Below are positions 1 through 64,000 of a stretch of DNA of 64,000 nt, in pieces. The DNA comes from an uncultured Candidatus Saccharibacteria bacterium (GTDB lineage: Bacteria > Patescibacteriota > Minisyncoccia > Minisyncoccales > GWA2-38-27): NCBI GenBank assembly GCA_964493085.1, contig CAZBLV010000013.1, positions 66,033 to 130,032 on the forward strand, written 5' to 3'. The translations under genes and the position numbers were made by a program. Under the pieces are notes generated by a model. That model was not told the DNA's origin, ran no database searches, and saw only the letters and a list, made by a program, of their open reading frames with translations. Positions within the stretch are counted from its first letter, which is position 1. Each line of letters opens with the position of its first letter.

Positions 1-209
1 GCGCCATGCTAGTGAGAGTTGACAAATTAGGTAGGATTCTTGTTCCTGAGAACTTGAAAGACTACGCAGGATTAAAGAAAAAAGCAGTAATCTGCGGACT
101 CTTTAACAGATTAGAGATTTGGAATAGCGACAGCTGGGAGAAATATAGAGGAAGAGAAGAGAAAAAAGTAGACGACCTTGCTTCAAAATTAGGAGAGCTA
201 GGAGTATAA
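1..209 (+). CDS. mraZ: Transcriptional regulator MraZ, C-terminal part (5' end cut by window edge)
   Basis: ORF 6..209 is open to the window start. It carries the second SpoVT/AbrB-like MraZ repeat (GRILVPENLKDYAGL...RLEIWNSDSW) and lies directly upstream of rsmH, as in dcw clusters. Confidence 0.85.
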   Translation, partial: AMLVRVDKLGRILVPENLKDYAGLKKKAVICGLFNRLEIWNSDSWEKYRGREEKKVDDLASKLGELGV

Positions 210-1106
210 ATGATTCACCGATCGGTTTTAATCGAAGAGGTTATAGAATACCTGAACCCTCAAAAGAATGAAAACATTATTGATTGTACGATCGGAGAAG
301 GGGGCCACGCTTTAGAAATTTTAAAAAAGAACGGTCCGGAAGGAAAGCTGTTGGGGATAGACTGGGATCCGAACCAGCTTGAGAAAGCTAGAAATAATTT
401 GAAAGAGTTTCAAGATAGGATAGTTTTGGTCAATGACAGCTATTCCAATTTAGAAAAGATTGTAAAAGAGAAAGAATTTTATTTAGTGAAAGGAGTTTTT
501 TTTGATCTTGGGATGTCCAGCCGCCAGATAGAAAGAAGCGAGAGGGGATTCTCTTTCCGAAAAGACGAACTTCTCGACATGAGATACAATCTCAAAAATC
601 CTTTGACAGCAGAAATTATTGTCAACCAATGGCCAGAGAAAGAAGTGGAAAGCATTTTAAGGGAATACGGAGAAGAAAAGTACGCCAAGAGAATAGCTCG
701 GGCCATTGCCAGCCGAAGAAAGATAAAGCCCTTTAAAACAAGCAGAGAATTAACAGAGGCTATAAAAAGAGCAGTCCCTTCTCGTTATCTGAAGGGGAAA
801 ATTTCTCCTGCTACCAGAACTTTTCAGGCCTTGAGGATTGCAGTTAACAACGAGTTGGGAAATATAAGAGACGTCCTTCCCCAGGCGCAGAAAATTTTGA
901 GCAACAAGGGCAGGATGGTAATAATTTCTTTTCATTCCTTAGAAGACAGAATAGTCAAGCAATATTTTAAAAAACAGTCAGAAGATTTAAAGATTTTAAC
1001 GCCCAAGCCAGTAAGGGCAAAATCTGAAGAAGAAAAAAATAATATCCGTGCTCGAAGCGCTAAACTCCGAGCAGCAGAAAAAATATGGCAAAAGCAACAG
1101 CACTAA
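210..1106 (+). CDS. rsmH: 16S rRNA (cytosine1402-N4)-methyltransferase RsmH/MraW
   Basis: 298 aa with MraW signatures (GEGGHALEIL, DLGMSSRQIE..RGFSF, SFHSLEDRIVK). It sits in the position after mraZ. Confidence 0.95.
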   Translation: MIHRSVLIEEVIEYLNPQKNENIIDCTIGEGGHALEILKKNGPEGKLLGIDWDPNQLEKARNNLKEFQDRIVLVNDSYSNLEKIVKEKEFYLVKGVFFDLGMSSRQIERSERGFSFRKDELLDMRYNLKNPLTAEIIVNQWPEKEVESILREYGEEKYAKRIARAIASRRKIKPFKTSRELTEAIKRAVPSRYLKGKISPATRTFQALRIAVNNELGNIRDVLPQAQKILSNKGRMVIISFHSLEDRIVKQYFKKQSEDLKILTPKPVRAKSEEEKNNIRARSAKLRAAEKIWQKQQH

Positions 1107-1441
1107 CAATTCCTTTAGTTTACAAGATGGTCGGAAGATTGGGCACAAAGAATATCGCTAAATTATTCTGGGTGCTTGCCATTTTCAGCATTATCTCTTT
1201 CTCTGTCCTGTATATCTATCAGATTACTTCCATAACCGCAGAAGAGTACGGACTTCAGAGAAAAGAAAGTCAATTAATTGCGTTGAGAGCGGAAAACAAG
1301 GAACTGGTAACAAGAATAGCCAAGACAAACTCTTTGAATAATCTGGCCGTTCTCGTAGAAGAAGATCTGGGGTTTGAGAAAGTAGGCACTATAAAATATA
1401 TCGAGGTATCTGATAATCAGATTGTGGAAAGAGGAAAATAA
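1085..1441 (+). CDS. FtsL/DivIC-like cell-division membrane protein
   Basis: One TM helix (LFWVLAIFSIISFSVLYIY) is followed by a coiled-coil segment, in the ftsL slot between rsmH and ftsI. The start could instead be ATG 1127. The stop overlaps the ftsI ATG (TAATG). Confidence 0.55.
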   Translation: MAKATALTIPLVYKMVGRLGTKNIAKLFWVLAIFSIISFSVLYIYQITSITAEEYGLQRKESQLIALRAENKELVTRIAKTNSLNNLAVLVEEDLGFEKVGTIKYIEVSDNQIVERGK

Positions 1442-3105
1442 TGAAAAAGTGGAAGGGTTATTTAATCTTTTCTACAATATTAATTTTAGGGGGGATTGTT
1501 GCCGGAAAACTATTTTTTATTCAGATTCTTCATTATGAGGAGTACAGGGCCTTTGCTCAAGGCCAGCATAAACTTTTTACTCCTTTAACAGGCGAACGGG
1601 GTGGGATTTTTTTTCAAACAGGGGAGATTCTTAGCACCAACATAAGGGAAACCTCCCTTTTTATTTCACCTTATAAAATGGAGGACCAGGGGCAGGTTCT
1701 TGAAAAGATAGGGTCAGTTGTCGGTCAAGAGAAAGAAGAGATGGCAGAGAAAATCGCTGAAGGCGCTTCTTATCTTGAGATTAAAAGGGGATTAACAGAG
1801 GAAGAAACAAAGGAGCTGCGGAAAGCAGATCTGGACGGAGTCTATATCAATACCTTTATGTCCCGCCATTATCCTCAAGAAGAAACAGCAGCCCATGTAG
1901 CAGGTTTTCTGGGAGGCGAAAAAATGGGGCAGTATGGTCTGGAGGGCTATTATGACGATATTCTTGAAGGCAGGGAATCTTACTATGAGGGCAGAAGAAG
2001 CTTTTCTTTCCAAGAAGACTATGCCAAAGGAAGTGATGTTCATCTTACTCTGGATTACAATATCCAATTTGTAGCAGAGAAACTTTTAAGAGAGGCAAAA
2101 GAGGAATTGAAAATTGAAGGCGGCTCTATTATAGTAATGGATCCTTATTCTGGCGAAATAATGGCTTTGGCTAATTTTCCCAGTTATAACCCGAATAATT
2201 ATTCTGAATACGAAGATTATTCTTTTTTTCAAAATCCTGCAATCCAAAACCTCTTTGAGCCGGGATCTATTTTTAAAGCTATTACCATGGCCTCTGCCAT
2301 TGATGCGGGCAAGATAACTCCTCAGACCGCCTATGTGGACAAGGGGATAGTAAAAATAGGGGGGAGGACGATATATAATTACGACCAGCGTTCTTACGGA
2401 GAAAAAACCATGGTCGAGGTTCTGGAAAATTCTATTAATACGGGAGCAGTCTTTGCAGAAAAGACTCTGGGCCATGAAAGATTTTTGGAATACATTGAGA
2501 GGTTTAAATTTTTTCAGCCCACCGGCATAGACCTTCAGGGAGAAGGGTTTTCTGAAAATAAGGAATTTAAAAAAGGCTACGAGATTAATTTCGCTACCGC
2601 TTCCTTCGGGCAAGGGATAGAAATAACTCCCATACAAATGATTCGCGCCTTTTCTGCCATAGCCAACGGGGGAAAGCTGGTGAATCCTCATTTAGCATCG
2701 TATTTTGTTGAAGAAGGCAAGCGGGTTGAGGCAGAATGCGGGGAGCCTGAACAGGTTATTTCTTCTAAGACAGCTTCTCAGGTAGCTGCCATGCTAGTAA
2801 GCGTAGTGGAGAATGGTTTTGCTAAAAAAGCCAAGATTCCAGGATATTATATCGCAGGCAAAACAGGCACAGCCCAGATTCCCTGGTCAAGTCTGGGGAT
2901 AAACAAGAAAGGCTATTCTGACAAAACCTGGCAGAGTTTTGTGGGCTTTGCCCCTGCCTTTAAACCCGAGTTTATAGTTTTGATTAAATTGGACAATCCT
3001 CAAAGCAAAACAGCAGAATATTCAGCAATTCCGCTGTTTCAGGAGCTGACCGAATACATAATTAATTATTTAGGCATTCCTCCAGATTACAATATTGAGG
3101 AATAA
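1441..3105 (+). CDS. ftsI: Class B penicillin-binding protein / peptidoglycan transpeptidase (FtsI/PBP2-like)
   Basis: 554 aa with an N-terminal TM helix and the motifs SxxK (SIFK), SxN (SIN) and KTG (KTGTA). dcw context. Confidence 0.9.
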   Translation: MKKWKGYLIFSTILILGGIVAGKLFFIQILHYEEYRAFAQGQHKLFTPLTGERGGIFFQTGEILSTNIRETSLFISPYKMEDQGQVLEKIGSVVGQEKEEMAEKIAEGASYLEIKRGLTEEETKELRKADLDGVYINTFMSRHYPQEETAAHVAGFLGGEKMGQYGLEGYYDDILEGRESYYEGRRSFSFQEDYAKGSDVHLTLDYNIQFVAEKLLREAKEELKIEGGSIIVMDPYSGEIMALANFPSYNPNNYSEYEDYSFFQNPAIQNLFEPGSIFKAITMASAIDAGKITPQTAYVDKGIVKIGGRTIYNYDQRSYGEKTMVEVLENSINTGAVFAEKTLGHERFLEYIERFKFFQPTGIDLQGEGFSENKEFKKGYEINFATASFGQGIEITPIQMIRAFSAIANGGKLVNPHLASYFVEEGKRVEAECGEPEQVISSKTASQVAAMLVSVVENGFAKKAKIPGYYIAGKTGTAQIPWSSLGINKKGYSDKTWQSFVGFAPAFKPEFIVLIKLDNPQSKTAEYSAIPLFQELTEYIINYLGIPPDYNIEE

Positions 3106-3108
3106 GAT

Positions 3109-4191
3109 ATGGAAACGATTAATAAATTATTTTTTTTGCTTAAAAGGCCCTCCGTGGTTTTAGTAACAGGCAAAGGGTGTTTTTCTGCTTCAGAGGCCAT
3201 TTTTCAGATTTTAAAGGAGGAATTTAAAAGCCAAAAAATTTCTGGATTTAGGGTACCTTGGACTAGGTCTCGCAAAGAGGTTATTGTCCTCTCAAATCCT
3301 CAAATAGAGGAAGAAAAAACAGTTAAGTTTTTGCTTAAAAACTCCAAAAAACCGATTCTGGTTTTAACTCATATCGGCGACATTATCCCTGAAAAAGAAT
3401 CTTTCGAAGGGGAAGAAAAAGGAACAAGGCACCTTAAAGAGACGGCCTCTGTCGTAAAGGAAGAAGGGGGGGTGGTATTGAATTTTGACGATGGAGCGAT
3501 AAAAGGAATTAAAGAATCAATTAAATCCCGCGTTTTGGCTTTTGGCTTTCAGAAGAGATCTGATGTCCGGGCAAGCGATATAAACTTAGATCTGCAAGGG
3601 ACGAACTTTAAGGTTAGCTATCAAAACTATGTTATTCCTCTTTGGCTAAAAAGGGCTTTTGGAAAAGAACAAATTTATGCGGCCCTGGCGGCGGTTTCTG
3701 TAGCTCTTTTGCAGGGGATAAATCTGGTGAGAGCTTCTCAGCTTCTAAAAGAGCATAAGCCCTTGCCCGGCAAAATGAAAATGATAAAAGGCATAAAGGG
3801 GTCTTGGATAATAGACGACACGGCTGCCTCTTTTTCATCTGCAAAAGAGGCAATAGTTGTTTTTTCTAAGATTGGCGAAGGGAATAGAAAAATTGCTGTT
3901 TTGGGCGATGTCTTAAGAACAAAAGAAGACCCCGCTTCTTTCCATGAAGAATTGGGCAGAAGGGCAGCTAAAAGCTGCGACTTATTGTTTGCCGTCGGAT
4001 CCAGGGGTAAATTTTTGGCCAAAGGCGCTCTTGAGGCAGGGATGGAAAATGTTCGTCATTTTTATAATGCCGATCAGGCAAAAAAAGAAATCCAAAAGGA
4101 AATGAAAGAGGGCGATCTTGTTTTGATTTCCTCTTCTGAAGAAACGCCCATGGAAAATATTTTAGAAGAAATAAGGTTTATTAAACCGTAA
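3109..4191 (+). CDS. Mur ligase family protein, MurF-like but with degenerate catalytic motifs
   Basis: 360 aa, colinear with the MurF central and C-terminal domains (VLNFDDG, IIDDTAASFSSAKEA, RKIAVLGDVL..FHEELG). The P-loop reads VTGKGCFS instead of GxxGKT[TS], and DDxYNANP reads DDTAASFS. Confidence 0.6.
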   Translation: METINKLFFLLKRPSVVLVTGKGCFSASEAIFQILKEEFKSQKISGFRVPWTRSRKEVIVLSNPQIEEEKTVKFLLKNSKKPILVLTHIGDIIPEKESFEGEEKGTRHLKETASVVKEEGGVVLNFDDGAIKGIKESIKSRVLAFGFQKRSDVRASDINLDLQGTNFKVSYQNYVIPLWLKRAFGKEQIYAALAAVSVALLQGINLVRASQLLKEHKPLPGKMKMIKGIKGSWIIDDTAASFSSAKEAIVVFSKIGEGNRKIAVLGDVLRTKEDPASFHEELGRRAAKSCDLLFAVGSRGKFLAKGALEAGMENVRHFYNADQAKKEIQKEMKEGDLVLISSSEETPMENILEEIRFIKP

Positions 4192-4313
4192 CAAAAAGTT
4201 TTTAGCTACGTCATAAAATACAGAGCATGGAAATTTCAACAATTACATTAACTGCAGTTAAAAAAGTAGCCGTTTCCGGGATTGGCTAGGTTTTTGAATT
4301 TTTTCAAAGACTT

Positions 4314-4345
4314 AGCCGATCTCTTCTTGGATCGGCTCTTTTTTA
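4314..4345 (+). terminator. Candidate rho-independent terminator
   Basis: Stem AGCCGATC (4314-4321) pairs with GATCGGCT (4330-4337) around an 8-nt loop, followed by CTTTTTT. It lies 120 nt after the Mur-ligase-like stop. Confidence 0.45.
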
Positions 4346-4388
4346 TTGTTCTTTTAAAACCGCGCTGGTCTAACGCAAGGAGAAAGGC

Positions 4389-4532
4389 ATGGAAGACCAA
4401 AAAGAGCAGGAGGCAAGAGAGCAAAGTCTTGCCGAACAGAATTCCTGGCACGCTCAACAGGAGATTCTTAATCAGGGATCTTGCTGGGCTGAAGCTGCTA
4501 ACGGATTCTTTTATTCCCAAAAGGAATGGTGA
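4389..4532 (+). CDS. Small hypothetical protein (47 aa, below ORF-track cutoff)
   Basis: My translation is MEDQKEQEAREQSLAEQNSWHAQQEILNQGSCWAEAANGFFYSQKEW. AAGGAG at 4375-4380 lies 8 nt before the ATG, and a strong terminator begins 19 nt after the TGA. Confidence 0.4.
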   Translation: MEDQKEQEAREQSLAEQNSWHAQQEILNQGSCWAEAANGFFYSQKEW

Positions 4533-4550
4533 TAATGTTCTTTTTAAAAA

Positions 4551-4576
4551 ACGGAGGGCTAAGCCCTCCGTTTTTC
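4551..4576 (+). terminator. Rho-independent terminator
   Basis: Stem ACGGAGGGC (4551-4559) pairs with GCCCTCCGT (4562-4570), followed by TTTTTCTT. Confidence 0.7.
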
Positions 4577-4596
4577 TTGTTCTTTTAAATATTTTG

Positions 4597-4605
4597 TGGT
4601 AAATT
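4597..4605 (+). promoter_or_regulatory. Extended -10 (TGgTAAATT) 8 nt upstream of tRNA-Glu 5' end
   Basis: TG at 4597-4598 and TAAATT at 4600-4605. The mature tRNA 5' G is at 4614. Confidence 0.35.
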
Positions 4606-4613
4606 TTACTTGA

Positions 4614-4685
4614 GCTCCCATCGTCTAACGGCCAGGACGTCAGCTTCTCAAGCTGGTAATATGGGTTCGAGTCCCATTGGGAGCG
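4614..4685 (+). tRNA. tRNA-Glu (anticodon CUC)
   Basis: Manual cloverleaf: acceptor GCTCCCA/TGGGAGC, D arm GTCT..GGAC, anticodon stem TCAGC/GCTGG with loop TTCTCAA, T arm ATGGG-TTCGAGT-CCCAT. No CCA is encoded. Confidence 0.9.
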
Positions 4686-4732
4686 CTTTTATTTTACCTT
4701 TTCACAAAGCTCTCTGAAGATCGTTTCTGATA

Positions 4733-4741
4733 TGTTATAAT
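4733..4741 (+). promoter_or_regulatory. Extended -10 promoter element (TGtTATAAT)
   Basis: TG at 4733-4734 and TATAAT at 4736-4741, 25 nt upstream of the ATPase ATG. Confidence 0.4.
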
Positions 4742-4766
4742 GTAAGAATATCTAAAGTAGCTTTTT

Positions 4767-7445
4767 ATGAATTGGCACTATATCACTCCCCAAAAGGCAG
4801 GATTGCGAATAGATACAGATTTAAAGCAAGGGCTTTCTGAAAAAGAGGCAGAGAAAAGACTGGAAAGCTTTGGAAAAAACGAGCTTCCCCAAAAGAAGCC
4901 GCTTTCCCGAATAAAGCTGATATTGGAACAGGTTAAAAGTCCCCTAATATACATCCTTCTTATTGCAGGGGGGGTTGTTTTATTCTTTAAAGAATACAGC
5001 GATGCTATTGTTATCTTTTTGGCTGTTTTTTTGAATACAATAGTGGGGTATGTTCAAGAAAGCAAAGCCGACCAAGCTCTAAAAAAACTGAAAGAAGTTA
5101 TTAAAATTAAAGCCAAAGCAATCAGAGACAACCGGGAAAAAATTATTTCCTATACTCAACTGGTTCCCGGAGATCTTGTTGTTCTGGAGGCAGGAGACAA
5201 AGTTCCAGCAGACGGCAGAATCATAGAATCCGAAGAGCTAAAGATCAATGAAATGGCTCTGACGGGGGAATGGCTGCCTGCTGCTAAAAAGAAAGACGTT
5301 CTTCCTAAAGATACTCCTGTTCCGGATAGGGACAACATGGTTTTTATGGGTACGGTTGTGGAGAATGGAAGAGGAAAATTTTTGGTAACAGCCACCGGGT
5401 CAGAAACTCAGACAGGCAGAGTGGCCAGCATGGTAAAGGAAACTAAAGAAGAAAAGACCCCCCTTCAAAAGAAAATAGAGGGATTTTCTAAGATTATAGG
5501 AGTGGTAGTTGTTCTTTTGTCCGGCTTAATTTTTATCGACGGAGTCTTAATGGGGAAGGAGTTTCTCGAGATGTTCGTTACTGCAGTGGCTGTAGCAGTG
5601 GCTGCAATACCCGAAGGCTTGCCCGTTGCCGTTACTGTTATTTTAGCAATAGGAATGCAGGCGGTTCTGAAAAAGAAAGGCCTGGTAAGAAGGCTCTTGG
5701 CGGCAGAAACTCTGGGAAGCACGAATATAATATGCACAGACAAAACTCTTAGCTTGACTGAAGGAGAAATGAGGGTAGATAAAGTTATCAGTGGCGAAAG
5801 ACTGTTAAAAGGAGGAGAAGATAAAGGAAAAGAAAAAATATTTCCTCTTGGGATAGCTGCTCTTTCCAACGAAGCTTTTATTGAAAATCCGGAAGATCCT
5901 ATAAAAAAATGGATTGTTAGGGGAAGGCCTACGGATAAGGGTCTTTTGATGGGGGCTGTTAAGGCCGGTGTTAATAAAAAGAAGATGGAAGAGAAGATGC
6001 CTAGAATAAAACATCTGCCCTTTAATTCTGAAAACAAATTTATAGCCAGCCTTAACCAGTCCGGCAAAAACCAAGAAGTTCTGAACTTAGCGGGCGCTCC
6101 TGAAAAGATAATGGAAATTTCCAGCTTTATTGAATTGGAAGGGAAAAAAAGAAAATTTACTTCAAAGAAAAGGGAAGAAGTTAAAGAAAGATTGGATCAA
6201 ATGGCCTCCCAGGGTCTTAGAGTGGTGGCTGTGGCCTATAAAAAGACAAAGGGAGAGAAGAAGAAGCTGGAAGAGGCCAGAGACAAGGATAAACAAAAAG
6301 AAATAACTAATATCTGCAAAGATCTTGTTTTCGTGGGACTGGTCGGCCTGAAAGACCCTTTGAGAAGAGGCGTAAAGGAAGCTATAAAAACTGTAAGGAA
6401 AGCAGGGATGAAACTCATTATGGTAACTGGCGATTATGAAATTACAGCCAAGGCCATTGCTAAGGAGATAGGCCTCAAAACTGAATCCTGCAATGTAATC
6501 AAGGGAGACGATCTAGACAAGCTTTCAGAGAAAGAGTTTGAAAACAGAATCAAAGATATTGAGATATATGCCAGGTCAGAACCCAAACATAAAATGAGGA
6601 TCGTTAAAGCTTGGCAGGACCGGGGAGAAGTGGTAGCGATGACAGGCGACGGAATTAACGACGCCCCGGCCCTGAAGAAAGCTGATATCGGAGTAGCCCT
6701 AGGTTCTGGCACGGAGGTGGCCAAAGAAGTGGCAGACCTGGTTCTTTTAAACGATAATTTTAATGTTATAGTAATCGCAATAGAGCAAGGAAGAAAGATA
6801 TTAGACAATATTAGAAAAGTAATTACCTATTTGTTAAGCGACTCTTTTACGGAAACCATTCTGATTGCGGGAGCCTTGCTTTTCCGTTTCCCTCTGCCCA
6901 TAACCGCTGTCCAGATTTTATGGATTAATCTGATCGAAGACGGCTTGCCTAATATTGCTTTGTCCTTTGAGCCCAAAGAGAAAGGAATCATGGACAGGAA
7001 GCCGGAAGGAAGAAAAAAAGTCCTTACCAGAGAAATGAAGGCCATCATATTTATCATCGGCCTTACTACCGACCTTATTCTGTTAGGATTGTTCTTCTGG
7101 CTTTGGCAGAGAGAGCATGCAATTGATCATGTAAGAACAATGATTTTCGCTTGCCTTGCCATTGATTCACTTTTTTTTGTTTTTTCCTGCAAGAGCTTAA
7201 GCGCTAACGTTTGGCACATTAACCCGTTTTCCAACAAGTTTTTAATTTGGTCCTTAGTGGCAGGAGCAGTCGCTTTGGTCGCTGCAATATATTTACCTCC
7301 TCTGCAATCGCTCTTAGAAACTGTGCCCTTAAGTCCTTGGGACTGGGTTGTTGTTTCTCTGCTGGGCGTAGTTAATATAACTCTTATTGAAATAACAAAA
7401 TGGTTTTTTATAGTAAAAGAAAAAAGAAGAAATGATGCTTCTTAA
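4767..7445 (+). CDS. P-type cation-transporting ATPase (Ca2+/P2-type-like)
   Basis: 892 aa with PEGLP, MVTGD, TGDGINDAPALKKADIG and 10-TM topology. The phosphorylation motif is DKTLSLT (canonical DKTGTLT) and the A-domain motif is TGEW (canonical TGES). Confidence 0.9.
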   Translation: MNWHYITPQKAGLRIDTDLKQGLSEKEAEKRLESFGKNELPQKKPLSRIKLILEQVKSPLIYILLIAGGVVLFFKEYSDAIVIFLAVFLNTIVGYVQESKADQALKKLKEVIKIKAKAIRDNREKIISYTQLVPGDLVVLEAGDKVPADGRIIESEELKINEMALTGEWLPAAKKKDVLPKDTPVPDRDNMVFMGTVVENGRGKFLVTATGSETQTGRVASMVKETKEEKTPLQKKIEGFSKIIGVVVVLLSGLIFIDGVLMGKEFLEMFVTAVAVAVAAIPEGLPVAVTVILAIGMQAVLKKKGLVRRLLAAETLGSTNIICTDKTLSLTEGEMRVDKVISGERLLKGGEDKGKEKIFPLGIAALSNEAFIENPEDPIKKWIVRGRPTDKGLLMGAVKAGVNKKKMEEKMPRIKHLPFNSENKFIASLNQSGKNQEVLNLAGAPEKIMEISSFIELEGKKRKFTSKKREEVKERLDQMASQGLRVVAVAYKKTKGEKKKLEEARDKDKQKEITNICKDLVFVGLVGLKDPLRRGVKEAIKTVRKAGMKLIMVTGDYEITAKAIAKEIGLKTESCNVIKGDDLDKLSEKEFENRIKDIEIYARSEPKHKMRIVKAWQDRGEVVAMTGDGINDAPALKKADIGVALGSGTEVAKEVADLVLLNDNFNVIVIAIEQGRKILDNIRKVITYLLSDSFTETILIAGALLFRFPLPITAVQILWINLIEDGLPNIALSFEPKEKGIMDRKPEGRKKVLTREMKAIIFIIGLTTDLILLGLFFWLWQREHAIDHVRTMIFACLAIDSLFFVFSCKSLSANVWHINPFSNKFLIWSLVAGAVALVAAIYLPPLQSLLETVPLSPWDWVVVSLLGVVNITLIEITKWFFIVKEKRRNDAS

Positions 7446-8394
7446 CATTACAATCTTTATATCCTCTGTAGCCCTTCTTTTCTTTTCAGGATCAAAGCTG
7501 GTAAGGGCTCTAATGAGAATAGGAAGATTTCTGGGCTGGCGTGAGTTTGTAGTAGCTTTCTTTATAATGGCAATTGCGGGCACTGTTCCCAATCTTTTTG
7601 TCGGAATCAACTCTGCCCTTAAGGGGATTCCAGAGCTTTCTTTTGGAGAAATCATGGGAGGAAATGTGCTGGATTTGACGCTGGCCGTGGGGCTGGCAGT
7701 AATTATAGGAAAGGGCTCTCTTTCAGCTGGCAGCCGCATGGTGCAGTCAAGCGCAGTCTTTACTGTTGGGATAGCCTTACTTCCTATCCTTCTTATCTTA
7801 GACGGCAGACTGGGGAGAATAGACGGGGGAGTTCTTCTCCTGGCTTTTGCTTTCTATACTTATTGGCTTTTTTCCAAAGAGGAAAGATTTAAGCAGCTTT
7901 ACGATGGACAAGAAGAAAAAAGACCGATCAAAAAATTCAGCACTTTTTTAAAAGATCTTTGGAGAGTAGTGCTTTTCTTGGCTCTTCTTCTGCTTGCCTC
8001 GGAAGGAATTGTAGCCAGCGCCCAGAACTTTTCTGCTTTTTTAGGGATAGGAATTTCTACAGTGGGAATACTGATTGTAGGAGTAGGGAATGCCCTTCCT
8101 GAGACATATTTTGCCGTGGCTTCTGCGAGAAGGGGCCAAGGATGGATGATATTGGGAGACCTTATGGGGTCTGTAATAGCCTGCACCACCCTTGTTCTTG
8201 GCGTAGTGGCTTTAATTCAGCCCTTTGTTATTGAAAACTTTTCTCCTTTTGCTACAGCCAGAATGTTTCTGATAATATCTGCCTTATTCTTCTGGTTTAG
8301 CGTAAAAACAAACCACGAGATAAGCAAGAAGGAGGGATTAATGCTTATCCTTATATATATTATTTTCGTAGTTCTAGAGACAATTTTAAGCTAA
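7432..8394 (+). CDS. Ca2+/cation antiporter (CaCA / YrbG-like Na+/Ca2+ exchanger family)
   Basis: 320 aa polytopic protein with two alpha-repeat motifs (GGNVLDLTLAVG and GVGNALPETYFA). It overlaps the ATPase stop by 14 nt. Confidence 0.85.
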   Translation: MMLLNITIFISSVALLFFSGSKLVRALMRIGRFLGWREFVVAFFIMAIAGTVPNLFVGINSALKGIPELSFGEIMGGNVLDLTLAVGLAVIIGKGSLSAGSRMVQSSAVFTVGIALLPILLILDGRLGRIDGGVLLLAFAFYTYWLFSKEERFKQLYDGQEEKRPIKKFSTFLKDLWRVVLFLALLLLASEGIVASAQNFSAFLGIGISTVGILIVGVGNALPETYFAVASARRGQGWMILGDLMGSVIACTTLVLGVVALIQPFVIENFSPFATARMFLIISALFFWFSVKTNHEISKKEGLMLILIYIIFVVLETILS

Positions 8395-8433
8395 TGCTTG
8401 ATTTTTATATCATAAAAAGATAATATAGTGACC

Positions 8434-9462
8434 ATGAATCCTGTTATAATTTTTCTGGCCCTAATAATAGCCATTTTGGCTGCAGTAATATTTTTTCTTG
8501 CCAGAAAAAAACCCAGGAGAGACAGTTCTTTTTTAATGATTCAACAACAGCTGGACCAGCTTAATCGTTCCTTGGACAGCAAGTTATCCGAGTCCAATAA
8601 GGCTATTCAATCCCAGTTCGGACAAAGCACCAAGATAGTTAAAGAGGTTACTGAAAGACTGGGAAAAATTGACCAGACGAACAGGGAAATAGCAGATTTT
8701 GCCCAACAGCTGCAGTCCTTGGAAGACATTCTGAAGAATCCAAAGCAAAGAGGGATTCTCGGAGAATATTATTTGGAAGAATTGCTTAAAAACGTTTTTA
8801 GCCCCAATCAGTATCAGTTGCAGCACAAGTTTAAAGACGGGGAGATAGTAGACGCTGTTATTTTTTTAAGAGATGACAAGATTCTTCCAATTGATTCCAA
8901 GTTTTCTTTGGAGAATTACAATAAAATTATTCAAGAAAAAGACAAAGAGAGAAGAAAGCAGCTGGAAAAAGTTTTTTGCCAGGATCTTAAAAACCGGATC
9001 GAGGAAACAGCGAAATATATCAGGCCGAGTGAAGGAACCTTGGATTTTGCCTTTATGTTTATCCCGGCCGAGGCCATTTACTACGACCTCTTGGTTAATA
9101 AAATAGGGGCCATTCAAAGCAATACCAGGGACTTAATCGAATATGCAGTAAAAGAAAAAAAGGTTATTCCCGTATCCCCGACTTCCTTTTATGCCTATTT
9201 GCAGACAATCCTTCAAGGCCTAAGAGCTTTTCAAATAGAGAAGTCAGCCCAGGAAATTCGCCAGCGAGTGGAAGACCTGTCAAAGCATCTGGCTAATTAT
9301 GAAGAATATTTAAGAAAAACCGGCTCCTCCCTCAATTCTACAGTTTCAGCCTATAATAAAAGTTACAAGGCTTTCGGGAGAATTGATAAAGATATAACTA
9401 AAATTATTGATAAAAAATCTAAGGTCGAACCAAAAGAAATAGAAAAGCCAACCCAAGACTAA
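8434..9462 (+). CDS. rmuC: DNA recombination protein RmuC
   Basis: N-terminal TM helix, coiled coil, and an RmuC core (FAFMFIPAEAIYYDL, VIPVSPTSFYAYLQTI). ATG 8434 is preferred over GTG 8428 because TAATAT (8421-8426) lies 7 nt upstream. Confidence 0.85.
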   Translation: MNPVIIFLALIIAILAAVIFFLARKKPRRDSSFLMIQQQLDQLNRSLDSKLSESNKAIQSQFGQSTKIVKEVTERLGKIDQTNREIADFAQQLQSLEDILKNPKQRGILGEYYLEELLKNVFSPNQYQLQHKFKDGEIVDAVIFLRDDKILPIDSKFSLENYNKIIQEKDKERRKQLEKVFCQDLKNRIEETAKYIRPSEGTLDFAFMFIPAEAIYYDLLVNKIGAIQSNTRDLIEYAVKEKKVIPVSPTSFYAYLQTILQGLRAFQIEKSAQEIRQRVEDLSKHLANYEEYLRKTGSSLNSTVSAYNKSYKAFGRIDKDITKIIDKKSKVEPKEIEKPTQD

Positions 9463-9463
9463 T

Positions 9464-9778
9464 ATGTTAGCTGTAATAGAAACGGGCGGGAAACAATATC
9501 TTGTTAAGCCCGGCGACAAAATAAAAGTAGAGAAAATAAAAGGAAAAGAGGAAGATAAAACAACCTTCAGCCAGGTTTTGCTTTTGGAAAAGAACAAGAA
9601 GTTGGAGATAGGCGCTCCTTACGTCAAAGGAGCTAAGGTGGAAGCTAAAATCTTGTCTCAAGGGAAAGGAAAGAAAACCACTATTTTAAAATACAAGCCC
9701 AAGACCCGCCAGAAAACAAAAAAGGGGCATCGTCAGCCCTTCACTGAAGTAGAAATTGTAAAAATAGAACTAAAATAG
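9464..9778 (+). CDS. rplU: 50S ribosomal protein L21
   Basis: 104 aa with MLAVIETGGKQYLVKPGDKIKVEKI, typical of bL21. Confidence 0.95.
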   Translation: MLAVIETGGKQYLVKPGDKIKVEKIKGKEEDKTTFSQVLLLEKNKKLEIGAPYVKGAKVEAKILSQGKGKKTTILKYKPKTRQKTKKGHRQPFTEVEIVKIELK

Positions 9779-9787
9779 GCATAAAAA

Positions 9788-9815
9788 ACAGGGGGCAGTC
9801 CCTGTTTTTTTTTTA
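9788..9815. terminator. Bidirectional terminator between convergent rplU and recR
   Basis: Stem ACAGGG/CCCTGT with a 6-nt loop, an A-run upstream and a T-run (9806-9814) downstream. Confidence 0.7.
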
Positions 9816-10427
9816 TTTCCTTCCTTCAAAAGCGTTTTCTAGAGTTTCTTCATCTGCATATTCCAGCTCTCCTCCAGTAGGCAGGCCTCTTCCTAAGCGC
9901 GTTGTTTTTATTCTTAGGTCTTTAATATTCCTTTCTACATAAAGGGCTGTTGCTTCTCCTTCTGTTGTGGTGTCTGTGGCAATAATTATTTCCTTGAAGC
10001 CTGCCTTTATGCCGAATTTTTCGGGATTTTTAATTCTTTCTCTTAATTCCTTTATCCTTATTTTTTCCAAATTTTCTTTCTTCAAATTAGAAACAGTTCC
10101 TCCCAAGATAAAGTAAAGGCCTTTGTATTTTTTTGATTTTTCGATTGAAGCCAGATCTGCTTCTTTTTCCACCAAACAGATTAAAGATCGGTCTCTTGAT
10201 TTGTTGCGGCAGATAGGGCAGAGATTTTCTTTGTCTTCGTGAGGATTAAAGCAAAAATCGCATATCCTTATATCTTTTTTTAGCTGATTTAAGGACCTCA
10301 TTATATTCTGAAAATCGTTTTCTGGAAGGTTTATCAAATAAAAGACAAAACGGGCAGCAGTTCGCGGCCCGACAGTTGGAAATTTGCTGAAGATGTCAAT
10401 AATTTTTTTTATCTTCGGGGGATACAT
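9813..10427 (-). CDS. recR: Recombination protein RecR
   Basis: 204 aa with an HhH N-terminus, a C4 zinc finger (CDFC...CPIC) and a Toprim domain. Confidence 0.95.
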   Translation of the reverse strand: MYPPKIKKIIDIFSKFPTVGPRTAARFVFYLINLPENDFQNIMRSLNQLKKDIRICDFCFNPHEDKENLCPICRNKSRDRSLICLVEKEADLASIEKSKKYKGLYFILGGTVSNLKKENLEKIRIKELRERIKNPEKFGIKAGFKEIIIATDTTTEGEATALYVERNIKDLRIKTTRLGRGLPTGGELEYADEETLENAFEGRK

Positions 10428-11789
10428 CTAAATCTCTTCTTCTTGGGTGATATATTCTTCTTTTGCAAGATTGCGAAAACAGGCCCTTTGGTCGTCAAAA
10501 TACAATTCTGCTTTTCCTACGGGCCCGTTCCTATGTTTGGCAATAATAATATCTGCTATGTTTTTTCTGCTAGTGTCTTCTCTGTACCTGTCTTCCCGGT
10601 AGATAAAAAGGACAAGATCTGCATCCTGCTCCAGACTCCCGCTTTCTCTCAGGTCTGCTAATCTTGGGATTTGGGGGATTCTTTGCTCTACTGCCCTCGA
10701 CAACTGGGAAAGCGCTAAGACCGGGACATCAAGCTCTCTCGCCATTGCCTTAAGAGATCTGGATATTTCAGTAACCTGCTGGACCATGCTAGTGCTGTCT
10801 GATCTCGGTTGCATTAATTGGAGATAATCTACAATAATCAGACCCAGTCCGTGCCTTGCCTGCAGCCTTCTGGCCATGGCCTTCATTTGCACTATATTCG
10901 GAGAGGCTGCGTCATCTACATAAATAGGGGCTTCAGAAAGAAGGCCCATGGAGTCCTGGATTCTGGTAAAGTCTTCGCTGTCTCCTGAAAGCCTTCCTGT
11001 CCTCAATTTCCAAAGGTCCACATTGGACATTGAAGCCAGTAGCCTGTCTGTCAGCTGGTCTTTTGACATTTCCAGACTAAAAACACCCACAGGAACTTTT
11101 TCTTTAGTGGCAACGTTTGAAGCAATATTTAGAGCCAGACTGGTCTTTCCCATTGAGGGCCTGGAGGCTAAAAGAACAAAGTCTGACTTTTGGAGTCCAG
11201 AAACTATATTATCTAAGTCTGTAAATCCCGTGGCTACTCCCCGTATTCCGGTTTTGTTTTTTGAAAGCTTGTCTATTCTTTCAAAGGCTGCCTCCAAGGT
11301 GTCTCTTATCGGGACGAATTTTTGGGTTAAGCTTCCTTGAGCTATGCCGAATATTTTCTGTTCTGCCTGGTCGAGCAGCATTTCCACATCCTTGTCTTCT
11401 TGATAGCCCATGGTGTTTATTTCCTGGCCGCAGGCAATAAGGTCTCTTAGGATCCTGTTTTTTTGTACGGTTTTGGCATAACTGCTTACATGGGAAGCAG
11501 TGGGAACAAAATTAATTAATTCTGTGAGATAACTATTTCCTCCGCATTCTTCCAGCTGCTTTTTTTCTTTTAAGGTGGTAGCCACAGACAAAAGGTCTAT
11601 AGATTCCCCTTTCTCAAAAAGCCCCAGTACGGCTTCGTATATTAATTGGTGCTTTTTAGGGTAAAAATCCTGGGAATTAAGAAAATCTGCCACTCGGGAG
11701 ACAGCGTTTTTGTCTAACATCAGACAACCTAATACTGATTTTTCAGCATCAATATTTTGAGGAGGTATTTTGTCTCGGGCCTGTGCCAT
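10428..11789 (-). CDS. dnaB: Replicative DNA helicase DnaB
   Basis: 453 aa with PPQNIDAEKSVLG at the N-terminus, Walker A SRPSMGKTSLAL and a RecA-like core. Confidence 0.95.
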   Translation of the reverse strand: MAQARDKIPPQNIDAEKSVLGCLMLDKNAVSRVADFLNSQDFYPKKHQLIYEAVLGLFEKGESIDLLSVATTLKEKKQLEECGGNSYLTELINFVPTASHVSSYAKTVQKNRILRDLIACGQEINTMGYQEDKDVEMLLDQAEQKIFGIAQGSLTQKFVPIRDTLEAAFERIDKLSKNKTGIRGVATGFTDLDNIVSGLQKSDFVLLASRPSMGKTSLALNIASNVATKEKVPVGVFSLEMSKDQLTDRLLASMSNVDLWKLRTGRLSGDSEDFTRIQDSMGLLSEAPIYVDDAASPNIVQMKAMARRLQARHGLGLIIVDYLQLMQPRSDSTSMVQQVTEISRSLKAMARELDVPVLALSQLSRAVEQRIPQIPRLADLRESGSLEQDADLVLFIYREDRYREDTSRKNIADIIIAKHRNGPVGKAELYFDDQRACFRNLAKEEYITQEEEI

Positions 11790-11800
11790 ACTTTTTTATA

Positions 11801-13186
11801 TCAAATCCGGTTCCCGTTGGCAAGCTTGGTTATTTTAGGCCCCTGCTTCGTGTCTTCGATTTCAAAACCCTGTTTTTTTATCTTTTCCCTTATTCTGTCA
11901 GCTTTCTGCCATTTGTGTTCTTGCCTTAATTGTTCTCTTTTTTCTGCCTCTTCTTTTATCTGTTTTGGTATTCTTAAGGGCTTTGTCTTTTTAAGATCAA
12001 GACAAAAAACCTTGTCGAATTCTGCTAAGGTATTGTATTTCTCCTGATCTGAAATTTTCTTGTCTTTGATAAGATTCCAGGCCAAAGCCAGGGCCTGGGG
12101 CATGTTCAGGTCGTCTGAAATCGTCTTTTGAAATTCTCTCTGGTATTTTTTAGATATTTTTTTTGGGGTTTTTTTTAGCTTTGATATTTTCTCTTTCAGG
12201 TTGTTATAGCTATTCTGGGCGGACTGCAGTATTTCCCAAGAGAAGGTAAGCTTTTTTCTGTAATGGGTGTTTAGGCACAAATATCGATAGGCGAGGGGAT
12301 CGAACCCCTTTTCTTCAAGGTTTTTCAGGGTAACAATGTTTCCTTTTGATTTGCCCATTCTCCCCTCCTTTAAAACTAAAAATTCTCCGTGAAGCCAGAA
12401 GTTGGCCAGTTTTTTTTCGTATCCCGCCTTTGCCTGGGCTATTTCGTTCGGGTGATGCACTGTTATGTGGTCTACGCCTCCGCAATGGATATCCAAAGGC
12501 AGGCCCAGGTTTTCAGCTGCCATTACTACGCATTCGGTATGCCATCCCGGAAAACCCTTTCCCCAAGGAGAATCCCATTCCATTTGCCTTTTTACTCCGG
12601 GCTGGGTTAGTTTCCAAAGAGCAAAGTCTGCAGTACTCTTTTTCCCTTCTATTTTTTCTATTCTGGCTTTTGTCTCTTTTCTTTTCTCTTTTTGGGCTAT
12701 TCTTCCGTAATCTGGCAGTTTGCTGGTGTCAAAATATATCCCGTCTTTTATGGTATAGGTAAACCCTTTCTTCTCCAAAGTCTTTATCAGTTCAATCTGC
12801 TCTTTTATGTAATCTGTGGCTTTGCACCAGATATCAGGTTCTTTTATATTCAGCTTTTCTATATCTTCTTTAAAGGCCTTGGCATAGAACTCTGCTATTT
12901 CCCAAACTGTTTTCTTCTCTCTTTTAGCTCCCTTTTCCATCTTGTCTTCTCCTGTATCCTGGTCTGAAACAAGGTGTCCCACGTCCGTGATATTCATCGC
13001 GTGCTTTACCTTGTAGCCATTGTATTCTAAGGCCCCCTTGAGAAGGTCTTCAAAAATATATGTTCGAAGATTTCCTATATGAGCGTACCAGTAAACAGTG
13101 GGTCCGCAGGTGTATAAAGAAACCTTCTTGCCTTTTTGGGGTTTGAAGACTTCCTTTTTTCTGTTTAACGTATTATAGAGCTTCAT
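11801..13186 (-). CDS. cysS: Cysteine--tRNA ligase
   Basis: 461 aa with the class I motifs HIGN (AHIGNLRTY) and KMSKS-like RMGKSKGN. Confidence 0.95.
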   Translation of the reverse strand: MKLYNTLNRKKEVFKPQKGKKVSLYTCGPTVYWYAHIGNLRTYIFEDLLKGALEYNGYKVKHAMNITDVGHLVSDQDTGEDKMEKGAKREKKTVWEIAEFYAKAFKEDIEKLNIKEPDIWCKATDYIKEQIELIKTLEKKGFTYTIKDGIYFDTSKLPDYGRIAQKEKRKETKARIEKIEGKKSTADFALWKLTQPGVKRQMEWDSPWGKGFPGWHTECVVMAAENLGLPLDIHCGGVDHITVHHPNEIAQAKAGYEKKLANFWLHGEFLVLKEGRMGKSKGNIVTLKNLEEKGFDPLAYRYLCLNTHYRKKLTFSWEILQSAQNSYNNLKEKISKLKKTPKKISKKYQREFQKTISDDLNMPQALALAWNLIKDKKISDQEKYNTLAEFDKVFCLDLKKTKPLRIPKQIKEEAEKREQLRQEHKWQKADRIREKIKKQGFEIEDTKQGPKITKLANGNRI

Positions 13187-13192
13187 TGCTTT

Positions 13193-13201
13193 ATTCTACC
13201 A
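13193..13201 (-). promoter_or_regulatory. Extended -10 (TGgTAGAAT) 6 nt upstream of cysS ATG (leaderless geometry)
   Basis: The minus strand reads TGGTAGAAT-AAAGCA-ATG, with the ATG at 13186-13184. Confidence 0.45.
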
Positions 13202-13226
13202 GATTATTCGGAGGAAAATAAGGGGA

Positions 13227-13255
13227 TTGACATATTAACTATAATATTATATACT
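13227..13255 (+). promoter_or_regulatory. Sigma70-type promoter TTGACA-N17-TATACT
   Basis: TTGACA at 13227-13232, a 17-nt spacer and TATACT at 13250-13255, 60 nt upstream of the WG-repeat gene. Confidence 0.55.
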
Positions 13256-13315
13256 AGCTTTAGTTCGCTTTAACATCAAACACGTCAGAAACCCAAGAAA
13301 AAAAAGGAACAAGCA

Positions 13316-13957
13316 ATGAATGCGCTGACAAGAGATCAATTGAAAAAGAGGTACGACTTTGTCGGTCTCTTCTTCGAAGGCCTGGCTCAAGCTCGGAAAG
13401 GCAACAAGTGGTTCCACGTCCGCCCCGACGGCAGTCCTGCCTACGAGGCAAGGTACGACTTTGTCGGTCTCTTCTCCGGAGGCCTGGCCCAAGCTCGGGA
13501 AGGTACCTGGTGGTTCCATGCCCGTCCTGACGGCAAGCCTGCTTACGAGCAGAGGTACGACTCTGTCGGTCTCTTCTCCGAGGGCCTGGCTACGGCCGAA
13601 AAGAAGGGCGGAAGGTTTCACATCCGCCCCGACGGCAAGCCAGCCTATCGGGAGAGGTACGACTTTGTCTATCCCTTCTCCGAAGGCCTGGCTGCAGTCC
13701 GAAAGGACAACAAGTGGTTCCACATCCGCCCCGACGGCAGTCCTGCTTACGAGCAGAGGTACGACCATGTCGGCCCCTTCTCCGAAGGCCTGGCTCAAGC
13801 TCAAAAAGGCAACAAGTGGTTCCACATCCGCCCCGACGGCAGTCCTGCTTACGAGCAGAGGTACGACTATGTCGACCCCTTCTCCGAAGGCCTGGCTGTA
13901 GTCCGAAAGAACGCCAAGCGGTTCCACATCCGCCCCGACGGCGTCAGAGTGGACTGA
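13316..13957 (+). CDS. WG-repeat (KWG/WG_beta_rep-like) protein
   Basis: 213 aa made of six 34-aa units of the form RYDxVGxFSEGLAxAxKGNKWFHIRPDGSPAYEQ. No signal peptide is apparent. The gene is strongly GC-rich relative to its flanks. Confidence 0.8.
   Translation: MNALTRDQLKKRYDFVGLFFEGLAQARKGNKWFHVRPDGSPAYEARYDFVGLFSGGLAQAREGTWWFHARPDGKPAYEQRYDSVGLFSEGLATAEKKGGRFHIRPDGKPAYRERYDFVYPFSEGLAAVRKDNKWFHIRPDGSPAYEQRYDHVGPFSEGLAQAQKGNKWFHIRPDGSPAYEQRYDYVDPFSEGLAVVRKNAKRFHIRPDGVRVD
13349..13954 (+). repeat. Tandem repeat, 6 units of 102 bp (last slightly short)
   Basis: AGGTACGAC unit starts fall at 13349, 13451, 13553, 13655, 13757 and 13859, an exact 102-bp period. Confidence 0.9.
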
Positions 13958-13963
13958 CACCAA

Positions 13964-13999
13964 AGCCCTCTTAATCTGAAGATTAAGAGGGCTCTTTTT
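13964..13999 (+). terminator. Rho-independent terminator of WG-repeat gene
   Basis: 13-bp stem AGCCCTCTTAATC/GATTAAGAGGGCT with loop TGAA, followed by CTTTTTA. Confidence 0.75.
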
Positions 14000-14022
14000 A
14001 TGCGTGCGTGGAGTTGCGCGTG

Positions 14023-14083
14023 GAGGCCCGTCCTCTGCGGAAAACTCTGAAGGATTGTGGGAGGACGGGTCTCCCACATTTTA
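14023..14083 (+). promoter_or_regulatory. GC-rich structured element with two mutually exclusive hairpins (terminator-like plus long-range pairing)
   Basis: GAGGCCCGTCCTC (14023-14035) pairs with GAGGACGGGTCTC (14061-14073) with 1 mismatch. This competes with hairpin TGTGGGAG/CTCCCACA (14056-63 / 14071-78), which is followed by TTTT. Confidence 0.35.
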
Positions 14084-14156
14084 TAGCGCTTCTTGCTTTT
14101 AAAATTCCAAAAAGTTAATATGGAAAAAGGTTTTAATAAATTTCTAATTAGACATT

Positions 14157-14810
14157 ATGAAAAAAGCAGACTATATTTTTCCTTTAGTAATAGGCGAGGC
14201 CATTGCTTTAATCGCTCTTACAGTTTCCAAATTGGGGATATCTAAAACACTAAGCTTGCCGGACGTCGTAGATGAAATAATCGTTTATCTTCCCTTGGCT
14301 CTTCCTTTGCTTGCTTTATTGGGAACTATTATTGCTTTTTGGATCGGAAAGGCGTTTTCTGTTTTATTCCAGCTGGCAAAGTTTATTATGGTCGGAGCCC
14401 TGAATACTTTTGTCGACTTGGGCTACTTAAACATTTTGATATTGGTTTCAGGCGTAGCTTCAGGGTGGCTTTATTCTGTTTTTAAGGCTTTATCTTTTAC
14501 TTTTTCCGTGGTTAATTCCTATTTCTGGAATAAGTTCTGGACTTACGAGCACAAGGAAACCAAGGTAGGGGGGAGAGAATTCGGCAAGTTCTATTTAATA
14601 GCAGGAATAGGTTTTCTTTTAAATGTAGGAGTGGCCTCTTTTATCGTTAATATTGTCGGTCCCCAGTTCGGCTTTTCTCCTGAATTATGGGCTAATATAG
14701 GGGCCTTTACGGCCATAATCTGCGTTTTTATGTGGAACTTTCTGGGATACAAGTTTATTGTGTTCAGGAGCCGAGACAGAGAAGTTCCCATTGTTCCGCC
14801 TAAGAAATAA
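14157..14810 (+). CDS. GtrA-like polysaccharide-synthesis membrane protein
   Basis: 217 aa polytopic protein with GtrA motifs (VGALNTFVDLGYLNIL, NSYFWNKFWTY) and an N-terminal extension carrying extra TM helices. Confidence 0.8.
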   Translation: MKKADYIFPLVIGEAIALIALTVSKLGISKTLSLPDVVDEIIVYLPLALPLLALLGTIIAFWIGKAFSVLFQLAKFIMVGALNTFVDLGYLNILILVSGVASGWLYSVFKALSFTFSVVNSYFWNKFWTYEHKETKVGGREFGKFYLIAGIGFLLNVGVASFIVNIVGPQFGFSPELWANIGAFTAIICVFMWNFLGYKFIVFRSRDREVPIVPPKK

Positions 14811-14811
14811 T

Positions 14812-15927
14812 ATGTCCAACTTGGTTCTTTACCGGAAATACCGACCAAAGAAGTTTTCTGAGATTGTGGGGCAAGAGCATATAGTTAAAACTTTAACTAA
14901 CGCTGTTTCCCGTGAGACGGTTTCTCATGCTTATTTGTTTTCAGGTCCCAGAGGAACGGGGAAAACTACTACGGCCCGACTGTTTGCTAAGGCCTTGAAC
15001 TGCCATAATCGAAAACAAGGAACAGCAGAGCCTTGTAATAAGTGTTCTTCCTGTCTTGATATTATGCAAGGAAGATCCTTGGACCTGATTGAAATTGATG
15101 CCGCTTCCCATAGAGGGGTTGACGACATCAGAGAATTAAGGGAAGGAATCAAGTTTTCTCCTGCCAAAGAAAAATACAAGGTTTTTATTTTGGACGAAGC
15201 CCATCAGCTTTCCAAAGACGCAGTTAACGCCCTATTAAAAACCCTGGAAGAGCCTCCATCTCATGCTATCTTTATTTTAGCCACCACAGAAGTTCATAAA
15301 ATGCTTCCCACTATTATTTCCAGATGTCAAAGATTTGACTTTAGGAAATTAAAGCTTCCCGAAATAGAAAAAAGAATATCTCATATTTGCCAGAAAGAAG
15401 GGGTAAGAATAGAAAAAGCAGCTCTCGACCTTATTGCTTTAAACTCCGGAGGGGGAGCCAGGGACGCAGAAAGCCTGCTGGATCAGGTTTTAACTTTTGC
15501 CTTTACAGCCGATGCAGAAGAGATAAAAGCAGAAAAAGTAAGAGACATCCTGGGAATAGCAGACAATAGCTTAATAGGCCAGTTCTTAAAACACCTTGAA
15601 AACAATGACGCAGCCTCTGCTTTGAGGTTTTTAAACCAAATTATGGAGAAAGGGTATGATCCCCAGGAGTTTGCCAGAGCGTTGGTCAGATATTTGAGAC
15701 AGCTTTTGATACTGGAGATTAATCCGGACGACGAAAACTCCATTGTTCTCGGCTTAACAGAAGAAGAAAAACGCTCCTTTAAAGATCAGGCTAAGTCCTT
15801 GGGAGCCGGAAGGATTCACAGGATGATAGACCTTTTCTTGGATGCTGAAAACAAGATGAGATATTCTCCAATACCCCAGTTGCCTCTGGAATTGGCCGTA
15901 GTTGACATAACAGAGAAAGATAAGTAA
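14812..15927 (+). CDS. dnaX: DNA polymerase III subunit gamma/tau (short form)
   Basis: Starts MSNLVLYRKYRPKKF, with GPRGTGKTTTARL, a zinc module CNKCSSC and ILDEAHQLS. ATG 14812 is chosen over the track start 14758, which overlaps the GtrA-like gene. Confidence 0.9.
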   Translation: MSNLVLYRKYRPKKFSEIVGQEHIVKTLTNAVSRETVSHAYLFSGPRGTGKTTTARLFAKALNCHNRKQGTAEPCNKCSSCLDIMQGRSLDLIEIDAASHRGVDDIRELREGIKFSPAKEKYKVFILDEAHQLSKDAVNALLKTLEEPPSHAIFILATTEVHKMLPTIISRCQRFDFRKLKLPEIEKRISHICQKEGVRIEKAALDLIALNSGGGARDAESLLDQVLTFAFTADAEEIKAEKVRDILGIADNSLIGQFLKHLENNDAASALRFLNQIMEKGYDPQEFARALVRYLRQLLILEINPDDENSIVLGLTEEEKRSFKDQAKSLGAGRIHRMIDLFLDAENKMRYSPIPQLPLELAVVDITEKDK

Positions 15928-15930
15928 AAT
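15902..15930 (+). promoter_or_regulatory. Sigma70-type promoter TTGACA-N17-TAAAAT just upstream of tRNA-Gln
   Basis: TTGACA at 15902-15907 and TAAAAT at 15925-15930, overlapping the dnaX stop. The tRNA 5' end is at 15941. Confidence 0.45.
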
Positions 15931-15940
15931 ATATTTTTAT

Positions 15941-16014
15941 TGCGGGGTCGTCTAACGGTAGGACATTTGACTTTGACTCAAATGATCCAGGTTCGAATCC
16001 TGGCCCCGCAGCCA
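15941..16014 (+). tRNA. tRNA-Gln (anticodon UUG), CCA encoded
   Basis: Acceptor TGCGGGG/CCCCGCA (U1-A72 as in bacterial tRNA-Gln), anticodon stem TTTGA/TCAAA with loop CTTTGAC, T arm CCAGG-TTCGAAT-CCTGG, then G-CCA. Confidence 0.9.
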
Positions 16015-16131
16015 CCTTGAGCGTGGTTCGAGAGACCGATCCGCCTCATATTTTGACAAATGGTTCGATTTTATATTCCGGTACTCGTCCAGGACATCGA
16101 ACTTTGTTCGGGAAATGAACTAATCAAACTA

Positions 16132-16153
16132 ATCGCCAAAGAGGCGATTTTTT
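16132..16153 (+). terminator. Rho-independent terminator downstream of tRNA-Gln
   Basis: Stem ATCGCC/GGCGAT with loop AAAGA, followed by TTTTTT. Confidence 0.6.
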
Positions 16154-16234
16154 GATATAGTAAAAATATACTAAAGACGAATCAAGTATCATATATTTAT
16201 TCGTTAATTAATTTATTTAAATTTAATAAATAAT

Positions 16235-16858
16235 ATGAAATTTTATTTGTCTTCATATAAATTAGGCAATGGAGTCGCTAAATTAAAAGAATTAATACCT
16301 GCAGAAAATAAAAAAACTGCGTATATTTCTAACGCGCTTGATTTTTCAGATGATTTAGAAAGAAGAAAGAAAAGCGAACAATCAGATATAGAGGAACTTA
16401 AGGAGTTAAATTTAGATATAAAAATAATTGATTTACGGGACTATTTTAATAAACAAAGTGAATTAGAAAAGAAACTCACTGAGTTCGGCGTAATTTGGGT
16501 AAGGGGAGGAAACCTTTTCGTTTTAAGGCAGGCAATGAAGCTGAGCGGATTCGATAACATCCTAAAAAACTTAATTAAAAGAGACAATATCTTATACGGG
16601 GGATATAGTGCAGGTGTTTGCGTGTTAGCTCCATCATTAAAAGGTATGGATATAATAGACGATTTGAACGCAAAACCTTATGGAAATCAGTCGGAAATTA
16701 TTTGGGACGGCTTGGGAATTCTTAATTATTCTGTAGTTCCGCATTATAGATCGGATCATCCTGAATCAGAAAAAGCAGAAAAAGTTGTAGAATATATGGT
16801 AAAAAATAAAATTCCATTTAAAACACTCAAAGACGGCGAGGTTATTATTATAGAATAA
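16235..16858 (+). CDS. Peptidase E-like (S51 family) dipeptidase
   Basis: 207 aa with S51 hallmarks (VRGGNLFVLRQAM, nucleophile context YGGYSAGVCV, VVPHY). Confidence 0.8.
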   Translation: MKFYLSSYKLGNGVAKLKELIPAENKKTAYISNALDFSDDLERRKKSEQSDIEELKELNLDIKIIDLRDYFNKQSELEKKLTEFGVIWVRGGNLFVLRQAMKLSGFDNILKNLIKRDNILYGGYSAGVCVLAPSLKGMDIIDDLNAKPYGNQSEIIWDGLGILNYSVVPHYRSDHPESEKAEKVVEYMVKNKIPFKTLKDGEVIIIE

Positions 16859-16895
16859 CCAATACATGTTCCATTAGAACAAACCGAATATTTAT

Positions 16896-17081
16896 ATGTT
16901 GTATAAAATTAATAAAAATGGTTATGTTATTAATGAAGGTAACTCAAGAAAAATTCTAAAAGAGATCAATCAACTATATATTAATAAATTAGAAAGTAAT
17001 TTATTGAGGTCTATATTTGCGGTAGAGGAAAAATTCATCACAAACTATTTTCAAACTTTCCTGCCGATGATGGCGACATAA
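16896..17081 (+). CDS. Hypothetical 61-aa ORF (possibly a gene remnant)
   Basis: ORF only, with no recognisable motif or RBS. Its 3' end overlaps the convergent ORF 17051..17326. Confidence 0.25.
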   Translation: MLYKINKNGYVINEGNSRKILKEINQLYINKLESNLLRSIFAVEEKFITNYFQTFLPMMAT

Positions 17082-17326
17082 ATTCCAAAGAAATAAAGCG
17101 GAACAGCAAGCATTAATAAAACCTTGTCCATTAGAGAAAGAGAGACAAAAGATAAAGAAAGAATCCCAAGAAAAGAAATTATTGCAATGACGATGGTCCA
17201 GGCTATATAATCTGTCAACATTAGATTCCATACAGCAGCTTTTACGCATTTAATCGGCTTTCTTTTTTCAGCTGTAACTGCTTTCTCCATGTTTTTTATT
17301 ATTTCACGAAGGGCAGAAGAACACAA
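17051..17326 (-). CDS. Hypothetical small membrane protein
   Basis: 91 aa with two predicted TM helices (YIAWTIVIAIISFLGILSLSF and LLMLAVPLYFFGIYVAII). The start may be the internal MEKAV. Confidence 0.4.
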   Translation of the reverse strand: MCSSALREIIKNMEKAVTAEKRKPIKCVKAAVWNLMLTDYIAWTIVIAIISFLGILSLSFVSLSLMDKVLLMLAVPLYFFGIYVAIIGRKV

Positions 17327-17397
17327 CGAAAGAAGCCTCTTATAACCCTTGTATCATTCTTGTTCTCTGGGTTAAGCTAAAGACAAATGGTTAAAGT

Positions 17398-17673
17398 ATG
17401 AAAAACAGTAAAAATTGGTCTGGCTTTGTAACCAAGCACAGCGACGCTTTAGACCTGAAGGAAGGAGTTTTTACTTTAAATGATCCTAAAAAGATCGCTA
17501 ATTCTCTGAAAAAGTCAGCAGAAGAAAGCAAAAGAAAGAAAGGAACATCTTTCCAGTCAGCTATGTCAATGCTGAATTTCTACATCAACAGAGCAGGGAA
17601 GAGCCTAAGACCTTCCAGAAGGAAGGTTTTGGAGCAGGCCAAAGAAGAGCTTAGGAAACTTTTTAACAGATAA
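17398..17673 (+). CDS. DUF3175-like small protein
   Basis: 91 aa. The pattern SDALDLKEGVF...DPKKIANSLKKSAE...SAMSMLNFYINRAGK matches my recollection of DUF3175. Confidence 0.55.
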   Translation: MKNSKNWSGFVTKHSDALDLKEGVFTLNDPKKIANSLKKSAEESKRKKGTSFQSAMSMLNFYINRAGKSLRPSRRKVLEQAKEELRKLFNR

Positions 17674-17785
17674 CTTTTGGGATAAGAATGCCCTGTTTTT
17701 TCTTGACGAAAAAGTTTTTCTGTTGTAATCTTGCAATAAGTTCTTTGACATTTTAAGAAGCAGAAACCAAAGAAAGGAAAGGAAG

Positions 17786-18274
17786 ATGGGATCAAGAGTT
17801 GAGGGAAGCAGGATCATGGTAATTATTGCCGGCTTGGTTATGGGAGCCATCCTGGGAATGTGGATTTATGTTGTTGTGGGAATGGTGTTGGCTTACGGTC
17901 CTGTCTGGGGCGTCAGCGCTACCGTTCCCGAAGAGATAAGGATGGCCTTTCTTTCTGACGCCTGCCGCTACGGCCTTATCCCCGGCCTGATCGTAGGATT
18001 TATAGCTGGCCTGGGCTTTCCTTTTTTAACCCCGAGAGGCCATATGGCAAAAAGCATAGGATGCACTTCATTCTTGTTTATCACCCCTTTGGCTTGGTGG
18101 AGCCAGTGGCACAATCTTTCTTACATGAAAGCGGGGCTTATAGTGTTGGCCGTTGTTGTGACTTCAGCGGTTTTTATGATTATAATTCCGCTAAGCGGTT
18201 GGGTCGGCGCCTTTATAGAGCCCCTGTTCAAGGAAAGAGGAATGAGAGCAAGAGAGGAGGAAAGCCATGAATAA
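17786..18274 (+). CDS. Hypothetical polytopic membrane protein (about 4 TM)
   Basis: 162 aa, preceded by the SD-like AAGGAAAGGAAG. GC-rich (57% in line 17881-17940). Its stop overlaps the next gene by 8 nt. Confidence 0.6.
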   Translation: MGSRVEGSRIMVIIAGLVMGAILGMWIYVVVGMVLAYGPVWGVSATVPEEIRMAFLSDACRYGLIPGLIVGFIAGLGFPFLTPRGHMAKSIGCTSFLFITPLAWWSQWHNLSYMKAGLIVLAVVVTSAVFMIIIPLSGWVGAFIEPLFKERGMRAREEESHE

Positions 18275-19280
18275 AGCCGCCATTGTTTTTTATTCCCTCA
18301 TTTTTTTAGGGAATTTGCTGATAGCTACAGAATGGGCGAAATACGGTATTATGGAGCTTGGGATCCAGAGGCCCCTTAACAAAAAAGCGCTTGCCGGCTT
18401 GTTCATCGGGGTATTTTCTATGCTGTTTGCCGGGATTTTCCATGACCATTACGGGATTAACCCCTATGAAACGCCTTATAGGAATTACGCCGCTTTCTTG
18501 GTTGTCGGGGTTCCGGTTGTCTGGCTGCTTTTTCTCAGATATGCTCTTTCAGCCAATGGCGTTTTTGATTTCAACAAAGCCCGAATAAGGACAAATTATT
18601 GGGCTTTAAGCAATTACCGGCCCGGCAAGAAAAACGATGAAAAAAGGGCCAAGAGCTTGAGAGAGTTTGGCTTTGCCAAAGATGCCCTAAGGAGGTTCAA
18701 TAGGGCAATTAAACTTCAAGAAAGGGGGGATATGGTTCGCCGGGTGGAAAGAAGCTATCCGATTACGGACGACTCTATTGACTATTGCAACCGTTGCTCT
18801 GTTCGCTGTCCCGTTTGTCCCTCAACAATCAATCTTCCTAACATAAAAGGCCGCAATTTTTCCGGTGCCTGCGACCTCTGCGGTTCTTTTTTAACTGCAA
18901 GGATCGAGGGAAACAGAGTTTTTCTGGCAGCCGACCTTCCCAAACCGATTCGTTTTCCCAATAAGGGAAATTGGCTCAATGCTGCCGTAGCCTACCGGGA
19001 AATGGCCTGGCTGTACAGAATGATGAATATGTTTGACGAAGCTTTGGCAGCTTTAAGAGATAGCGGGGCTATCGTCGACAGGCTTTTATCAGAACATCCT
19101 GAAAAGCGGAGATTTCTTGTCTTAAAGAGCTTGGTCATCTTTGGGGAAGCCGAGATAAACCATGTTCTGGGAAACACTGAAAAGGCCAGAAAAGGCTATC
19201 AAGAGAGCCTTTCTCTGGACGAGAAGCTTGGGGACGAAAAAGGCATAAAAACTAACAAGTTTCTGCTCAATGAATTGTAA
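18267..19280 (+). CDS. Hypothetical membrane protein with zinc-ribbon and TPR-like C-terminal region
   Basis: 337 aa with 3 N-terminal TM helices, a Cys cluster (CNRCSVRCPVCP...CDLCG) and a helical-repeat C-terminus (AYREMAWLYRMMNMFDEALAAL...). Confidence 0.65.
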   Translation: MNKAAIVFYSLIFLGNLLIATEWAKYGIMELGIQRPLNKKALAGLFIGVFSMLFAGIFHDHYGINPYETPYRNYAAFLVVGVPVVWLLFLRYALSANGVFDFNKARIRTNYWALSNYRPGKKNDEKRAKSLREFGFAKDALRRFNRAIKLQERGDMVRRVERSYPITDDSIDYCNRCSVRCPVCPSTINLPNIKGRNFSGACDLCGSFLTARIEGNRVFLAADLPKPIRFPNKGNWLNAAVAYREMAWLYRMMNMFDEALAALRDSGAIVDRLLSEHPEKRRFLVLKSLVIFGEAEINHVLGNTEKARKGYQESLSLDEKLGDEKGIKTNKFLLNEL

Positions 19281-19288
19281 TAAACTAT

Positions 19289-19316
19289 AACGGAGCTTTT
19301 CGGCTCCGTTTTTTTT
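19289..19316 (+). terminator. Rho-independent terminator
   Basis: Stem AACGGAGC/GCTCCGTT with loop TTTTCG, followed by a T-run. Confidence 0.75.
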
Positions 19317-19400
19317 ACAAACTTAAAAAGAGACGTTAAGCCGCCAAACTGTCAAGGAAATAAAAAAGTTTAAACCGCCCTCGCAAGAGGAGTGGTTTTT

Positions 19401-19409
19401 TGATAGAAT
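19401..19409 (+). promoter_or_regulatory. Extended -10 (TGaTAGAAT) 7 nt upstream of CYTH ATG
   Basis: TAGAAT at 19404-19409 and ATG at 19417, leaving no room for an SD. Confidence 0.45.
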
Positions 19410-19416
19410 AGAATAT

Positions 19417-19980
19417 ATGAAAAATGTAGAGATTGAAATACAAGCAAAAATAGGAGATATTAAAAAAGCAGAAAAAAGACTCAAAGAGGTCGGCAGCTTT
19501 GTGAGAGAAAGAAACCAGACAGACAAATATTTTGTTCTCCCTCAAAGAGATTTTTTCGAGGAAAAAGACATGCCAGACGAGTACTTAAGGATTAGAAAAG
19601 AGAAAGGCAGAAACCATATAAACTATTCTTTTCTCCATTTTAGCGAGAACGGATGGCTAAAATCGACAGACGAATATGAAACTTTGATTGACAAACCCGA
19701 GATTGCAGAAGAGATTTTTAAAAGGATTAATCTAATTCTCAAGGTAATAGTCAAAAAAACTCGCAAGTATTTTGATTGTGGCGATTTCGAGGTTACTTTA
19801 GACAGCATAAAGAACTTGGGTGACTTTATGGAAGTTGAAGCGAAAAAAGACTTTGGAGGAGTAGATAAAACAAGAAAGGCCTGTGAAGAATTTTTGAACA
19901 GTCTAAACATTGACCATGAGATCAGCAAGAACATGGGCTATCCCAGGATGTTGTATAAAAAACTTAACGGCCGCCATTGA
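19417..19980 (+). CDS. CYTH-domain protein (class IV adenylate cyclase / triphosphate tunnel metalloenzyme family)
   Basis: 187 aa with N-terminal VEIEIQAK (ExExK-like), YLRIRKEKG, and FEVTLDSIKNLGDFMEVEA, typical of CyaB/CYTH. Confidence 0.8.
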   Translation: MKNVEIEIQAKIGDIKKAEKRLKEVGSFVRERNQTDKYFVLPQRDFFEEKDMPDEYLRIRKEKGRNHINYSFLHFSENGWLKSTDEYETLIDKPEIAEEIFKRINLILKVIVKKTRKYFDCGDFEVTLDSIKNLGDFMEVEAKKDFGGVDKTRKACEEFLNSLNIDHEISKNMGYPRMLYKKLNGRH

Positions 19981-20014
19981 TTATTGATAACAATAATTCA
20001 AATAAAAAATATTA

Positions 20015-20785
20015 ATGTCAAGCTATTACAATTCACAACGTACGAAGAATTTATACGACCCGAAATCTAAAGAGCCTTTCAGGCTTTCTAGGTCCAAGAT
20101 AGAGCTTTTTTTGGAATGTCCAAAATGTTTCTATATCGACAGGAGAATGGGAACCGGCCGGCCGCCTGGATTCCCTTTTTCTTTAAACTCGGCCGTAGAC
20201 ACTTTATTAAAACAAGAATTTGATGTCCATAGAGTAAACGGAGACAGGCACCCGCTGCAGAAAGAATACGGAATTGACGCTGTGCCTGTTCCCCACGAAG
20301 AACTGGACAACTGGAGAAATACCTTTAAAGGAGTAGAATATTTGCATAAAAAAACCAACTTTTTAATTTTTGGAGCTATCGACGATCTCTGGAAAAACTC
20401 TAAGGGGGAGTATATTGTAGTAGACTACAAGGCAACAGCTAAAACTGAAGAGATAACCGAGCTGAACAAGGACTGGCAGGATAGCTATAAAAGGCAGATG
20501 GAGATTTATCAATGGCTTTTAAGGAAAAACGGGCTTAAGGTTTCAGATATCGGCTATTTTGTTTATTGCAACGGCATAGCAGACGCTAAAGCCTTTGATA
20601 AAAAACTGGAGTTTAGGGTAAATCTAATTTCGTACAAAGGAGACGATTCATGGGTGGAAGGATCCATAATCGAGGCCCATAAATGCTTAAATGATCCAGT
20701 AATACCAGAAGCCAGCGAAGATTGCGACTATTGCAACTATGTTCGGGCTGTTAAAAGGCAGGAAAAATCTGCTGATAATTTGTAG
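20015..20785 (+). CDS. PD-(D/E)XK nuclease, Cas4/RecB-like with terminal Cys pairs
   Basis: 256 aa with GAIDDL, VVDYKAT (D-x-K) and QMEIYQWLL (QxxxY), plus CPKC at the N-terminus and CDYC at the C-terminus. Confidence 0.8.
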   Translation: MSSYYNSQRTKNLYDPKSKEPFRLSRSKIELFLECPKCFYIDRRMGTGRPPGFPFSLNSAVDTLLKQEFDVHRVNGDRHPLQKEYGIDAVPVPHEELDNWRNTFKGVEYLHKKTNFLIFGAIDDLWKNSKGEYIVVDYKATAKTEEITELNKDWQDSYKRQMEIYQWLLRKNGLKVSDIGYFVYCNGIADAKAFDKKLEFRVNLISYKGDDSWVEGSIIEAHKCLNDPVIPEASEDCDYCNYVRAVKRQEKSADNL

Positions 20786-20788
20786 TTT

Positions 20789-21004
20789 ATGCCATCATAC
20801 GGCAACCCCAATCCGCCGAAAAGAAGCGAGATTAAACCCGGAGAGGCGGTTTGGATTATCGAAAAAGAGAATTACGGTACGGATAATTATAAGCAGGGCA
20901 TCGTAAAAGACATTTTGACATCTAAAAATTTTCATTCGCGGGGCATTAAGGTTCGGCTTATTGACGGTTCGGTTGGCCGAGTCCGGCGAATAATGGATAG
21001 TTGA
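20789..21004 (+). CDS. YwbE-family small protein (DUF2196)
   Basis: 71 aa. IKPGEAVWII...GIVKDILTSKNFHSRGIKVRLIDGSVGRVRRI matches the YwbE pattern. Confidence 0.7.
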   Translation: MPSYGNPNPPKRSEIKPGEAVWIIEKENYGTDNYKQGIVKDILTSKNFHSRGIKVRLIDGSVGRVRRIMDS

Positions 21005-21028
21005 CATAAATCAGTAAATTAAAAAAAT

Positions 21029-21289
21029 ATGGCGGTGATAAAAAAGAAAATATGGCCGGAATATTTTGAACTAGTGGCCTCCGGGAAAAAAAGATTTGAA
21101 TTGCGTTTGGCTGATTTTGACGTAAAAGAAGGGGATGTTTTGGTTCTAGAAGAATGGGATCCAAAAACTAAAGAATATACAGGCAGAAAAATAGAGAAAA
21201 AAATCGATTATTTTATAAAGTTCAAGCTTGATGACTTCGGACAAAAAAAGGAAATTGAGAAAACTGGCTTGTATATAATCCAGCTTTGA
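21029..21289 (+). CDS. ASCH/PUA-like domain protein (DUF3850-like)
   Basis: 86 aa. KIWPEYFELVASGKKRFELRLADFDVKEGDVLVLEEW...YTGRKI matches the DUF3850/ASCH pattern. Confidence 0.65.
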   Translation: MAVIKKKIWPEYFELVASGKKRFELRLADFDVKEGDVLVLEEWDPKTKEYTGRKIEKKIDYFIKFKLDDFGQKKEIEKTGLYIIQL

Positions 21290-21391
21290 ACGTTCGGGCA
21301 AACTAAGGTTTTATTATTTAACTTTTTTTAAATAGTTTATTGTGGTTTAATTAAAAAGCAAGATTATGACAGAAGGTTAAGACAATAAATC

Positions 21392-21577
21392 ATGAAATTA
21401 TTTAAATCATACACTTTCACCTGGTGGCAGATAGGAATATTCAAGTTGGCTCTACTTACTGTCGGTGCCGCCATCGGCGCCTACTGGCATGCTTTCTTTG
21501 GAGCCAACTTAATTCCCTTGATTGTTATTGCGGCTGTTGCCAGCATATATATTTTATACGCTGCTCTGAAGCAATAA
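21392..21577 (+). CDS. Hypothetical small membrane protein (2 TM)
   Basis: 61 aa with two hydrophobic helices (IGIFKLALLTVGAAIGAYW and LIPLIVIAAVASIYILYAAL). Confidence 0.45.
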   Translation: MKLFKSYTFTWWQIGIFKLALLTVGAAIGAYWHAFFGANLIPLIVIAAVASIYILYAALKQ

Positions 21578-21612
21578 AAGAAAAGGTCGGGTATCGCAAA
21601 TTATTTTTATTT

Positions 21613-21894
21613 ATGGTTAATTTTGTAATAAAAAAAGACGGGACAAGAGCGCCTTTCGAAATTCAAAAGATTAAAGAGGCAATTGCTAACGCTGCCAAGG
21701 CAACAGGTCTTTCAGAAGAAAGAAAAGCTGTATTGGCGGAACAGGTGACAGCCACAGTGCTGCAAGGGCTGGAAGGAAGAGAAGAGGTCGCAACGAGTGA
21801 AATTAAAAAAAGCATCCTTGAAGAATTAGACAGAGTGGAGCCTTCTGTTTCTTCAGCCTGGAGGAAATACGACGAAGAGAACAAGGAAGAATAA
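21613..21894 (+). CDS. Stand-alone ATP-cone domain protein
   Basis: 93 aa starting MVNFVIKKDGTRAPFEIQKIKEAI..., an ATP-cone pattern. The track ORF 21424..21894 has a junk-like N-terminal extension that overlaps the previous gene. Confidence 0.75.
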   Translation: MVNFVIKKDGTRAPFEIQKIKEAIANAAKATGLSEERKAVLAEQVTATVLQGLEGREEVATSEIKKSILEELDRVEPSVSSAWRKYDEENKEE

Positions 21895-22044
21895 TTTTTC
21901 CAGCAGAATAAAACCGTCTGGCGAGCAAAGAACTTTGCCAGATATTTTTATATTGCCAAAAACTTATTTATAAAAATTTGCTTTTACAAAATATTAAATT
22001 TGTGATTTAATTAAATAGTCCTGAAAATATAAATAATAAAAATT

Positions 22045-22473
22045 ATGAAAATTACAATTTGCGGAAGCGTAAAATTCGCTAAGAAGTTTGTCGAAGCCTA
22101 CGAGCAGTTAAAAGAATCAGGCCATGAGCCGAAAATGCACGAATTAATGTTCGGAATAGCAGACGGCAGTGCCCCGGAATTAATTGATAATATCCACAGG
22201 GAGCATTGGTCTGCGAAAAGAAAACACGGCTTTATTAAGTGGTGGTATAACTCTATTAAAGAAAGCGATGCTATTTTGGTTTTAAATTACGACAAGAAAG
22301 GGGTTAAAAACTATATCGGCGGGAACACTCTTATGGAGATGGGGTTTGCCCATGTTCACGACAAAAAGATATTTCTGATGAATCCGATTCCTGAAGATGT
22401 TTCATACAGCGACGAGATAAAAGCGATGGCAGACAATGTTTTAGACGGAGATTTAAAAAAGATTGTTTCATGA
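22045..22473 (+). CDS. Nucleoside 2-deoxyribosyltransferase / Rcl(DNPH1)-like fold protein
   Basis: 142 aa with ITICGSVKF at the N-terminus and SDAILVLNYDKKG..YIGGNTLMEMGFAHVHDKKIFLMNP, resembling the NDT/Rcl pattern. It shares an ATGA overlap with maf. Confidence 0.55.
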   Translation: MKITICGSVKFAKKFVEAYEQLKESGHEPKMHELMFGIADGSAPELIDNIHREHWSAKRKHGFIKWWYNSIKESDAILVLNYDKKGVKNYIGGNTLMEMGFAHVHDKKIFLMNPIPEDVSYSDEIKAMADNVLDGDLKKIVS

Positions 22474-23048
22474 AAATTATTCTGGCTACCACTTCTCCTT
22501 ATCGTCAAGAGGTTTTTAAATCTTTGGGAATTGATTTTGCGGCAGAAGGGAGCAATGTTGATGAATCTAAAGCGGAAAGAAATGACCCAAAAGATCTAGT
22601 AAAAGAACTCTCAAAACTGAAGGCCGAAGCCGTATCTCAAAAACACGAAAACGCAATTGTAATCGGGATGGATTCAGTCGGCTATTTTAACGGGAAAATT
22701 CTTGAAAAACCGAAGTCAAAAGAAGAGGCCTTTGAAAGAATGAAGTCCCTCTCCGGGAAAAGCCATGATTTTTATACTGGCATTTGCATCATAAACACAG
22801 TTTTAAAAAAAGAAATCTCGAGGATAGTTAAAACAGAGATCCGCTTAAGAGATTTTTCAGAGAAAGAAATAGAGCTTTATCTTAAAGAAGACGAGCTCTA
22901 TAATACTTATGCCCTAGGATACGACCCCCTGGGGCGTTACAGTTCTACTTTTGCAAGCGGAATAACAGGAAGCTATCTTAATTTTTTAAAAGGAATGCCC
23001 CTTGAAGTTATGCCCGAAATGCTTAAAGAGGCAGGTTATGAAAACTAA
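22470..23048 (+). CDS. maf: Maf-like nucleoside triphosphate pyrophosphatase
   Basis: 192 aa with MKIILATTSPYRQEVFKSLGIDF, and GMDSVGYF plus GKILEKPKSKEEA typical of Maf/YhdE. Confidence 0.9.
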   Translation: MKIILATTSPYRQEVFKSLGIDFAAEGSNVDESKAERNDPKDLVKELSKLKAEAVSQKHENAIVIGMDSVGYFNGKILEKPKSKEEAFERMKSLSGKSHDFYTGICIINTVLKKEISRIVKTEIRLRDFSEKEIELYLKEDELYNTYALGYDPLGRYSSTFASGITGSYLNFLKGMPLEVMPEMLKEAGYEN

Positions 23049-23155
23049 AACTAGGATTGACAAAAGTTAAATAATCTTTTAATATAATTTTGTATTATGG
23101 CAAAGCGTCATAATGTAACATGGTTCCTTGAAAACAAAAGGAAAGGAAGGAAATC

Positions 23156-23326
23156 ATGGAAGAGAGCTCGCATCAGTGCCTGACAACAGAACAGATGCAA
23201 AGGTGGCAAGCGGAAAACAACATGGAGAAACTGGCAGAAGCTGTCGTAATGGCGGTTCGGTGCCCCTTGTGCCGACGTGTTTGGATGAGGTTCTGGGCGA
23301 CCTCTCCGGCATCTCCCCGGGCGTGA
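23156..23326 (+). CDS. Candidate small ORF (56 aa, below ORF-track cutoff) in GC-rich leader of dgkA
   Basis: My translation is MEESSHQCLTTEQMQRWQAENNMEKLAEAVVMAVRCPLCRRVWMRFWATSPASPRA. It is preceded by GGAAAGGAAGGAAATC and followed by a terminator 13 nt after the stop. Confidence 0.3.
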   Translation: MEESSHQCLTTEQMQRWQAENNMEKLAEAVVMAVRCPLCRRVWMRFWATSPASPRA

Positions 23327-23339
23327 TTCCTTTCATCAT

Positions 23340-23368
23340 GGGCGGCGAAAAGTTGGTCGCCCTTTTTT
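23340..23368 (+). terminator. Rho-independent terminator (with upstream competing anti-terminator arm)
   Basis: Stem GGGCGGC (23340-46) pairs with GTCGCCC (23356-62) with one G-U, followed by TTTTTT. GGGCGACC (23295-23302) can pair perfectly with GGTCGCCC (23355-62). Confidence 0.55.
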
Positions 23369-23424
23369 ATACCCGAAATTGCCATAGGTCGTATTTTTCT
23401 TGTTTTTTTGTTAAAATAACATAA

Positions 23425-23799
23425 ATGAAAACCTTAGATTTTAAAAAACTAATAGCCAGTTTTAAGGCGGCCTTTGGGGGGCTGAGATCTGTTTATCGGG
23501 AGCAGACGTTTCAGCTTCTTTGTTTTTGCGGCTTTTTGACGATAGTCCTTATGCTTGTTTTGAGATTAAGCTTCTTAGAGCAGGTTATCGTTTTGCTGCT
23601 GATCGCTTCTGTTTTAGCCTTTGAGACAATAAACAGCCAAATCGAGAAAATACTAGACTTTTTAGAGCCCAACCATGATCCGAGAGTAGGGATGATCAAA
23701 GATGTTTCAGCAGGGGCAGTGCTTCTTGTTTCTGTGGGAGCGGCAGTAATCGGGGTTATAATATTTCTTCCTCATATTATAGAAAAAATCCAGGGCTGA
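23425..23799 (+). CDS. dgkA: Diacylglycerol/undecaprenol kinase (DgkA family)
   Basis: 124 aa with 3 TM helices, AFETINSQIEKILD and KDVSAGAVLL, typical of prokaryotic DAGK. Confidence 0.85.
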   Translation: MKTLDFKKLIASFKAAFGGLRSVYREQTFQLLCFCGFLTIVLMLVLRLSFLEQVIVLLLIASVLAFETINSQIEKILDFLEPNHDPRVGMIKDVSAGAVLLVSVGAAVIGVIIFLPHIIEKIQG

Positions 23800-23840
23800 A
23801 ATACAGCCGCTATCCGAAAAACTAAAAAAGAATAGCTTGC

Positions 23841-23869
23841 TTGACAAGGGTTTTTCTTTATGAGAAAAT
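23841..23869 (+). promoter_or_regulatory. Sigma70-type promoter TTGACA-N17-GAAAAT with TG extension
   Basis: TTGACA at 23841-46, TG at 23861-62 and GAAAAT at 23864-69. No ORF follows before the terminator at 23927. Confidence 0.4.
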
Positions 23870-23926
23870 AACATAAGTTCTTTAACATTACCAAATTTTC
23901 TTCTCACACCCTGTTCTTTATTAAAT

Positions 23927-23955
23927 GCCTCGAGCTGTTTACTCGGGGCTTTTTC
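23927..23955 (+). terminator. Rho-independent terminator closing an ORF-less ~80-nt unit
   Basis: Stem GCCTCGAG (23927-34) pairs with CTCGGGGC (23942-49) with one G-U and a 7-nt loop, followed by TTTTTCTTTTTT. Confidence 0.5.
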
Positions 23956-23962
23956 TTTTTTA

Positions 23963-23971
23963 TGGTAAGAT
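23963..23971 (+). promoter_or_regulatory. Extended -10 (TGgTAAGAT) 7 nt upstream of ATG 23979
   Basis: TAAGAT at 23966-71 and ATG at 23979. Confidence 0.45.
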
Positions 23972-23978
23972 AAAATAT

Positions 23979-24830
23979 ATGGAAAAAAACATTATTTATT
24001 CAAATCCAAAAAATTTAAAAGAGAAAGAAAAAAACTTTATTAAAGGAGGGGCGGAAAATCTCCACCTGCTGGCAGATTTTGACAATACTCTTACTCGGGC
24101 TTTTGTTGATGGAGAATATGTTCCTTCTACTATTTGGATACTGTACAACGGAGATTATCTGAAAGGGGATTATAACGCCAAGTCTCAAGCGCTTCACAAA
24201 AAGTATTTTGCCATCGAGACAGATCCGAGTATTCCCAAGAAAGAAAAAATGAAAGCCATGAAAGAGTGGTGGGAGAAGCAATTTGCTTTGCTGATAGAAT
24301 CCGGACTTAATAAAAAAGACATTCGGCATATTGTGGAATCCGGGAAAACAAAGCTTAGAGAGGGAGCAGCTTCTTTAATATTGAAATTAAAAGAAAACAA
24401 CATACCCTTAGTGATAATGTCTTCCAGCGGGCTGGGAGGGGACGCCATTTCTATGTTTCTGGAAAAACAAGGCCTGCTTGAAGACAACATCTATATTATT
24501 TCCAATTCTTTTGATTGGGACAAGGAAGGAAATGCTGTTTCCGTAAAAGAACCCATTATCCACGGTATGAAAAAATATGAAACAGCAGTCCAGGATTATC
24601 CTTTTTTCAGCAGAATAGAGAAAAGAAAAAATGTTTTGCTAATGGGGGACAACATAGACGACGTGGGCATGATTGAAGGCTTTGATTTTGATAACTTAAT
24701 AAAGGTGGGGTTTTTAAACAAAGATCCAGACAAGCAGAAAGAGGGTTATTATAAGGAAAATTATGATGTGGTTGTTTTAAACGATGGCTCGGTTGGCTAT
24801 ATTAATAATCTAATAGATAAAATAATATGA
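23979..24830 (+). CDS. HAD-superfamily pyrimidine 5'-nucleotidase, cN-III/UMPH-1-like
   Basis: HAD motif I is DFDNTLT, motif II is VIMSSSG, and motif IV is MGDNIDDVGM, with a large cap insertion as in cytosolic 5'-nucleotidase III. Start 23979 (MEKNIIY) is preferred to 23925. Confidence 0.7.
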   Translation: MEKNIIYSNPKNLKEKEKNFIKGGAENLHLLADFDNTLTRAFVDGEYVPSTIWILYNGDYLKGDYNAKSQALHKKYFAIETDPSIPKKEKMKAMKEWWEKQFALLIESGLNKKDIRHIVESGKTKLREGAASLILKLKENNIPLVIMSSSGLGGDAISMFLEKQGLLEDNIYIISNSFDWDKEGNAVSVKEPIIHGMKKYETAVQDYPFFSRIEKRKNVLLMGDNIDDVGMIEGFDFDNLIKVGFLNKDPDKQKEGYYKENYDVVVLNDGSVGYINNLIDKII

Positions 24831-25288
24831 AAATAAACTATATTGTTATTCCCCTTATTGTCTTGGCTGTAGCTATTATTGGCGGCTTTTTTACCAGCCA
24901 GGGCATGGATTGGTACGAAACAATCAATATTCCCGACTGGACGCCCTCCGGAAGCGTTATAAGTTCGGCCTGGACTATAATCTTTATTCTTTCTGCTATT
25001 TCCGTTATTCTTGTCTGGAATAAGGGCAGGAGAAACGGGTATTTTTGGCTAACAATGGCGGTTTTTGTTATAAACGGATTTCTAAACGTTTTTTGGAGCT
25101 ATCTTTTCTTTCATAACGGATTAATAGGAGCTGCTGCCTGGGAAGCAGGGCTTTTAGGGTTTACGGTTCTGATTTTAATTATTTCCAACTGGCGAATTTC
25201 TAAAATAGCCTCCCTGCTTCTGGCTCCCTATTTATTATGGGTGGGTTTTGCTGTCTGGCTTAATTATATTATTTTTACCTTGAACTAA
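24827..25288 (+). CDS. tspO: TspO/MBR tryptophan-rich sensory protein
   Basis: 153 aa with 5 TM helices, WYETINIPDWTP, NVFWSYLFF and LLAPYLLWVGFAVWLNY. It shares an ATGA overlap with the nucleotidase. Confidence 0.85.
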   Translation: MKINYIVIPLIVLAVAIIGGFFTSQGMDWYETINIPDWTPSGSVISSAWTIIFILSAISVILVWNKGRRNGYFWLTMAVFVINGFLNVFWSYLFFHNGLIGAAAWEAGLLGFTVLILIISNWRISKIASLLLAPYLLWVGFAVWLNYIIFTLN

Positions 25289-25358
25289 AATCTCTTTACA
25301 AAAAAATAATTTTTTGTAATATATCATTATTGAACCCTAAAAAAACAAAGGAGAAAAA

Positions 25359-25769
25359 ATGGAAGGTAAAAACGGAACGGCCTTTCTGCTTGCTTCTCAT
25401 GAATGGACCCCTGAAAGAAATTTCAATGGAGCAAGGGTGGTAAGGACTAGGATCGGAAAAAATCATTTTAGCATTCTGATGATCAGGGGAGCGGAGGCTT
25501 TTTTTCTTGAAGACGGCCAGGTCATGATGAAACTGCCTCTTCTTAGATCTTTTTCTGCGGCATTTTCTCCCAGAAGCGTTCTTCAAATACGAACCTTAGA
25601 AGGGAAACTAATAGAGAACAATCCTCTCTTTTGCAGAAAATGCTTTCAGAATACCGGGGTGGTCGTCGAAAAGCCGGGGATAAATCCTTTTGGCGGCACC
25701 ATTAGGATTTTGCATTGCTCTGCCTGCAATAATAAGTGGAAAGTTTCCGGAAACGCTTTTAGGTGTTAA
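25359..25769 (+). CDS. Hypothetical protein with C-terminal zinc ribbon
   Basis: 136 aa, with the SD AAAGGAG 8 nt upstream, CRKC...CSAC near the C-terminus, and its own terminator. Confidence 0.6.
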   Translation: MEGKNGTAFLLASHEWTPERNFNGARVVRTRIGKNHFSILMIRGAEAFFLEDGQVMMKLPLLRSFSAAFSPRSVLQIRTLEGKLIENNPLFCRKCFQNTGVVVEKPGINPFGGTIRILHCSACNNKWKVSGNAFRC

Positions 25770-25776
25770 ATTAATC

Positions 25777-25803
25777 GCGGACTCTGAAGAGTCCGCTTTT
25801 TTA
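25777..25803 (+). terminator. Rho-independent terminator
   Basis: Stem GCGGACTC/GAGTCCGC with loop TGAA, followed by TTTTTT. Confidence 0.75.
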
Positions 25804-25816
25804 TTTCTCTTTATTT

Positions 25817-25825
25817 TGATAGGAT
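25817..25825 (+). promoter_or_regulatory. Extended -10 (TGaTAGGAT) 8 nt upstream of ATG 25834
   Basis: TAGGAT at 25820-25 and ATG at 25834. Confidence 0.4.
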
Positions 25826-25833
25826 TAGACAAT

Positions 25834-28743
25834 ATGATGGTCGATTTAAGGAAACTTAACAAAGAGCAAAAAAAGGCAGTGACCCATTCCGGGGGGCCGC
25901 TTTTAATCGTGGCCGGGGCAGGAACCGGAAAAACAACAGTAATAACCCAGAGAATAGCCTATCTGATAGATCAGGGCAAGGCAAAACCCGAGGAGATCTT
26001 GGGAGTGACTTTTACCGACAAGGCGGCAGAAGAAATGGAAGAAAGGGTGGACTGGCTTCTTCCTGCAGGATATATGGATTTGTGGATCTCAACCTTTCAT
26101 TCTTTTTGCGAGAGAATCTTACGTGACCATGCTTTGGATATCGGGATACCTTCCGATTTTAAGCTGCTCGACCAGACGGGTTCCTGGCTTTTAATAAGGC
26201 AAAATCTGGAAGAATTTGATTTGGATTATTACAAACCTTTGGGCAATCCCGCTAAGTTTATACATGCTTTAATTTCTCATTTTTCCCGCTGCAAAGACCA
26301 AGCCATTTATCCTGAAGAATATTTATGCTATGCGGAAAACTTGAAAAGCAGTCTGACAGATCTTCCGGAAGACAAGGAGGGGGAGAGAATCAAAGAAATA
26401 GCCAATGCCTTTCATGCTTATCAAAGTCTTCTCTTAAAAGAGGGCTACTTGGACTTCGGAGATCTTATAAATTATACCCTAAAGCTTTTTCAAAAAAGGC
26501 CTCAAATATTAAGGAAATTTCAGAATAAATTCAAATATATTTTAGTTGACGAATTTCAAGATACCAACAGAGCCCAATACGAGCTGATAAAAATATTAAC
26601 CAAGGCCCCTTACGAAGTAACGGTTTGCGCAGACGACGATCAGGCAATATACAGGTGGCGGGGGGCTTCTTATAACAATATAATTCAGTTTAGGGAAGAT
26701 TTTTCTGAGCTGGCAGAGGTTTTTTTGGTTAGAAATTACCGGTCGGGCCAGAAAATTTTAGACCTGTCCTACCAGTTTATTAGAAACAATGATCCTAATC
26801 GCTTGGAGTGCATAAGCAAGATAAATAAAAAACTGATAGCTCCGCCGAGAAAGAAAGGAGAAATAGAATACCTTAGATTTAAAGGCGTAGACGAAGAATC
26901 AAAAGGAGTTGCCAATAAGATAGTAGAAATAATGGAAAGAGATCCAGGGGCCAGTCTTAACGACTTCGCTGTTTTAGTAAGAGCCAATAATTCTGCCAGG
27001 CCTTTTGTCAGGGCCCTGGAGAGAGCCAGAATACCTTATCAGTTCTTGGCTTCTAGGGGGCTTTATTCCAAGGCCGTAATTTTGGATATAATTTCTTATC
27101 TTAGGGTTTTGGAAAATCATCACGAAAACTCCGCCGCCTATCGCGTAATAAAATTTCCTTTTCTAAAAATAGGAGCCGAGGGAGCGATGAAAATCAGTCT
27201 TTACGCCAGAAAAGAAGTTAAATCTATCTATGAAGCCCTGCAAGAAGCAGCTTTAATTCCCGGCCTTTCGGAAGAAGCCGTAAAAGGGGCTAATTCTCTG
27301 GTCGGACTCATTGAAAAACATGCTGCCATGGCCGCTGAAAGAAATGTTTCCGAAATTCTAATTTCCTTTTTGCAGGACTCTGGATATTTAAAATATCTCA
27401 CTTCCGGGAAACAAAAAGAAAAACTAGAACTGGTTAATCAATTTTACAAGAGGATAAAAAGGTTTGAGGAAAACTTTATAGACGCTACTTTGCCCAATTT
27501 TATAGAACAGATAAATCTAGAAATAGAATCAGGAGAAGAGGGAAAGTTGGACTTTGACGTAGAAGAGGGCCCAGAAATGGTAAAAATAATGACCGTGCAT
27601 TCAGCTAAGGGCCTGGAATTTAAATATGTATTTATTGTCGGGCTGGTAGACAGGAGATTTCCTACCACAGAAAGAAAAGAGCCCATTGAGATTCCAGAAG
27701 ACCTGGAAAAAGAAAGGGCTCCGGAGGGAGACTTTCATTTAGAAGAAGAAAGACGGCTTTTCTATGTGGCAATGACCCGGGCGAAAGAAAAAATATTTTT
27801 TACTTCGGCAGAAGATTACGGCGGCGTAAAAAGAAAAAAGGCCTCAAGGTTTTTAATAGAAATGGGCTTAGCTGACAAGGAAGAAGAGAAGGAGAAAGAA
27901 AAGCAAATTATAACGAGAAGAAATAATCAAAGAAAGAGAAGACCAAAAGAAAAGGCTGTTCTTCCTTCTTATTTCTCATTCTCCCAGCTGGCCGCCTTTG
28001 AAAAATGCCCTCTTCAGTATAAGTTTGCCCATATTTTAAGGATTCCCGTAAGAGGAAAGGCAGTCTTCTCTTTTGGAAAAACAATTCACAATACTTTGCA
28101 TGAATTTGTTAGGCTTTCAGAAAGCAAGAGCGGAGATTCTCAGACCCAGCTCTTTTCTTCAAAAATCAAAAGCCAGAACAATTCCTTTAAGGACTTAATG
28201 GAGATTTACAAAAAACAATGGATAGGGGAGTGGTACGAGAGCAAATCCCAGAGGGAGGCTTATTTCAAAAACGGGAAAAAATTGCTTGAACAATTCTATC
28301 AAAGGCTTATTAAAGAAAAACCCGAAATATTAAAAGTAAACGGAAACCTTGCTCTAGAAATTCCTTTTAAAATAAAAATAGGGGAAGACATTTTAAAAGG
28401 AGTAATCGACAGAATAGACAAGGCGGGCAGGGGAGCCAGGATTGTAGACTATAAAACGGGAAAACCCAAAGAAAAGGTTTCTCCTGAAGAAAAAAAGCAA
28501 CTGTTTATTTACCAGCTAGGAGCAGAAGAGGCCCTTGGCCTCCAGCCCACCGAGCTTAGCTATTATTACTTAGAGGGAGATAATTATGTTTCTTTTTCTC
28601 CTCAAATAAGCGAAAAGAGGAAGATGCGAGATGAAATATCTAAAAAGATTCAAAAGATTAAAAACAGCGATTTTTCGCCTACGCCAGGTTGGCAATGCAA
28701 GACTTGCGACTTTAAAGATATTTGCGACTATGCCAGAAAATAG
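25834..28743 (+). CDS. UvrD/PcrA-type helicase fused to C-terminal Cas4-like PD-(D/E)XK nuclease
   Basis: About 969 aa. Walker A is AGAGTGKTT, with DEFQDT and VHSAKGLEF. The C-terminus carries CPLQYKF, DRID...IVDYKTGK, QLFIYQL and CKTCDFKDIC. The track start 25690 runs through the upstream terminator. Confidence 0.9.
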   Translation: MMVDLRKLNKEQKKAVTHSGGPLLIVAGAGTGKTTVITQRIAYLIDQGKAKPEEILGVTFTDKAAEEMEERVDWLLPAGYMDLWISTFHSFCERILRDHALDIGIPSDFKLLDQTGSWLLIRQNLEEFDLDYYKPLGNPAKFIHALISHFSRCKDQAIYPEEYLCYAENLKSSLTDLPEDKEGERIKEIANAFHAYQSLLLKEGYLDFGDLINYTLKLFQKRPQILRKFQNKFKYILVDEFQDTNRAQYELIKILTKAPYEVTVCADDDQAIYRWRGASYNNIIQFREDFSELAEVFLVRNYRSGQKILDLSYQFIRNNDPNRLECISKINKKLIAPPRKKGEIEYLRFKGVDEESKGVANKIVEIMERDPGASLNDFAVLVRANNSARPFVRALERARIPYQFLASRGLYSKAVILDIISYLRVLENHHENSAAYRVIKFPFLKIGAEGAMKISLYARKEVKSIYEALQEAALIPGLSEEAVKGANSLVGLIEKHAAMAAERNVSEILISFLQDSGYLKYLTSGKQKEKLELVNQFYKRIKRFEENFIDATLPNFIEQINLEIESGEEGKLDFDVEEGPEMVKIMTVHSAKGLEFKYVFIVGLVDRRFPTTERKEPIEIPEDLEKERAPEGDFHLEEERRLFYVAMTRAKEKIFFTSAEDYGGVKRKKASRFLIEMGLADKEEEKEKEKQIITRRNNQRKRRPKEKAVLPSYFSFSQLAAFEKCPLQYKFAHILRIPVRGKAVFSFGKTIHNTLHEFVRLSESKSGDSQTQLFSSKIKSQNNSFKDLMEIYKKQWIGEWYESKSQREAYFKNGKKLLEQFYQRLIKEKPEILKVNGNLALEIPFKIKIGEDILKGVIDRIDKAGRGARIVDYKTGKPKEKVSPEEKKQLFIYQLGAEEALGLQPTELSYYYLEGDNYVSFSPQISEKRKMRDEISKKIQKIKNSDFSPTPGWQCKTCDFKDICDYARK

Positions 28744-28839
28744 TTTTCCACTTTGATTAGCTTACTTTAGTTGCTAAAATTGAATGAACAGGTTTTATTA
28801 AAAAGGTCGCCCCTTTTTTAATTGTTGCTTAATAAATAT

Positions 28840-29085
28840 ATGGAAAATAAAAAACTGTTATATGTTGTCTTGATAATAGCGATCGTGGCCTTGGCGCTTG
28901 GGATTTTTGCAACCTATTACGCAGTCAAAACTAATCAGCAGATATCAGCCATTAAGGTGTCGGTTGATGAAATGCAGGAAACCACAGACGCTTTCGAGCC
29001 TTTGATGCCGCAAATAGAAGGACTGAAAACATTGCTTCCGAGAATAAAAACCTTTTTATTGGGAGTTCCTCCAGAAAACCTATAA
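28840..29085 (+). CDS. Hypothetical small membrane-anchored protein
   Basis: 81 aa from MENKKLLYVV, with one TM helix (LLYVVLIIAIVALALGIFATYYAV). Confidence 0.45.
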   Translation: MENKKLLYVVLIIAIVALALGIFATYYAVKTNQQISAIKVSVDEMQETTDAFEPLMPQIEGLKTLLPRIKTFLLGVPPENL

Positions 29086-29097
29086 AGCACAAAAGAG

Positions 29098-29124
29098 AAT
29101 GCGGTCCCACGGGCCGCATTTTTC
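29098..29124. terminator. Bidirectional terminator (convergent small gene / efp)
   Basis: Stem AATGCGG/CCGCATT with an inner CC/GG extension, flanked by an A-run upstream and a T-run downstream. Confidence 0.65.
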
Positions 29125-29709
29125 TTAAAATTCTTTGCTTTTTTCCACCCTTCTGACATACTCCCTCTTCTCCGTGTTTATTTCAATAATGTCTCCTTGA
29201 TTTACGAACAAGGGGACGCTTATTTCAGCCCCTGTCTCCAGTATTGCATTTTTTGTTCCTCCTTCTGCAGTATTTCCCTTAATTCCAGGAGGAGCGTTTT
29301 TTACTTTCATGACTATTTTTATCGGCAGCTGAACACTAATTATTTTATCATTAAATATCAGGCCCTGAACCTCTTGTCCTTCTTTAAGAAATTCTTTTAT
29401 ATAAGCTACTTGGCCTTCTGTGAAGGAAACTCTTTTGGAGGGGTTTTCTTTTTCAGAAAAGATGTAGTTTCCTCGGTGAGAATAAACAAAAACGAGGCTG
29501 ATTTTGTCTATTTCAGCTTCTTCAAAAGAATCAGAGGGATGAATGGTTTTGGGTATAATATCCCCTGTTTCCAGGTTTTTAATTTTGGCTTGCAACACAG
29601 AATGCCCCCTTGCTTTAAACATAGAAGAGGTTTCTAAAACCTTATAAGGCTTTTTATCAATAATAATGTTTATCCCTTTTTCTATTTCAGAATAAGATAA
29701 TTTACTCAT
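29125..29709 (-). CDS. efp: Elongation factor P
   Basis: 194 aa with a three-domain EF-P pattern. The loop reads FKARGHS, with Arg at position 34 where E. coli has the modified Lys34. Confidence 0.95.
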   Translation of the reverse strand: MSKLSYSEIEKGINIIIDKKPYKVLETSSMFKARGHSVLQAKIKNLETGDIIPKTIHPSDSFEEAEIDKISLVFVYSHRGNYIFSEKENPSKRVSFTEGQVAYIKEFLKEGQEVQGLIFNDKIISVQLPIKIVMKVKNAPPGIKGNTAEGGTKNAILETGAEISVPLFVNQGDIIEINTEKREYVRRVEKSKEF

Positions 29710-30653
29710 TTCAAGATAGTATTTTTGATGTCCGGATTCCCTTTAAGAAAATCTGAAGAACTCATGGCGGGTTTTCCTTCAGCTTGCATTCTTTCTATGA
29801 GAAGCGGCTTGTCCTGGCACTGGACAAGAAGACCGTTTTCCCCTTCTTTCGTTTGGCCTGGCTGCGATTCGATGTTTTTTTCTTCTACCCTGGATGATAG
29901 AATCTTCAGCCTTATTTTTTTATCTGATTTCGACCAGAAAGTAAAGGCTCCGGGCCAAGGGCGGAAAGCCCTTACTTTCCTTTCTATTTCCTCTGCCTTT
30001 TTTGACCAGTCTATTCTTCCGTCCTCTTTTCTTAAGGGCGGAGCATAAGAAGACTTTTCTTCTGTTTGTTTTTTGGCTTTGATTTCGCCTTTTATCCATT
30101 TAGGAATAGTTTTAACCAAAAGGTCAGATCCTAATTTGGCCAGTTTTTTTTCAAGAGAAAGATAGTCGTCATTTGAAGATATTTTTATTTCTTTTTGAGA
30201 TATTATTTTTCCTTGGTCGATTTTTTCTGCCATTAAAAAAATAGTAACCCCTGTTTTTTTGTCTCCTTTTAAAATAGCTGTCTGGATAGGGGAGCACCCC
30301 CGGTATTTAGGCAGAAGAGAGGGATGAACATTTAGGCAGCCAAAAACAGGAATTTTTAATATCTCCTTTGACAATATCTGTCCGCAGGATGCAGATATCA
30401 AAAGATCTGGCGCCGTCTTTTTTAGCTTGGCAAGGATTTCTAGGTTGTCTTTTGTCTGGAGAACAGGTATTTGAAGGCTCTGGGCGGTTTCTTTTACTGG
30501 AGGCGGGGTAATTGCCTGCTTTCTTCCTACTGGCTTATCGGGCGGGGTTATAACAAGACCGGGTTTGTATTCTTTAGACAGATTTTCCAAAATCTCGGCT
30601 CCGAAAAAAGGGGTTCCCATAAAAACTATTTTGAGCTCTTGATAGTTGTGCAT
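29706..30653 (-). CDS. fmt: Methionyl-tRNA formyltransferase
   Basis: 315 aa with KIVFMGTPFF, NVHPSLLPKYRG and a C-terminal tRNA-binding domain. It overlaps efp by 4 nt. Confidence 0.95.
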   Translation of the reverse strand: MHNYQELKIVFMGTPFFGAEILENLSKEYKPGLVITPPDKPVGRKQAITPPPVKETAQSLQIPVLQTKDNLEILAKLKKTAPDLLISASCGQILSKEILKIPVFGCLNVHPSLLPKYRGCSPIQTAILKGDKKTGVTIFLMAEKIDQGKIISQKEIKISSNDDYLSLEKKLAKLGSDLLVKTIPKWIKGEIKAKKQTEEKSSYAPPLRKEDGRIDWSKKAEEIERKVRAFRPWPGAFTFWSKSDKKIRLKILSSRVEEKNIESQPGQTKEGENGLLVQCQDKPLLIERMQAEGKPAMSSSDFLKGNPDIKNTILK

Positions 30654-30662
30654 TTTATGTTA

Positions 30663-30671
30663 TGGTATAAT
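30663..30671 (+). promoter_or_regulatory. Extended -10 (TGgTATAAT)
   Basis: TATAAT at 30666-71, 28 nt upstream of ATG 30700, which has the SD GAAAGGAAGG. Confidence 0.45.
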
Positions 30672-30699
30672 CAGTTCCCTAAAAAAGAAAGGAAGGCAG

Positions 30700-30843
30700 A
30701 TGAATCATCAAGACGTGGAGAATATACGCAGAAACGCAAGGGCAAGCTTCGCAATAGGGGTAATACTTATTGCTTTGTTCCTTTTTGCTTTTCTGGCCTC
30801 TGTGCTTTATGCTCTCGTTGCTATTATTCTTTACCTTTTCTGA
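30700..30843 (+). CDS. Hypothetical small membrane protein (47 aa)
   Basis: MNHQDVENIRRNARASFAIGVILIALFLFAFLASVLYALVAIILYLF. The SD GGAAGG lies upstream. The longer track ORF start 30646 overlaps fmt. Confidence 0.45.
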   Translation: MNHQDVENIRRNARASFAIGVILIALFLFAFLASVLYALVAIILYLF

Positions 30844-30850
30844 AAAATAC

Positions 30851-30880
30851 AGCTCTGTGCCAAACACGGAGCTTTTTATT
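30851..30880. terminator. Bidirectional terminator
   Basis: 9-bp stem AGCTCTGTG/CACGGAGCT (one G-U) with loop CCAAA, followed by a T-run. It sits between convergent genes. Confidence 0.65.
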
Positions 30881-31652
30881 TTTCAATTCTCCATTCGACA
30901 TCTTCTTCTTTGCCGTTGAATTCCAGCCACTCTCCGGTTTCATCGACGACAAACCATTTTTGTTTTGACCTGGACCAAACCAAAGGCTTGTTTAAATAAA
31001 ATGGTTTTTTAACTATTTCTTTCGGCTTTAACCTGTCCAATTCCAACCATTTTTTAAAAACGGTTTCAACGGCATAATCAAGATTTCTTGATTTTGCCCA
31101 TTCGGCTACTTTATCTATGGCCCTTTTGGCCTTGTCAACGGAGCCGGCCAGCTCCAGGAGCTGCTTGGCGGGCTTTGTGTATCTTGAATAGATGATCTTT
31201 CTTTTTCTGGCGCTATTTTTCAGTTCCTCAAGAGTAAGCCCCTTGGTTTGGAAATAGTGGGTTACTACCTGCCTGACAGCAGTTTCTTCTTTCAACTCTT
31301 GATGATATTTTATTTTTCCTGTTTTCAGGTATTCTTGTATTTTTTCTGCTATGCTTCTGCCGACTCCTTGTATTTTTTCCAGCCCTGCGACGCCTTCTTC
31401 CTTGCATATTTCAGATACCTCTTTTTCAAGACCCTCTAGCGCTCTTGCTGCTTTTTGGTAAGCCCTGGGCTTGAATTTCACCCCTTTAATGGTTAAATAT
31501 TCTTCTATCTCGTAAAATATTTTTGCCAGTTTTTTGTTATCTTTTTCCATGGATTGCTTTCTTAATTCTTTCTGCTTCTTGACAGACTGCTTCTCCTTCA
31601 TAATCTCCGCTGTGAGCGGAGCTTCCTCGGTAAACGGGTCTTTTTTGGTCAA
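30876..31652 (-). CDS. PolX N-terminal (8-kDa/HhH) domain protein with uncharacterised C-terminal half
   Basis: LAKIFYEIEEYLTIKGVKFKPRAYQKAARALEGL...LEKIQGVGRSIAEKIQEYLKTGK matches the PolX lyase/HhH domain. No palm, thumb or PHP domain is present. The start may be ATG 31550, a 14-nt overlap with the upstream gene. Confidence 0.65.
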   Translation of the reverse strand: MTKKDPFTEEAPLTAEIMKEKQSVKKQKELRKQSMEKDNKKLAKIFYEIEEYLTIKGVKFKPRAYQKAARALEGLEKEVSEICKEEGVAGLEKIQGVGRSIAEKIQEYLKTGKIKYHQELKEETAVRQVVTHYFQTKGLTLEELKNSARKRKIIYSRYTKPAKQLLELAGSVDKAKRAIDKVAEWAKSRNLDYAVETVFKKWLELDRLKPKEIVKKPFYLNKPLVWSRSKQKWFVVDETGEWLEFNGKEEDVEWRIEK

Positions 31653-31827
31653 GATGAAGGCTTATGGCGCCTTCTTTATAGTAAATATGGAATCTTGGGA
31701 AGCCAGAGCGGTCAAGCGGCCTTATAAAAGAGACCTGATCTCCTTCTTTTCTCTGCATTCTGTACCCCAGCTGCCTCATTAGGTTATAGATATTGTCCTT
31801 TAGGATTTTTTCTACAGATATCTTCAT
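31537..31827 (-). CDS. Hypothetical 96-aa protein
   Basis: The ORF has TAAAAT (31839-31834) 6 nt upstream of the ATG. I can name no family for the conserved-looking core FIRPLDRSGFPRFHIYYKEGAISLHLD. Confidence 0.55.
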   Translation of the reverse strand: MKISVEKILKDNIYNLMRQLGYRMQRKEGDQVSFIRPLDRSGFPRFHIYYKEGAISLHLDQKRPVYRGSSAHSGDYEGEAVCQEAERIKKAIHGKR

Positions 31828-31833
31828 TGTTTA

Positions 31834-31839
31834 ATTTTA
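31834..31839 (-). promoter_or_regulatory. -10 hexamer TAAAAT 6 nt upstream of ATG 31827
   Basis: The minus strand reads TAAAAT-TAAACA-ATG. Confidence 0.4.
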
Positions 31840-31860
31840 CTTCTTTAATTGTTGTTTCGC

Positions 31861-31889
31861 AAATAAAAAAGCCCGAATTGATTCGGGCT
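31861..31889 (-). terminator. Rho-independent terminator of the 31894..32520 gene
   Basis: Stem AGCCCGAA/TTCGGGCT (31870-31889), with a T-run on the minus strand (the complement of the A-run at 31865-31870). Confidence 0.7.
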
Positions 31890-31893
31890 TTGT

Positions 31894-32520
31894 TTAGGGC
31901 ATCATATCCTTGTCAATATTGGAAAGAGCTGCCAGGAGCCTTCTGGTGGCCTGAGACCCCTTTTGAGTATAGAACCTAAGGATTAAATACATCAGAATTT
32001 CTGCCCACTTTTTTCTAAGCGCTTTAATCGGGTTTTTTGTTTCAAGGTCAGCGTTAATGACCGGAATCAACTGTCCTGGCGGCACTAGCATTTTTTTAGG
32101 CCTTCCCATAAAGGACCGGCCGATATTTACCTCAAAAGAATTAATCATTTTACCTAAAACAATGCCCCACTGGGCCTCTTTCACCTTTTCGCCCGGAAGG
32201 ACAATCACTAGGCTGCCTTGCTTGATAAGGCGGGAAAGAACGCTCACTTCTTTTTGGACAGTAAAGGTGCGAATAAGCCTGCTTATTATCTCAGGATAGA
32301 GCTTATTCACTGCCTTTAAGGGCTTTTTAAAAGAACCGTCCGTGTCAATAATAGGAGTAATCTGATCCGGTAAAACCAAACGGCGTTCTCCGCTCTGGTC
32401 TATTACCCAGTACCCCTTTTCTTCGGGGCTCATTACTTCGTCTATCAGCCCGTAAAAAAAAGCGTCCGGATCATGTCTTTCTCTCACCAAAACCAAGCTG
32501 TTCTTTCTAGCTTTTGTCAT
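31894..32520 (-). CDS. Hypothetical protein built from two tandem ~95-aa homologous domains
   Basis: The two halves align: SLVLV../SLVIV.., RRLVLPDQITPIIDTD/KKMLVPPGQLIPVINAD, KKPLKAVNKLYPEIISRLIRTFTVQK/KNPIKALRKKWAEILMYLILRFYTQK. ATG 32520 with the SD GAAAGGA is preferred over TTG 32550. Confidence 0.6.
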   Translation of the reverse strand: MTKARKNSLVLVRERHDPDAFFYGLIDEVMSPEEKGYWVIDQSGERRLVLPDQITPIIDTDGSFKKPLKAVNKLYPEIISRLIRTFTVQKEVSVLSRLIKQGSLVIVLPGEKVKEAQWGIVLGKMINSFEVNIGRSFMGRPKKMLVPPGQLIPVINADLETKNPIKALRKKWAEILMYLILRFYTQKGSQATRRLLAALSNIDKDMMP

Positions 32521-32610
32521 AACCCATCCTTTCTGTTTTGAAAGAACCAAGCTCTTCTTTTGATGTTATAGATTACAAGAGCCGGTGTCAATTGATTATT
32601 GGTTGTTTTT

Positions 32611-32619
32611 TGCTAATAT
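32611..32619 (+). promoter_or_regulatory. Extended -10 (TGcTAATAT) 6 nt upstream of ATG 32626
   Basis: TAATAT at 32614-19 and ATG at 32626. Confidence 0.4.
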
Positions 32620-32625
32620 AGGAGT

Positions 32626-33198
32626 ATGAAGAAAAGAATTTTCCTGGCAATAAACCTTCCCAAGGGCGTAAAGAAAAAACTTATCTCCTTAAGAGAGGAC
32701 TGGGCAGATCTGCCTGCCAAATGGACTAAGCCTGAAAACCTTCATATTACTTTAAGTTTTTTGGGGCACATGGAAGATGACGAAGTTTTGTCAGTCTGCA
32801 GGGAAGCTGAAAAACTGGCTTCCAGGGAAAATCCTTTTAAAATTAATCTGTTAAAAACTTGTTATGCCCCTCCAGGAAAAGAGGTTCCGCGGATGGTTTG
32901 GGCAATAGGAGAGAAAGGAGGCCGCTTTTCTGACTTAAAACGCACTCTTGAAAAATCCCTAGGAGAGACCGAAGACAAGAGAAGGCAAACTGGAGATGTC
33001 TCTCCCCATATTACTCTGGCCAGAATCAGAAAATGGGACTGGCAAAAAATAGAACCTGAAGACAGGCCGGAAATTGAAAAAGATCTGAATGTTTCCTTTC
33101 AGGCAGATTCTTTTGAAGTGATGGAGAGCCGGCTTAAGAGAGGAGGGCCTGACTATGTCGTTTTAGAAAGCTTCTTTTTGGGACAAAAAAATGAATAA
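32626..33198 (+). CDS. thpR: RNA 2',3'-cyclic phosphodiesterase (2H phosphoesterase, ThpR/LigT)
   Basis: 190 aa with two HxT/S motifs (HITLSFLG and HITLARI). Confidence 0.9.
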   Translation: MKKRIFLAINLPKGVKKKLISLREDWADLPAKWTKPENLHITLSFLGHMEDDEVLSVCREAEKLASRENPFKINLLKTCYAPPGKEVPRMVWAIGEKGGRFSDLKRTLEKSLGETEDKRRQTGDVSPHITLARIRKWDWQKIEPEDRPEIEKDLNVSFQADSFEVMESRLKRGGPDYVVLESFFLGQKNE

Positions 33199-34504
33199 AA
33201 AAAAAGTTCATTTTGTAGGAATAGGCGGAATCGGAGTAAGCGGACTCGCCCGCTATTTTCTGAACAAGGGAAACATTGTTTCCGGATCTGATTTGGCCTG
33301 TTCTGAAACCATTCAGGCCTTGGAAAAAGAGGGGGTTGAAATATTTTTGGGTCCTCATTCTGCTTCCAATATTAAAAAAGGAGTCGATCTTGTAATTCAC
33401 AGTCCGGCAGTTTCGCCTGACAACCCTGAGATAAAAAAGGCCAAAGGGCTAAAAGCTAGAGTCTTGAGCTATCCTGAAGCCCTGGGTGAAGTCAGCAAAA
33501 AATATTATACCATTGCAGTATCTGGCACTCATGGGAAAAGCACGACCTGCGCCATGATTTCTCTTATCCTGGAAAAAGCCGGCCTTGATCCGACTGTGAT
33601 CCTGGGAACCAAACTAAAGGAGTTTGGGGACAGAAACTTCAGACCCGGGAAAAGCCGCTACCTTGTAATAGAAGCTGATGAATGGAAGGCCTCTTTTCTG
33701 AATTATTATCCCCAGATCACAGTTCTTACTAATATTGAAGAAGAGCATTTGGATTTTTATAAAGACTTAAACCATATTCTAAAAACCTATAAAGAATACC
33801 TGGGGCATCTTTCTCAAGACGGCTTTTTGGTTGCCAATGCGGAAGATGAAAATATTTCAAAGGTTTTAAAAAGCTTAAAAAGGAAGCCTAAGACTAAAAA
33901 ATATTCTTTTTTTCAGCCAGAAGCCAAGAAGATAAAAAAAATCTTAAGTCTGCCGGGGGAGCATAACGTCTGCAACGCCCTGGCTGCTCTGGCCACAGCT
34001 CGCATTTTAGGAATAAAAGATAAAATATCTTTTAGCTTGCTGTCAGAATTTAAGAGCCCTTGGCGGCGCTTTGAGGCGGAAAACAAAAATTTCTTCGGAA
34101 AAAATATTATTTTAATCAGTGACTACGGACATCATCCTTCAGAAATTTTGGCTACAGCAAAAGCGGCTAGGGAAAAATTCCCAAAAAGAGAAATTTGGTG
34201 CGTTTTTCAGCCTCATCAGTACCAAAGAACCCATTATCTTTTCAGCCGGTTTGTAAAATCACTCAAAGAAATGCCAGTAGACAGAATAATTATCAGCGAT
34301 ATTTACGATGTGGCCGGCAGGGAAAAGGCCTTGCTTAAAAAAAAGGTCAGTTCTTCAAAGCTAGCCAGCGCTGTCGATAAAGAGTCGGTAGTTTATCTGC
34401 CAAGGGATAAAATAATTTCTTGCTTAAAGAATGGCTTGCAAAAGAGAAGCGTCTTGCTGGTTATGGGAGCCGGAAACATATATAATCTGAAAAAAGAGCT
34501 TTAA
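33191..34504 (+). CDS. murC: UDP-N-acetylmuramate--L-alanine ligase
   Basis: 437 aa with VHFVGIGGIGVSGLA, the P-loop SGTHGKSTT and DYGHHPSEI. Confidence 0.95.
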   Translation: MNKKKVHFVGIGGIGVSGLARYFLNKGNIVSGSDLACSETIQALEKEGVEIFLGPHSASNIKKGVDLVIHSPAVSPDNPEIKKAKGLKARVLSYPEALGEVSKKYYTIAVSGTHGKSTTCAMISLILEKAGLDPTVILGTKLKEFGDRNFRPGKSRYLVIEADEWKASFLNYYPQITVLTNIEEEHLDFYKDLNHILKTYKEYLGHLSQDGFLVANAEDENISKVLKSLKRKPKTKKYSFFQPEAKKIKKILSLPGEHNVCNALAALATARILGIKDKISFSLLSEFKSPWRRFEAENKNFFGKNIILISDYGHHPSEILATAKAAREKFPKREIWCVFQPHQYQRTHYLFSRFVKSLKEMPVDRIIISDIYDVAGREKALLKKKVSSSKLASAVDKESVVYLPRDKIISCLKNGLQKRSVLLVMGAGNIYNLKKEL

Positions 34505-34516
34505 CTTTAAAAAAAG

Positions 34517-34549
34517 AGCGCAGGCCTATTGGAGCCCTGCGCTTTTTTG
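34517..34549. terminator. Bidirectional terminator (murC / convergent zinc-finger gene)
   Basis: Stem AGCGCAGG/CCTGCGCT with an inner CC..GG extension, an A-run upstream and TTTTTTGTTTTT downstream. Confidence 0.75.
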
Positions 34550-34552
34550 TTT

Positions 34553-34774
34553 TTAAAACTCGATCATTGTTCCGTCAGGTTCAGTTCTTCCCAGTCCCCC
34601 GCAAAAACTGCAGGTTCCTTCTTCTTGCCGCCCGGAGTCAAAATCGTCCCTGTAGCTGCCAGGGAGATCCCGGGAAGGAGCGCACGTTTCGCAAAAACAT
34701 TCGCCCTTTCCGTGACAGTGGCGGCAGACAACAGCATTCCGTAAAACAGACTGCATACTTTCTCTGACCGTCAT
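34553..34774 (-). CDS. Stand-alone DnaJ-type (CxxCxGxG) zinc-finger mini-protein
   Basis: 73 aa with CRHCHGKG and CSFCGGLG plus CFCETC, and the SD GAAAGGAAAG upstream. Locally GC-rich (62% in line 34621-34680). Confidence 0.65.
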   Translation of the reverse strand: MTVRESMQSVLRNAVVCRHCHGKGECFCETCAPSRDLPGSYRDDFDSGRQEEGTCSFCGGLGRTEPDGTMIEF

Positions 34775-34950
34775 TAGCTTTCCTTTCTTTTGTTGGCAAA
34801 GAGCAATATATTATAATATATCATATAAACAAATTTTTGTCAATAAAATAAGTTTTCCACATAAAAAGTTTGACAGAAAAGAGTCTTTAAGAGAGAATAG
34901 ACTTAGCAAACGGAATAAGGTCGATTAAAAGTCCTTAAAAATAAATAAGC

Positions 34951-35109
34951 ATGGCAACCTCAACCATAGTTTGGATAATAATTGCCGTGGTGGTTGTAGC
35001 CGCTGTAGTTGTCCTATTAAGCAAGAGAGGAGGATCTAAGAAAACTCCTCAAGGGCCGGAGGGTCCTCAAACACCCCCCCAGGAACCACAATCACCTCCA
35101 TCCGCCTAA
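34951..35109 (+). CDS. Small single-TM protein with Pro/Gln-rich tail (52 aa, below ORF-track cutoff)
   Basis: My translation is MATSTIVWIIIAVVVVAAVVVLLSKRGGSKKTPQGPEGPQTPPQEPQSPPSA. It is followed by a perfect 13-bp terminator. Confidence 0.45.
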   Translation: MATSTIVWIIIAVVVVAAVVVLLSKRGGSKKTPQGPEGPQTPPQEPQSPPSA

Positions 35110-35121
35110 AAAGCGAATAAT

Positions 35122-35153
35122 AAAAGCTCTGTCAAGCATTGACAGAGCTTTTT
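35122..35153. terminator. Bidirectional terminator, 13-bp perfect stem
   Basis: AAAAGCTCTGTCA (35122-34) pairs with TGACAGAGCTTTT (35040-region complement, 35140-52) around a 5-nt loop. It lies between convergent small genes. Confidence 0.75.
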
Positions 35154-35155
35154 AG

Positions 35156-35398
35156 TTAGTCGCGGCGGCTTTTCTCAACATATTTCCGAAATGACTTTCG
35201 CCTCTTTTTTTTGATTGCTTTCTTTGCTTTGGAAAAAACCAAAGGGAACATGATAGAAAAGGCAGCTGCCAGCAGAAGCGAAGCCACAATAAAAGATGGG
35301 CAGGATCTGGTTTCCGGCAATAAAATAAGACAAAGCCCGGCGAAAAGAAAAACAAAAAAAAGAACAAAGATGCCCCCTCTTGGGCCCGATCCTTTCAT
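35156..35398 (-). CDS. Hypothetical small membrane protein with polybasic C-terminal tail
   Basis: 80 aa with 2 TM helices and the tail KAKKAIKKKRRKSFRKYVEKSRRD. A strong SD (GAGAGGAGAAA) lies upstream. Confidence 0.55.
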   Translation of the reverse strand: MKGSGPRGGIFVLFFVFLFAGLCLILLPETRSCPSFIVASLLLAAAFSIMFPLVFSKAKKAIKKKRRKSFRKYVEKSRRD

Positions 35399-35527
35399 TT
35401 TATTTCTCCTCTCTTTTAAAAAGTACTAAAATTAAAATACTCCGGGCAGTTTTTTTTGTCAACAGATTGCCGGCTTATTTTTTCAGTCTGTCAACGAAGA
35501 AAAACTACTTTCCAAATTATTTTTATC

Positions 35528-35536
35528 TGTTATAAT
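35528..35536 (+). promoter_or_regulatory. Extended -10 (TGtTATAAT) 7 nt upstream of aspS ATG
   Basis: TATAAT at 35531-36 and ATG at 35544. Confidence 0.5.
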
Positions 35537-35543
35537 TAGTAAA

Positions 35544-36944
35544 ATGAAAAGATTCTATACCTCGCAATCAGTAGAAAGTCAGGGAAAGGAGATAAGGGTT
35601 TGTGGCTGGGCAGAAACCATCAGGTCTCACGGAAAAATAATTTTTATAGATCTTCGGGACAAAGAGGGGACTTTGCAGTTGGTTTGTTCTCCGGACCAAA
35701 AAGAAGCCTACGAAATTGCCGCTAAGATAAGGCCGGAATGGGTGATAGATGTCAGGGGAAAAATTTCTAAAAGGCCGGCTAAAATGGCCAATACTAATTT
35801 GGCAACGGGCTCAGTAGAAATGGAGGTTAAAGAAATCCAGGTTTTGTCTCGAGCGAAAACTCTTCCTTTTTCTATCTCTAAAGACGGGTATGAGATTTCA
35901 GAGGAAAAAAGACTGAAATACCGGTATCTGGACCTAAGAAGATCCCGGCTGAAAAAAAATATAGAGACTAGGGCCAAGGCCATTCGGTTCATGAGGGAAT
36001 TTATGGCAAAAGAAGGATTTGTAGAAATCGCAACTCCGGTTCTTACTAAATCTACTCCAGAGGGAGCAAGGGACTTTATAGTCCCCTCGAGACTGCAACC
36101 CGGGAAATTTTATGCTCTTCCCCAGTCTCCTCAGCAATACAAGCAGCTTCTCCAAGTTGCGGGTTTTGAAAAATACTTTCAGATCGCCAGGTGTTTTCGG
36201 GACGAAGATCCTCGGTCTGACAGGCAGGCAGAATTTACCCAGCTGGACTACGAAATGTCTTTTGTGGAAACAGAGGATATCCTTGAATTAACAGAAGAGC
36301 TTTTTGTCAGCCTGGTCAAAAAGCTTTTTCCGGAGAAAAAAATCCAAAAAATTCCTTTTCCCAGAATGACTTATTCTGAAGCAATGAAAAGATACAATTC
36401 CGACAAACCGGATATAAGGAAAAATAAGGAGGATCCAGAAGAGCTTGCTTTCTGTTTTGTTGTGGACTTTCCCATGTTTGAGTGGGACGAGAAAGAGAAA
36501 AAATGGGAAACGCCCCACCATCCCTTTACTAGGCCTCAAACGGAAAACATAGAAGAAATGAAAAAAGACCCTTCTAAAATACTGGCTCATCAGTATGACT
36601 TTGTCTTGAACGGCGTTGAAATAGGAGGAGGAAGCCTAAGGTCTTACAAGCCAGAAATACTGGAGGCCGTTTTTGAAATATTGGGGCACAAAAAAGAGGA
36701 AATAAGGGACAAGTTTGGCCATTTGCTGGAGGCTTTTGAATACGGGGTCCCTCCTCATGGCGGAAACGCGCCGGGCATAGATAGATTTTTATCTATCCTT
36801 CTTAACGAAAATAGCGTAAGGGAAGTGATGGCCTTTCCTAAAACCGGGGACAACAGGGATCTTATGATGGCAGCCCCCGATGAGATTTCCGAGGACCAAT
36901 TAAACGAATTAAGACTAAAGATAAACAAAAAGAAAAAATCATGA
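35544..36944 (+). CDS. aspS: Aspartate--tRNA ligase, bacterial-type core but lacking the GAD insertion domain
   Basis: 466 aa with the bacterial motif-2 signature FRDEDPRSDRQAEFTQLDYEMSF. SDKPDIRKNKEDPEELAFCFVVDFPMFE joins directly where E. coli AspRS carries a ~130-aa insertion. Confidence 0.95.
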   Translation: MKRFYTSQSVESQGKEIRVCGWAETIRSHGKIIFIDLRDKEGTLQLVCSPDQKEAYEIAAKIRPEWVIDVRGKISKRPAKMANTNLATGSVEMEVKEIQVLSRAKTLPFSISKDGYEISEEKRLKYRYLDLRRSRLKKNIETRAKAIRFMREFMAKEGFVEIATPVLTKSTPEGARDFIVPSRLQPGKFYALPQSPQQYKQLLQVAGFEKYFQIARCFRDEDPRSDRQAEFTQLDYEMSFVETEDILELTEELFVSLVKKLFPEKKIQKIPFPRMTYSEAMKRYNSDKPDIRKNKEDPEELAFCFVVDFPMFEWDEKEKKWETPHHPFTRPQTENIEEMKKDPSKILAHQYDFVLNGVEIGGGSLRSYKPEILEAVFEILGHKKEEIRDKFGHLLEAFEYGVPPHGGNAPGIDRFLSILLNENSVREVMAFPKTGDNRDLMMAAPDEISEDQLNELRLKINKKKKS

Positions 36945-37048
36945 AACAGGAAAGCTTTCTTTTTATGGAAACAGAATCCTCTATAATGCTTATGGGAATA
37001 TTTCTCATAAACGCTATGGGGATATATTTTATTTTTTAATAATAAACA

Positions 37049-38014
37049 ATGAAAACCAAAGTCCTTTTAGTTGCTTTTATTTTAAGTTTGCCTTTTTGGG
37101 GAGCGATGAACGCCTTGGCGGAAAAAACCGAGGGCTTTTTGTATTGGTATCAAGTTTCCAGCGACGACTATATTCTTTCTGCCGATCTAAGGCAGGCAAC
37201 GCTTGAAAAAGAAATAGAGAAGGCAAGAAAGCAAAACAGGCCTGTGGCAGAAGAGTTAAACATTAATGCCAGATCAGCTTTGTCTTTGGTTATAAGGAAC
37301 GGAGAAGAGAAAGTTCTGTTCGAAAGAAATTCCGAAAAAATTTATCCGTTTGCCTCTCTGGCTAAATTAATGACTGCTCTGGTCGTCTTTGACTCAGAAG
37401 AACATTACAGTCTAGAAGACCGGGTGGTAATTTCCCAAGAGGCGGTTGACCAGGAAGGAAAATCTAAATTTATGCCCCTGGTCGCAGGCGATGAATTTTC
37501 TGTTAAAAATCTTCTCCATATAATGCTTTTAGAGTCCAGCAATGACGCAGCCTACGCTTTAGCGGAGATCATGGGAGAAAACAATTTTGTAGAGGCAATG
37601 AATAAAAAAGCTCGCGATATCGGCTTAGAGAAAACTTTCTTTGTTAACGTTACAGGCCTTGATCCGGACAATCTAAGCAATCCTATCAACTATTCTACCG
37701 CCAAAGACATAACCAAACTGGCAGAATATATTCTTCACAATCATCCTGATATCTTTAAAATTACTTCCCTTCGCTCTTGGGAGGTAGTAGACGAGAAAGG
37801 AAAAACCCGCTATTTCATTCCAGAGAACACCAATGAACTGATAGGCGAATTCCCCGAGATAATAGGAGGGAAAACGGGCTGGACGCCCTCGGCAAAAGGA
37901 TGCTTGCTGGTGTTTTTAAAAAAAGAAGGCGCCCATTATGTCAACATTGTTTTAGGGTCTGAAAACAGATTTGGCGACATGAGGACAATAATCAAACAAA
38001 TAAATGGTTTTTGA
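37049..38014 (+). CDS. D-alanyl-D-alanine carboxypeptidase (S11, PBP5/6-like)
   Basis: 321 aa with a signal peptide and the motifs SxxK (SLAK), SxN (SSND) and KTG (KTGWT). Confidence 0.85.
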   Translation: MKTKVLLVAFILSLPFWGAMNALAEKTEGFLYWYQVSSDDYILSADLRQATLEKEIEKARKQNRPVAEELNINARSALSLVIRNGEEKVLFERNSEKIYPFASLAKLMTALVVFDSEEHYSLEDRVVISQEAVDQEGKSKFMPLVAGDEFSVKNLLHIMLLESSNDAAYALAEIMGENNFVEAMNKKARDIGLEKTFFVNVTGLDPDNLSNPINYSTAKDITKLAEYILHNHPDIFKITSLRSWEVVDEKGKTRYFIPENTNELIGEFPEIIGGKTGWTPSAKGCLLVFLKKEGAHYVNIVLGSENRFGDMRTIIKQINGF

Positions 38015-39077
38015 TATCGGACAAGCGACAGTCAGCGCTATTAAGGTTTTTGTTCTGGGAGCTGCCAGTTTCATGATTGCTTTTTGGTGGACGCCGGCCT
38101 TGAGCCGCTTTCTTTACAAATACGGACTTTGGAGAAAGGAGCTAAGAAAGAAATCAATAGACGGCAAAGAGCTTCCTGTTTTTCAAAAGTTTCACGGAGA
38201 CGGAGAAAAAAGAATTCCCCGATTTGGAGGCCTTCTTGTCTGGATTACGGTTTTATTTCTGGCCTTTGCTGTTTCTTTTTTGGCAAAATTTGTTGACGTT
38301 TGGTGGCTGGAAAAATTAAGCTTTTTAAGCCGTTCCCAAACCTGGCTGCCGCTTTTTGCGCTAGTCTCTGCTTCTTTGGTTGGACTGGTAGACGACCTTC
38401 TTCAGGTGAAGGGAAGAGGCAAATATATCGCCGGCGGCCTTAGATTAAGATACCGGCTGATATTAGTAGCCTTGATAGGGGCGATAGGAGCTTGGTGGTT
38501 TTATTATAAATTGGGGTATAGCACCATTCATATTCCCGGAAACGGAGACGTTTTTCTGGGTTTTTGGTATCTGCCGCTTTTCATGCTTGTTACAATGGCT
38601 ACTTACAGCAGCGGGGTGATAGACGGATTAGACGGCTTGGCAGGAGGCGTTTTTGCCACTATTTTTGCCGCTTTCGGCGGGATAGCCTTTTTTCAAGGGC
38701 AAATAGACCTGGCTGCTTTTTGTTTTGTCGTTACTGGAGCAATCTTGGCCTTTTTATGGTTTAATATTCCTCCTGCCAGATTCTATATGGGGGAGACAGG
38801 CATTTTAGGACTATGTTGCGCCTTGACTGTTGTAGCTTTTTTAACTGATTCCGTGCTGGTTCTTCCTATAATAGGCATTCTTCTGGTAGTAGAGTCGGGC
38901 TCTGTAATATTGCAGTTGCTTTTCCGCAAGATAAAAAAGAAAAAGCTTTTTCTGGCAGCTCCCATTCATCATCATTTTGAAGCTAAAGGCTGGCCCCATT
39001 ACAAGATAACAATGAGATTCTGGGTCATCGGTGTTGTGGCGGCCATAATCGGAATGGCAGTGAGGATGTTGGGATAA
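38004..39077 (+). CDS. mraY: Phospho-N-acetylmuramoyl-pentapeptide transferase
   Basis: 357 aa polytopic protein with VDDLLQVKG, VIDGLDGLA and AAPIHHHFE. Confidence 0.95.
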   Translation: MVFDIGQATVSAIKVFVLGAASFMIAFWWTPALSRFLYKYGLWRKELRKKSIDGKELPVFQKFHGDGEKRIPRFGGLLVWITVLFLAFAVSFLAKFVDVWWLEKLSFLSRSQTWLPLFALVSASLVGLVDDLLQVKGRGKYIAGGLRLRYRLILVALIGAIGAWWFYYKLGYSTIHIPGNGDVFLGFWYLPLFMLVTMATYSSGVIDGLDGLAGGVFATIFAAFGGIAFFQGQIDLAAFCFVVTGAILAFLWFNIPPARFYMGETGILGLCCALTVVAFLTDSVLVLPIIGILLVVESGSVILQLLFRKIKKKKLFLAAPIHHHFEAKGWPHYKITMRFWVIGVVAAIIGMAVRMLG

Positions 39078-39085
39078 ATAAATAT

Positions 39086-39877
39086 ATGATAGGCGTTTTT
39101 GATTCCGGCGTAGGGGGGCTGACGGTTGTCAAAGAAATCTTCCGTTTTCTGCCTGATTACCAGATAATATACTTTGGAGACACAGCTCGTCTTCCTTACG
39201 GCACAAAAGGAGAGAATTTTGTCAAAAGATCTTCTGAAAAAATAACGGAATGGCTTTTGTCAAAGGGAGCCAAGATAATTGTGATAGCCTGCAATACGTC
39301 TTCTTCTTGGGCTTCAGATAGCCTTAAAAAAAGATTTAGGAATGTGCCAGTTTTTGAAATGATTACTCCCGTGATAAAGGAAATAGAGTCTTTAAAGGAA
39401 AAGAGAATTGGCATAATCGGTACTCCGGGCACAATAAAGAGCCAGGCCTACGATAAGAAAATATTAGGAGAGAACCCGAATATTGAGATCTTCTCGGTAG
39501 CCTGCCCCTTGTTTGTTCCTTTGGCAGAAGAAGGATGGACAGAAGGGGAAATAACAGAAAAAATAGCAGAAAGATATCTTGCTTCTTTCAAGAGAAAAAA
39601 GATTAAAGCTCTGGTACTTGCTTGTACCCACTATCCCTTGTTAGAAAACTCGCTAAGAAGAGTTTTAGATAGCAATATTAAAATTATAAATCCTGCCAAA
39701 AGTCTGGGGGAAGAACTAAAAAACTTTTTGGAAGAAAATCCAAAGATTGAGAGGAAAATCAAAAAAGGGAACAACCACCAGTTTTTTTTCAGCGACAAGC
39801 CCTATAATTTCAAGAAAATAAGCCATCTTTGCTTTAATAAAAGGCTTAAGCCCGTTATAGAAGACCCTTTTCAATAA
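39086..39877 (+). CDS. murI: Glutamate racemase
   Basis: 263 aa with GVFDSGVGGLTV and the catalytic Cys contexts IACNTSS and ACTHYP. Confidence 0.95.
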   Translation: MIGVFDSGVGGLTVVKEIFRFLPDYQIIYFGDTARLPYGTKGENFVKRSSEKITEWLLSKGAKIIVIACNTSSSWASDSLKKRFRNVPVFEMITPVIKEIESLKEKRIGIIGTPGTIKSQAYDKKILGENPNIEIFSVACPLFVPLAEEGWTEGEITEKIAERYLASFKRKKIKALVLACTHYPLLENSLRRVLDSNIKIINPAKSLGEELKNFLEENPKIERKIKKGNNHQFFFSDKPYNFKKISHLCFNKRLKPVIEDPFQ

Positions 39878-39934
39878 AAAACTAAACTAAGCTTAGTTTT
39901 GATGTTGGGCGGGCTTTTTTATTAAGGCCGGTTT

Positions 39935-39943
39935 TGTTAAAAT
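39935..39943 (+). promoter_or_regulatory. Extended -10 (TGtTAAAAT) 6 nt upstream of murD ATG
   Basis: TAAAAT at 39938-43 and ATG at 39950. Confidence 0.45.
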
Positions 39944-39949
39944 AAGGTA

Positions 39950-41317
39950 ATGGAAAAATTATTTCAAAGGAAAAAAGTTTTAATCATGGGACTGGGTCTG
40001 CATGGAGGCGGGGCAAGCTCTGCCAAGTTTTTTTATAACCAGGGGGCCGAGGTGCTGGTGACAGACCTTAAAAAAGAAAAGGAGCTGGAAAAGTCCCTTA
40101 AAGAACTAAAGGGTTTGCCCATAGAATATGTTTTGGGAGAACACAGAGAAAAAGATTTTAAGAACGCAGACCTTATAATCAAGAACCCGGGAGTGCCTGA
40201 AGATTCCCGCTTTCTAAAAATTGCCAGAGAGGCCGGCGTTCCTGTCGAAACCGACGTAAATATTTTTTTTAAGTTAGCTAAGAACCGAATAATAGGGGTT
40301 ACCGGAACTAAAGGGAAATCTACGATATCCAGCCTTATTTACCATCTCTTAAGAAAAGCAGGAAAAGACGTTTTTTTAGCGGGCAACATCGGAGTTTCTC
40401 CGTTGGAAGTCCTGCCTGCTCTAAAAAAAGAAAACTGGGTTGTTTTGGAGCTTTCTTCTTTTGAGCTGGAATATTTGGAGGAATCTCCCCATATAGCTTG
40501 CGTTTGCTCTATATATCCCGACCACTTGAACCGGTATAAAAATTTAACAGAATACATTAAGGCCAAGAAAAAAATATACCAAAACCAAAAAGCAAAGGAT
40601 TTTTTAATTCTTAACTGCGATGATCTTGTCGTCAAAGAGATGGGGGAAAAAGCTGTTTCACAAGTTTTTTTCTATTCCAGAAGGAGGTGTTCTTTAAAAA
40701 ACAAAGGATGTTTTTTAAGAGGATCTGAGATTTTCTTTGACGAAGAAGATAGTCCCCTGGCTTCTGTTGAAGACCTTAAAATCAAAGGAGAGCACAATGT
40801 TTCCAATGCCCTGGCTGCCTTGACTGTTGCAAAAATTTTAAAAATTCCAAACAAAAAAATTAAAAAGGGTCTTTCTGATTTTTCAGGAGTTAAAAATCGG
40901 GAAGAAACAGTGCTGGAAAAAGGAGGAGTTAAATTTATAAATGACACTACAGCCACTATCCCAGAGGCCGTTGTCTCTGCCCTGCAAAGATACGGCAAGA
41001 ATGGGATAATTTTGATTGCCGGAGGGGAAGACAAAGGATTGAAATACAAAAAAATGGCAGAAGAGATAAACAAAAAAGTAAAGCGCCTTGTTCTTTTGCC
41101 CGGATCCGCTTCTGAAAAAATTAAAAAACAGGTTGATGTAGGAACAACAATTGTCAATTCTATGGAAAAAGCAGTTCAGGCAGCCTGTCAGGCAGCTGAA
41201 AAAGGCGACATTGTTTTATTGTCCCCCGGGGCTGCCAGCTTTAATCTTTTTGACAATGAGTTTGACAGAGGAGATCAGTTTGTTAAATACATTGAAAGAT
41301 TAATTAACAATGGCTAA
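39950..41317 (+). CDS. murD: UDP-N-acetylmuramoylalanine--D-glutamate ligase
   Basis: 455 aa with GLGLHGGG, the P-loop GVTGTKGKST and HNVSNALAA. Confidence 0.95.
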   Translation: MEKLFQRKKVLIMGLGLHGGGASSAKFFYNQGAEVLVTDLKKEKELEKSLKELKGLPIEYVLGEHREKDFKNADLIIKNPGVPEDSRFLKIAREAGVPVETDVNIFFKLAKNRIIGVTGTKGKSTISSLIYHLLRKAGKDVFLAGNIGVSPLEVLPALKKENWVVLELSSFELEYLEESPHIACVCSIYPDHLNRYKNLTEYIKAKKKIYQNQKAKDFLILNCDDLVVKEMGEKAVSQVFFYSRRRCSLKNKGCFLRGSEIFFDEEDSPLASVEDLKIKGEHNVSNALAALTVAKILKIPNKKIKKGLSDFSGVKNREETVLEKGGVKFINDTTATIPEAVVSALQRYGKNGIILIAGGEDKGLKYKKMAEEINKKVKRLVLLPGSASEKIKKQVDVGTTIVNSMEKAVQAACQAAEKGDIVLLSPGAASFNLFDNEFDRGDQFVKYIERLINNG

Positions 41318-42398
41318 AAAGAAACGCATAGATTATTTTCTTTTTGGTATTGTTTCAGCCCTTATTCTGCTTGGGCTGATGCTGTTGGCTAATGTTTCAG
41401 CGATTAGATCCCAAGAGGTCTTCGGGAACAGCACCCATTATTTGTTTCGCCAAATTATCTATGGATTGGCGCCTGGCTTAATATTAGGCCTTATTGTTTT
41501 TAAAATAGGGCTGGAGCGGATAAGAAAAACTTCTTTTTTCCTGGTATTGGGCAATTTATTATTGATGTTTTTAGTCTTTGTCCCGAAAATCGGCTCCAGC
41601 GCAGGAGGCGCTTCCAGGTGGTTGAATCTTGGCATGTTTTCCTTTCAACCTGCCGAGTTTCTTAAGCTGACCAGCATCATTTACCTTTCTGCTTGGCTGG
41701 CCAGCAGAACTGGTTCCCAAAAAAAGAAGCCGACTTTTTTTCCTTTTATAGTGATAATGGGCTTAATAACGATTTCTTTGTGGTTGCAATCAGACCTTAG
41801 CACCTGGGGGGTGATCTTTATTGGTTCTCTGGTTATTTATTTCCTTTCTGAAACTCCGCTTTGGCATTCTGCTATTTTCCTTTCGGTTGGCCTTAGCATA
41901 GGGGTTTTACTAATAAAGTATGCCGGCTACCGGATAAGCCGCTTAGCGGTCTTTTTAGGAACTAAAAGCGATCCTATGGGGTTGGGTTATCATGTAAAAC
42001 AGGCGCTAATTGCAGTAGGATCTGGGGGAATTGCAGGAATGGGGCTTGGAGCTTCCCAACAGAAGTACGGATTTTTGCCGCAGGCTATGTCTGACTCCAT
42101 ATTTGCAATTTTTGCAGAAGAGTCTGGGTTTATCGGCTGCATTTTGTTGATTGCAGCCTTTGTTTTATTCTTCTGGCGCATTTTTGTAATCGCAAATAAA
42201 AGCAAAGACGGTTTTAGCAAATTATTCGTGATGGGAGCGGGAACTTGGATTTGCGTCCAGGCCTTTATTAATATGGGAGCCATGATACGCCTAATTCCGC
42301 TAACAGGGATTCCTCTGCCCTTTATTACGCTGGGAGGATCGCACATGCTTGCAGAAATACTGGCTGTGGCCCTGATTCTCAAAGTTTCCAAGCGGTAA
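41310..42398 (+). CDS. ftsW: SEDS-family peptidoglycan glycosyltransferase FtsW
   Basis: 362 aa with 10 TM helices, FQPAEFLKL and LPFITLGGSHML. Confidence 0.9.
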   Translation: MAKKKRIDYFLFGIVSALILLGLMLLANVSAIRSQEVFGNSTHYLFRQIIYGLAPGLILGLIVFKIGLERIRKTSFFLVLGNLLLMFLVFVPKIGSSAGGASRWLNLGMFSFQPAEFLKLTSIIYLSAWLASRTGSQKKKPTFFPFIVIMGLITISLWLQSDLSTWGVIFIGSLVIYFLSETPLWHSAIFLSVGLSIGVLLIKYAGYRISRLAVFLGTKSDPMGLGYHVKQALIAVGSGGIAGMGLGASQQKYGFLPQAMSDSIFAIFAEESGFIGCILLIAAFVLFFWRIFVIANKSKDGFSKLFVMGAGTWICVQAFINMGAMIRLIPLTGIPLPFITLGGSHMLAEILAVALILKVSKR

Positions 42399-42420
42399 AA
42401 ATATGATATAATGGCTTAAT

Positions 42421-43536
42421 ATGAAGATTCTTTTCACTGGCGGGGGGAGTGCTGGACACATTTTTCCCATTATTGCCATTGTCCGCAAAATTAAAGAAAA
42501 CCCTCGGGCAAAAAATATAGAGTTTTTATACATAGGACCAAGGGACAAATTTTCCTCTTCTTTGCTTGTCCGGGAAGGGATAGAAGTAAAACAGATTATT
42601 ACTGGAAAGATCAGGAGGTACTTTTCTTTTAAGAACTTTATCGATATTTTTAAAATGCCTGTGGGTTTTTTCCAGGCCTTTTATTATATTTTTGTGTTTT
42701 CTCCGGACTTGATTTTCAGCAAGGGCGGATACGGCTCTGTTTCCAGCGTCATTGCCGGCTGGTTTTTGCTTACTCCGATAATTCTTCACGAGTCAGACGT
42801 TGTGCCCGGTTTGGCCAACAAAATAGCAAGCAAGACGGCCATGGAAATTTTCATTGCTTTCCCGCTAGAAAAAACAGGTTATTTCCCGGCAGAAAAAGTG
42901 CTTTCTGTCGGCAATCCTGTCAGAGAAAAAATATTCCAGGGAAGCAAAGAAGCAGCCAAAAAAATATTTTCTCTTGCGGGCAAAAAACCCCTGATTTTAA
43001 TTATGGGAGGGTCTCAGGGAGCTCAGAGAATCAACAATGTTGTTCTAGCGGTGCTGCCCCAAATGTTAGATAAGTTTGAAATAATCCACCAAACAGGCCG
43101 GGATAATTTTGCCCAGGTTTCAGCAGAATCCCGGGTAATAATGAAATCGGACCAGGAAAAATACTATCATCCCATTAGCTTTCTTAACGAAAACGAACTA
43201 CCCCATGCCTATCAGGCTTCAGATATTATAATCAGCAGAAGCGGAGCCGGAAGCATTTTCGAAATTGCTGCGGCAGGCAAACCCAGCATTTTAGTGCCCT
43301 TGGCTGATTCTTCCCAGGACCACCAGGTAAAAAATGCCTATACCTATTCCTCAAAGGGGGCAGCTGTTGTTATGGAAGAGTTGAGTTTTACCCCCCATTT
43401 TTTAATGGAAAGGTTAATGTATTTATCTTCTAGCCCCGGCAAACTGAAAAAGATGAAGGAAAAAGCAAGAGAATTTTCCAAACCGGACGCAGCTAAAATA
43501 ATATCCGAATATCTAGTTGACTATTTAACTCAATGA
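42421..43536 (+). CDS. murG: UDP-GlcNAc:lipid I N-acetylglucosaminyltransferase
   Basis: 371 aa with FTGGGSAGHIFP, IMGGSQGA and ISRSGAGSIFE. Confidence 0.95.
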   Translation: MKILFTGGGSAGHIFPIIAIVRKIKENPRAKNIEFLYIGPRDKFSSSLLVREGIEVKQIITGKIRRYFSFKNFIDIFKMPVGFFQAFYYIFVFSPDLIFSKGGYGSVSSVIAGWFLLTPIILHESDVVPGLANKIASKTAMEIFIAFPLEKTGYFPAEKVLSVGNPVREKIFQGSKEAAKKIFSLAGKKPLILIMGGSQGAQRINNVVLAVLPQMLDKFEIIHQTGRDNFAQVSAESRVIMKSDQEKYYHPISFLNENELPHAYQASDIIISRSGAGSIFEIAAAGKPSILVPLADSSQDHQVKNAYTYSSKGAAVVMEELSFTPHFLMERLMYLSSSPGKLKKMKEKAREFSKPDAAKIISEYLVDYLTQ

Positions 43537-44510
43537 GGATAGATAGAAAACTTTCCTTGTTGCTGTTGGTCGGGCTTTCCAGCGCGATTTTTTTAGCAAT
43601 TCTGCCCTCGTTCTTTTTTAAAGAAGAGGAGGCGCTTTATTTTAAGAGTCCGGAAAGGAGTATTGTTTTAATGGCAGTGGGAGACATTATGCTTGATCGC
43701 GGAGTGGCTCAAAAGATTAGTAAAAAGGGAGGAGGAGACTTTAGGTTTCCTTTTTTCCGCATTTCAGATTATTTAAATAAAGCTGACATCGTATTTGGAA
43801 ATCTAGAAAGCGTGATTTCCGATAAAGGGAAAAAGGTAGGGAGTATTTATTCTTTCAGGGCTTTTCCGGAAGCGGTTGAAGGGCTGGCCTATGCAGGCTT
43901 TGACGTTCTTTCTGTTGCCAACAACCATGCTTTCGATTATGGAAGAGAGGCCATGGAAGACAGCTTTAAAAGATTAAGGGAAAGAGAAATCCTTTATGCG
44001 GGAGGCGGCTTTACCGAAGAAGAGACGAGACGAGGCGTTATAAAAGAGGTTAAAGGAACTAAAATTTCTTTTTTGGGGTACACCAATCAAGGTTCTCCTT
44101 ATTGGAGAGCAGCAGAAGAGAGTTCGGGTGTCGGCTGGATCGGCCAAGAGATAGTAAAAGATATAAAAAGAGCAAAAGAAAGAAGCGATATAGTAGTGGC
44201 TTCTTTTCATTTTGGCAGAGAATACCAAAAAACTCCCAGCGAAAGCCAAAAAAGATTTTCCTATTTAGCCATTGACTCTGGGGCTGACTTGGTGTTGGGT
44301 CATCATCCTCACGTGATCCAGCCGGTTGAAAAGTATAAAGACGGCTGGATAGCTTATAGCTTGGGCAACTTTGTTTTTGACCAGTATTTTTCAGAAGAAA
44401 CCATGGAGGGCCTTTTGTTAGAGGTGGAGATAAAGGAAAAAAAGGTGAAGGAAGTCCGTCTTGTTGAATTTAAAATATCAGAAGATTATCAGCCCTATTT
44501 TCCGCTTTGA
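43533..44510 (+). CDS. CapA/PgsA-family metallophosphatase-like protein
   Basis: 325 aa with an N-terminal TM helix, AVGDIMLDRG, GNLES, ANNHAFDYG and GHHPHV. Confidence 0.8.
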   Translation: MRIDRKLSLLLLVGLSSAIFLAILPSFFFKEEEALYFKSPERSIVLMAVGDIMLDRGVAQKISKKGGGDFRFPFFRISDYLNKADIVFGNLESVISDKGKKVGSIYSFRAFPEAVEGLAYAGFDVLSVANNHAFDYGREAMEDSFKRLREREILYAGGGFTEEETRRGVIKEVKGTKISFLGYTNQGSPYWRAAEESSGVGWIGQEIVKDIKRAKERSDIVVASFHFGREYQKTPSESQKRFSYLAIDSGADLVLGHHPHVIQPVEKYKDGWIAYSLGNFVFDQYFSEETMEGLLLEVEIKEKKVKEVRLVEFKISEDYQPYFPL

Positions 44511-44543
44511 CCTTAATAAGAAAAAAGTGTAGAATAACCCAAT

Positions 44544-46004
44544 ATGGGAGCCATTGAAGAGATAAAGAAAACAAGATTAAAAAAGAAAAAAGCCCTTGAG
44601 TCGGCCGGGCATTTAGTTTATCCCTTGAAGAACAAGAGAACTTATACCTGCCAGGAAGCTATTAAAAATTTTTCAAAGCTTTCCAGATCCAAAAAAGAAA
44701 TTATTTTGGCAGGAAGGATTATTTCCTTAAGGCAGCACGGAGCTCTTAGCTTTCTTAACCTTAAAGACGGCACCGGAAAAATTCAGGCCATGATAAAAAA
44801 AGACAGCTTGGGAGAAAAAGGATATGTTTTTTTTCTAGAGAACTTTGATGTCGGGGATTTTGCGGAATTAAAAGGGACTTTGATTAAGACGAAAAAAGGC
44901 GAGAAAACCTTGGAGTGCCGGGACTACAAAATTCTGGCTAAGTCTTTGCTTCCTCTTCCTGAAAAATGGCATGGCATAAAAGATGTTGAAGAAAGGTACA
45001 GAAAGCGCTATTTAGACTTAACATTCAACGAAGAGATAAGGAAAAAGTTTGAATCCAGGTCAGAGATAATAAAAAAGTTAAGGGATTTTCTAGAAAAAAA
45101 CGACTTTTTAGAGGTAGAAACCCCGATTCTGCAGCCTGTTTACGGCGGAGCTTCTGCCAGGCCCTTTAAAACACACTTAAACGCGCTGGATATTGACCTT
45201 TACTTAAGAATTTCACCAGAGCTTTATCTGAAGCGCTTGTTAATCGGCGGCTTTGAAAAAGTTTATGAAATTGGCAAATGCTTTAGGAACGAGGGCATAG
45301 ACAGGTTCCACAACCCCGACTTTACAATGCTAGAGTTTTACTGGGCTTACGCTGACTACAAAGATCTGATGAAATTGACAGAAGAGCTTTTTTCTTTTTT
45401 ACTGGAAAAGCTTTTTAAAAAAGAAAAGATCAGCTATCAAGGAAAAGAAATTAACTTTAAAAAGCCTTGGCTCAGAATAGAGTTTTCAGAATTGTTTAAA
45501 AAACATACAGGCATTGACTTGGAGGGAGTTCACTTGAACGTTCTTAAAAAAGAAGCGGAAAAGATTGGTCTTAGCCCCAAAGGAGGAAAGTTTGAAGTAG
45601 CAGATGAAATTTACAAAAAGACCTGTCTGCCCAAAATAATCCAGCCTACTTTTGTGATCCATTATCCTTCCTCTGCTTTTCCTTTGGCTAAACCCTTAGA
45701 GAAAGATCCTGAAAAATCGGGAAGCTTTCAACTAATCGTAGCGGGGATGGAGACAGTAAAAGCTTTTTCCGAACTTAACGATCCGGTATTGCAGAAAAAA
45801 AGGTTCAAAGAACAAGAAAAAATATTTAAACAGGGCTTTGAAGAGGCCCAGAGAATGGACAAGGACTTTATTGAGGCCCTAGAGTACGGCATGCCTCCGG
45901 CTGCCGGCTTTGGACTGGGGATTGACCGCCTTGTTGCCCTTTTAACTGATTCTCGGTCTCTAAGAGAAGCTATCTTGTTTCCCACAATGAAGCCCAAACA
46001 GTAA
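44544..46004 (+). CDS. lysS: Lysine--tRNA ligase (class II)
   Basis: 486 aa with an OB anticodon-binding domain and class II motifs (FRNEGID..HNPDFTMLEFY, GLGIDRL). Confidence 0.95.
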   Translation: MGAIEEIKKTRLKKKKALESAGHLVYPLKNKRTYTCQEAIKNFSKLSRSKKEIILAGRIISLRQHGALSFLNLKDGTGKIQAMIKKDSLGEKGYVFFLENFDVGDFAELKGTLIKTKKGEKTLECRDYKILAKSLLPLPEKWHGIKDVEERYRKRYLDLTFNEEIRKKFESRSEIIKKLRDFLEKNDFLEVETPILQPVYGGASARPFKTHLNALDIDLYLRISPELYLKRLLIGGFEKVYEIGKCFRNEGIDRFHNPDFTMLEFYWAYADYKDLMKLTEELFSFLLEKLFKKEKISYQGKEINFKKPWLRIEFSELFKKHTGIDLEGVHLNVLKKEAEKIGLSPKGGKFEVADEIYKKTCLPKIIQPTFVIHYPSSAFPLAKPLEKDPEKSGSFQLIVAGMETVKAFSELNDPVLQKKRFKEQEKIFKQGFEEAQRMDKDFIEALEYGMPPAAGFGLGIDRLVALLTDSRSLREAILFPTMKPKQ

Positions 46005-46005
46005 A

Positions 46006-47274
46006 ATGCTGGACATAAATTTTATAAAAGAAAATAAAGAAAAAATAAAAGAAAACTGCCAAAAAAGAGGGGTGGATCTTGATGTTGACAAAATGATAAA
46101 AATTAACGAAGACCGAAAAGTTTTTTTGCGGCAGATAGAAGAAATAAGAGCAGAGAAAAACAAAGCGACTAAAGCGATTCCGCAGATGAAAGACGAAAAA
46201 GAAAAGAAAAAACTTATTAAAAAAATGCAGGAAATAAGCAAAGAAGAGGAAGTCCTCGAGGAACAGTTAGAGAAGAAAGAAAAAGAATACAACGGTCTTG
46301 CCTTTAAGTTGCCCAATCTTTGCCAAACAGAAGTGCCTGTCGGCAAAGACGATTGCGACAATGTTGTTCTAAGAGAAGAAGGCAGAAAGCCCAGCTTTAA
46401 GTTTAAAGCCAAAGACCACCTTGAATTGGCAGAAGCCAAAGATTTAATTGACGTTAAAAGGGCTGCCAAGGTTTCCGGAAGCCGGTTTGGCTACATTAAA
46501 GGAGAAATCGCCCAAATGGAGTTTGCTTTAGTAAGGCTTGCTTTTGACCGTATTTGCCAAAAAGGATTTCAACCTATTATTCCTCCTGTTTTAATAAGGC
46601 CTGAGATGATGTGGGGAATGGGATACATAGACACAGAAGAGGATTTGGCAGAAAGATACTATCTAGACAAGGACAATCTATTCTTAGTAGGAACCGCAGA
46701 ACAGTCAATCGGCCCCATGCACAAAGACGAAATTTTTCAAGAAAGCGACCTTCCTAAGAGATATATAGGCTTTTCAAGTTGCTTTAGGGAAGAAGCTGGG
46801 TCTTATGGCAAAGACACCATGGGGATTTTAAGAGTCCATCAATTTGACAAGGTTGAAATGTTCAGCTTCTGCCATCCCAAGGATTCCAAAAAAGAGCAGA
46901 AAATAATTCTTGGCTTAGCAGAGAGTCTAATAAAGGAATTAGAAATTCCCTACAGGGTGATGCAATTATGCACGGGAGACTTAGCCAGCCCCTCTTCTGC
47001 CACCTATGATATTGAATCCTGGCTGCCGGGCCAAAACAAATACAGAGAAACCCATTCTTGTTCTCTATGCACAGATTTTCAATCCAGGAGGTTGAATATA
47101 AGGTATAAAGACAAAGAAACTAATAAATTAAATTTTGTCCATACTTTAAACGGAACAGCTTTTGCCATAGGCAGAACGCTTATTGCTATTATTGAGAATT
47201 ACCAGCAAGAAGACGGAAGCATAAAGGTGCCGAAAGTTCTCCAGAAGTATTTGAATTTTAAGATCATTAATTAG
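46006..47274 (+). CDS. serS: Serine--tRNA ligase
   Basis: 422 aa with an N-terminal coiled-coil arm, FREEAGS..G..RVHQFDKVE and NGTAFAIGRT. Confidence 0.95.
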   Translation: MLDINFIKENKEKIKENCQKRGVDLDVDKMIKINEDRKVFLRQIEEIRAEKNKATKAIPQMKDEKEKKKLIKKMQEISKEEEVLEEQLEKKEKEYNGLAFKLPNLCQTEVPVGKDDCDNVVLREEGRKPSFKFKAKDHLELAEAKDLIDVKRAAKVSGSRFGYIKGEIAQMEFALVRLAFDRICQKGFQPIIPPVLIRPEMMWGMGYIDTEEDLAERYYLDKDNLFLVGTAEQSIGPMHKDEIFQESDLPKRYIGFSSCFREEAGSYGKDTMGILRVHQFDKVEMFSFCHPKDSKKEQKIILGLAESLIKELEIPYRVMQLCTGDLASPSSATYDIESWLPGQNKYRETHSCSLCTDFQSRRLNIRYKDKETNKLNFVHTLNGTAFAIGRTLIAIIENYQQEDGSIKVPKVLQKYLNFKIIN

Positions 47275-47280
47275 AATGTC

Positions 47281-48039
47281 ATGACTGAAAAGAAGGAGCT
47301 GATTAACAATCTTTGGATTAATTATAAGATCAGCGGGGAAGGGCAGCCCCTTTTGATTTTACATGGCTGGGGCAGCTCTTCTGATTCCTGGAAGCAGGTC
47401 CAAACAATGCTTTCTTTAAAGTACCGGGTAATCTGTCCGGACCTTCCGGGTTTCGGCAAGAGCGACTCTCCTTTGAAGCCGTGGGACGTCTCTGATTACA
47501 CAAATTGGGCAAAGGGTTTTTTAAAGCACCTTGGGATTAAAAAGTTGTCTTTGATAGCCCACTCTTTTGGAGGAAGAATAGCCATAAAAATCCTTGCTGG
47601 AAACTCCAAGCTGGTTTCCAGGGCTGTTTTGTGCGCTCCAGCCGGGATTTTGGAGAAAAAAGATCCTAAAAACAGGTTTATTGAACTTATGGCAAGGGCA
47701 GGAAAAAGCTTCTTTTTTTCTGAAACGCTGAAAGAATTGGCAAGGAAAGTCTTTTATTTCTTTTTAAGAAGAAGGGACTATGTTAAGGCAGAAGGAGTTA
47801 TGAGAGAAACGTTTAAAAAGGTAATCGGAGAAGATCTTTCTCCTTCCCTTAAGGATATTAAAACAAAAACTTTGATTGTTTGGGGGAAAAAAGACAGGAT
47901 GGTTCCGGTTAAACAATCTTATTTCCTTAAAGAAAAGATTGAAGATTCCGAACTGAAAATACTTGCTCGAAGAAGCCATAGTCCCCACCTAGAAGAGCCA
48001 GAAGAGCTTAGTCAAATATTAATAAATTTCTTGAATTAA
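47281..48039 (+). CDS. Alpha/beta hydrolase
   Basis: 252 aa with HGWGSS, the nucleophile elbow AHSFGG, and a C-terminal SHSPHLEEP (catalytic His). Confidence 0.8.
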   Translation: MTEKKELINNLWINYKISGEGQPLLILHGWGSSSDSWKQVQTMLSLKYRVICPDLPGFGKSDSPLKPWDVSDYTNWAKGFLKHLGIKKLSLIAHSFGGRIAIKILAGNSKLVSRAVLCAPAGILEKKDPKNRFIELMARAGKSFFFSETLKELARKVFYFFLRRRDYVKAEGVMRETFKKVIGEDLSPSLKDIKTKTLIVWGKKDRMVPVKQSYFLKEKIEDSELKILARRSHSPHLEEPEELSQILINFLN

Positions 48040-48041
48040 CC

Positions 48042-49685
48042 ATGAGAATTTTATTGCCTATTTTTTGGATAATCATCTCTATCAGAATGTTTCTGTTTTA
48101 TCTTTATTTGTGGCAAATAAAAGAATATCAAGTTAAACGTTTTATAGATCATTTCCGAACAGAAAAAGGGAAGCGCCTTTTTATTAATCAAACCTTCTTT
48201 CTGAAGGTTTTTCTTTTAGCGGGAATTCTGTTTTTTTCCAAGAACCAAAGCATTTTAAGCCAAAGATTTTTCGCTCCTCTTGTCTTATGGGTAACATTTG
48301 TTTTCTTTTTTGCCTTAACCCTTTATACGCTTTTAAGGATTGGGCAGAAAGAAATAAAATACCCTGTTTTTACTAAAAAAATGATTATTCTGGCCGCAAC
48401 GGGGCTGGCAGCCGGGATAATTATTCTCCTCTTCGCTTCTTTTATTGCCAACATTTATAATTTTTCTTTTTACCTTCTTTTAACCAATGTTCTGATACCG
48501 GTTATTGCCAGCTTAATCGTCATATCTTTGCAGCCTTTTGCTGTTTTGCTAAAAAGAAACGACATAAAGAGGGCGACAGCTAAAAGGTCCGGTTTTGCCA
48601 ATCTTAAAACAGTGGGAATTACCGGAAGCTACGGGAAAACTTCAACTAAAGAAATCTTAGCCACTATCCTTTCTGACAAGTTTGATGTTCTTAAAACAGA
48701 AAAGAATCAAAATAGCGAAGCGGGAATCTCTCAGTGTATCTTAAGAGATCTTAATGGCGATCACGAAGTTTTTGTAGCAGAAATGGGGACCTATGGAGTG
48801 GGAGGGATAAAGCTGCTGGCCGATATTGTTCAGCCCCAGATCGGCATATTAACCGGTATAAACGAGCAGCACCTTGCTCTTCAAGGGTCTATCAACAATA
48901 CAATTAAGGCAAAATATGAATTAATAGAGTCCCTTTCCAAGGACGGATTAGCCGTTTTTAACGGAGACAACAAGCACTGCCTTAAGCTTTACGAGGCAAC
49001 AAATATTCCTAAAAAAATTTATACTTTAAAAAAATCCGATGGAGGGGATTCCGATATCTGGGCAGAAGGCGTAAAAGTAGAAAAAAGAAACCTTTATTTC
49101 ACAGTTTCTACCAAAGAAGGAGAAAATGAAGATTTTAGGGTGAATCTTTTAGGAGAGCACAATATTCCCAATGTTCTGGCTGCCGTTTTAGTGGCGCGCC
49201 ATTTAGGAATGAGCTTGAAAGAAATCTCTTCAGCTTGCAAAAAGATCAGAGAAAGCCAGGGAGCAATGCAGCTTTTAGCCGGCACAAGGGGCCTAAACAT
49301 TCTGGATGCCTCTTATTCTGCTAATCCCCAAGGAGTATTCGGCGATCTTCAATATCTTAAAATTCGCCCGCCAAAAAGAATAATTATTATGCCTTGCTTG
49401 ATTGAGCTTGGCAAGAAGTCAAAAGAGGTTCATAAAGAAATAGGCAAGAGGATAGGGGAGGTTTGTGATTTTGCAATAGTCACAACCAAAGAGCGCTTTT
49501 CAGATATCAAAGAAGCGGCCGTTGAAAGCGGTATGGAAGAGAAAGATATAATTCTCATAGAAAAGACGGAAGAAATCTTAAGAAGGTTGGAAATTGTTGC
49601 TGTGCCCGGGGACACCGTCTTGTTGGAAGGGCGAGTTCCCGTTCAACTGAAAGAAGAATTAATAAAAGAAGGTATTAATGTCTAA
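48042..49685 (+). CDS. murF: UDP-MurNAc-tripeptide--D-alanyl-D-alanine ligase with N-terminal polytopic membrane domain
   Basis: 547 aa. Residues 1 to about 175 form 4-5 hydrophobic helices. These are followed by an intact Mur ligase core (GITGSYGKTSTKE, VAEMGTYG, GINEQHL, GEHNIPN, LDASYSANP). Confidence 0.85.
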   Translation: MRILLPIFWIIISIRMFLFYLYLWQIKEYQVKRFIDHFRTEKGKRLFINQTFFLKVFLLAGILFFSKNQSILSQRFFAPLVLWVTFVFFFALTLYTLLRIGQKEIKYPVFTKKMIILAATGLAAGIIILLFASFIANIYNFSFYLLLTNVLIPVIASLIVISLQPFAVLLKRNDIKRATAKRSGFANLKTVGITGSYGKTSTKEILATILSDKFDVLKTEKNQNSEAGISQCILRDLNGDHEVFVAEMGTYGVGGIKLLADIVQPQIGILTGINEQHLALQGSINNTIKAKYELIESLSKDGLAVFNGDNKHCLKLYEATNIPKKIYTLKKSDGGDSDIWAEGVKVEKRNLYFTVSTKEGENEDFRVNLLGEHNIPNVLAAVLVARHLGMSLKEISSACKKIRESQGAMQLLAGTRGLNILDASYSANPQGVFGDLQYLKIRPPKRIIIMPCLIELGKKSKEVHKEIGKRIGEVCDFAIVTTKERFSDIKEAAVESGMEEKDIILIEKTEEILRRLEIVAVPGDTVLLEGRVPVQLKEELIKEGINV

Positions 49686-50919
49686 AACTTTATCAATTTC
49701 TCTTTCTCCTAATACGGAAAAAGATGACATCGTGCTGGCCCTTAAGCTGCTTTTTTCTCCTTGGAGATGGAAAAAAGGGGAATCCTGCAGTCGCCTGGAA
49801 GAGTGGATGACAAAGTATTTGGGAAGAAAGCACAATGTATCTTTTAACAGCGGAAGAAGTGCCCTTTTGGCCATATTAAGTTCTTTAGACTTAAAACGGC
49901 AAGAAGAGGTTCTTCTCCAGGTGCCTACCTGCAATGCTGCAGTCAACCCTATACTCTGGACCGGATTAAAACCGGTTTTTGTTGACAGCAAAAAAGACAC
50001 CTTTAATATTGATCCAGAAGATCTAGAAAGAAAAATTACAAGCAAGAGCAGGGCGATATTGGTTCAGCATACTTTTGGACTGCCTGCTGACGTGGAGAGA
50101 ATCCAAGAAATAGCAAAAAGAAACAATTTGATTTTAATAGAAGACTGCGCCCATTCTTTGGGAGCGGCCTATAAAGGAAAGAAAGTGGGGACTTTCGGCA
50201 AGGTTGCTTTTTTTAGTTTTTCCCGGGATAAAATCGTTTCTTCTGTTTACGGAGGCATGGCGTCAACTGACGATAATCTTTTAGCTCAAAAGATAAAATC
50301 TTTTCAAAAGAAAGCCGGCGATCCGTCTTCTTGCTGGATTTTTCAGCAGCTTATTCATCCTCTTTTATTTAACTGTGTTATTTTGCCAAGCTACGGATTT
50401 TTGAACATCGGAAAAGGTTTTTTGATTTTTTGCCAGCAGCTAAGAGTTCTTTCTAAGGCTGTCCACTGGAAAGAAAAGAGGGGAAGAAAACCCAGCTATT
50501 TTCCTAAAAAAATGCCCAATGCCTTAGCTATCTTAGCCTTAAAGCAACTCAAAAAGCTAGAAAGATTCAACGACCACAGGAAAAAAATAGCTGCTGTTTA
50601 TTACGACTTGCTAAAGGACTCTTCTTGGAATCTGCCTTATGTTCCGGAGAACAGAGAGCATGTTTTTTTAAGATTTACCCTGAAGTCTTCTAAGGCCCGT
50701 GAAACCATTAAAAAGGCCTGGGCCAGCAATATTTTAATAGGGGACTGGTATACAAGCCCCATTGTTCCTGATGATACTCAATTAGATAAAATGGGCTACC
50801 AAAAAGGAAGCTGTCCCAATGCAGAAGAATTATCCGCAATGATGCTTAATCTTCCCACTCATATTAATATTAAAAAAGAAGAAGCAATAAAAGTTGTTAA
50901 CTTTTTAAAGAAACAGTAG
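49678..50919 (+). CDS. DegT/DnrJ/EryC1/StrS-family PLP-dependent aminotransferase
   Basis: 413 aa with SGRSALL, IEDCAHSLGA, and FSFSRDKIVS (PLP Lys context). Confidence 0.85.
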   Translation: MSKTLSISLSPNTEKDDIVLALKLLFSPWRWKKGESCSRLEEWMTKYLGRKHNVSFNSGRSALLAILSSLDLKRQEEVLLQVPTCNAAVNPILWTGLKPVFVDSKKDTFNIDPEDLERKITSKSRAILVQHTFGLPADVERIQEIAKRNNLILIEDCAHSLGAAYKGKKVGTFGKVAFFSFSRDKIVSSVYGGMASTDDNLLAQKIKSFQKKAGDPSSCWIFQQLIHPLLFNCVILPSYGFLNIGKGFLIFCQQLRVLSKAVHWKEKRGRKPSYFPKKMPNALAILALKQLKKLERFNDHRKKIAAVYYDLLKDSSWNLPYVPENREHVFLRFTLKSSKARETIKKAWASNILIGDWYTSPIVPDDTQLDKMGYQKGSCPNAEELSAMMLNLPTHINIKKEEAIKVVNFLKKQ

Positions 50920-50922
50920 TTC

Positions 50923-51099
50923 TTAGATACGAAAGCTAAGTTCAGTTTTCAGAAAAAACAGAAAGGAGAAAATCCAACAACCAATAGGGTGATCCTTTAA
51001 TTTAGCTTTCCCCATCTTATTCTTTTTATCAATCTCATACAAAACCTTAAAGAAGCTTAAAAGCTTCATTGCTTGAGTGCGAGCTTCGTTGTCAGACAT
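50923..51099 (-). CDS. Candidate small ORF (58 aa, below ORF-track cutoff)
   Basis: My translation is MSDNEARTQAMKLLSFFKVLYEIDKKNKMGKAKLKDHPIGCWIFSFLFFLKTELSFRI. The SD-like GGGAAGGA lies 2 nt before the ATG, closer than optimal. No terminator was seen. Confidence 0.25.
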   Translation of the reverse strand: MSDNEARTQAMKLLSFFKVLYEIDKKNKMGKAKLKDHPIGCWIFSFLFFLKTELSFRI

Positions 51100-51183
51100 A
51101 TCCTTCCCGAAATCTTTTTTTATATATCTTCTTATATTCTTTGATGGGTTCTCCGGAGGGAGTTTTTTTATACAATTTATCTG

Positions 51184-51192
51184 TGATATAAT
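51184..51192 (+). promoter_or_regulatory. Extended -10 (TGaTATAAT) 7 nt upstream of femAB-like ATG
   Basis: TATAAT at 51187-92 and ATG at 51200. Confidence 0.5.
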
Positions 51193-51199
51193 ACTTAAG

Positions 51200-52228
51200 A
51201 TGATTGTAAAAGAAATAAAAGATAAAAGGATTTGGGAGGAATTTCTTTCAGGGTGCCCGGAAAAAACTTTTTTAAACTCTTGGAACTGGGGAGAGTTTCA
51301 GCAAAAACAGGGGAATAAAATATGGAGACTGGGCATTTATAAGAAGGGCTTGGTTGGAGTGAGCTTGGCAATAAAAATTGAAGCCAAGAGAGGAACTTTT
51401 TTGTTTTTGCCGCACGGACCCAATATTAAAAACATGGCCGATAGCAAGGAGGTTTTAAATGTTTTGATTCCTTATTTAAAAAAGATAAAGGCTGGTTTTA
51501 TCAGGGTAGCCCCGATTTGGCAAAGGAACCAGGAAAATATAGATATTTTTAAAAACATGGGCTTTAAAGAGTCGCCTCTTCACATTCATCCGGAAGTAAC
51601 CTGGGAATTGGATATCCGACCTTCTGAAGAAGAAGTAACGGCAAACATGAGAAAGACTACCAGATATTTGTCCAGAAAAGCGGAAAGAAGCAAGGATATC
51701 AACATAATTAAGAGCAAAGACATTAAAGACCTGGAAAAATTTAACGAGGTTTATAAAGAAACCGCCAAAAGGCATAATTTTGTGCCTTTTTCTCTTGATT
51801 ATTTAAGGAACCAGTTTAATTCTTTTATTCAGGACGATCAGATTCTGATAATGCTCGGGGAATATAAGGGAAAAGTGGTTTCTTCTGCAGTGCTGGTTTA
51901 TTGGCAGAACATTGGCTTTTACCACCATGGAGCCTCTTTATCCGAATACAGGAAAATACCAGTCTCATACCTGCTTCAATGGGAAGCCATAAGAGAAGCC
52001 AAAACAAGGGGATGCCATAGTTATAATTTTTGGGGCATAGCTCCGGACATAAAGAAAAAAGAAGATTTATCCAAGTCCTCTCATCCTTGGGCCGGGATTA
52101 CGCTTTTTAAAATGGGCTTTGGGGGGAAAATCAAAGAATACGTTAAAACCCAGGATTTTCCTCTTTCTTTAACCTGTTATCTTACTCGCCTTTTTGAAAT
52201 GGCGAGGAAAAAGAAAAGAGGCTTATGA
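51200..52228 (+). CDS. FemAB-family peptidoglycan interpeptide-bridge aminoacyltransferase
   Basis: 342 aa from MIVKEIKDKRIWEEFL, with FLNSWNWGEFQ, MRKTTRY and YHHGASL typical of FemX/FemAB. The track start 51077 is a junk extension. Confidence 0.85.
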   Translation: MIVKEIKDKRIWEEFLSGCPEKTFLNSWNWGEFQQKQGNKIWRLGIYKKGLVGVSLAIKIEAKRGTFLFLPHGPNIKNMADSKEVLNVLIPYLKKIKAGFIRVAPIWQRNQENIDIFKNMGFKESPLHIHPEVTWELDIRPSEEEVTANMRKTTRYLSRKAERSKDINIIKSKDIKDLEKFNEVYKETAKRHNFVPFSLDYLRNQFNSFIQDDQILIMLGEYKGKVVSSAVLVYWQNIGFYHHGASLSEYRKIPVSYLLQWEAIREAKTRGCHSYNFWGIAPDIKKKEDLSKSSHPWAGITLFKMGFGGKIKEYVKTQDFPLSLTCYLTRLFEMARKKKRGL

Positions 52229-53016
52229 AAAAGAAAAAACAAGGATATAGAAAGTCTTTCCGAACTAAAAAAAGGAAGTCTATTCTAAGATCCCGGGTTT
52301 TTTGGATTGTTCTTCTGACCGCTTTAGCCTCTGCAGGACTTTTTTATCTTCTTTTTATTTCCTCGGTCTTTCAAATAAAAGAAATTAAAATTTCTGGCAA
52401 CAACAAGGTTTCGTCCGAAGAAATAAGAGAGATTGTAGAAAAAAACAGCGAGAGAAAAGTTGTTTTCTTTTCTTCGAAGAGCATTTTTTTTAACGGGTTT
52501 TCAGAAAGCAAAAAGGAAATCAAAAATTCATTTCCCTTGGTTGCTGAAGTAGAAATCAGCAGGCGCTTGCCCGGCCTTTTGGAAGTATCAATAAAAGAAA
52601 GGCTTGCAGTAGCTACTTGGCGATTTGAAGAAGAATCTCTCTTTTTGGACAAAGAAGGCGTCGTCTTTGAAAAAAGCGAAGAAGTTAAAAAGCCCGTTAT
52701 TAGAGGAGGCCAGAGGGTTTCTTTGGGGGAAAGTGCTATAAAAAGCACTCTGTTGGAAGATATCTTAGAGATAAACAACAGACTGGAAAGAGAGGAGGTA
52801 GAAATTAGAGAGTTTCTTGTTTCTTATCCGAAAATATGCGTTAAGACTCAAAAGGGATGGGAAGTTTATTTCGACGCTGAAGGCAATATTGCCACCCAAA
52901 CCGCCAACCTTGTTCTGGCGCTTAAAGAAGAAATTCCTCAATCCGAGAGGGACAGGCTTGAATACATCGACCTTAGGTTCAAAGAGAGGATTTTCTATAA
53001 ATTTAGGGAAACCTAA
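52225..53016 (+). CDS. ftsQ: Cell-division protein FtsQ/DivIB-like (POTRA)
   Basis: 263 aa with a basic N-terminus, one TM helix and a POTRA domain (FQIKEIKISGNNKVSSEEI). It shares an ATGA overlap with the femAB-like gene. Confidence 0.75.
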   Translation: MKKKKQGYRKSFRTKKRKSILRSRVFWIVLLTALASAGLFYLLFISSVFQIKEIKISGNNKVSSEEIREIVEKNSERKVVFFSSKSIFFNGFSESKKEIKNSFPLVAEVEISRRLPGLLEVSIKERLAVATWRFEEESLFLDKEGVVFEKSEEVKKPVIRGGQRVSLGESAIKSTLLEDILEINNRLEREEVEIREFLVSYPKICVKTQKGWEVYFDAEGNIATQTANLVLALKEEIPQSERDRLEYIDLRFKERIFYKFRET

Positions 53017-54779
53017 TCAATGCGATAGACGAAAATGGAATAGCCGATTTTCTTTATCGGCTGATATTTATTAAGCCACTTATAATAATCAGTGGGTTCA
53101 TTGAAGCCGGGGCCCGGTTTTGATCGTCCTCCCTGCAGAAGGGTGGCAGAAACCGCCAAGTAGTCTCCCTTGGAAAGATCTTCCGGGCTTCGGCTTCCCC
53201 ACCAAGGAGCGTATTTTTCTCCCAGATAATATTTGGCGTCAGCACCGCCGAAATAATCAAGGTGAATTTTTTCTATATTATTATCTTCTACCCAATAGCT
53301 CAATCTTCTTAAGTCCTGCCCCCAGTCTAAATTAGAATCTACCACGTATTCGTATCCTTTTTCCGGTCCGCCCGCAAGTTCATTGAAGTAGGCAATAAAG
53401 TGAGGATAAACACTAAGTACGGAATAAGCCTGGAAAATTAAAAACCAGAGAACAAGACCCTTTTTAAGCTTACTGTAAGGAGGCTTCAAAAACAAAGAGA
53501 TGGTTCCCCCCACTAACAGGATTGCAAAAGGAAAGGTGGGCAAAAGGTGCCTGACTCCGATATTGAGATTGCCCCTTAAGATCGCCGTCCAATAGATTAT
53601 TATAAAGAAAATTATGGCAGATTCGGTGAAATGGTTTCTGAGCCAAGACCATATTCTTTTTTTTGCGTTAACCCAGAAAGGCTTTTCTATCAGCCAGAGG
53701 GCGTACAGAAGAGCCAATAAGGAAAAAAGATGAAAAGTGATCGTTTCTTTTATTAAATAAACGGTGGGAAAATAATCTTTCCAGGCCTTACTGGCGACTT
53801 CGCCGTTAAAGTAGGTAGTGTTTCCGCCGGCAGACCTTTGGAAATTCATTGATATTCCAAAAGCATACTGGCCGAGGGGCCTTATTACTGGCTTGTCAGC
53901 GGCCCAGACAATAGCATCGGCCCAAGACTTTTCTGAAACAGGGAGTACTTTTGCCGTGTCTTCCGCCTGTTTTTCCGGAGGATAATTCCAGGTATGAAAA
54001 GCATAAACTACCCAGATTATACAGACAGCAATGCCAAAGATAGTTAAAAGCCAAACAAGATGTTTTCCGAAAATCCTCCAAAAATCTTTAAATCTTGCTG
54101 AATGAAGAGCCGAATAAGCTATTATCAAACAACCGAAAAAAGGAAAAAGAATAATCGCAGAAAACTTTAAAAGCTCTGCTATGCCTAAGGCAATGCCTAC
54201 AAAAACCAAATTTTTCTTCGACTTGTTTTTTAAGAAATTAATAAAATAAAAGGTAGCAATAAACATTCCTGCAGCTGCCACCAAGTCTGTATTAACAAGA
54301 CGCCCGTGAGCTAGAAGAGTGGGGGAGAAAGAGTACAGAAAAAGAGCCAAAAGAGCAGCGTTGTTATTGAATAGCTTTTTTGTCCAAAGGAAAACAAACA
54401 ACCCTAAAAAGATCAAGACTGCGATCATCGGCATCCTTCCCCAAAATATTATTTTTTCTGCCGGATTGCCGCTTTTGTATAAGAATTTATTTCCAAAAAC
54501 CCACTGCCGTCCGTTTATAATATCTTCCTGCCAGCTTTTATCTTCTTTAGGGAAATTTATCTCATCAATAAACAAAAGGGGGACCGCTGCCAGGGATTTA
54601 CCCAAGGGAGGATGCTCTGGGTTCATTCTCATGTCTTGCTGGGTTAAATAAGAATATCCTGCTGGAAGATGGGCTGTTTCGTCAAAGGTAAGAGAATCGT
54701 CTTTAGCGCTGCTGACAGCCATCACTGAAACAAAGATTAAAAGCAACCCGGCTATTAAATAAGTTATCTTATTGGACAT
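53013..54779 (-). CDS. ArnT/PMT-like (GT39/GT83-type) lipid-carrier-dependent glycosyltransferase
   Basis: 588 aa with more than 10 TM helices, the N-terminal loop DDSLTFDETAHLPAGYSY (DE motif), and a soluble C-terminal domain. Confidence 0.8.
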   Translation of the reverse strand: MSNKITYLIAGLLLIFVSVMAVSSAKDDSLTFDETAHLPAGYSYLTQQDMRMNPEHPPLGKSLAAVPLLFIDEINFPKEDKSWQEDIINGRQWVFGNKFLYKSGNPAEKIIFWGRMPMIAVLIFLGLFVFLWTKKLFNNNAALLALFLYSFSPTLLAHGRLVNTDLVAAAGMFIATFYFINFLKNKSKKNLVFVGIALGIAELLKFSAIILFPFFGCLIIAYSALHSARFKDFWRIFGKHLVWLLTIFGIAVCIIWVVYAFHTWNYPPEKQAEDTAKVLPVSEKSWADAIVWAADKPVIRPLGQYAFGISMNFQRSAGGNTTYFNGEVASKAWKDYFPTVYLIKETITFHLFSLLALLYALWLIEKPFWVNAKKRIWSWLRNHFTESAIIFFIIIYWTAILRGNLNIGVRHLLPTFPFAILLVGGTISLFLKPPYSKLKKGLVLWFLIFQAYSVLSVYPHFIAYFNELAGGPEKGYEYVVDSNLDWGQDLRRLSYWVEDNNIEKIHLDYFGGADAKYYLGEKYAPWWGSRSPEDLSKGDYLAVSATLLQGGRSKPGPGFNEPTDYYKWLNKYQPIKKIGYSIFVYRID

Positions 54780-56286
54780 ATTGTTTTATTTTAAAAACCC
54801 AAAAACCTGCTATTTTTTCCGTTTTCGCCTCCGGGAATTTAGAATGAAGCTCAAGGAGAAGTCCTTTTTCCTCTTTTGTAATAACGACGATAAGGCCCTC
54901 CTTTTCTATTTTAATTTTATCAATTTCGTTTGGCAACAAATAATTGGTTTTAATCTGCCCCTTTTCTGATTTTTCCAGAAACTTTAAGGTTTCCACTGTT
55001 ACCGGATAAACAAAGACGTATTTCTCTCCGCATTCGGAATTAAGGTAATTGCCGACATCCACCAGATCTTTTGAAAAAGCTGATTCTACTTCCGGCCTTT
55101 TGGCCCAGTTATAAAAATACTTGTTGGCCTGAAAGAAAGCTAAAACTAAGGCCAGAATAGCTAATGAGGCTAAAACAAGCTTCTTCTTGGGCATTTTTTC
55201 AATCAGCCAATTGCAGCTCAATCCGCAAAGAATGTAAACAGGAGGAATTACTCCCAAGACTCTCAAGGCATGGGGTATGCCTTCAGCGCTTAAAAAGCCG
55301 GGCAAAAGCATTATTAAAAACCAAGAAAGTAGGAAAAAATGAATCATAAAAAGCGAACAATCCTTTCTTTTCAAAGAATAGATAAATTCTTTCAAAGAGT
55401 AAAACAAGCCTAAAAGAAAAAGAATTCCAACCGGCCAAAACAAAAGAGGAGACTCTGAAAAATTGTGCCGCCAATTGCCGTCGCCATAAAAATTGAACAT
55501 TCCCAAGTGAAGAATCACCGATTCTCCCAATTTTTTCAGCGGCTCCGGATGACTAAAGACGGAAACACCGCCGGCCCGTCCGAAAAAGTCTTCGGTATTT
55601 AAAAAGAAATAATAGCCGATAGGAAGAGATGACAAAAAAACAAAAATTAAAAGGACGGCTGCAGCTTTTGAAAAAAGCCCTAAATCCTTTTTCATCATCA
55701 AAAACCAGCTGAACAGAACGATTAATCCCAAAACAACGACAAACCGATAGGAAATATAAGTGTAAAAGCCAAGGCCTAAAAAAACACCTGCCAAGGCCAA
55801 ATGCAAATAATAAATTTTCTTTTTAGAGACTCCCTTAAAGCCCTTAAAAAGGAAATAAAAGCCAAAAGACATTAAAAGGGGCATTAAAATAGCTCGAAAA
55901 CCGATCCGGGAAAAATTGATGTGCCAGAAAGATATTGCCAGAAAAAAAGACGACAAAAGAGCTATCTTTTCTTTTTTAAAAAGTTCTTTAGCTAAAAGAT
56001 AGGTTCCTAAAATGGTTAGAGTGCCGAAGAAGGCAGGCACCAATCTAAAAGACCAAACAGAAGCACCGAAGAGATAATAAGAAAAAGAAAGAAGCCAAAT
56101 AAAGAGTCCCTCCCGGCCGTTGTTGTCAGGATAAAAGACTTTAAATTCTCCTTTTAGGGCATCGTTGGCGTTGACTGCTTCGTCAGGATAAAAGCCCGGC
56201 GGGACAGAATCGAGGCCATAAAACCTTAAAAAAGCTCCTAGGGCCAGTATAAAGAGAAGAATTATTATAACTGTTTTCTTTCGCAT
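54769..56286 (-). CDS. ArnT/PMT-like glycosyltransferase (second paralog)
   Basis: About 505 aa from MRKKTVIIILL, with GFYPDEAVNANDAL in the first loop, and polytopic. Start 56286 is supported by TGcTATAAT (56301-56293) 6 nt upstream. Confidence 0.75.
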   Translation of the reverse strand: MRKKTVIIILLFILALGAFLRFYGLDSVPPGFYPDEAVNANDALKGEFKVFYPDNNGREGLFIWLLSFSYYLFGASVWSFRLVPAFFGTLTILGTYLLAKELFKKEKIALLSSFFLAISFWHINFSRIGFRAILMPLLMSFGFYFLFKGFKGVSKKKIYYLHLALAGVFLGLGFYTYISYRFVVVLGLIVLFSWFLMMKKDLGLFSKAAAVLLIFVFLSSLPIGYYFFLNTEDFFGRAGGVSVFSHPEPLKKLGESVILHLGMFNFYGDGNWRHNFSESPLLFWPVGILFLLGLFYSLKEFIYSLKRKDCSLFMIHFFLLSWFLIMLLPGFLSAEGIPHALRVLGVIPPVYILCGLSCNWLIEKMPKKKLVLASLAILALVLAFFQANKYFYNWAKRPEVESAFSKDLVDVGNYLNSECGEKYVFVYPVTVETLKFLEKSEKGQIKTNYLLPNEIDKIKIEKEGLIVVITKEEKGLLLELHSKFPEAKTEKIAGFWVFKIKQYVQ

Positions 56287-56292
56287 TAAGAT

Positions 56293-56301
56293 ATTATAGC
56301 A
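56293..56301 (-). promoter_or_regulatory. Extended -10 (TGcTATAAT) 6 nt upstream of ATG 56286
   Basis: The minus strand reads TGCTATAAT-ATCTTA-ATG. Confidence 0.5.
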
Positions 56302-56329
56302 GAAAACAAAAAAAACCAATAATTTTCTT

Positions 56330-56356
56330 TTGTCACTCTTGACACTTGAGTGCTAA
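56330..56356 (+). promoter_or_regulatory. CIRCE operator (HrcA binding site)
   Basis: The sequence is TTGTCACTC-N9-GAGTGCTAA, against the consensus TTAGCACTC-N9-GAGTGCTAA, directly upstream of hrcA. Confidence 0.8.
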
Positions 56357-56367
56357 TTTTTTAAAAT
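56339..56367 (+). promoter_or_regulatory. Sigma70-type promoter TTGACA-N17-TAAAAT embedded in CIRCE
   Basis: TTGACA at 56339-44 lies in the CIRCE spacer. TAAAAT is at 56362-67 and the hrcA ATG at 56374, 6 nt later. Confidence 0.55.
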
Positions 56368-56373
56368 AAGAAT

Positions 56374-57090
56374 ATGAAAGGCCTAAGCCAAAGACAAGAA
56401 GACCTGTTGGGCGTCTTAATTAAAGACTATATCGATACTGCTAAGCCAGTTAGCTCAAAGCGTCTTCAGAAAAAATACAACCTTGATGTTTGCTCTGCCA
56501 CGCTAAGAGGGGAGATGCAAAAGCTGTCAGAACGAGGATATCTTAGGCAACCCCATATTTCTTCCGGCAGAGTGCCCACCAATAAAGCGTACCGGTTCTT
56601 TGTCGACCGAATACTGAAAGAAGATTGGGAAGAAAGTCCTGATATTTGCCTGGAAGAGCTAAAAGGGTTTGAGCAGGACATTTTCAAATTCACGGAGCTT
56701 GTTACAAGGGCTTTGGCCAAAAGTTCATCCAGTTTGGTAATAGCTTGCCTTTTAAGCAAGGGGCTTTTATGGGAAGAGGGATGGGAAGACGTTTTCCAAA
56801 TTCCGGAATTTGAAGAAAGGGCATTCAGAAATAAGTTTGTGAGAGAGGCCGAATCGCTGAAGAAAAAGATTAGAGATTTTTCCAGTTTGCCAGAAAGCAT
56901 TGATGTCTATGTCGGCAAGGAAGGATCGATTCTAGGCTCGCAAGACATTAGCTTAATAATCACTAAAAGCAGTTTTCCTGACAAAGAAGAGGGAATGATT
57001 GCTGTTTTGGGGCCGAATAGAATGCCATATGACAAAAATATTAGTACAATAAATTCTTTAATAAATTTACTAAACTATTTTAATGACTGA
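56374..57090 (+). CDS. hrcA: Heat-inducible transcription repressor HrcA (short form)
   Basis: 238 aa with the winged-helix N-terminus RQEDLLGVLIKDYIDTAKPVSSKRL...SATLRGEMQKLSERGYLRQPHISSGRVPT. Confidence 0.9.
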   Translation: MKGLSQRQEDLLGVLIKDYIDTAKPVSSKRLQKKYNLDVCSATLRGEMQKLSERGYLRQPHISSGRVPTNKAYRFFVDRILKEDWEESPDICLEELKGFEQDIFKFTELVTRALAKSSSSLVIACLLSKGLLWEEGWEDVFQIPEFEERAFRNKFVREAESLKKKIRDFSSLPESIDVYVGKEGSILGSQDISLIITKSSFPDKEEGMIAVLGPNRMPYDKNISTINSLINLLNYFND

Positions 57091-57544
57091 AAAAAAAGAA
57101 AATTTCGAGCAATGCAAAAAAGAGAGGGATCAGTATTTAAAAGGATGGAAAAGATCCCAGGCTGACTTGCTTAACTACAAAAAAGAGGAAAGCCAAAGAA
57201 TGGCAGGAATAGCAAGATATGAAAGAGAGAAAATAATAAAAGAATTGATAGGAATCTTAGATGATATATTTTTGGCAGAAAAAGCCATCCCGCAGGACAA
57301 AATGAAAAATGCCTGGGTAAAAGGAATTCTGGGAATCAAAAAGCAGATCGAGTCTTTTTTCGAAAGAATGGGCGTAGAAAAAATAGATTCGGTGGGCAAG
57401 CCCTTTGATCCCAGGTTTCACGAAGCAGTTGAAATGACAGAAAACAAAAAAAGAGATTCTGGAACCGTAGCAGAGGAAGTAAAGAGAGGGTATAAAATAG
57501 GAGATGAAGTAATAGCTCCTGCTAAAGTAAAGGTCGTAAAATAA
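57083..57544 (+). CDS. grpE: Nucleotide exchange factor GrpE
   Basis: 153 aa with RSQADLLNYKKE and GKPFDPRFHEAV. Confidence 0.9.
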   Translation: MTEKKENFEQCKKERDQYLKGWKRSQADLLNYKKEESQRMAGIARYEREKIIKELIGILDDIFLAEKAIPQDKMKNAWVKGILGIKKQIESFFERMGVEKIDSVGKPFDPRFHEAVEMTENKKRDSGTVAEEVKRGYKIGDEVIAPAKVKVVK

Positions 57545-57591
57545 AAAATTAACTTTCAGCAGCCGCCAAGAACGGTTGCGGAAAAACTAAT

Positions 57592-58017
57592 ATGCCGCTC
57601 GTACCATGGAGACCATTTAAAGACCTCGAAAACTTTTTTGAAGCTTTGGAGCCGACCGCAGAGGAGGGCGGAACAGTTTCTCCGAAGCTGAATGTTTACG
57701 AGACCAAAAAAGACGTTGTAGCAGAAGCAGAATTGCCGGGCATAAAGCCTGAAGACGTTGACATTGAAATTAAAGACAATGTCTTAAAAATTGAAGCAAG
57801 AACAGAAAAGAAAGAAGAAAAAGAAGAAAAGGGTTATTACAGAAGAGAGTTTAGCCGGGGTTTTTACAGAAGAGTAACGCCTTTGCCTGTAGAAGTTAAA
57901 GACGACAAAGCTGAGGCAAGCTATGAAAACGGGGTCCTTACCGTAAAGATGCCCAAGGTTGAGATTAGCCAGAAAGAAAAGAAAGGCAAAAAGATAAAAA
58001 TTAAAAGCAAGAAATAG
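57592..58017 (+). CDS. Small heat-shock protein (Hsp20/alpha-crystallin)
   Basis: 141 aa with [22 protein letters not shown], the [12 protein letters not shown]-like segment, and [14 protein letters not shown]. Confidence 0.9.
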
Positions 58018-58023
58018 TCTTCA

Positions 58024-58061
58024 GCCCGCAGATAGTGCCGCCAGGCATTAAATCTGCGGGC
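58024..58061 (+). other. Intergenic 10-bp hairpin between hsp20 and dnaK
   Basis: GCCCGCAGAT (58024-33) pairs with ATCTGCGGGC (58052-61) around an 18-nt loop, with no T-run after it. It lies 13 nt upstream of the dnaK ATG. Confidence 0.4.
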
Positions 58062-58073
58062 ATACTTAAACAA

Positions 58074-59948
58074 ATGGGAAAAATATTAGGCATTGATTTA
58101 GGTACCACCTTTTCGGCAATGGCCGTAGTAGAAAGCGGCGAGGCAAAAATTGTTGAAAATGATGAGGGGAACAGAACTACTCCCTCGGTGGTTGCTATTA
58201 ATAAAAACGGAGAAAGGCTGGCGGGAGTGCTGGCCAGAAGGCAGCAAATAACCAATCCTCAAAACACAATCTTTGCCATTAAGCGTTTAATAGGAAGGCG
58301 CTTCTCTGATTCTCAAGTTAAAGAAGACAAAAAAGTTCTTCCTTATGAAATGAGAGAGGCAAACGATGGAGGGATTGAGGTTAAAATGGGAGAAAAGTGG
58401 TACAAGTCCCCCGAGATTTCAGCAATGATATTGCAAAAAATGAAAAGCGACGCGGAAAAGCGCCTTAACGAAAAAATTGACGGAGTAGTCATTACCTGTC
58501 CCGCTTATTTCGATGACTCCCAGAGAAAAGCCACTCGAGTGGCCGGAGAAATCGCAGGCCTTGACGTAAAAATGGTTTTAAACGAACCGACTGCCGCAGC
58601 TCTGGCTTACGGGCTTACTCAAAAAGGAAACCAGCAGATTTTAGTTTATGACTTCGGCGGGGGGACCTTTGACATATCTATTCTTGACGTGCAAAAAGAT
58701 CCTGACACGGTTCAGGTAATCGGAGTAGGCGGCGACAGCCACCTGGGAGGAGAAGACTTTGACAGAAAAATAATGGACTGGCTGGTAGACAAGTTTAAAA
58801 AGGATCAAGGAATCGATTTGTCTAAAGACCAATTAGCCCTTCAGAGGATCAAAGAAGCCGCAGAAAAAGCCAAAATAGAGCTTTCAACTGCCCAAGAAGC
58901 CACGATAAACCTTCCCTTCATCACCTCTGACTCTGCAGGCCCCAAGCACCTTGAGTATAAATTAACCAGGCCGGAATTTGAAAACTTAGTTTCGGATTAT
59001 ATAGAAAAGGCTGCTGATCTTGTAAAAGAAACCCTCAAGGAAGCAAAACTAGAGCCAAAAGAAATTGAGGAAATTGTGCTTGTCGGAGGGCAGACAAGAA
59101 TGCCAGCTATTCAAGAGTCAGTAAAAGAGATATTTGGGGGCAAAGAGCCCAACAGGTCTATTAATCCAGACGAAGTAGTGGCAGTTGGAGCAGCTACCCA
59201 GGGAGCAATCCTTAAGGGAGACGCCAAGGAAGTTCTTTTGCTGGACGCCACGCCGCTTTCTTTGGGCATCGAGACCCTCGGAGGAGTTAACACTATTCTC
59301 ATTTCGAAAAACACAACCTATCCCACAGAAAAGAAACAGGTGTTTTCTACTGCGGCAGACAGCCAAACTTCAGTAGAGGTTCATGTTTTGCAGGGAGAAA
59401 GACCGACAGCTTCGGACAATAAGAGCTTAGGCAAGTTTATTCTGGACGGCATACCTCCGGCGCCAAGAGGGACCCCTCAAATTGAAGTAACCTTTGATAT
59501 TGACGAAAACGGAATCTTAAATGTTTCAGCCAAAGACAAAGCTTCCGGAAAAAGTCAATCCATCAAAATAGAGGGATCTATAGGCATGTCAAAAGAAGAG
59601 ATTGAAAAAGTTAAGAAAGAAGCAGAGGTTCATGCAGAAGAAGACAAGAAGAAAAGAGAGGCTATCGAAGCCCGCAACGCAGCAGATACTATGATTTACA
59701 CTACAGAAAAAACTCTAAGAGACGTAGGAGAAAAGATTGACAAAAACAAGAAGCAAGAAATTGAAGAGAAAATAAAAGAATTGAAAAATGTGAAAGATAG
59801 TGATAATGTAGAAGAAGTCAAGAACAAGACCTCTGAACTTTCTGAGGCGATCCAGAAGGCAGGATCCGACCTTTATAAAGCCAAGGAATCCCAGGAAAAA
59901 GACAAAAAAGAAGACAAGCCCGAAGAAGGAGATTACGAGGAAAAGTAA
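58074..59948 (+). CDS. dnaK: Molecular chaperone DnaK (Hsp70)
   Basis: Starts [18 protein letters not shown], with DFGGGTFD and [13 protein letters not shown] 58074 is preferred over track start 58035. Confidence 0.97.
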
Positions 59949-59954
59949 GGGTAC

Positions 59955-61061
59955 ATGGCAAAGGATTATTACAAAATTTTAGGCGTTTCCAAGGACGCCT
60001 CCAAAAACGAAATCAAGAAAGCATTCCACCGGTTGGCCCACAAACACCATCCTCACAAAGGAGGGGATGCCAAAACCTTCAAAGAAATAAACGAGGCCTA
60101 CCGGGTGCTTTCTGACGACCAGAAGAGAGCCCAATACGACCGCTTTGGCCAGACATTCGAACAAGGAGGCGGGTCTCCGAACGAGGACGTTCCAAACTGG
60201 TTTTGGTCTAACTTCAGCCAGGGGGAGGGCTCGGGTATTAATTTCGATTTTGGAGATGTAGGATCTGAAGATCTGGGCGATATTTTTAATGAAATATTCG
60301 GATTCGGGGGAAGAAAAAGCCAAAATCCAAATAGGGGAAAAGACATCAGGGTAGATGTTCAGGTTTCCTTAAAAGAAGTCTTGACAGGGGCCAACAAAGA
60401 GATTACTCTGAAAAAGTTTAATCAATGCAAAAGATGTCAGGGGACCGGGGCTGAACCCGGAAGCGAAGTTGAAGAATGCTTCGCCTGCAGGGGAACAGGA
60501 CGGGTCCAAAGAATAAAAAGAAGCTTTTTAGGATCTTTCACCCAATGGGCTGTTTGTCCAGAATGCGGCGGAGAAGGAAAAAAGCCCAAAAATCCCTGTA
60601 ATGTCTGCAAAGGAGAGGGAAGAATAAAAGAGGAAGAAAAGATAAGTTTTTTTGTCCCGGCAGGGGTCGATGACAACCAACTAATAAAAATAGCGAACAA
60701 GGGAGAAGCCGGCAAGAGAGGAGCGGGACAAGGCGATCTTTATATCAGAATTTTAGTTAAAGAACACCCTTCTTTTGAAAGAAGGGGAGACGACCTTTAT
60801 ACTCTTTCCAAGATTCCTTTTTCAAAAGCCGTGCTGGGAGGAAAAACCGAAATTATCAGTTTAGACGACAAAAAGATTGAGCTGAAAGTTCCTAAGTCAA
60901 CGCCTTCAGGAAAAGTGTTTAAGATATCAGGGAAAGGAATACCCCATTTTTCAGGCTACGGAAGAGGAGACCTTTTTGTGAAAATAAAAGTAGAAATACC
61001 GGAAAAATTAAATAAAAGCCAAAAAGAATTGTTGGGAAAGCTTAAAGAGCAAGGATTATAG
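59955..61061 (+). CDS. dnaJ: Co-chaperone DnaJ
   Basis: 368 aa with a J domain (HPHKGG in place of HPD-K, see sequence), a G/F region and four CxxCxGxG repeats. Confidence 0.95.
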   Translation: MAKDYYKILGVSKDASKNEIKKAFHRLAHKHHPHKGGDAKTFKEINEAYRVLSDDQKRAQYDRFGQTFEQGGGSPNEDVPNWFWSNFSQGEGSGINFDFGDVGSEDLGDIFNEIFGFGGRKSQNPNRGKDIRVDVQVSLKEVLTGANKEITLKKFNQCKRCQGTGAEPGSEVEECFACRGTGRVQRIKRSFLGSFTQWAVCPECGGEGKKPKNPCNVCKGEGRIKEEEKISFFVPAGVDDNQLIKIANKGEAGKRGAGQGDLYIRILVKEHPSFERRGDDLYTLSKIPFSKAVLGGKTEIISLDDKKIELKVPKSTPSGKVFKISGKGIPHFSGYGRGDLFVKIKVEIPEKLNKSQKELLGKLKEQGL

Positions 61062-61064
61062 CTT

Positions 61065-61137
61065 GCCTCTGTAACTCAATTGGTAGAGTAGGGGCCTTTT
61101 AAGCCCAAGGTTGCAGGTTCGAGTCCTGCCGGAGGCA
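61065..61137 (+). tRNA. tRNA-Lys (anticodon UUU)
   Basis: Acceptor GCCTCTG/CGGAGGC (one G-U), D arm ACTC..GAGT, anticodon stem GGGGC/GCCCA (27:43 mismatch) with loop CTTTTAA, T arm GCAGG-TTCGAGT-CCTGC. No CCA is encoded. Confidence 0.85.
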
Positions 61138-61175
61138 CTAACAAGAACATTGAAAACAAAAACAAGGAGACAAGA

Positions 61176-61364
61176 ATGGGAGAAGAATTGGCGCTTCGGC
61201 CGCCAAAGCCTTCTGTTAAAATGGTTATTTGCCATTACTGCGGCTATACTCCTCCGGAACTTAGGCCTCCTAAAAACGGACGATGTCCGAAATGTTACGG
61301 GTTTAGCTGGGAAACGATTGAGATACCGATAAGGCTTTTTGCGTTTTGTTTTCAAATACAATAA
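61176..61364 (+). CDS. Small zinc-ribbon protein
   Basis: 62 aa with CHYC...CPKC. The SD AAGGAG lies 7 nt upstream, and the terminator begins at the stop codon. Confidence 0.55.
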   Translation: MGEELALRPPKPSVKMVICHYCGYTPPELRPPKNGRCPKCYGFSWETIEIPIRLFAFCFQIQ

Positions 61365-61393
61365 CGGCTTCGCGATCGAAGCCGTTTTTATTT
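61364..61393 (+). terminator. Rho-independent terminator
   Basis: 9-bp stem ACGGCTTCG/CGAAGCCGT with loop CGAT, followed by TTTTTATTT. Confidence 0.8.
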
Positions 61394-61477
61394 ATCCACA
61401 ACAACTGCTTGAAAAAGCGCGGGCGAATTATATAATTAATAAAAGAAAAGGCCTAAAGCTAAAAATAAATAAAAAAA

Positions 61478-62779
61478 ATGAAAAACTTACTTGTAGTCAC
61501 CCTAACTTTGTTAATGCTGGGGGGAACAGTCCTTGCTCAAGAGACAGACCTTCCAGATCCCGGCATGACCCCTGATAGTCCTTTCTATTTCTTTAAGAGG
61601 ATTTCCGAAGGGATTGGAACTTTCTTTACTTTCGGCGACTTAGCTAAAGCGGAAAGATATACCGAATTAGCCACTCGGCGACTGGCCGAAGCGAAAGCTT
61701 TGGCAGATAAAGGAAAAGAAGAAATAATAGAAAGGACTTTAGCAAGATACCAGGAGCAATTAGAAATGGCTTTCTCTAGAACCGAACAAGCCAGAAACAA
61801 GGGCGAAAAAACAGAAGACGTTAGCGAAACCGTAGCTCAAGCTACAAAAAAACACTTAGATGTATTAGAAGGGGTTCTGGAGAAGGTTCCAGAGCAGGCG
61901 AAAGAGGCAATTGTCCGAGCAAGAGAAGCTTCTTTTACCGGGCAAATTAGAGCCTTGGAAGCCCTAAGGGGAGAAAACCCGGAAAAAGCAGCCAACCTTA
62001 ATATGGAATCCCTCCAAAACAGATTAGAAAAAGTCAAAGAGGAGGCCAGGAAGGGAAAAGAAGAGGGAATAGAAAGAATTACCAATGATGTTGTTGCTCT
62101 TCAAGACTTGCTTGAAAAAACAGGAAAACAATCCCCAGAGCTTTTAGGAAAGAGGGTCTCAGAAGATTTAATAGAACAAATAGAAGACCTTGATGAAATA
62201 GAGGATATAACAGAGGATGAATTGTCTCGGGTAGCAGAAAGAATAGGATCGATTAAAGCCGTTTCTATGGAGAAACAAAAGGAAATCCTAAAGAGTTTAT
62301 CAGCCGTTAATCCGGAAAAAGCCATGGAGGTTAATCTAGAAATGATCCAATCGCGGATAAGAAGAGCGGAAAAGAAAGCAGAGGAAGGAGAAGAAGAGAT
62401 GGTAAGAGCAACGGAAGAGATTAAGAACCGAAACAGATTTGGAGAAGAAATTCTCCAGCTTGCCCAAGAGCTTGGGAAAGACACAGCTATACTGGAAGAA
62501 TTGCTAGAGAAAACGACCTCTATTCACTTGGAGATTCTAAATGAGGTTTTAGAAAAGTCTCCAGAACAGGCAAAAGAAGCCATTAGGGAAGCCATAGAAT
62601 CCTCCGAAAGAGGACGTCAGAAAACCTTGGAAGCCCTAGAAAGGAAAAGAGCTGAAGAACCTTTGCCAGAAGATATTGAGAATATGATCGAAGAAAGAGC
62701 AGAAGAAGTCCCCGAGGAAACAAAGGGAGTGATGCCGGAAGATAATGCACCGGATGCCCCAGGAAACAGTAAATTCTAA
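61478..62779 (+). CDS. Secreted helical Glu/Lys-rich protein, DUF5667-like N-terminus
   Basis: 433 aa with the signal peptide MKNLLVVTLTLLMLGGTVLA and DSPFYFFKRISEGIGTFFTF..RRLAEAKAL. An internal repeat occurs as HLDVLEGVLEKVPEQAKEAI and HLEILNEVLEKSPEQAKEAI. Confidence 0.7.
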   Translation: MKNLLVVTLTLLMLGGTVLAQETDLPDPGMTPDSPFYFFKRISEGIGTFFTFGDLAKAERYTELATRRLAEAKALADKGKEEIIERTLARYQEQLEMAFSRTEQARNKGEKTEDVSETVAQATKKHLDVLEGVLEKVPEQAKEAIVRAREASFTGQIRALEALRGENPEKAANLNMESLQNRLEKVKEEARKGKEEGIERITNDVVALQDLLEKTGKQSPELLGKRVSEDLIEQIEDLDEIEDITEDELSRVAERIGSIKAVSMEKQKEILKSLSAVNPEKAMEVNLEMIQSRIRRAEKKAEEGEEEMVRATEEIKNRNRFGEEILQLAQELGKDTAILEELLEKTTSIHLEILNEVLEKSPEQAKEAIREAIESSERGRQKTLEALERKRAEEPLPEDIENMIEERAEEVPEETKGVMPEDNAPDAPGNSKF

Positions 62780-62807
62780 AAATACAAGATTTTGACTTTG
62801 GGTTTTT

Positions 62808-62834
62808 GCCCCACGCTTTCTGTGGGGCTTTTTT
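62808..62834 (+). terminator. Rho-independent terminator
   Basis: Stem GCCCCAC/GTGGGGC with a 7-nt loop, followed by TTTTTT. Confidence 0.75.
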
Positions 62835-62918
62835 CTATTTCTCTATTGACAACAATAAAGAATGAATATATAATAATGAAACAAGCACTTTTAAAAATCC
62901 AAAAGGAAGGGAGAAAGA

Positions 62919-63275
62919 ATGAAATACTTTGCCCCCAAGATGGCAAGTAGCATGCTTCCTTCGGGGTTGCTTAGCCTTAAGAAGAAGGACCTAACCCCGG
63001 CAGAAGTAAGAGAATTTATCGAGGAGGGCAATGTCACCTTCTCCTTCGGGCGTCACTACAGCCCCACCCTTAATGCGATAAACATGCTTTTTGAGATCGA
63101 CATACCAACTCAGGACGACCCGCCAAAGTTCGTATTAAAGCCGGGGGACTCTCTTGTTGTCCTTCAGGTTGGCAACCTCTCTCCCTTGCCGGATTGGGAG
63201 AACGAATACACAAGAGAACAGGCGCTGAATGCTTCGTTTCGTTTTACCATGTGCGAGCTTGTTAGCATAGGTTAA
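62919..63275 (+). CDS. Hypothetical protein, DUF1874 (STIV B116 / YddF)-like
   Basis: 118 aa with the SD AAAAGGAAGGGAG. The pattern LTPAEVREFI..SFGRHYSPTLNAINMLF..PGDSLVVLQVG..LP resembles DUF1874 as I recall it. Confidence 0.5.
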   Translation: MKYFAPKMASSMLPSGLLSLKKKDLTPAEVREFIEEGNVTFSFGRHYSPTLNAINMLFEIDIPTQDDPPKFVLKPGDSLVVLQVGNLSPLPDWENEYTREQALNASFRFTMCELVSIG

Positions 63276-63284
63276 CTACAAAGC

Positions 63285-63314
63285 AAGGCTAGATTTATTT
63301 TTCTAGCCTTTTTT
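63285..63314 (+). terminator. Rho-independent terminator
   Basis: Stem AAGGCTAGA/TCTAGCCTT followed by a T-run. Confidence 0.7.
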
Positions 63315-63374
63315 CTTGAAATTATTAAGAAAATGAAGTATATTTAAAAAAAGTTCTTTTAAAAGGAGAGGTTT

Positions 63375-64000
63375 ATGAGCACGAAAGAAAAGATCGTTTT
63401 TATCCTGTTTACTTACCCCGCTGGGGTTTTTATGGGAATTCTTCTATTGATTGCCCGTATGCTTGGGGCTATCAAGGTGCAAGGCAGGGTTCCCAAACCC
63501 GATCACGGTTTGCTGGTAATCTGCAATCATCCGGCTATTTTCGAGACCTTTTTGGTTCCTGCTCTTTTTTTCAAGTATTACTTTTTCCATCCTTTTAGGT
63601 ATACGCCCTTTAGCGTTCCTGACAAGAGGAATTTTTACGACCCTTGGTATTTTTTCTGGATGAGGCCTGTTTTGATCTCAATTGACAGAGTAGTAGGGTT
63701 TTCTGTCAGTTCCTCCAATAAGATGAGGGATGTGCTTAATTCCCATAGGATAATAATCTATTACCCAGAAGGCGGAAGGACCTTTAAGGGCAAAAACTTT
63801 TCTTATAGCAACACAGGCAAGAGAGTGAGAAGTTTTCAAAGAGGGGCCGCCTGGCTTCTAAAAAAGCATGATCCTGAAGTTCTACCCATTTGGGTGGACG
63901 GAACAGACAGATTCATGCCTGGAACTTGGGAAAAGTTGTTTAGCTGGCCTCGCTTTCGAGAGAGAATAGTAGTGAAGATCGGCGAGGTTGTCCAGCTGGA
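63375..64000 (+). CDS. plsC: 1-acyl-sn-glycerol-3-phosphate acyltransferase family (PlsC-like), 3' end beyond window
   Basis: My translation from ATG 63375 (SD AAAGGAGAG) is MSTKEKIVFILF...VICNHPAIFE...YYPEGGRTF. It contains the NHxxxxE and PEGGR acyltransferase motifs, and no stop occurs before the window end. Confidence 0.8.
   Translation, partial: MSTKEKIVFILFTYPAGVFMGILLLIARMLGAIKVQGRVPKPDHGLLVICNHPAIFETFLVPALFFKYYFFHPFRYTPFSVPDKRNFYDPWYFFWMRPVLISIDRVVGFSVSSSNKMRDVLNSHRIIIYYPEGGRTFKGKNFSYSNTGKRVRSFQRGAAWLLKKHDPEVLPIWVDGTDRFMPGTWEKLFSWPRFRERIVVKIGEVVQL

Follow-up and report, generated by a model that had tools for sequence, protein, structure and literature searches.

A −10 box that abuts the start codon of a leaderless gene is a layout well known in mycobacteria and Deinococcus. 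Mycobacteria also use GTG starts. Bacterial RNA polymerase usually starts transcription ~7 nt past the −10 hexamer and prefers a purine, and initiation at a 5′ AUG by the 70S ribosome or by 30S-IF2-fMet-tRNA is known from other bacteria. Extended −10 promoters of E. coli and Gram-positive bacteria normally precede a leader that bears a Shine-Dalgarno (SD) sequence. In the GeneMarkS-2 classification, group C (e.g., Mycobacterium tuberculosis, Streptomyces, and Corynebacterium) has a Pribnow box 6 to 8 nt upstream of the start codons of operon-first genes, and these genes lack an SD; 25 to 50% of units are leaderless (PMC6028130). The group B motif of Bacteroidetes is found before every gene, operon-internal ones too, and cannot be a promoter (PMC6028130). 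In Deinococcus deserti, 47% of mRNAs begin precisely at the start codon, and 60% begin there or close by (de Groot et al. 2014, PMC4007540). In candidate phyla radiation (CPR) ribosomes, bS21 is often absent and bS1 is short, and a search for the anti-SD motif found it in only 48% of Parcubacteria (Tsurumaki et al. 2022, PMC9297842). These ribosomal features point to a weak reliance on SD sequences.

We analyzed a window of 64,000 nt (G+C content, 40%) from an uncultured Candidatus Saccharibacteria bacterium (GCA_964493085.1, contig CAZBLV010000013.1, positions 66,033 to 130,032 of the forward strand). The host has a small CPR (Patescibacteria) genome. An initial annotation had placed −10 hexamers 6 to 8 nt before the ATGs of 13 genes, and on read-back the coordinates of all 13 main hexamer/ATG pairs were correct. 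Its gene names agreed with Pfam. Three more sites (ATGs 20789, 23425, and 42421) bring the leaderless-type genes to 16 in all. They are listed below, with d counting the bases that separate the final T of the hexamer from the A of the ATG.

8398 to 8436, + strand, rmuC (Pfam, RmuC): TTGATT at 8398 to 8403, 17-nt spacer, TAATAT without TG extension at 8421 to 8426, d = 7, ATG 8434.
13184 to 13201, − strand, cysS: TGGTAGAAT at 13201 to 13193, d = 6, ATG 13186.
19375 to 19419, + strand, CYTH gene: hairpin at 19375 to 19395, T-run at 19396 to 19401, TGATAGAAT at 19401 to 19409, d = 7, ATG 19417.
20773 to 20791, + strand, DUF2196/YwbE-like 71-aa gene (new): TGATAATTT at 20773 to 20781, d = 7, ATG 20789; the box overlaps the 3′ end of the preceding gene (stop at 20785).
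23409 to 23427, + strand, diacylglycerol kinase gene (new): TGTTAAAAT at 23409 to 23417, d = 7, ATG 23425; terminator-like hairpin upstream at 23344 to 23361.
23927 to 23981, + strand, UMPH-1-type (initially cN-III-like) nucleotidase gene: terminator at 23927 to 23949 with T-run, TGGTAAGAT at 23963 to 23971, d = 7, ATG 23979.
25777 to 25836, + strand, UvrD-helicase/PD-(D/E)XK nuclease gene: terminator at 25777 to 25796 with T-run, TGATAGGAT at 25817 to 25825, d = 8, ATG 25834.
31825 to 31891, − strand, 96-aa gene (no Pfam match): terminator at 31891 to 31868, TTGCGA at 31862 to 31857, 17-nt spacer, TAAAAT at 31839 to 31834, d = 6, ATG 31827.
32611 to 32628, + strand, thpR/LigT gene in a divergent intergenic region: TGCTAATAT at 32611 to 32619, d = 6, ATG 32626.
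35528 to 35546, + strand, aspS: TGTTATAAT at 35528 to 35536, d = 7, ATG 35544.
39935 to 39952, + strand, murD: TGTTAAAAT at 39935 to 39943, d = 6, ATG 39950.
42404 to 42423, + strand, murG (new): TGATATAAT at 42404 to 42412, d = 8, ATG 42421; internal to the mur cluster, 22 nt past the preceding stop.
44507 to 44546, + strand, lysS: TTGACC at 44507 to 44512, 17-nt spacer, TAGAAT at 44530 to 44535, d = 8, ATG 44544.
51184 to 51202, + strand, femAB-like gene: TGATATAAT at 51184 to 51192, d = 7, ATG 51200.
56284 to 56301, − strand, PMT/GT39-like glycosyltransferase gene: TGCTATAAT at 56301 to 56293, d = 6, ATG 56286.
56330 to 56376, + strand, hrcA: TTGACA at 56339 to 56344, 17-nt spacer, TAAAAT at 56362 to 56367, d = 6, ATG 56374.

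At the d = 8 sites and some of the d = 7 sites, the preferred transcription start would leave a leader of 1 or 2 nt. An AGGAG in the 6-nt gap of thpR was rejected as an SD; it ends 1 nt from the ATG, which is too close.

We counted the TG-extended box, TGnTAnnnT (123 sites in the window), before ATGs that open an ORF of at least 100 aa, taking the background from d = 12 to 60. At d = 6 to 8 there were 12 matches, compared with 0.7 expected (16-fold enrichment). The same spacing distinguished gene starts from other ATGs: at window scale, the TG-extended box preceded 12 of 68 gene-start ATGs but only 3 of 1,267 others (Fisher p = 4.6e-14; the gene-start list was curated by hand, and a blind first-ATG rule alters only 23979). 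Reversed and scrambled motifs gave 1 match each at d = 6 to 8 in the window and no peak. GTG and TTG likewise gave no spacing peak. In 150 kb of E. coli K-12 there was no peak (3 matches at d = 6 to 8 versus 1.8 expected), and a small positive control from Deinococcus gave 6 of 42 starts. Across a related sample of 80 Patescibacteria loci, 131 matches fell at d = 6 to 8 (74, 36, and 21, respectively) versus 24 expected, a 5-fold enrichment. We conclude that the abutting −10 boxes are a real, strongly nonrandom pattern.

Could A/T-rich intergenic DNA and TAA or TAG stops simply make chance TAnnnT hexamers near ATGs? At 40% G+C, plain TAnnnT is common (2,373 sites in the window) and only 1.6-fold enriched at d = 6 to 8, and TAGAAT and TAAAAT themselves contain stop codons. 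However, the TG-extended form is enriched in both the window and the loci, whereas reversed and scrambled motifs of the same composition are not, and these control motifs effectively refute a compositional accident already. The Fisher test (p = 5e-14), the convergence of the free hexamer positions on TATAAT, and the association with a −35 element (p = 5e-9) also argue against it, leaving it next to no likelihood.

We then considered the promoter character of the boxes. Over 141 aligned sites, the free hexamer positions were T (.50), A (.66), and A (.64), i.e., TATAAT. The base at −17 was T in.67 of these sites and resembles the "−16 region" (TRTG) of Gram-positive bacteria. Among non-extended hexamers at d = 6 to 8, 27 of 107 (25%) had TTG at −35, mostly with a 17-nt spacer, compared with 7% elsewhere (p = 5e-9). 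TG-extended sites had no such TTG enrichment (10% versus a 9% background). In the window, all four sites without TG (rmuC, the 96-aa gene, lysS, and hrcA) had TTGnnn at exactly 17 nt. Each site has either the TG extension or the TTG at 17 nt, as in extended −10 promoters of the sigma-70 type, where a TG one base upstream of the −10 replaces the −35; unlike those of model organisms, the boxes here are fused to the start codon. Because the TG-extended sites have no −35 signal, their status as promoters is argued solely from the −10 and TG logic. At hrcA, a CIRCE-like operator (TTGTCACTC-N9-GAGTGCTAA, 56330 to 56356) overlaps the −35 and the spacer. It has 2 mismatches to the consensus TTAGCACTC-N9-GAGTGCTAA (0.05 such matches expected by chance) and lies directly 5′ of hrcA-grpE-dnaK-dnaJ, as an inverted-repeat operator at a heat-shock operon promoter does. 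Together, these data support the view that the boxes would act like sigma-70 promoters. Most would be −35-less extended −10 promoters with the consensus T-rich-TGnTAnAAT, and the few without TGn would use a TTGnnn −35 with a spacer of 17 nt.

The same boxes might instead be read as a group B-type signal, with TAnAAT serving as an A/U-rich, non-SD element for ribosome binding or enhancement, carried on leadered mRNAs whose promoters lie further upstream. As in Bacteroidetes, many genes here lack an SD and upstream regions are A/T rich. The genome also clearly tolerates SD-free initiation: SD sequences were not enriched at operon-internal genes (−7 kcal/mol or lower in 1 of 27), and no SD precedes several of the leadered first genes (e.g., 61478 and 34951). 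Unlike the group B motif, however, the boxes are tied to unit-first genes. In the window, where counts are small, a TG-extended box at d = 6 to 8 preceded 10 of ~39 genes set at least 30 nt from their upstream neighbor but 2 of 27 set closer, and both of the latter have a short gap of their own. Strong terminators end 14 to 30 nt 5′ of boxes, too near for a further promoter and leader to fit between; at the CYTH gene, the T-run of the terminator-like hairpin merges into the box, its final T being the T of TGn. The invariant T-A...T of the −10, the TGn, its either/or relation with the TTG at 17 nt, and the CIRCE operator overlapping the hrcA element are likewise promoter features. We consider a ribosome-binding motif very unlikely.

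Our preferred reading, which we hold to be highly probable, is that sigma-70-type promoters are set so that transcription starts at the A of the ATG or 1 to 2 nt upstream of it. Given where RNA polymerase usually starts and its preference for a purine, the transcripts would be leaderless (leader of ≤2 nt), with a 5′-terminal AUG and no SD. The initial annotation had reasoned that a −10 abutting the ATG leaves no room for an SD and that the mRNAs would begin with the AUG or carry at most 2 nt before it. Every sequence-level test that we applied supports this core prediction: the sharp spacing, promoter logic, terminators, and orthologues do so, as does the absence of SD sequences (pairing with the anti-SD reaches −5 kcal/mol at none of the 16 leaderless-type genes). 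The start codon was ATG in 16 of 16. Translation would follow the leaderless route, with a 70S ribosome or 30S-IF2-fMet-tRNA recognizing the 5′ AUG. From the sequence, which shows the geometry, its statistics, the promoter logic, the lack of SD, and the recurrence in relatives, we infer where the transcripts begin and how they are translated. A terminator, a ~15-nt promoter, and a start codon would be packed into 40 to 60 nt, which fits a streamlined Patescibacteria genome.

The promoters could be real while transcription starts at or past these ATGs and translation at a codon further downstream, or while slightly shifted transcription start sites give leaders of 3 to 10 nt. The distance from the −10 to the transcription start varies between species (PMC12641261), and every d = 8 site has the sequence AAT-ATG, which puts an A at the canonical +1, 2 nt ahead of the start codon. 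However, Pfam domains start at residues 3 to 15 of the leaderless-type products, with profile positions 1 to 7 aligned there (UvrD, 8; MurG Glyco_transf_28 position 1, 3; MurD-like_N position 1, 8; CYTH, 5; CysRS tRNA-synt_1e, 14). In most ORFs the ATG is the first start codon past an in-frame stop, and the cysS ORF opens only 3 codons upstream of ATG 13186. The sharp d = 6 maximum in the 80 loci fits a +1 at the A of the ATG. We consider displaced starts very unlikely. Five start choices made earlier from the geometry (8434, 23979, 25834, 51200, and 56286) held up. For the nucleotidase, 23979 is favored because the terminator falls within the longer alternative ORF (ATG 23925). The UvrD-nuclease terminator also falls within a longer alternative ORF, and its start, TTG 25690, was rejected because the UvrD-helicase profile begins to match, at its position 1, from residue 8. 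GTG 51077 is unneeded for the femAB-like gene because its FemAB match pairs profile position 7 with residue 13. The alternative TTG 56319 of the PMT/GT39-like gene sits upstream of the box.

Leaderless transcription had initially been described as the apparent default for operon-first housekeeping genes. This was too strong, since only about 40% of unit-first genes are of the leaderless type: about 14 to 16 of ~41 (about 35 to 40%), or ~15 of the 25 that are functionally named (about 60%). Ten other first genes, mostly small ORFs, have TTGACA-17-TAnnnT-type promoters, leaders of 30 to 60 nt, and a strong AAGGAGG SD; the genome also uses this classic arrangement. Examples are as follows.

62846 to 62921, + strand, 118-aa ORF: perfect TTGACA-17-TATAAT at 62846 to 62874, SD GGAAGGGAG (−8.7 kcal/mol), ATG 62919, 44 nt from −10 to ATG, leader of ~38 nt.
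63316 to 63377, + strand: TTGAAA-17-TATATT, leader, SD AAGGAGAGG (−8.9 kcal/mol), ATG 63375.
25295 to 25361, + strand, 136-aa ORF: TTTACA-16-TAATAT, leader, SD AAAGGAG (−8.9 kcal/mol), ATG 25359.
30663 to 30843, + strand, 47-aa membrane ORF: TGGTATAAT at 30663 to 30671, leader, SD AAAGGAAGG (−8.1 kcal/mol), ATG 30700, followed by a terminator at 30851 to 30873.

Because about ten genes carry strong AAGGAGG sites, the organism evidently keeps a working anti-SD. First genes outside the leaderless type reached −7 kcal/mol or lower in 7 of 25 cases, compared with 5% of random positions. Two weaker cases from the initial annotation were rejected as −10 boxes, as their hexamers lack the final T: TAATAA-N6-ATG 37049 of the S11 peptidase/PBP5-like gene (37037 to 37051, + strand) and TAATTA-N6-ATG 14157 of the GtrA-like gene (14145 to 14159, + strand). 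Orthologues of the former had TAnnnT at d = 5 to 9 in 0 of 4 cases, and this gene may be cotranscribed with aspS; the latter has a TAATAT ~35 nt upstream instead. The murG, lysS, and DUF2196 genes lie 3 to 33 nt past the preceding gene with no terminator between and are therefore probably also read as internal cistrons.

The geometry recurs in relatives. Orthologues of aspS had TAnnnT at d = 6 to 8 in 31 of 75 cases (5.8 expected), and it was found in 8 of 9 dnaB orthologues and 4 of 5 of a PD-(D/E)XK-like gene. The signal was strongest in Paceibacteria-type loci (metagenome-assembled genomes; 53 versus 5.1 expected), and the TG-extended peak was absent from the sampled Moran-, Magasanik-, Falkow-, Veblen-, Woese-, and Gottesmanbacteria loci (3 versus 4.2 expected). 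As in group C, the −10 lies 6 to 8 nt from first-gene starts without an SD, is largely missing from operon-internal genes, and accounts for a comparable share of first genes. The host, however, is a low-G+C, ultrasmall member of the Patescibacteria rather than an actinobacterium, and most boxes are TG extended without a −35. Group C also keeps SD-type sites at internal genes, whereas here SD sites were enriched at leadered first genes but not at internal ones. Unlike mycobacteria, the leaderless-type genes start only with ATG. Deinococcus deserti shares the −10 directly 5′ of the start codon, but differs in phylum and base composition; that layout, as reported, is known from 5′ ends and proteogenomics and this one from sequence. 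Our literature searches found no description of abutting-promoter leaderless genes for this lineage, the text of a TM7x transcriptome preprint does not mention promoters or 5′ ends, and the study of Tsurumaki et al. (PMC9297842), on the same lineage, says nothing of leaderless mRNAs or of where promoters lie. We conclude that this is a known kind of layout, that of GeneMarkS-2 group C, in a lineage for which we found no description of it.

We tentatively suggest a broader possibility, which we regard as somewhat less than an even bet: −35-less, extended −10 leaderless initiation may be the main mode of core-gene expression in Paceibacteria-type CPR bacteria and may have coevolved with their reduced ribosomes, translation in this lineage then being essentially SD independent. 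If so, the frequent loss of bS21, the short bS1, and the partial loss of the anti-SD in Parcubacteria would all fit, as would the lack of SD enrichment at internal genes and the lineage specificity of the signal within the phylum.

The initial annotation had listed 13 main cases of a -10 hexamer close before the ATG of an operon-first gene, and all of its hexamers and ATGs read back at their places in the window. Counting the bases that separate the final T of the hexamer from the A of the ATG (d) gave 6, 7 or 8 in 13 of 13. We listed TGnTAnnnT sites, which carry the extended -10 (TGn), on both strands without gene annotation (n = 123). For each d, we counted the sites at which the ATG after the box begins an ORF 100 codons or longer, and took the expectation from d = 12 to 60.

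Sites at d = 6 to 8, observed and expected
Window, TGnTAnnnT: 12 (5, 5 and 2); expected, 0.7
Window, reversed motif: 1; expected, 0.9
Window, scrambled motif: 1; expected, 0.6
E. coli K-12 (150 kb), TGnTAnnnT: 3; expected, 1.8

The extended box stood at d = 6 to 8 before 12 of 68 ATG starts in the window versus 3 of 1,267 other ATGs (Fisher P = 4.6e-14). The start list for this test comprised 69 hand-curated gene starts, and a blind first-ATG rule would alter only 1 of the 12. In a positive control, Deinococcus radiodurans MP1 (50 kb), the box stood at 6 of 42 starts, a signal that is weak and from a sample too small for calibration. Three further sites fit the rule: ATG 20789 (DUF2196 gene), ATG 23425 (diacylglycerol kinase) and ATG 42421 (murG). 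A -10 hexamer requires its final T. Two weaker cases that had been proposed, at 37049 (TAATAA) and 14157 (TAATTA), lack it and gain no support from orthologues, and we dropped them. The spacing between -10 box and ATG is a real and statistically strong feature; we refer to the 16 genes that have it (13 plus 3) as leaderless-type genes.

Four lines of evidence, namely, consensus, either/or logic, context and an operator, argue that the boxes are promoters. The consensus comes from an alignment of 141 sites in the window and related loci, chosen solely for TGnTA...T. The free hexamer positions gave T (.50), A (.66) and A (.64), i.e., TATAAT, and the base at -17 was T in 67%. The either/or logic concerns the -35 element, for which TGn is known to stand in at sigma-70 extended -10 promoters. 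At TG-extended sites, an explicit test for TTG at -35 showed no enrichment (10% versus 9%); columns -23 to -21 are T-rich, but with the TTG test flat we do not claim a -35 for these sites. Among non-extended hexamers with d = 6 to 8, TTG was found at -35 in 27 of 107, versus 7% elsewhere (P = 5e-9), with a spacer of 17 nt prevailing. All 4 non-TG sites of the window have TTGnnn at exactly 17 nt.

-35 elements of the non-TG sites in the window
rmuC: TTGATT, 17 nt
96-aa gene: TTGCGA, 17 nt
lysS: TTGACC, 17 nt
hrcA: TTGACA, 17 nt

As for context, only 14 to 30 nt separate the end of a terminator from the box at several sites, and the terminator ahead of the CYTH gene has a T-run whose last T doubles as the T of TGn. 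Terminators placed so hard against the boxes leave little space for another promoter or a leader.

The operator is a CIRCE-like HrcA site, TTGTCACTC-N9-GAGTGCTAA, at 56330-56356, which overlaps both the -35 of the hrcA promoter and its spacer. It has 2 mismatches to CIRCE, and 0.05 chance matches are expected. In Firmicutes, CIRCE usually lies within the 5′ leader; the position over the hrcA promoter fits an mRNA that would have no leader to hold an operator. The hrcA-grpE-dnaK-dnaJ cluster also contains a 9-bp inverted repeat, CCCGCAGAT...ATCTGCGGG (58030-58062), in the 56-nt gap before dnaK; it is not CIRCE.

The geometry had also been put forward as a guide to true starts, and it proved sound by Pfam profile onsets, terminators and in-frame stops; Pfam likewise bore out the gene names. 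Family profiles open almost at residue 1 of leaderless-type proteins: position 1 of the UvrD-helicase, MurG and MurD-like_N profiles aligns with residues 8, 3 and 8, respectively, CYTH position 3 with residue 5, CysRS position 2 with residue 14 and FemAB position 7 with residue 13. Strong intrinsic terminators at 23927-49 (before ATG 23979) and 25777-96 (before ATG 25834) fall within the longer alternative ORFs, and in most leaderless-type ORFs an in-frame stop precedes the ATG, which is the first start codon. Every leaderless-type gene starts with ATG; at GTG and TTG starts we sought a peak at d = 6 to 8 and found none beyond codon periodicity. Separately, we rejected the minus-strand ORF 13247-14080 as probably a shadow of a plus-strand gene, a 213-aa ORF (13316-13957) with its own promoter and terminator:

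13227-55, plus strand: TTGACA-17-TATACT promoter for ORF 13316-13957
13964-93, plus strand: 13-bp terminator after ORF 13316-13957

Shine-Dalgarno (SD) signals were scored as the duplex energy of the upstream region against the canonical anti-SD.

Starts with SD scores at or below -5 and -7 kcal/mol
Leaderless-type (n = 16): 0 and 0
Other first genes (n = 25): 10 and 7
Operon-internal (n = 27): 6 and 1
Random positions (n = 3,000): 17% and 5%

The AGGAG of thpR ends 1 nt from the ATG, too close for an SD role. The SD-bearing first genes (e.g., ATG 62919, 63375, 25359, 23156, 30700 and 32520, and 34774 and 35398 on the minus strand) have sites such as AAAGGAAGG and AAGGAGAGG, TTGACA-17-TAnnnT promoters and leaders of 30 to 60 nt. 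The 3′ end of 16S rRNA was found neither in the window (Rfam) nor among the 80 Patescibacteria loci used for comparison; judging from its strong AAGGAGG sites, the organism has evidently retained a functional anti-SD. The 27 operon-internal starts (e.g., 9464, 14812, 46006 and 48042) showed no SD enrichment. Many of these genes overlap or adjoin the preceding stop codon, an arrangement that points to coupling or re-initiation, not SD-led initiation.

First genes of the SD class are for the most part small ORFs. In contrast to the leaderless housekeeping genes, these encode 47 to 118 aa, several of them membrane or Cys-rich zinc-ribbon-like proteins, and mostly have TTGACA-17-TAnnnT or TGn promoters, 30- to 60-nt leaders and strong AAGGAGG sites.

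Small ORFs
23156-23326, plus strand
30700-30843, plus strand
34951-35109, plus strand; leader present, SD absent
61176-61361, plus strand; SD-bearing, directly after tRNA-Lys
62919-63275, plus strand
34553-34774, minus strand
35156-35398, minus strand

Promoters nearly touch the mature 5′ end at two tRNA genes (4597-4614 and 15902-15941). At tRNA-Glu, TGGTAAATT stops 8 nt upstream, and at tRNA-Gln, TTGACA-17-TAAAAT stops 10 nt upstream; the predicted 5′ leaders are merely ~1 to 4 nt. tRNA-Lys (61065) lies directly behind dnaJ and so requires processing. Between tRNA-Gln and the gene at 16235 (16014-16235), ~115 nt are unannotated and end in a terminator (16131-49). The next elements are a TGATATAGT box (16153-61) and 73 nt of A/T-rich sequence up to ATG 16235 (leader, ~66 nt). 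This region may encode a small RNA, act as a regulatory leader or do both; at the gathering threshold, Rfam gave no match in it.

We counted a gene as unit-first if at least 30 nt separated it from the gene upstream or if that gene was divergent. There are ~41 in the window: 14 to 16 are of the leaderless type, 10 combine a leader with a strong SD and ~13 have neither signal. The description of leaderless transcription as the default is too strong for 14 to 16 of ~41, but this is the commonest single arrangement, and it accounts for the majority (~15 of 25) of unit-first genes of recognizable function, the named housekeeping genes.

Among the 80 loci (1.2 Mb), 74, 36 and 21 sites stand at d = 6, 7 and 8, versus a background of ~8 per position. 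The geometry returns at orthologues despite differing sequences: TAnnnT lies at d = 6 to 8 in 31 of 75 aspS orthologues (5.8 expected), and the geometry is kept in 8 of 9 dnaB orthologues and 4 of 5 orthologues of a PD-(D/E)XK-like gene. The dnaB of the window, 11 nt after cysS, has no box, indicating that the feature follows unit-first position and not gene identity. The TG-extended signal is strong among loci of the Paceibacteria type (53 versus 5.1) and at background (3 versus 4.2) in nine Moran-, Magasanik-, Falkow-, Veblen-, Woese- and Gottesmanbacteria loci (L034, L037, L040, L055, L060, L068, L071, L075 and L079), where plain -10 boxes show a weak excess (13 versus 5.1). From this small sample comes a hint, as a lead only, that promoter or initiation styles differ between lineages of the phylum. 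The window itself (40.3% G+C, three tRNA genes, no rRNA) encodes an AspRS 62 to 66% identical to proteins of MAGs that bear the labels Nealsonbacteria, Paceibacterota and Patescibacteria group, which assigns it to a CPR bacterium of the Paceibacteria/Parcubacteria type. Contigs assembled from run SRR2989655 carry a gene for the same AspRS.

RNA polymerase usually starts ~7 nt past the -10, with a purine preferred. At d = 6, the canonical +1 would be the A of the ATG; at d = 7, that A would lie one base beyond it; and at d = 8, the sequence is AAT-ATG in 3 of 3 sites, which puts an A at the canonical +1 and predicts a 2-nt leader. The AUG of the predicted transcripts would be 5′ terminal or near terminal. 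In other bacteria, mRNAs with a 5′-terminal AUG are translated without an SD, and we infer by analogy that these transcripts would be as well.

Nothing mechanistically new is revealed. The arrangement matches group C of GeneMarkS-2, common in Actinobacteria and Deinococcus-Thermus, in which the Pribnow box lies 6 to 8 nt from first-gene starts and 25 to 50% of units are leaderless (PMC6028130). Departures from group C are the host lineage, the predominance of TG-extended boxes that lack a -35, the restriction to ATG starts and the lack of an SD at internal genes. It also matches the leaderless transcriptome of Deinococcus deserti, which was mapped by experiment (PMC4007540). For the CPR, Tsurumaki et al. 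detected the anti-SD motif in only 48% of Parcubacteria, with bS21 frequently lost and bS1 short, and leaderless mRNAs go unmentioned (PMC9297842). A full-text literature search, with few subscription journals covered, found no description of leaderless organization in Patescibacteria, and a TM7x transcriptome preprint has no text on promoters or 5′ ends.

The practical use lies in start-codon annotation and expression design in Patescibacteria. Gene finders that score SDs can choose wrong, longer starts in CPR metagenome assemblies; 5 such cases in the window were settled by the -10-to-ATG rule and upstream terminators. Expression constructs for cultivable Patescibacteria may need TGnTAnAAT, 6 to 7 nt and ATG, not promoter-plus-RBS cassettes. 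Terminator, promoter and start codon within 40 to 60 nt illustrate genome streamlining, and the finding ties the ribosome reduction reported for Parcubacteria, and their partial loss of the anti-SD, to a specific mode of initiation that can be tested.
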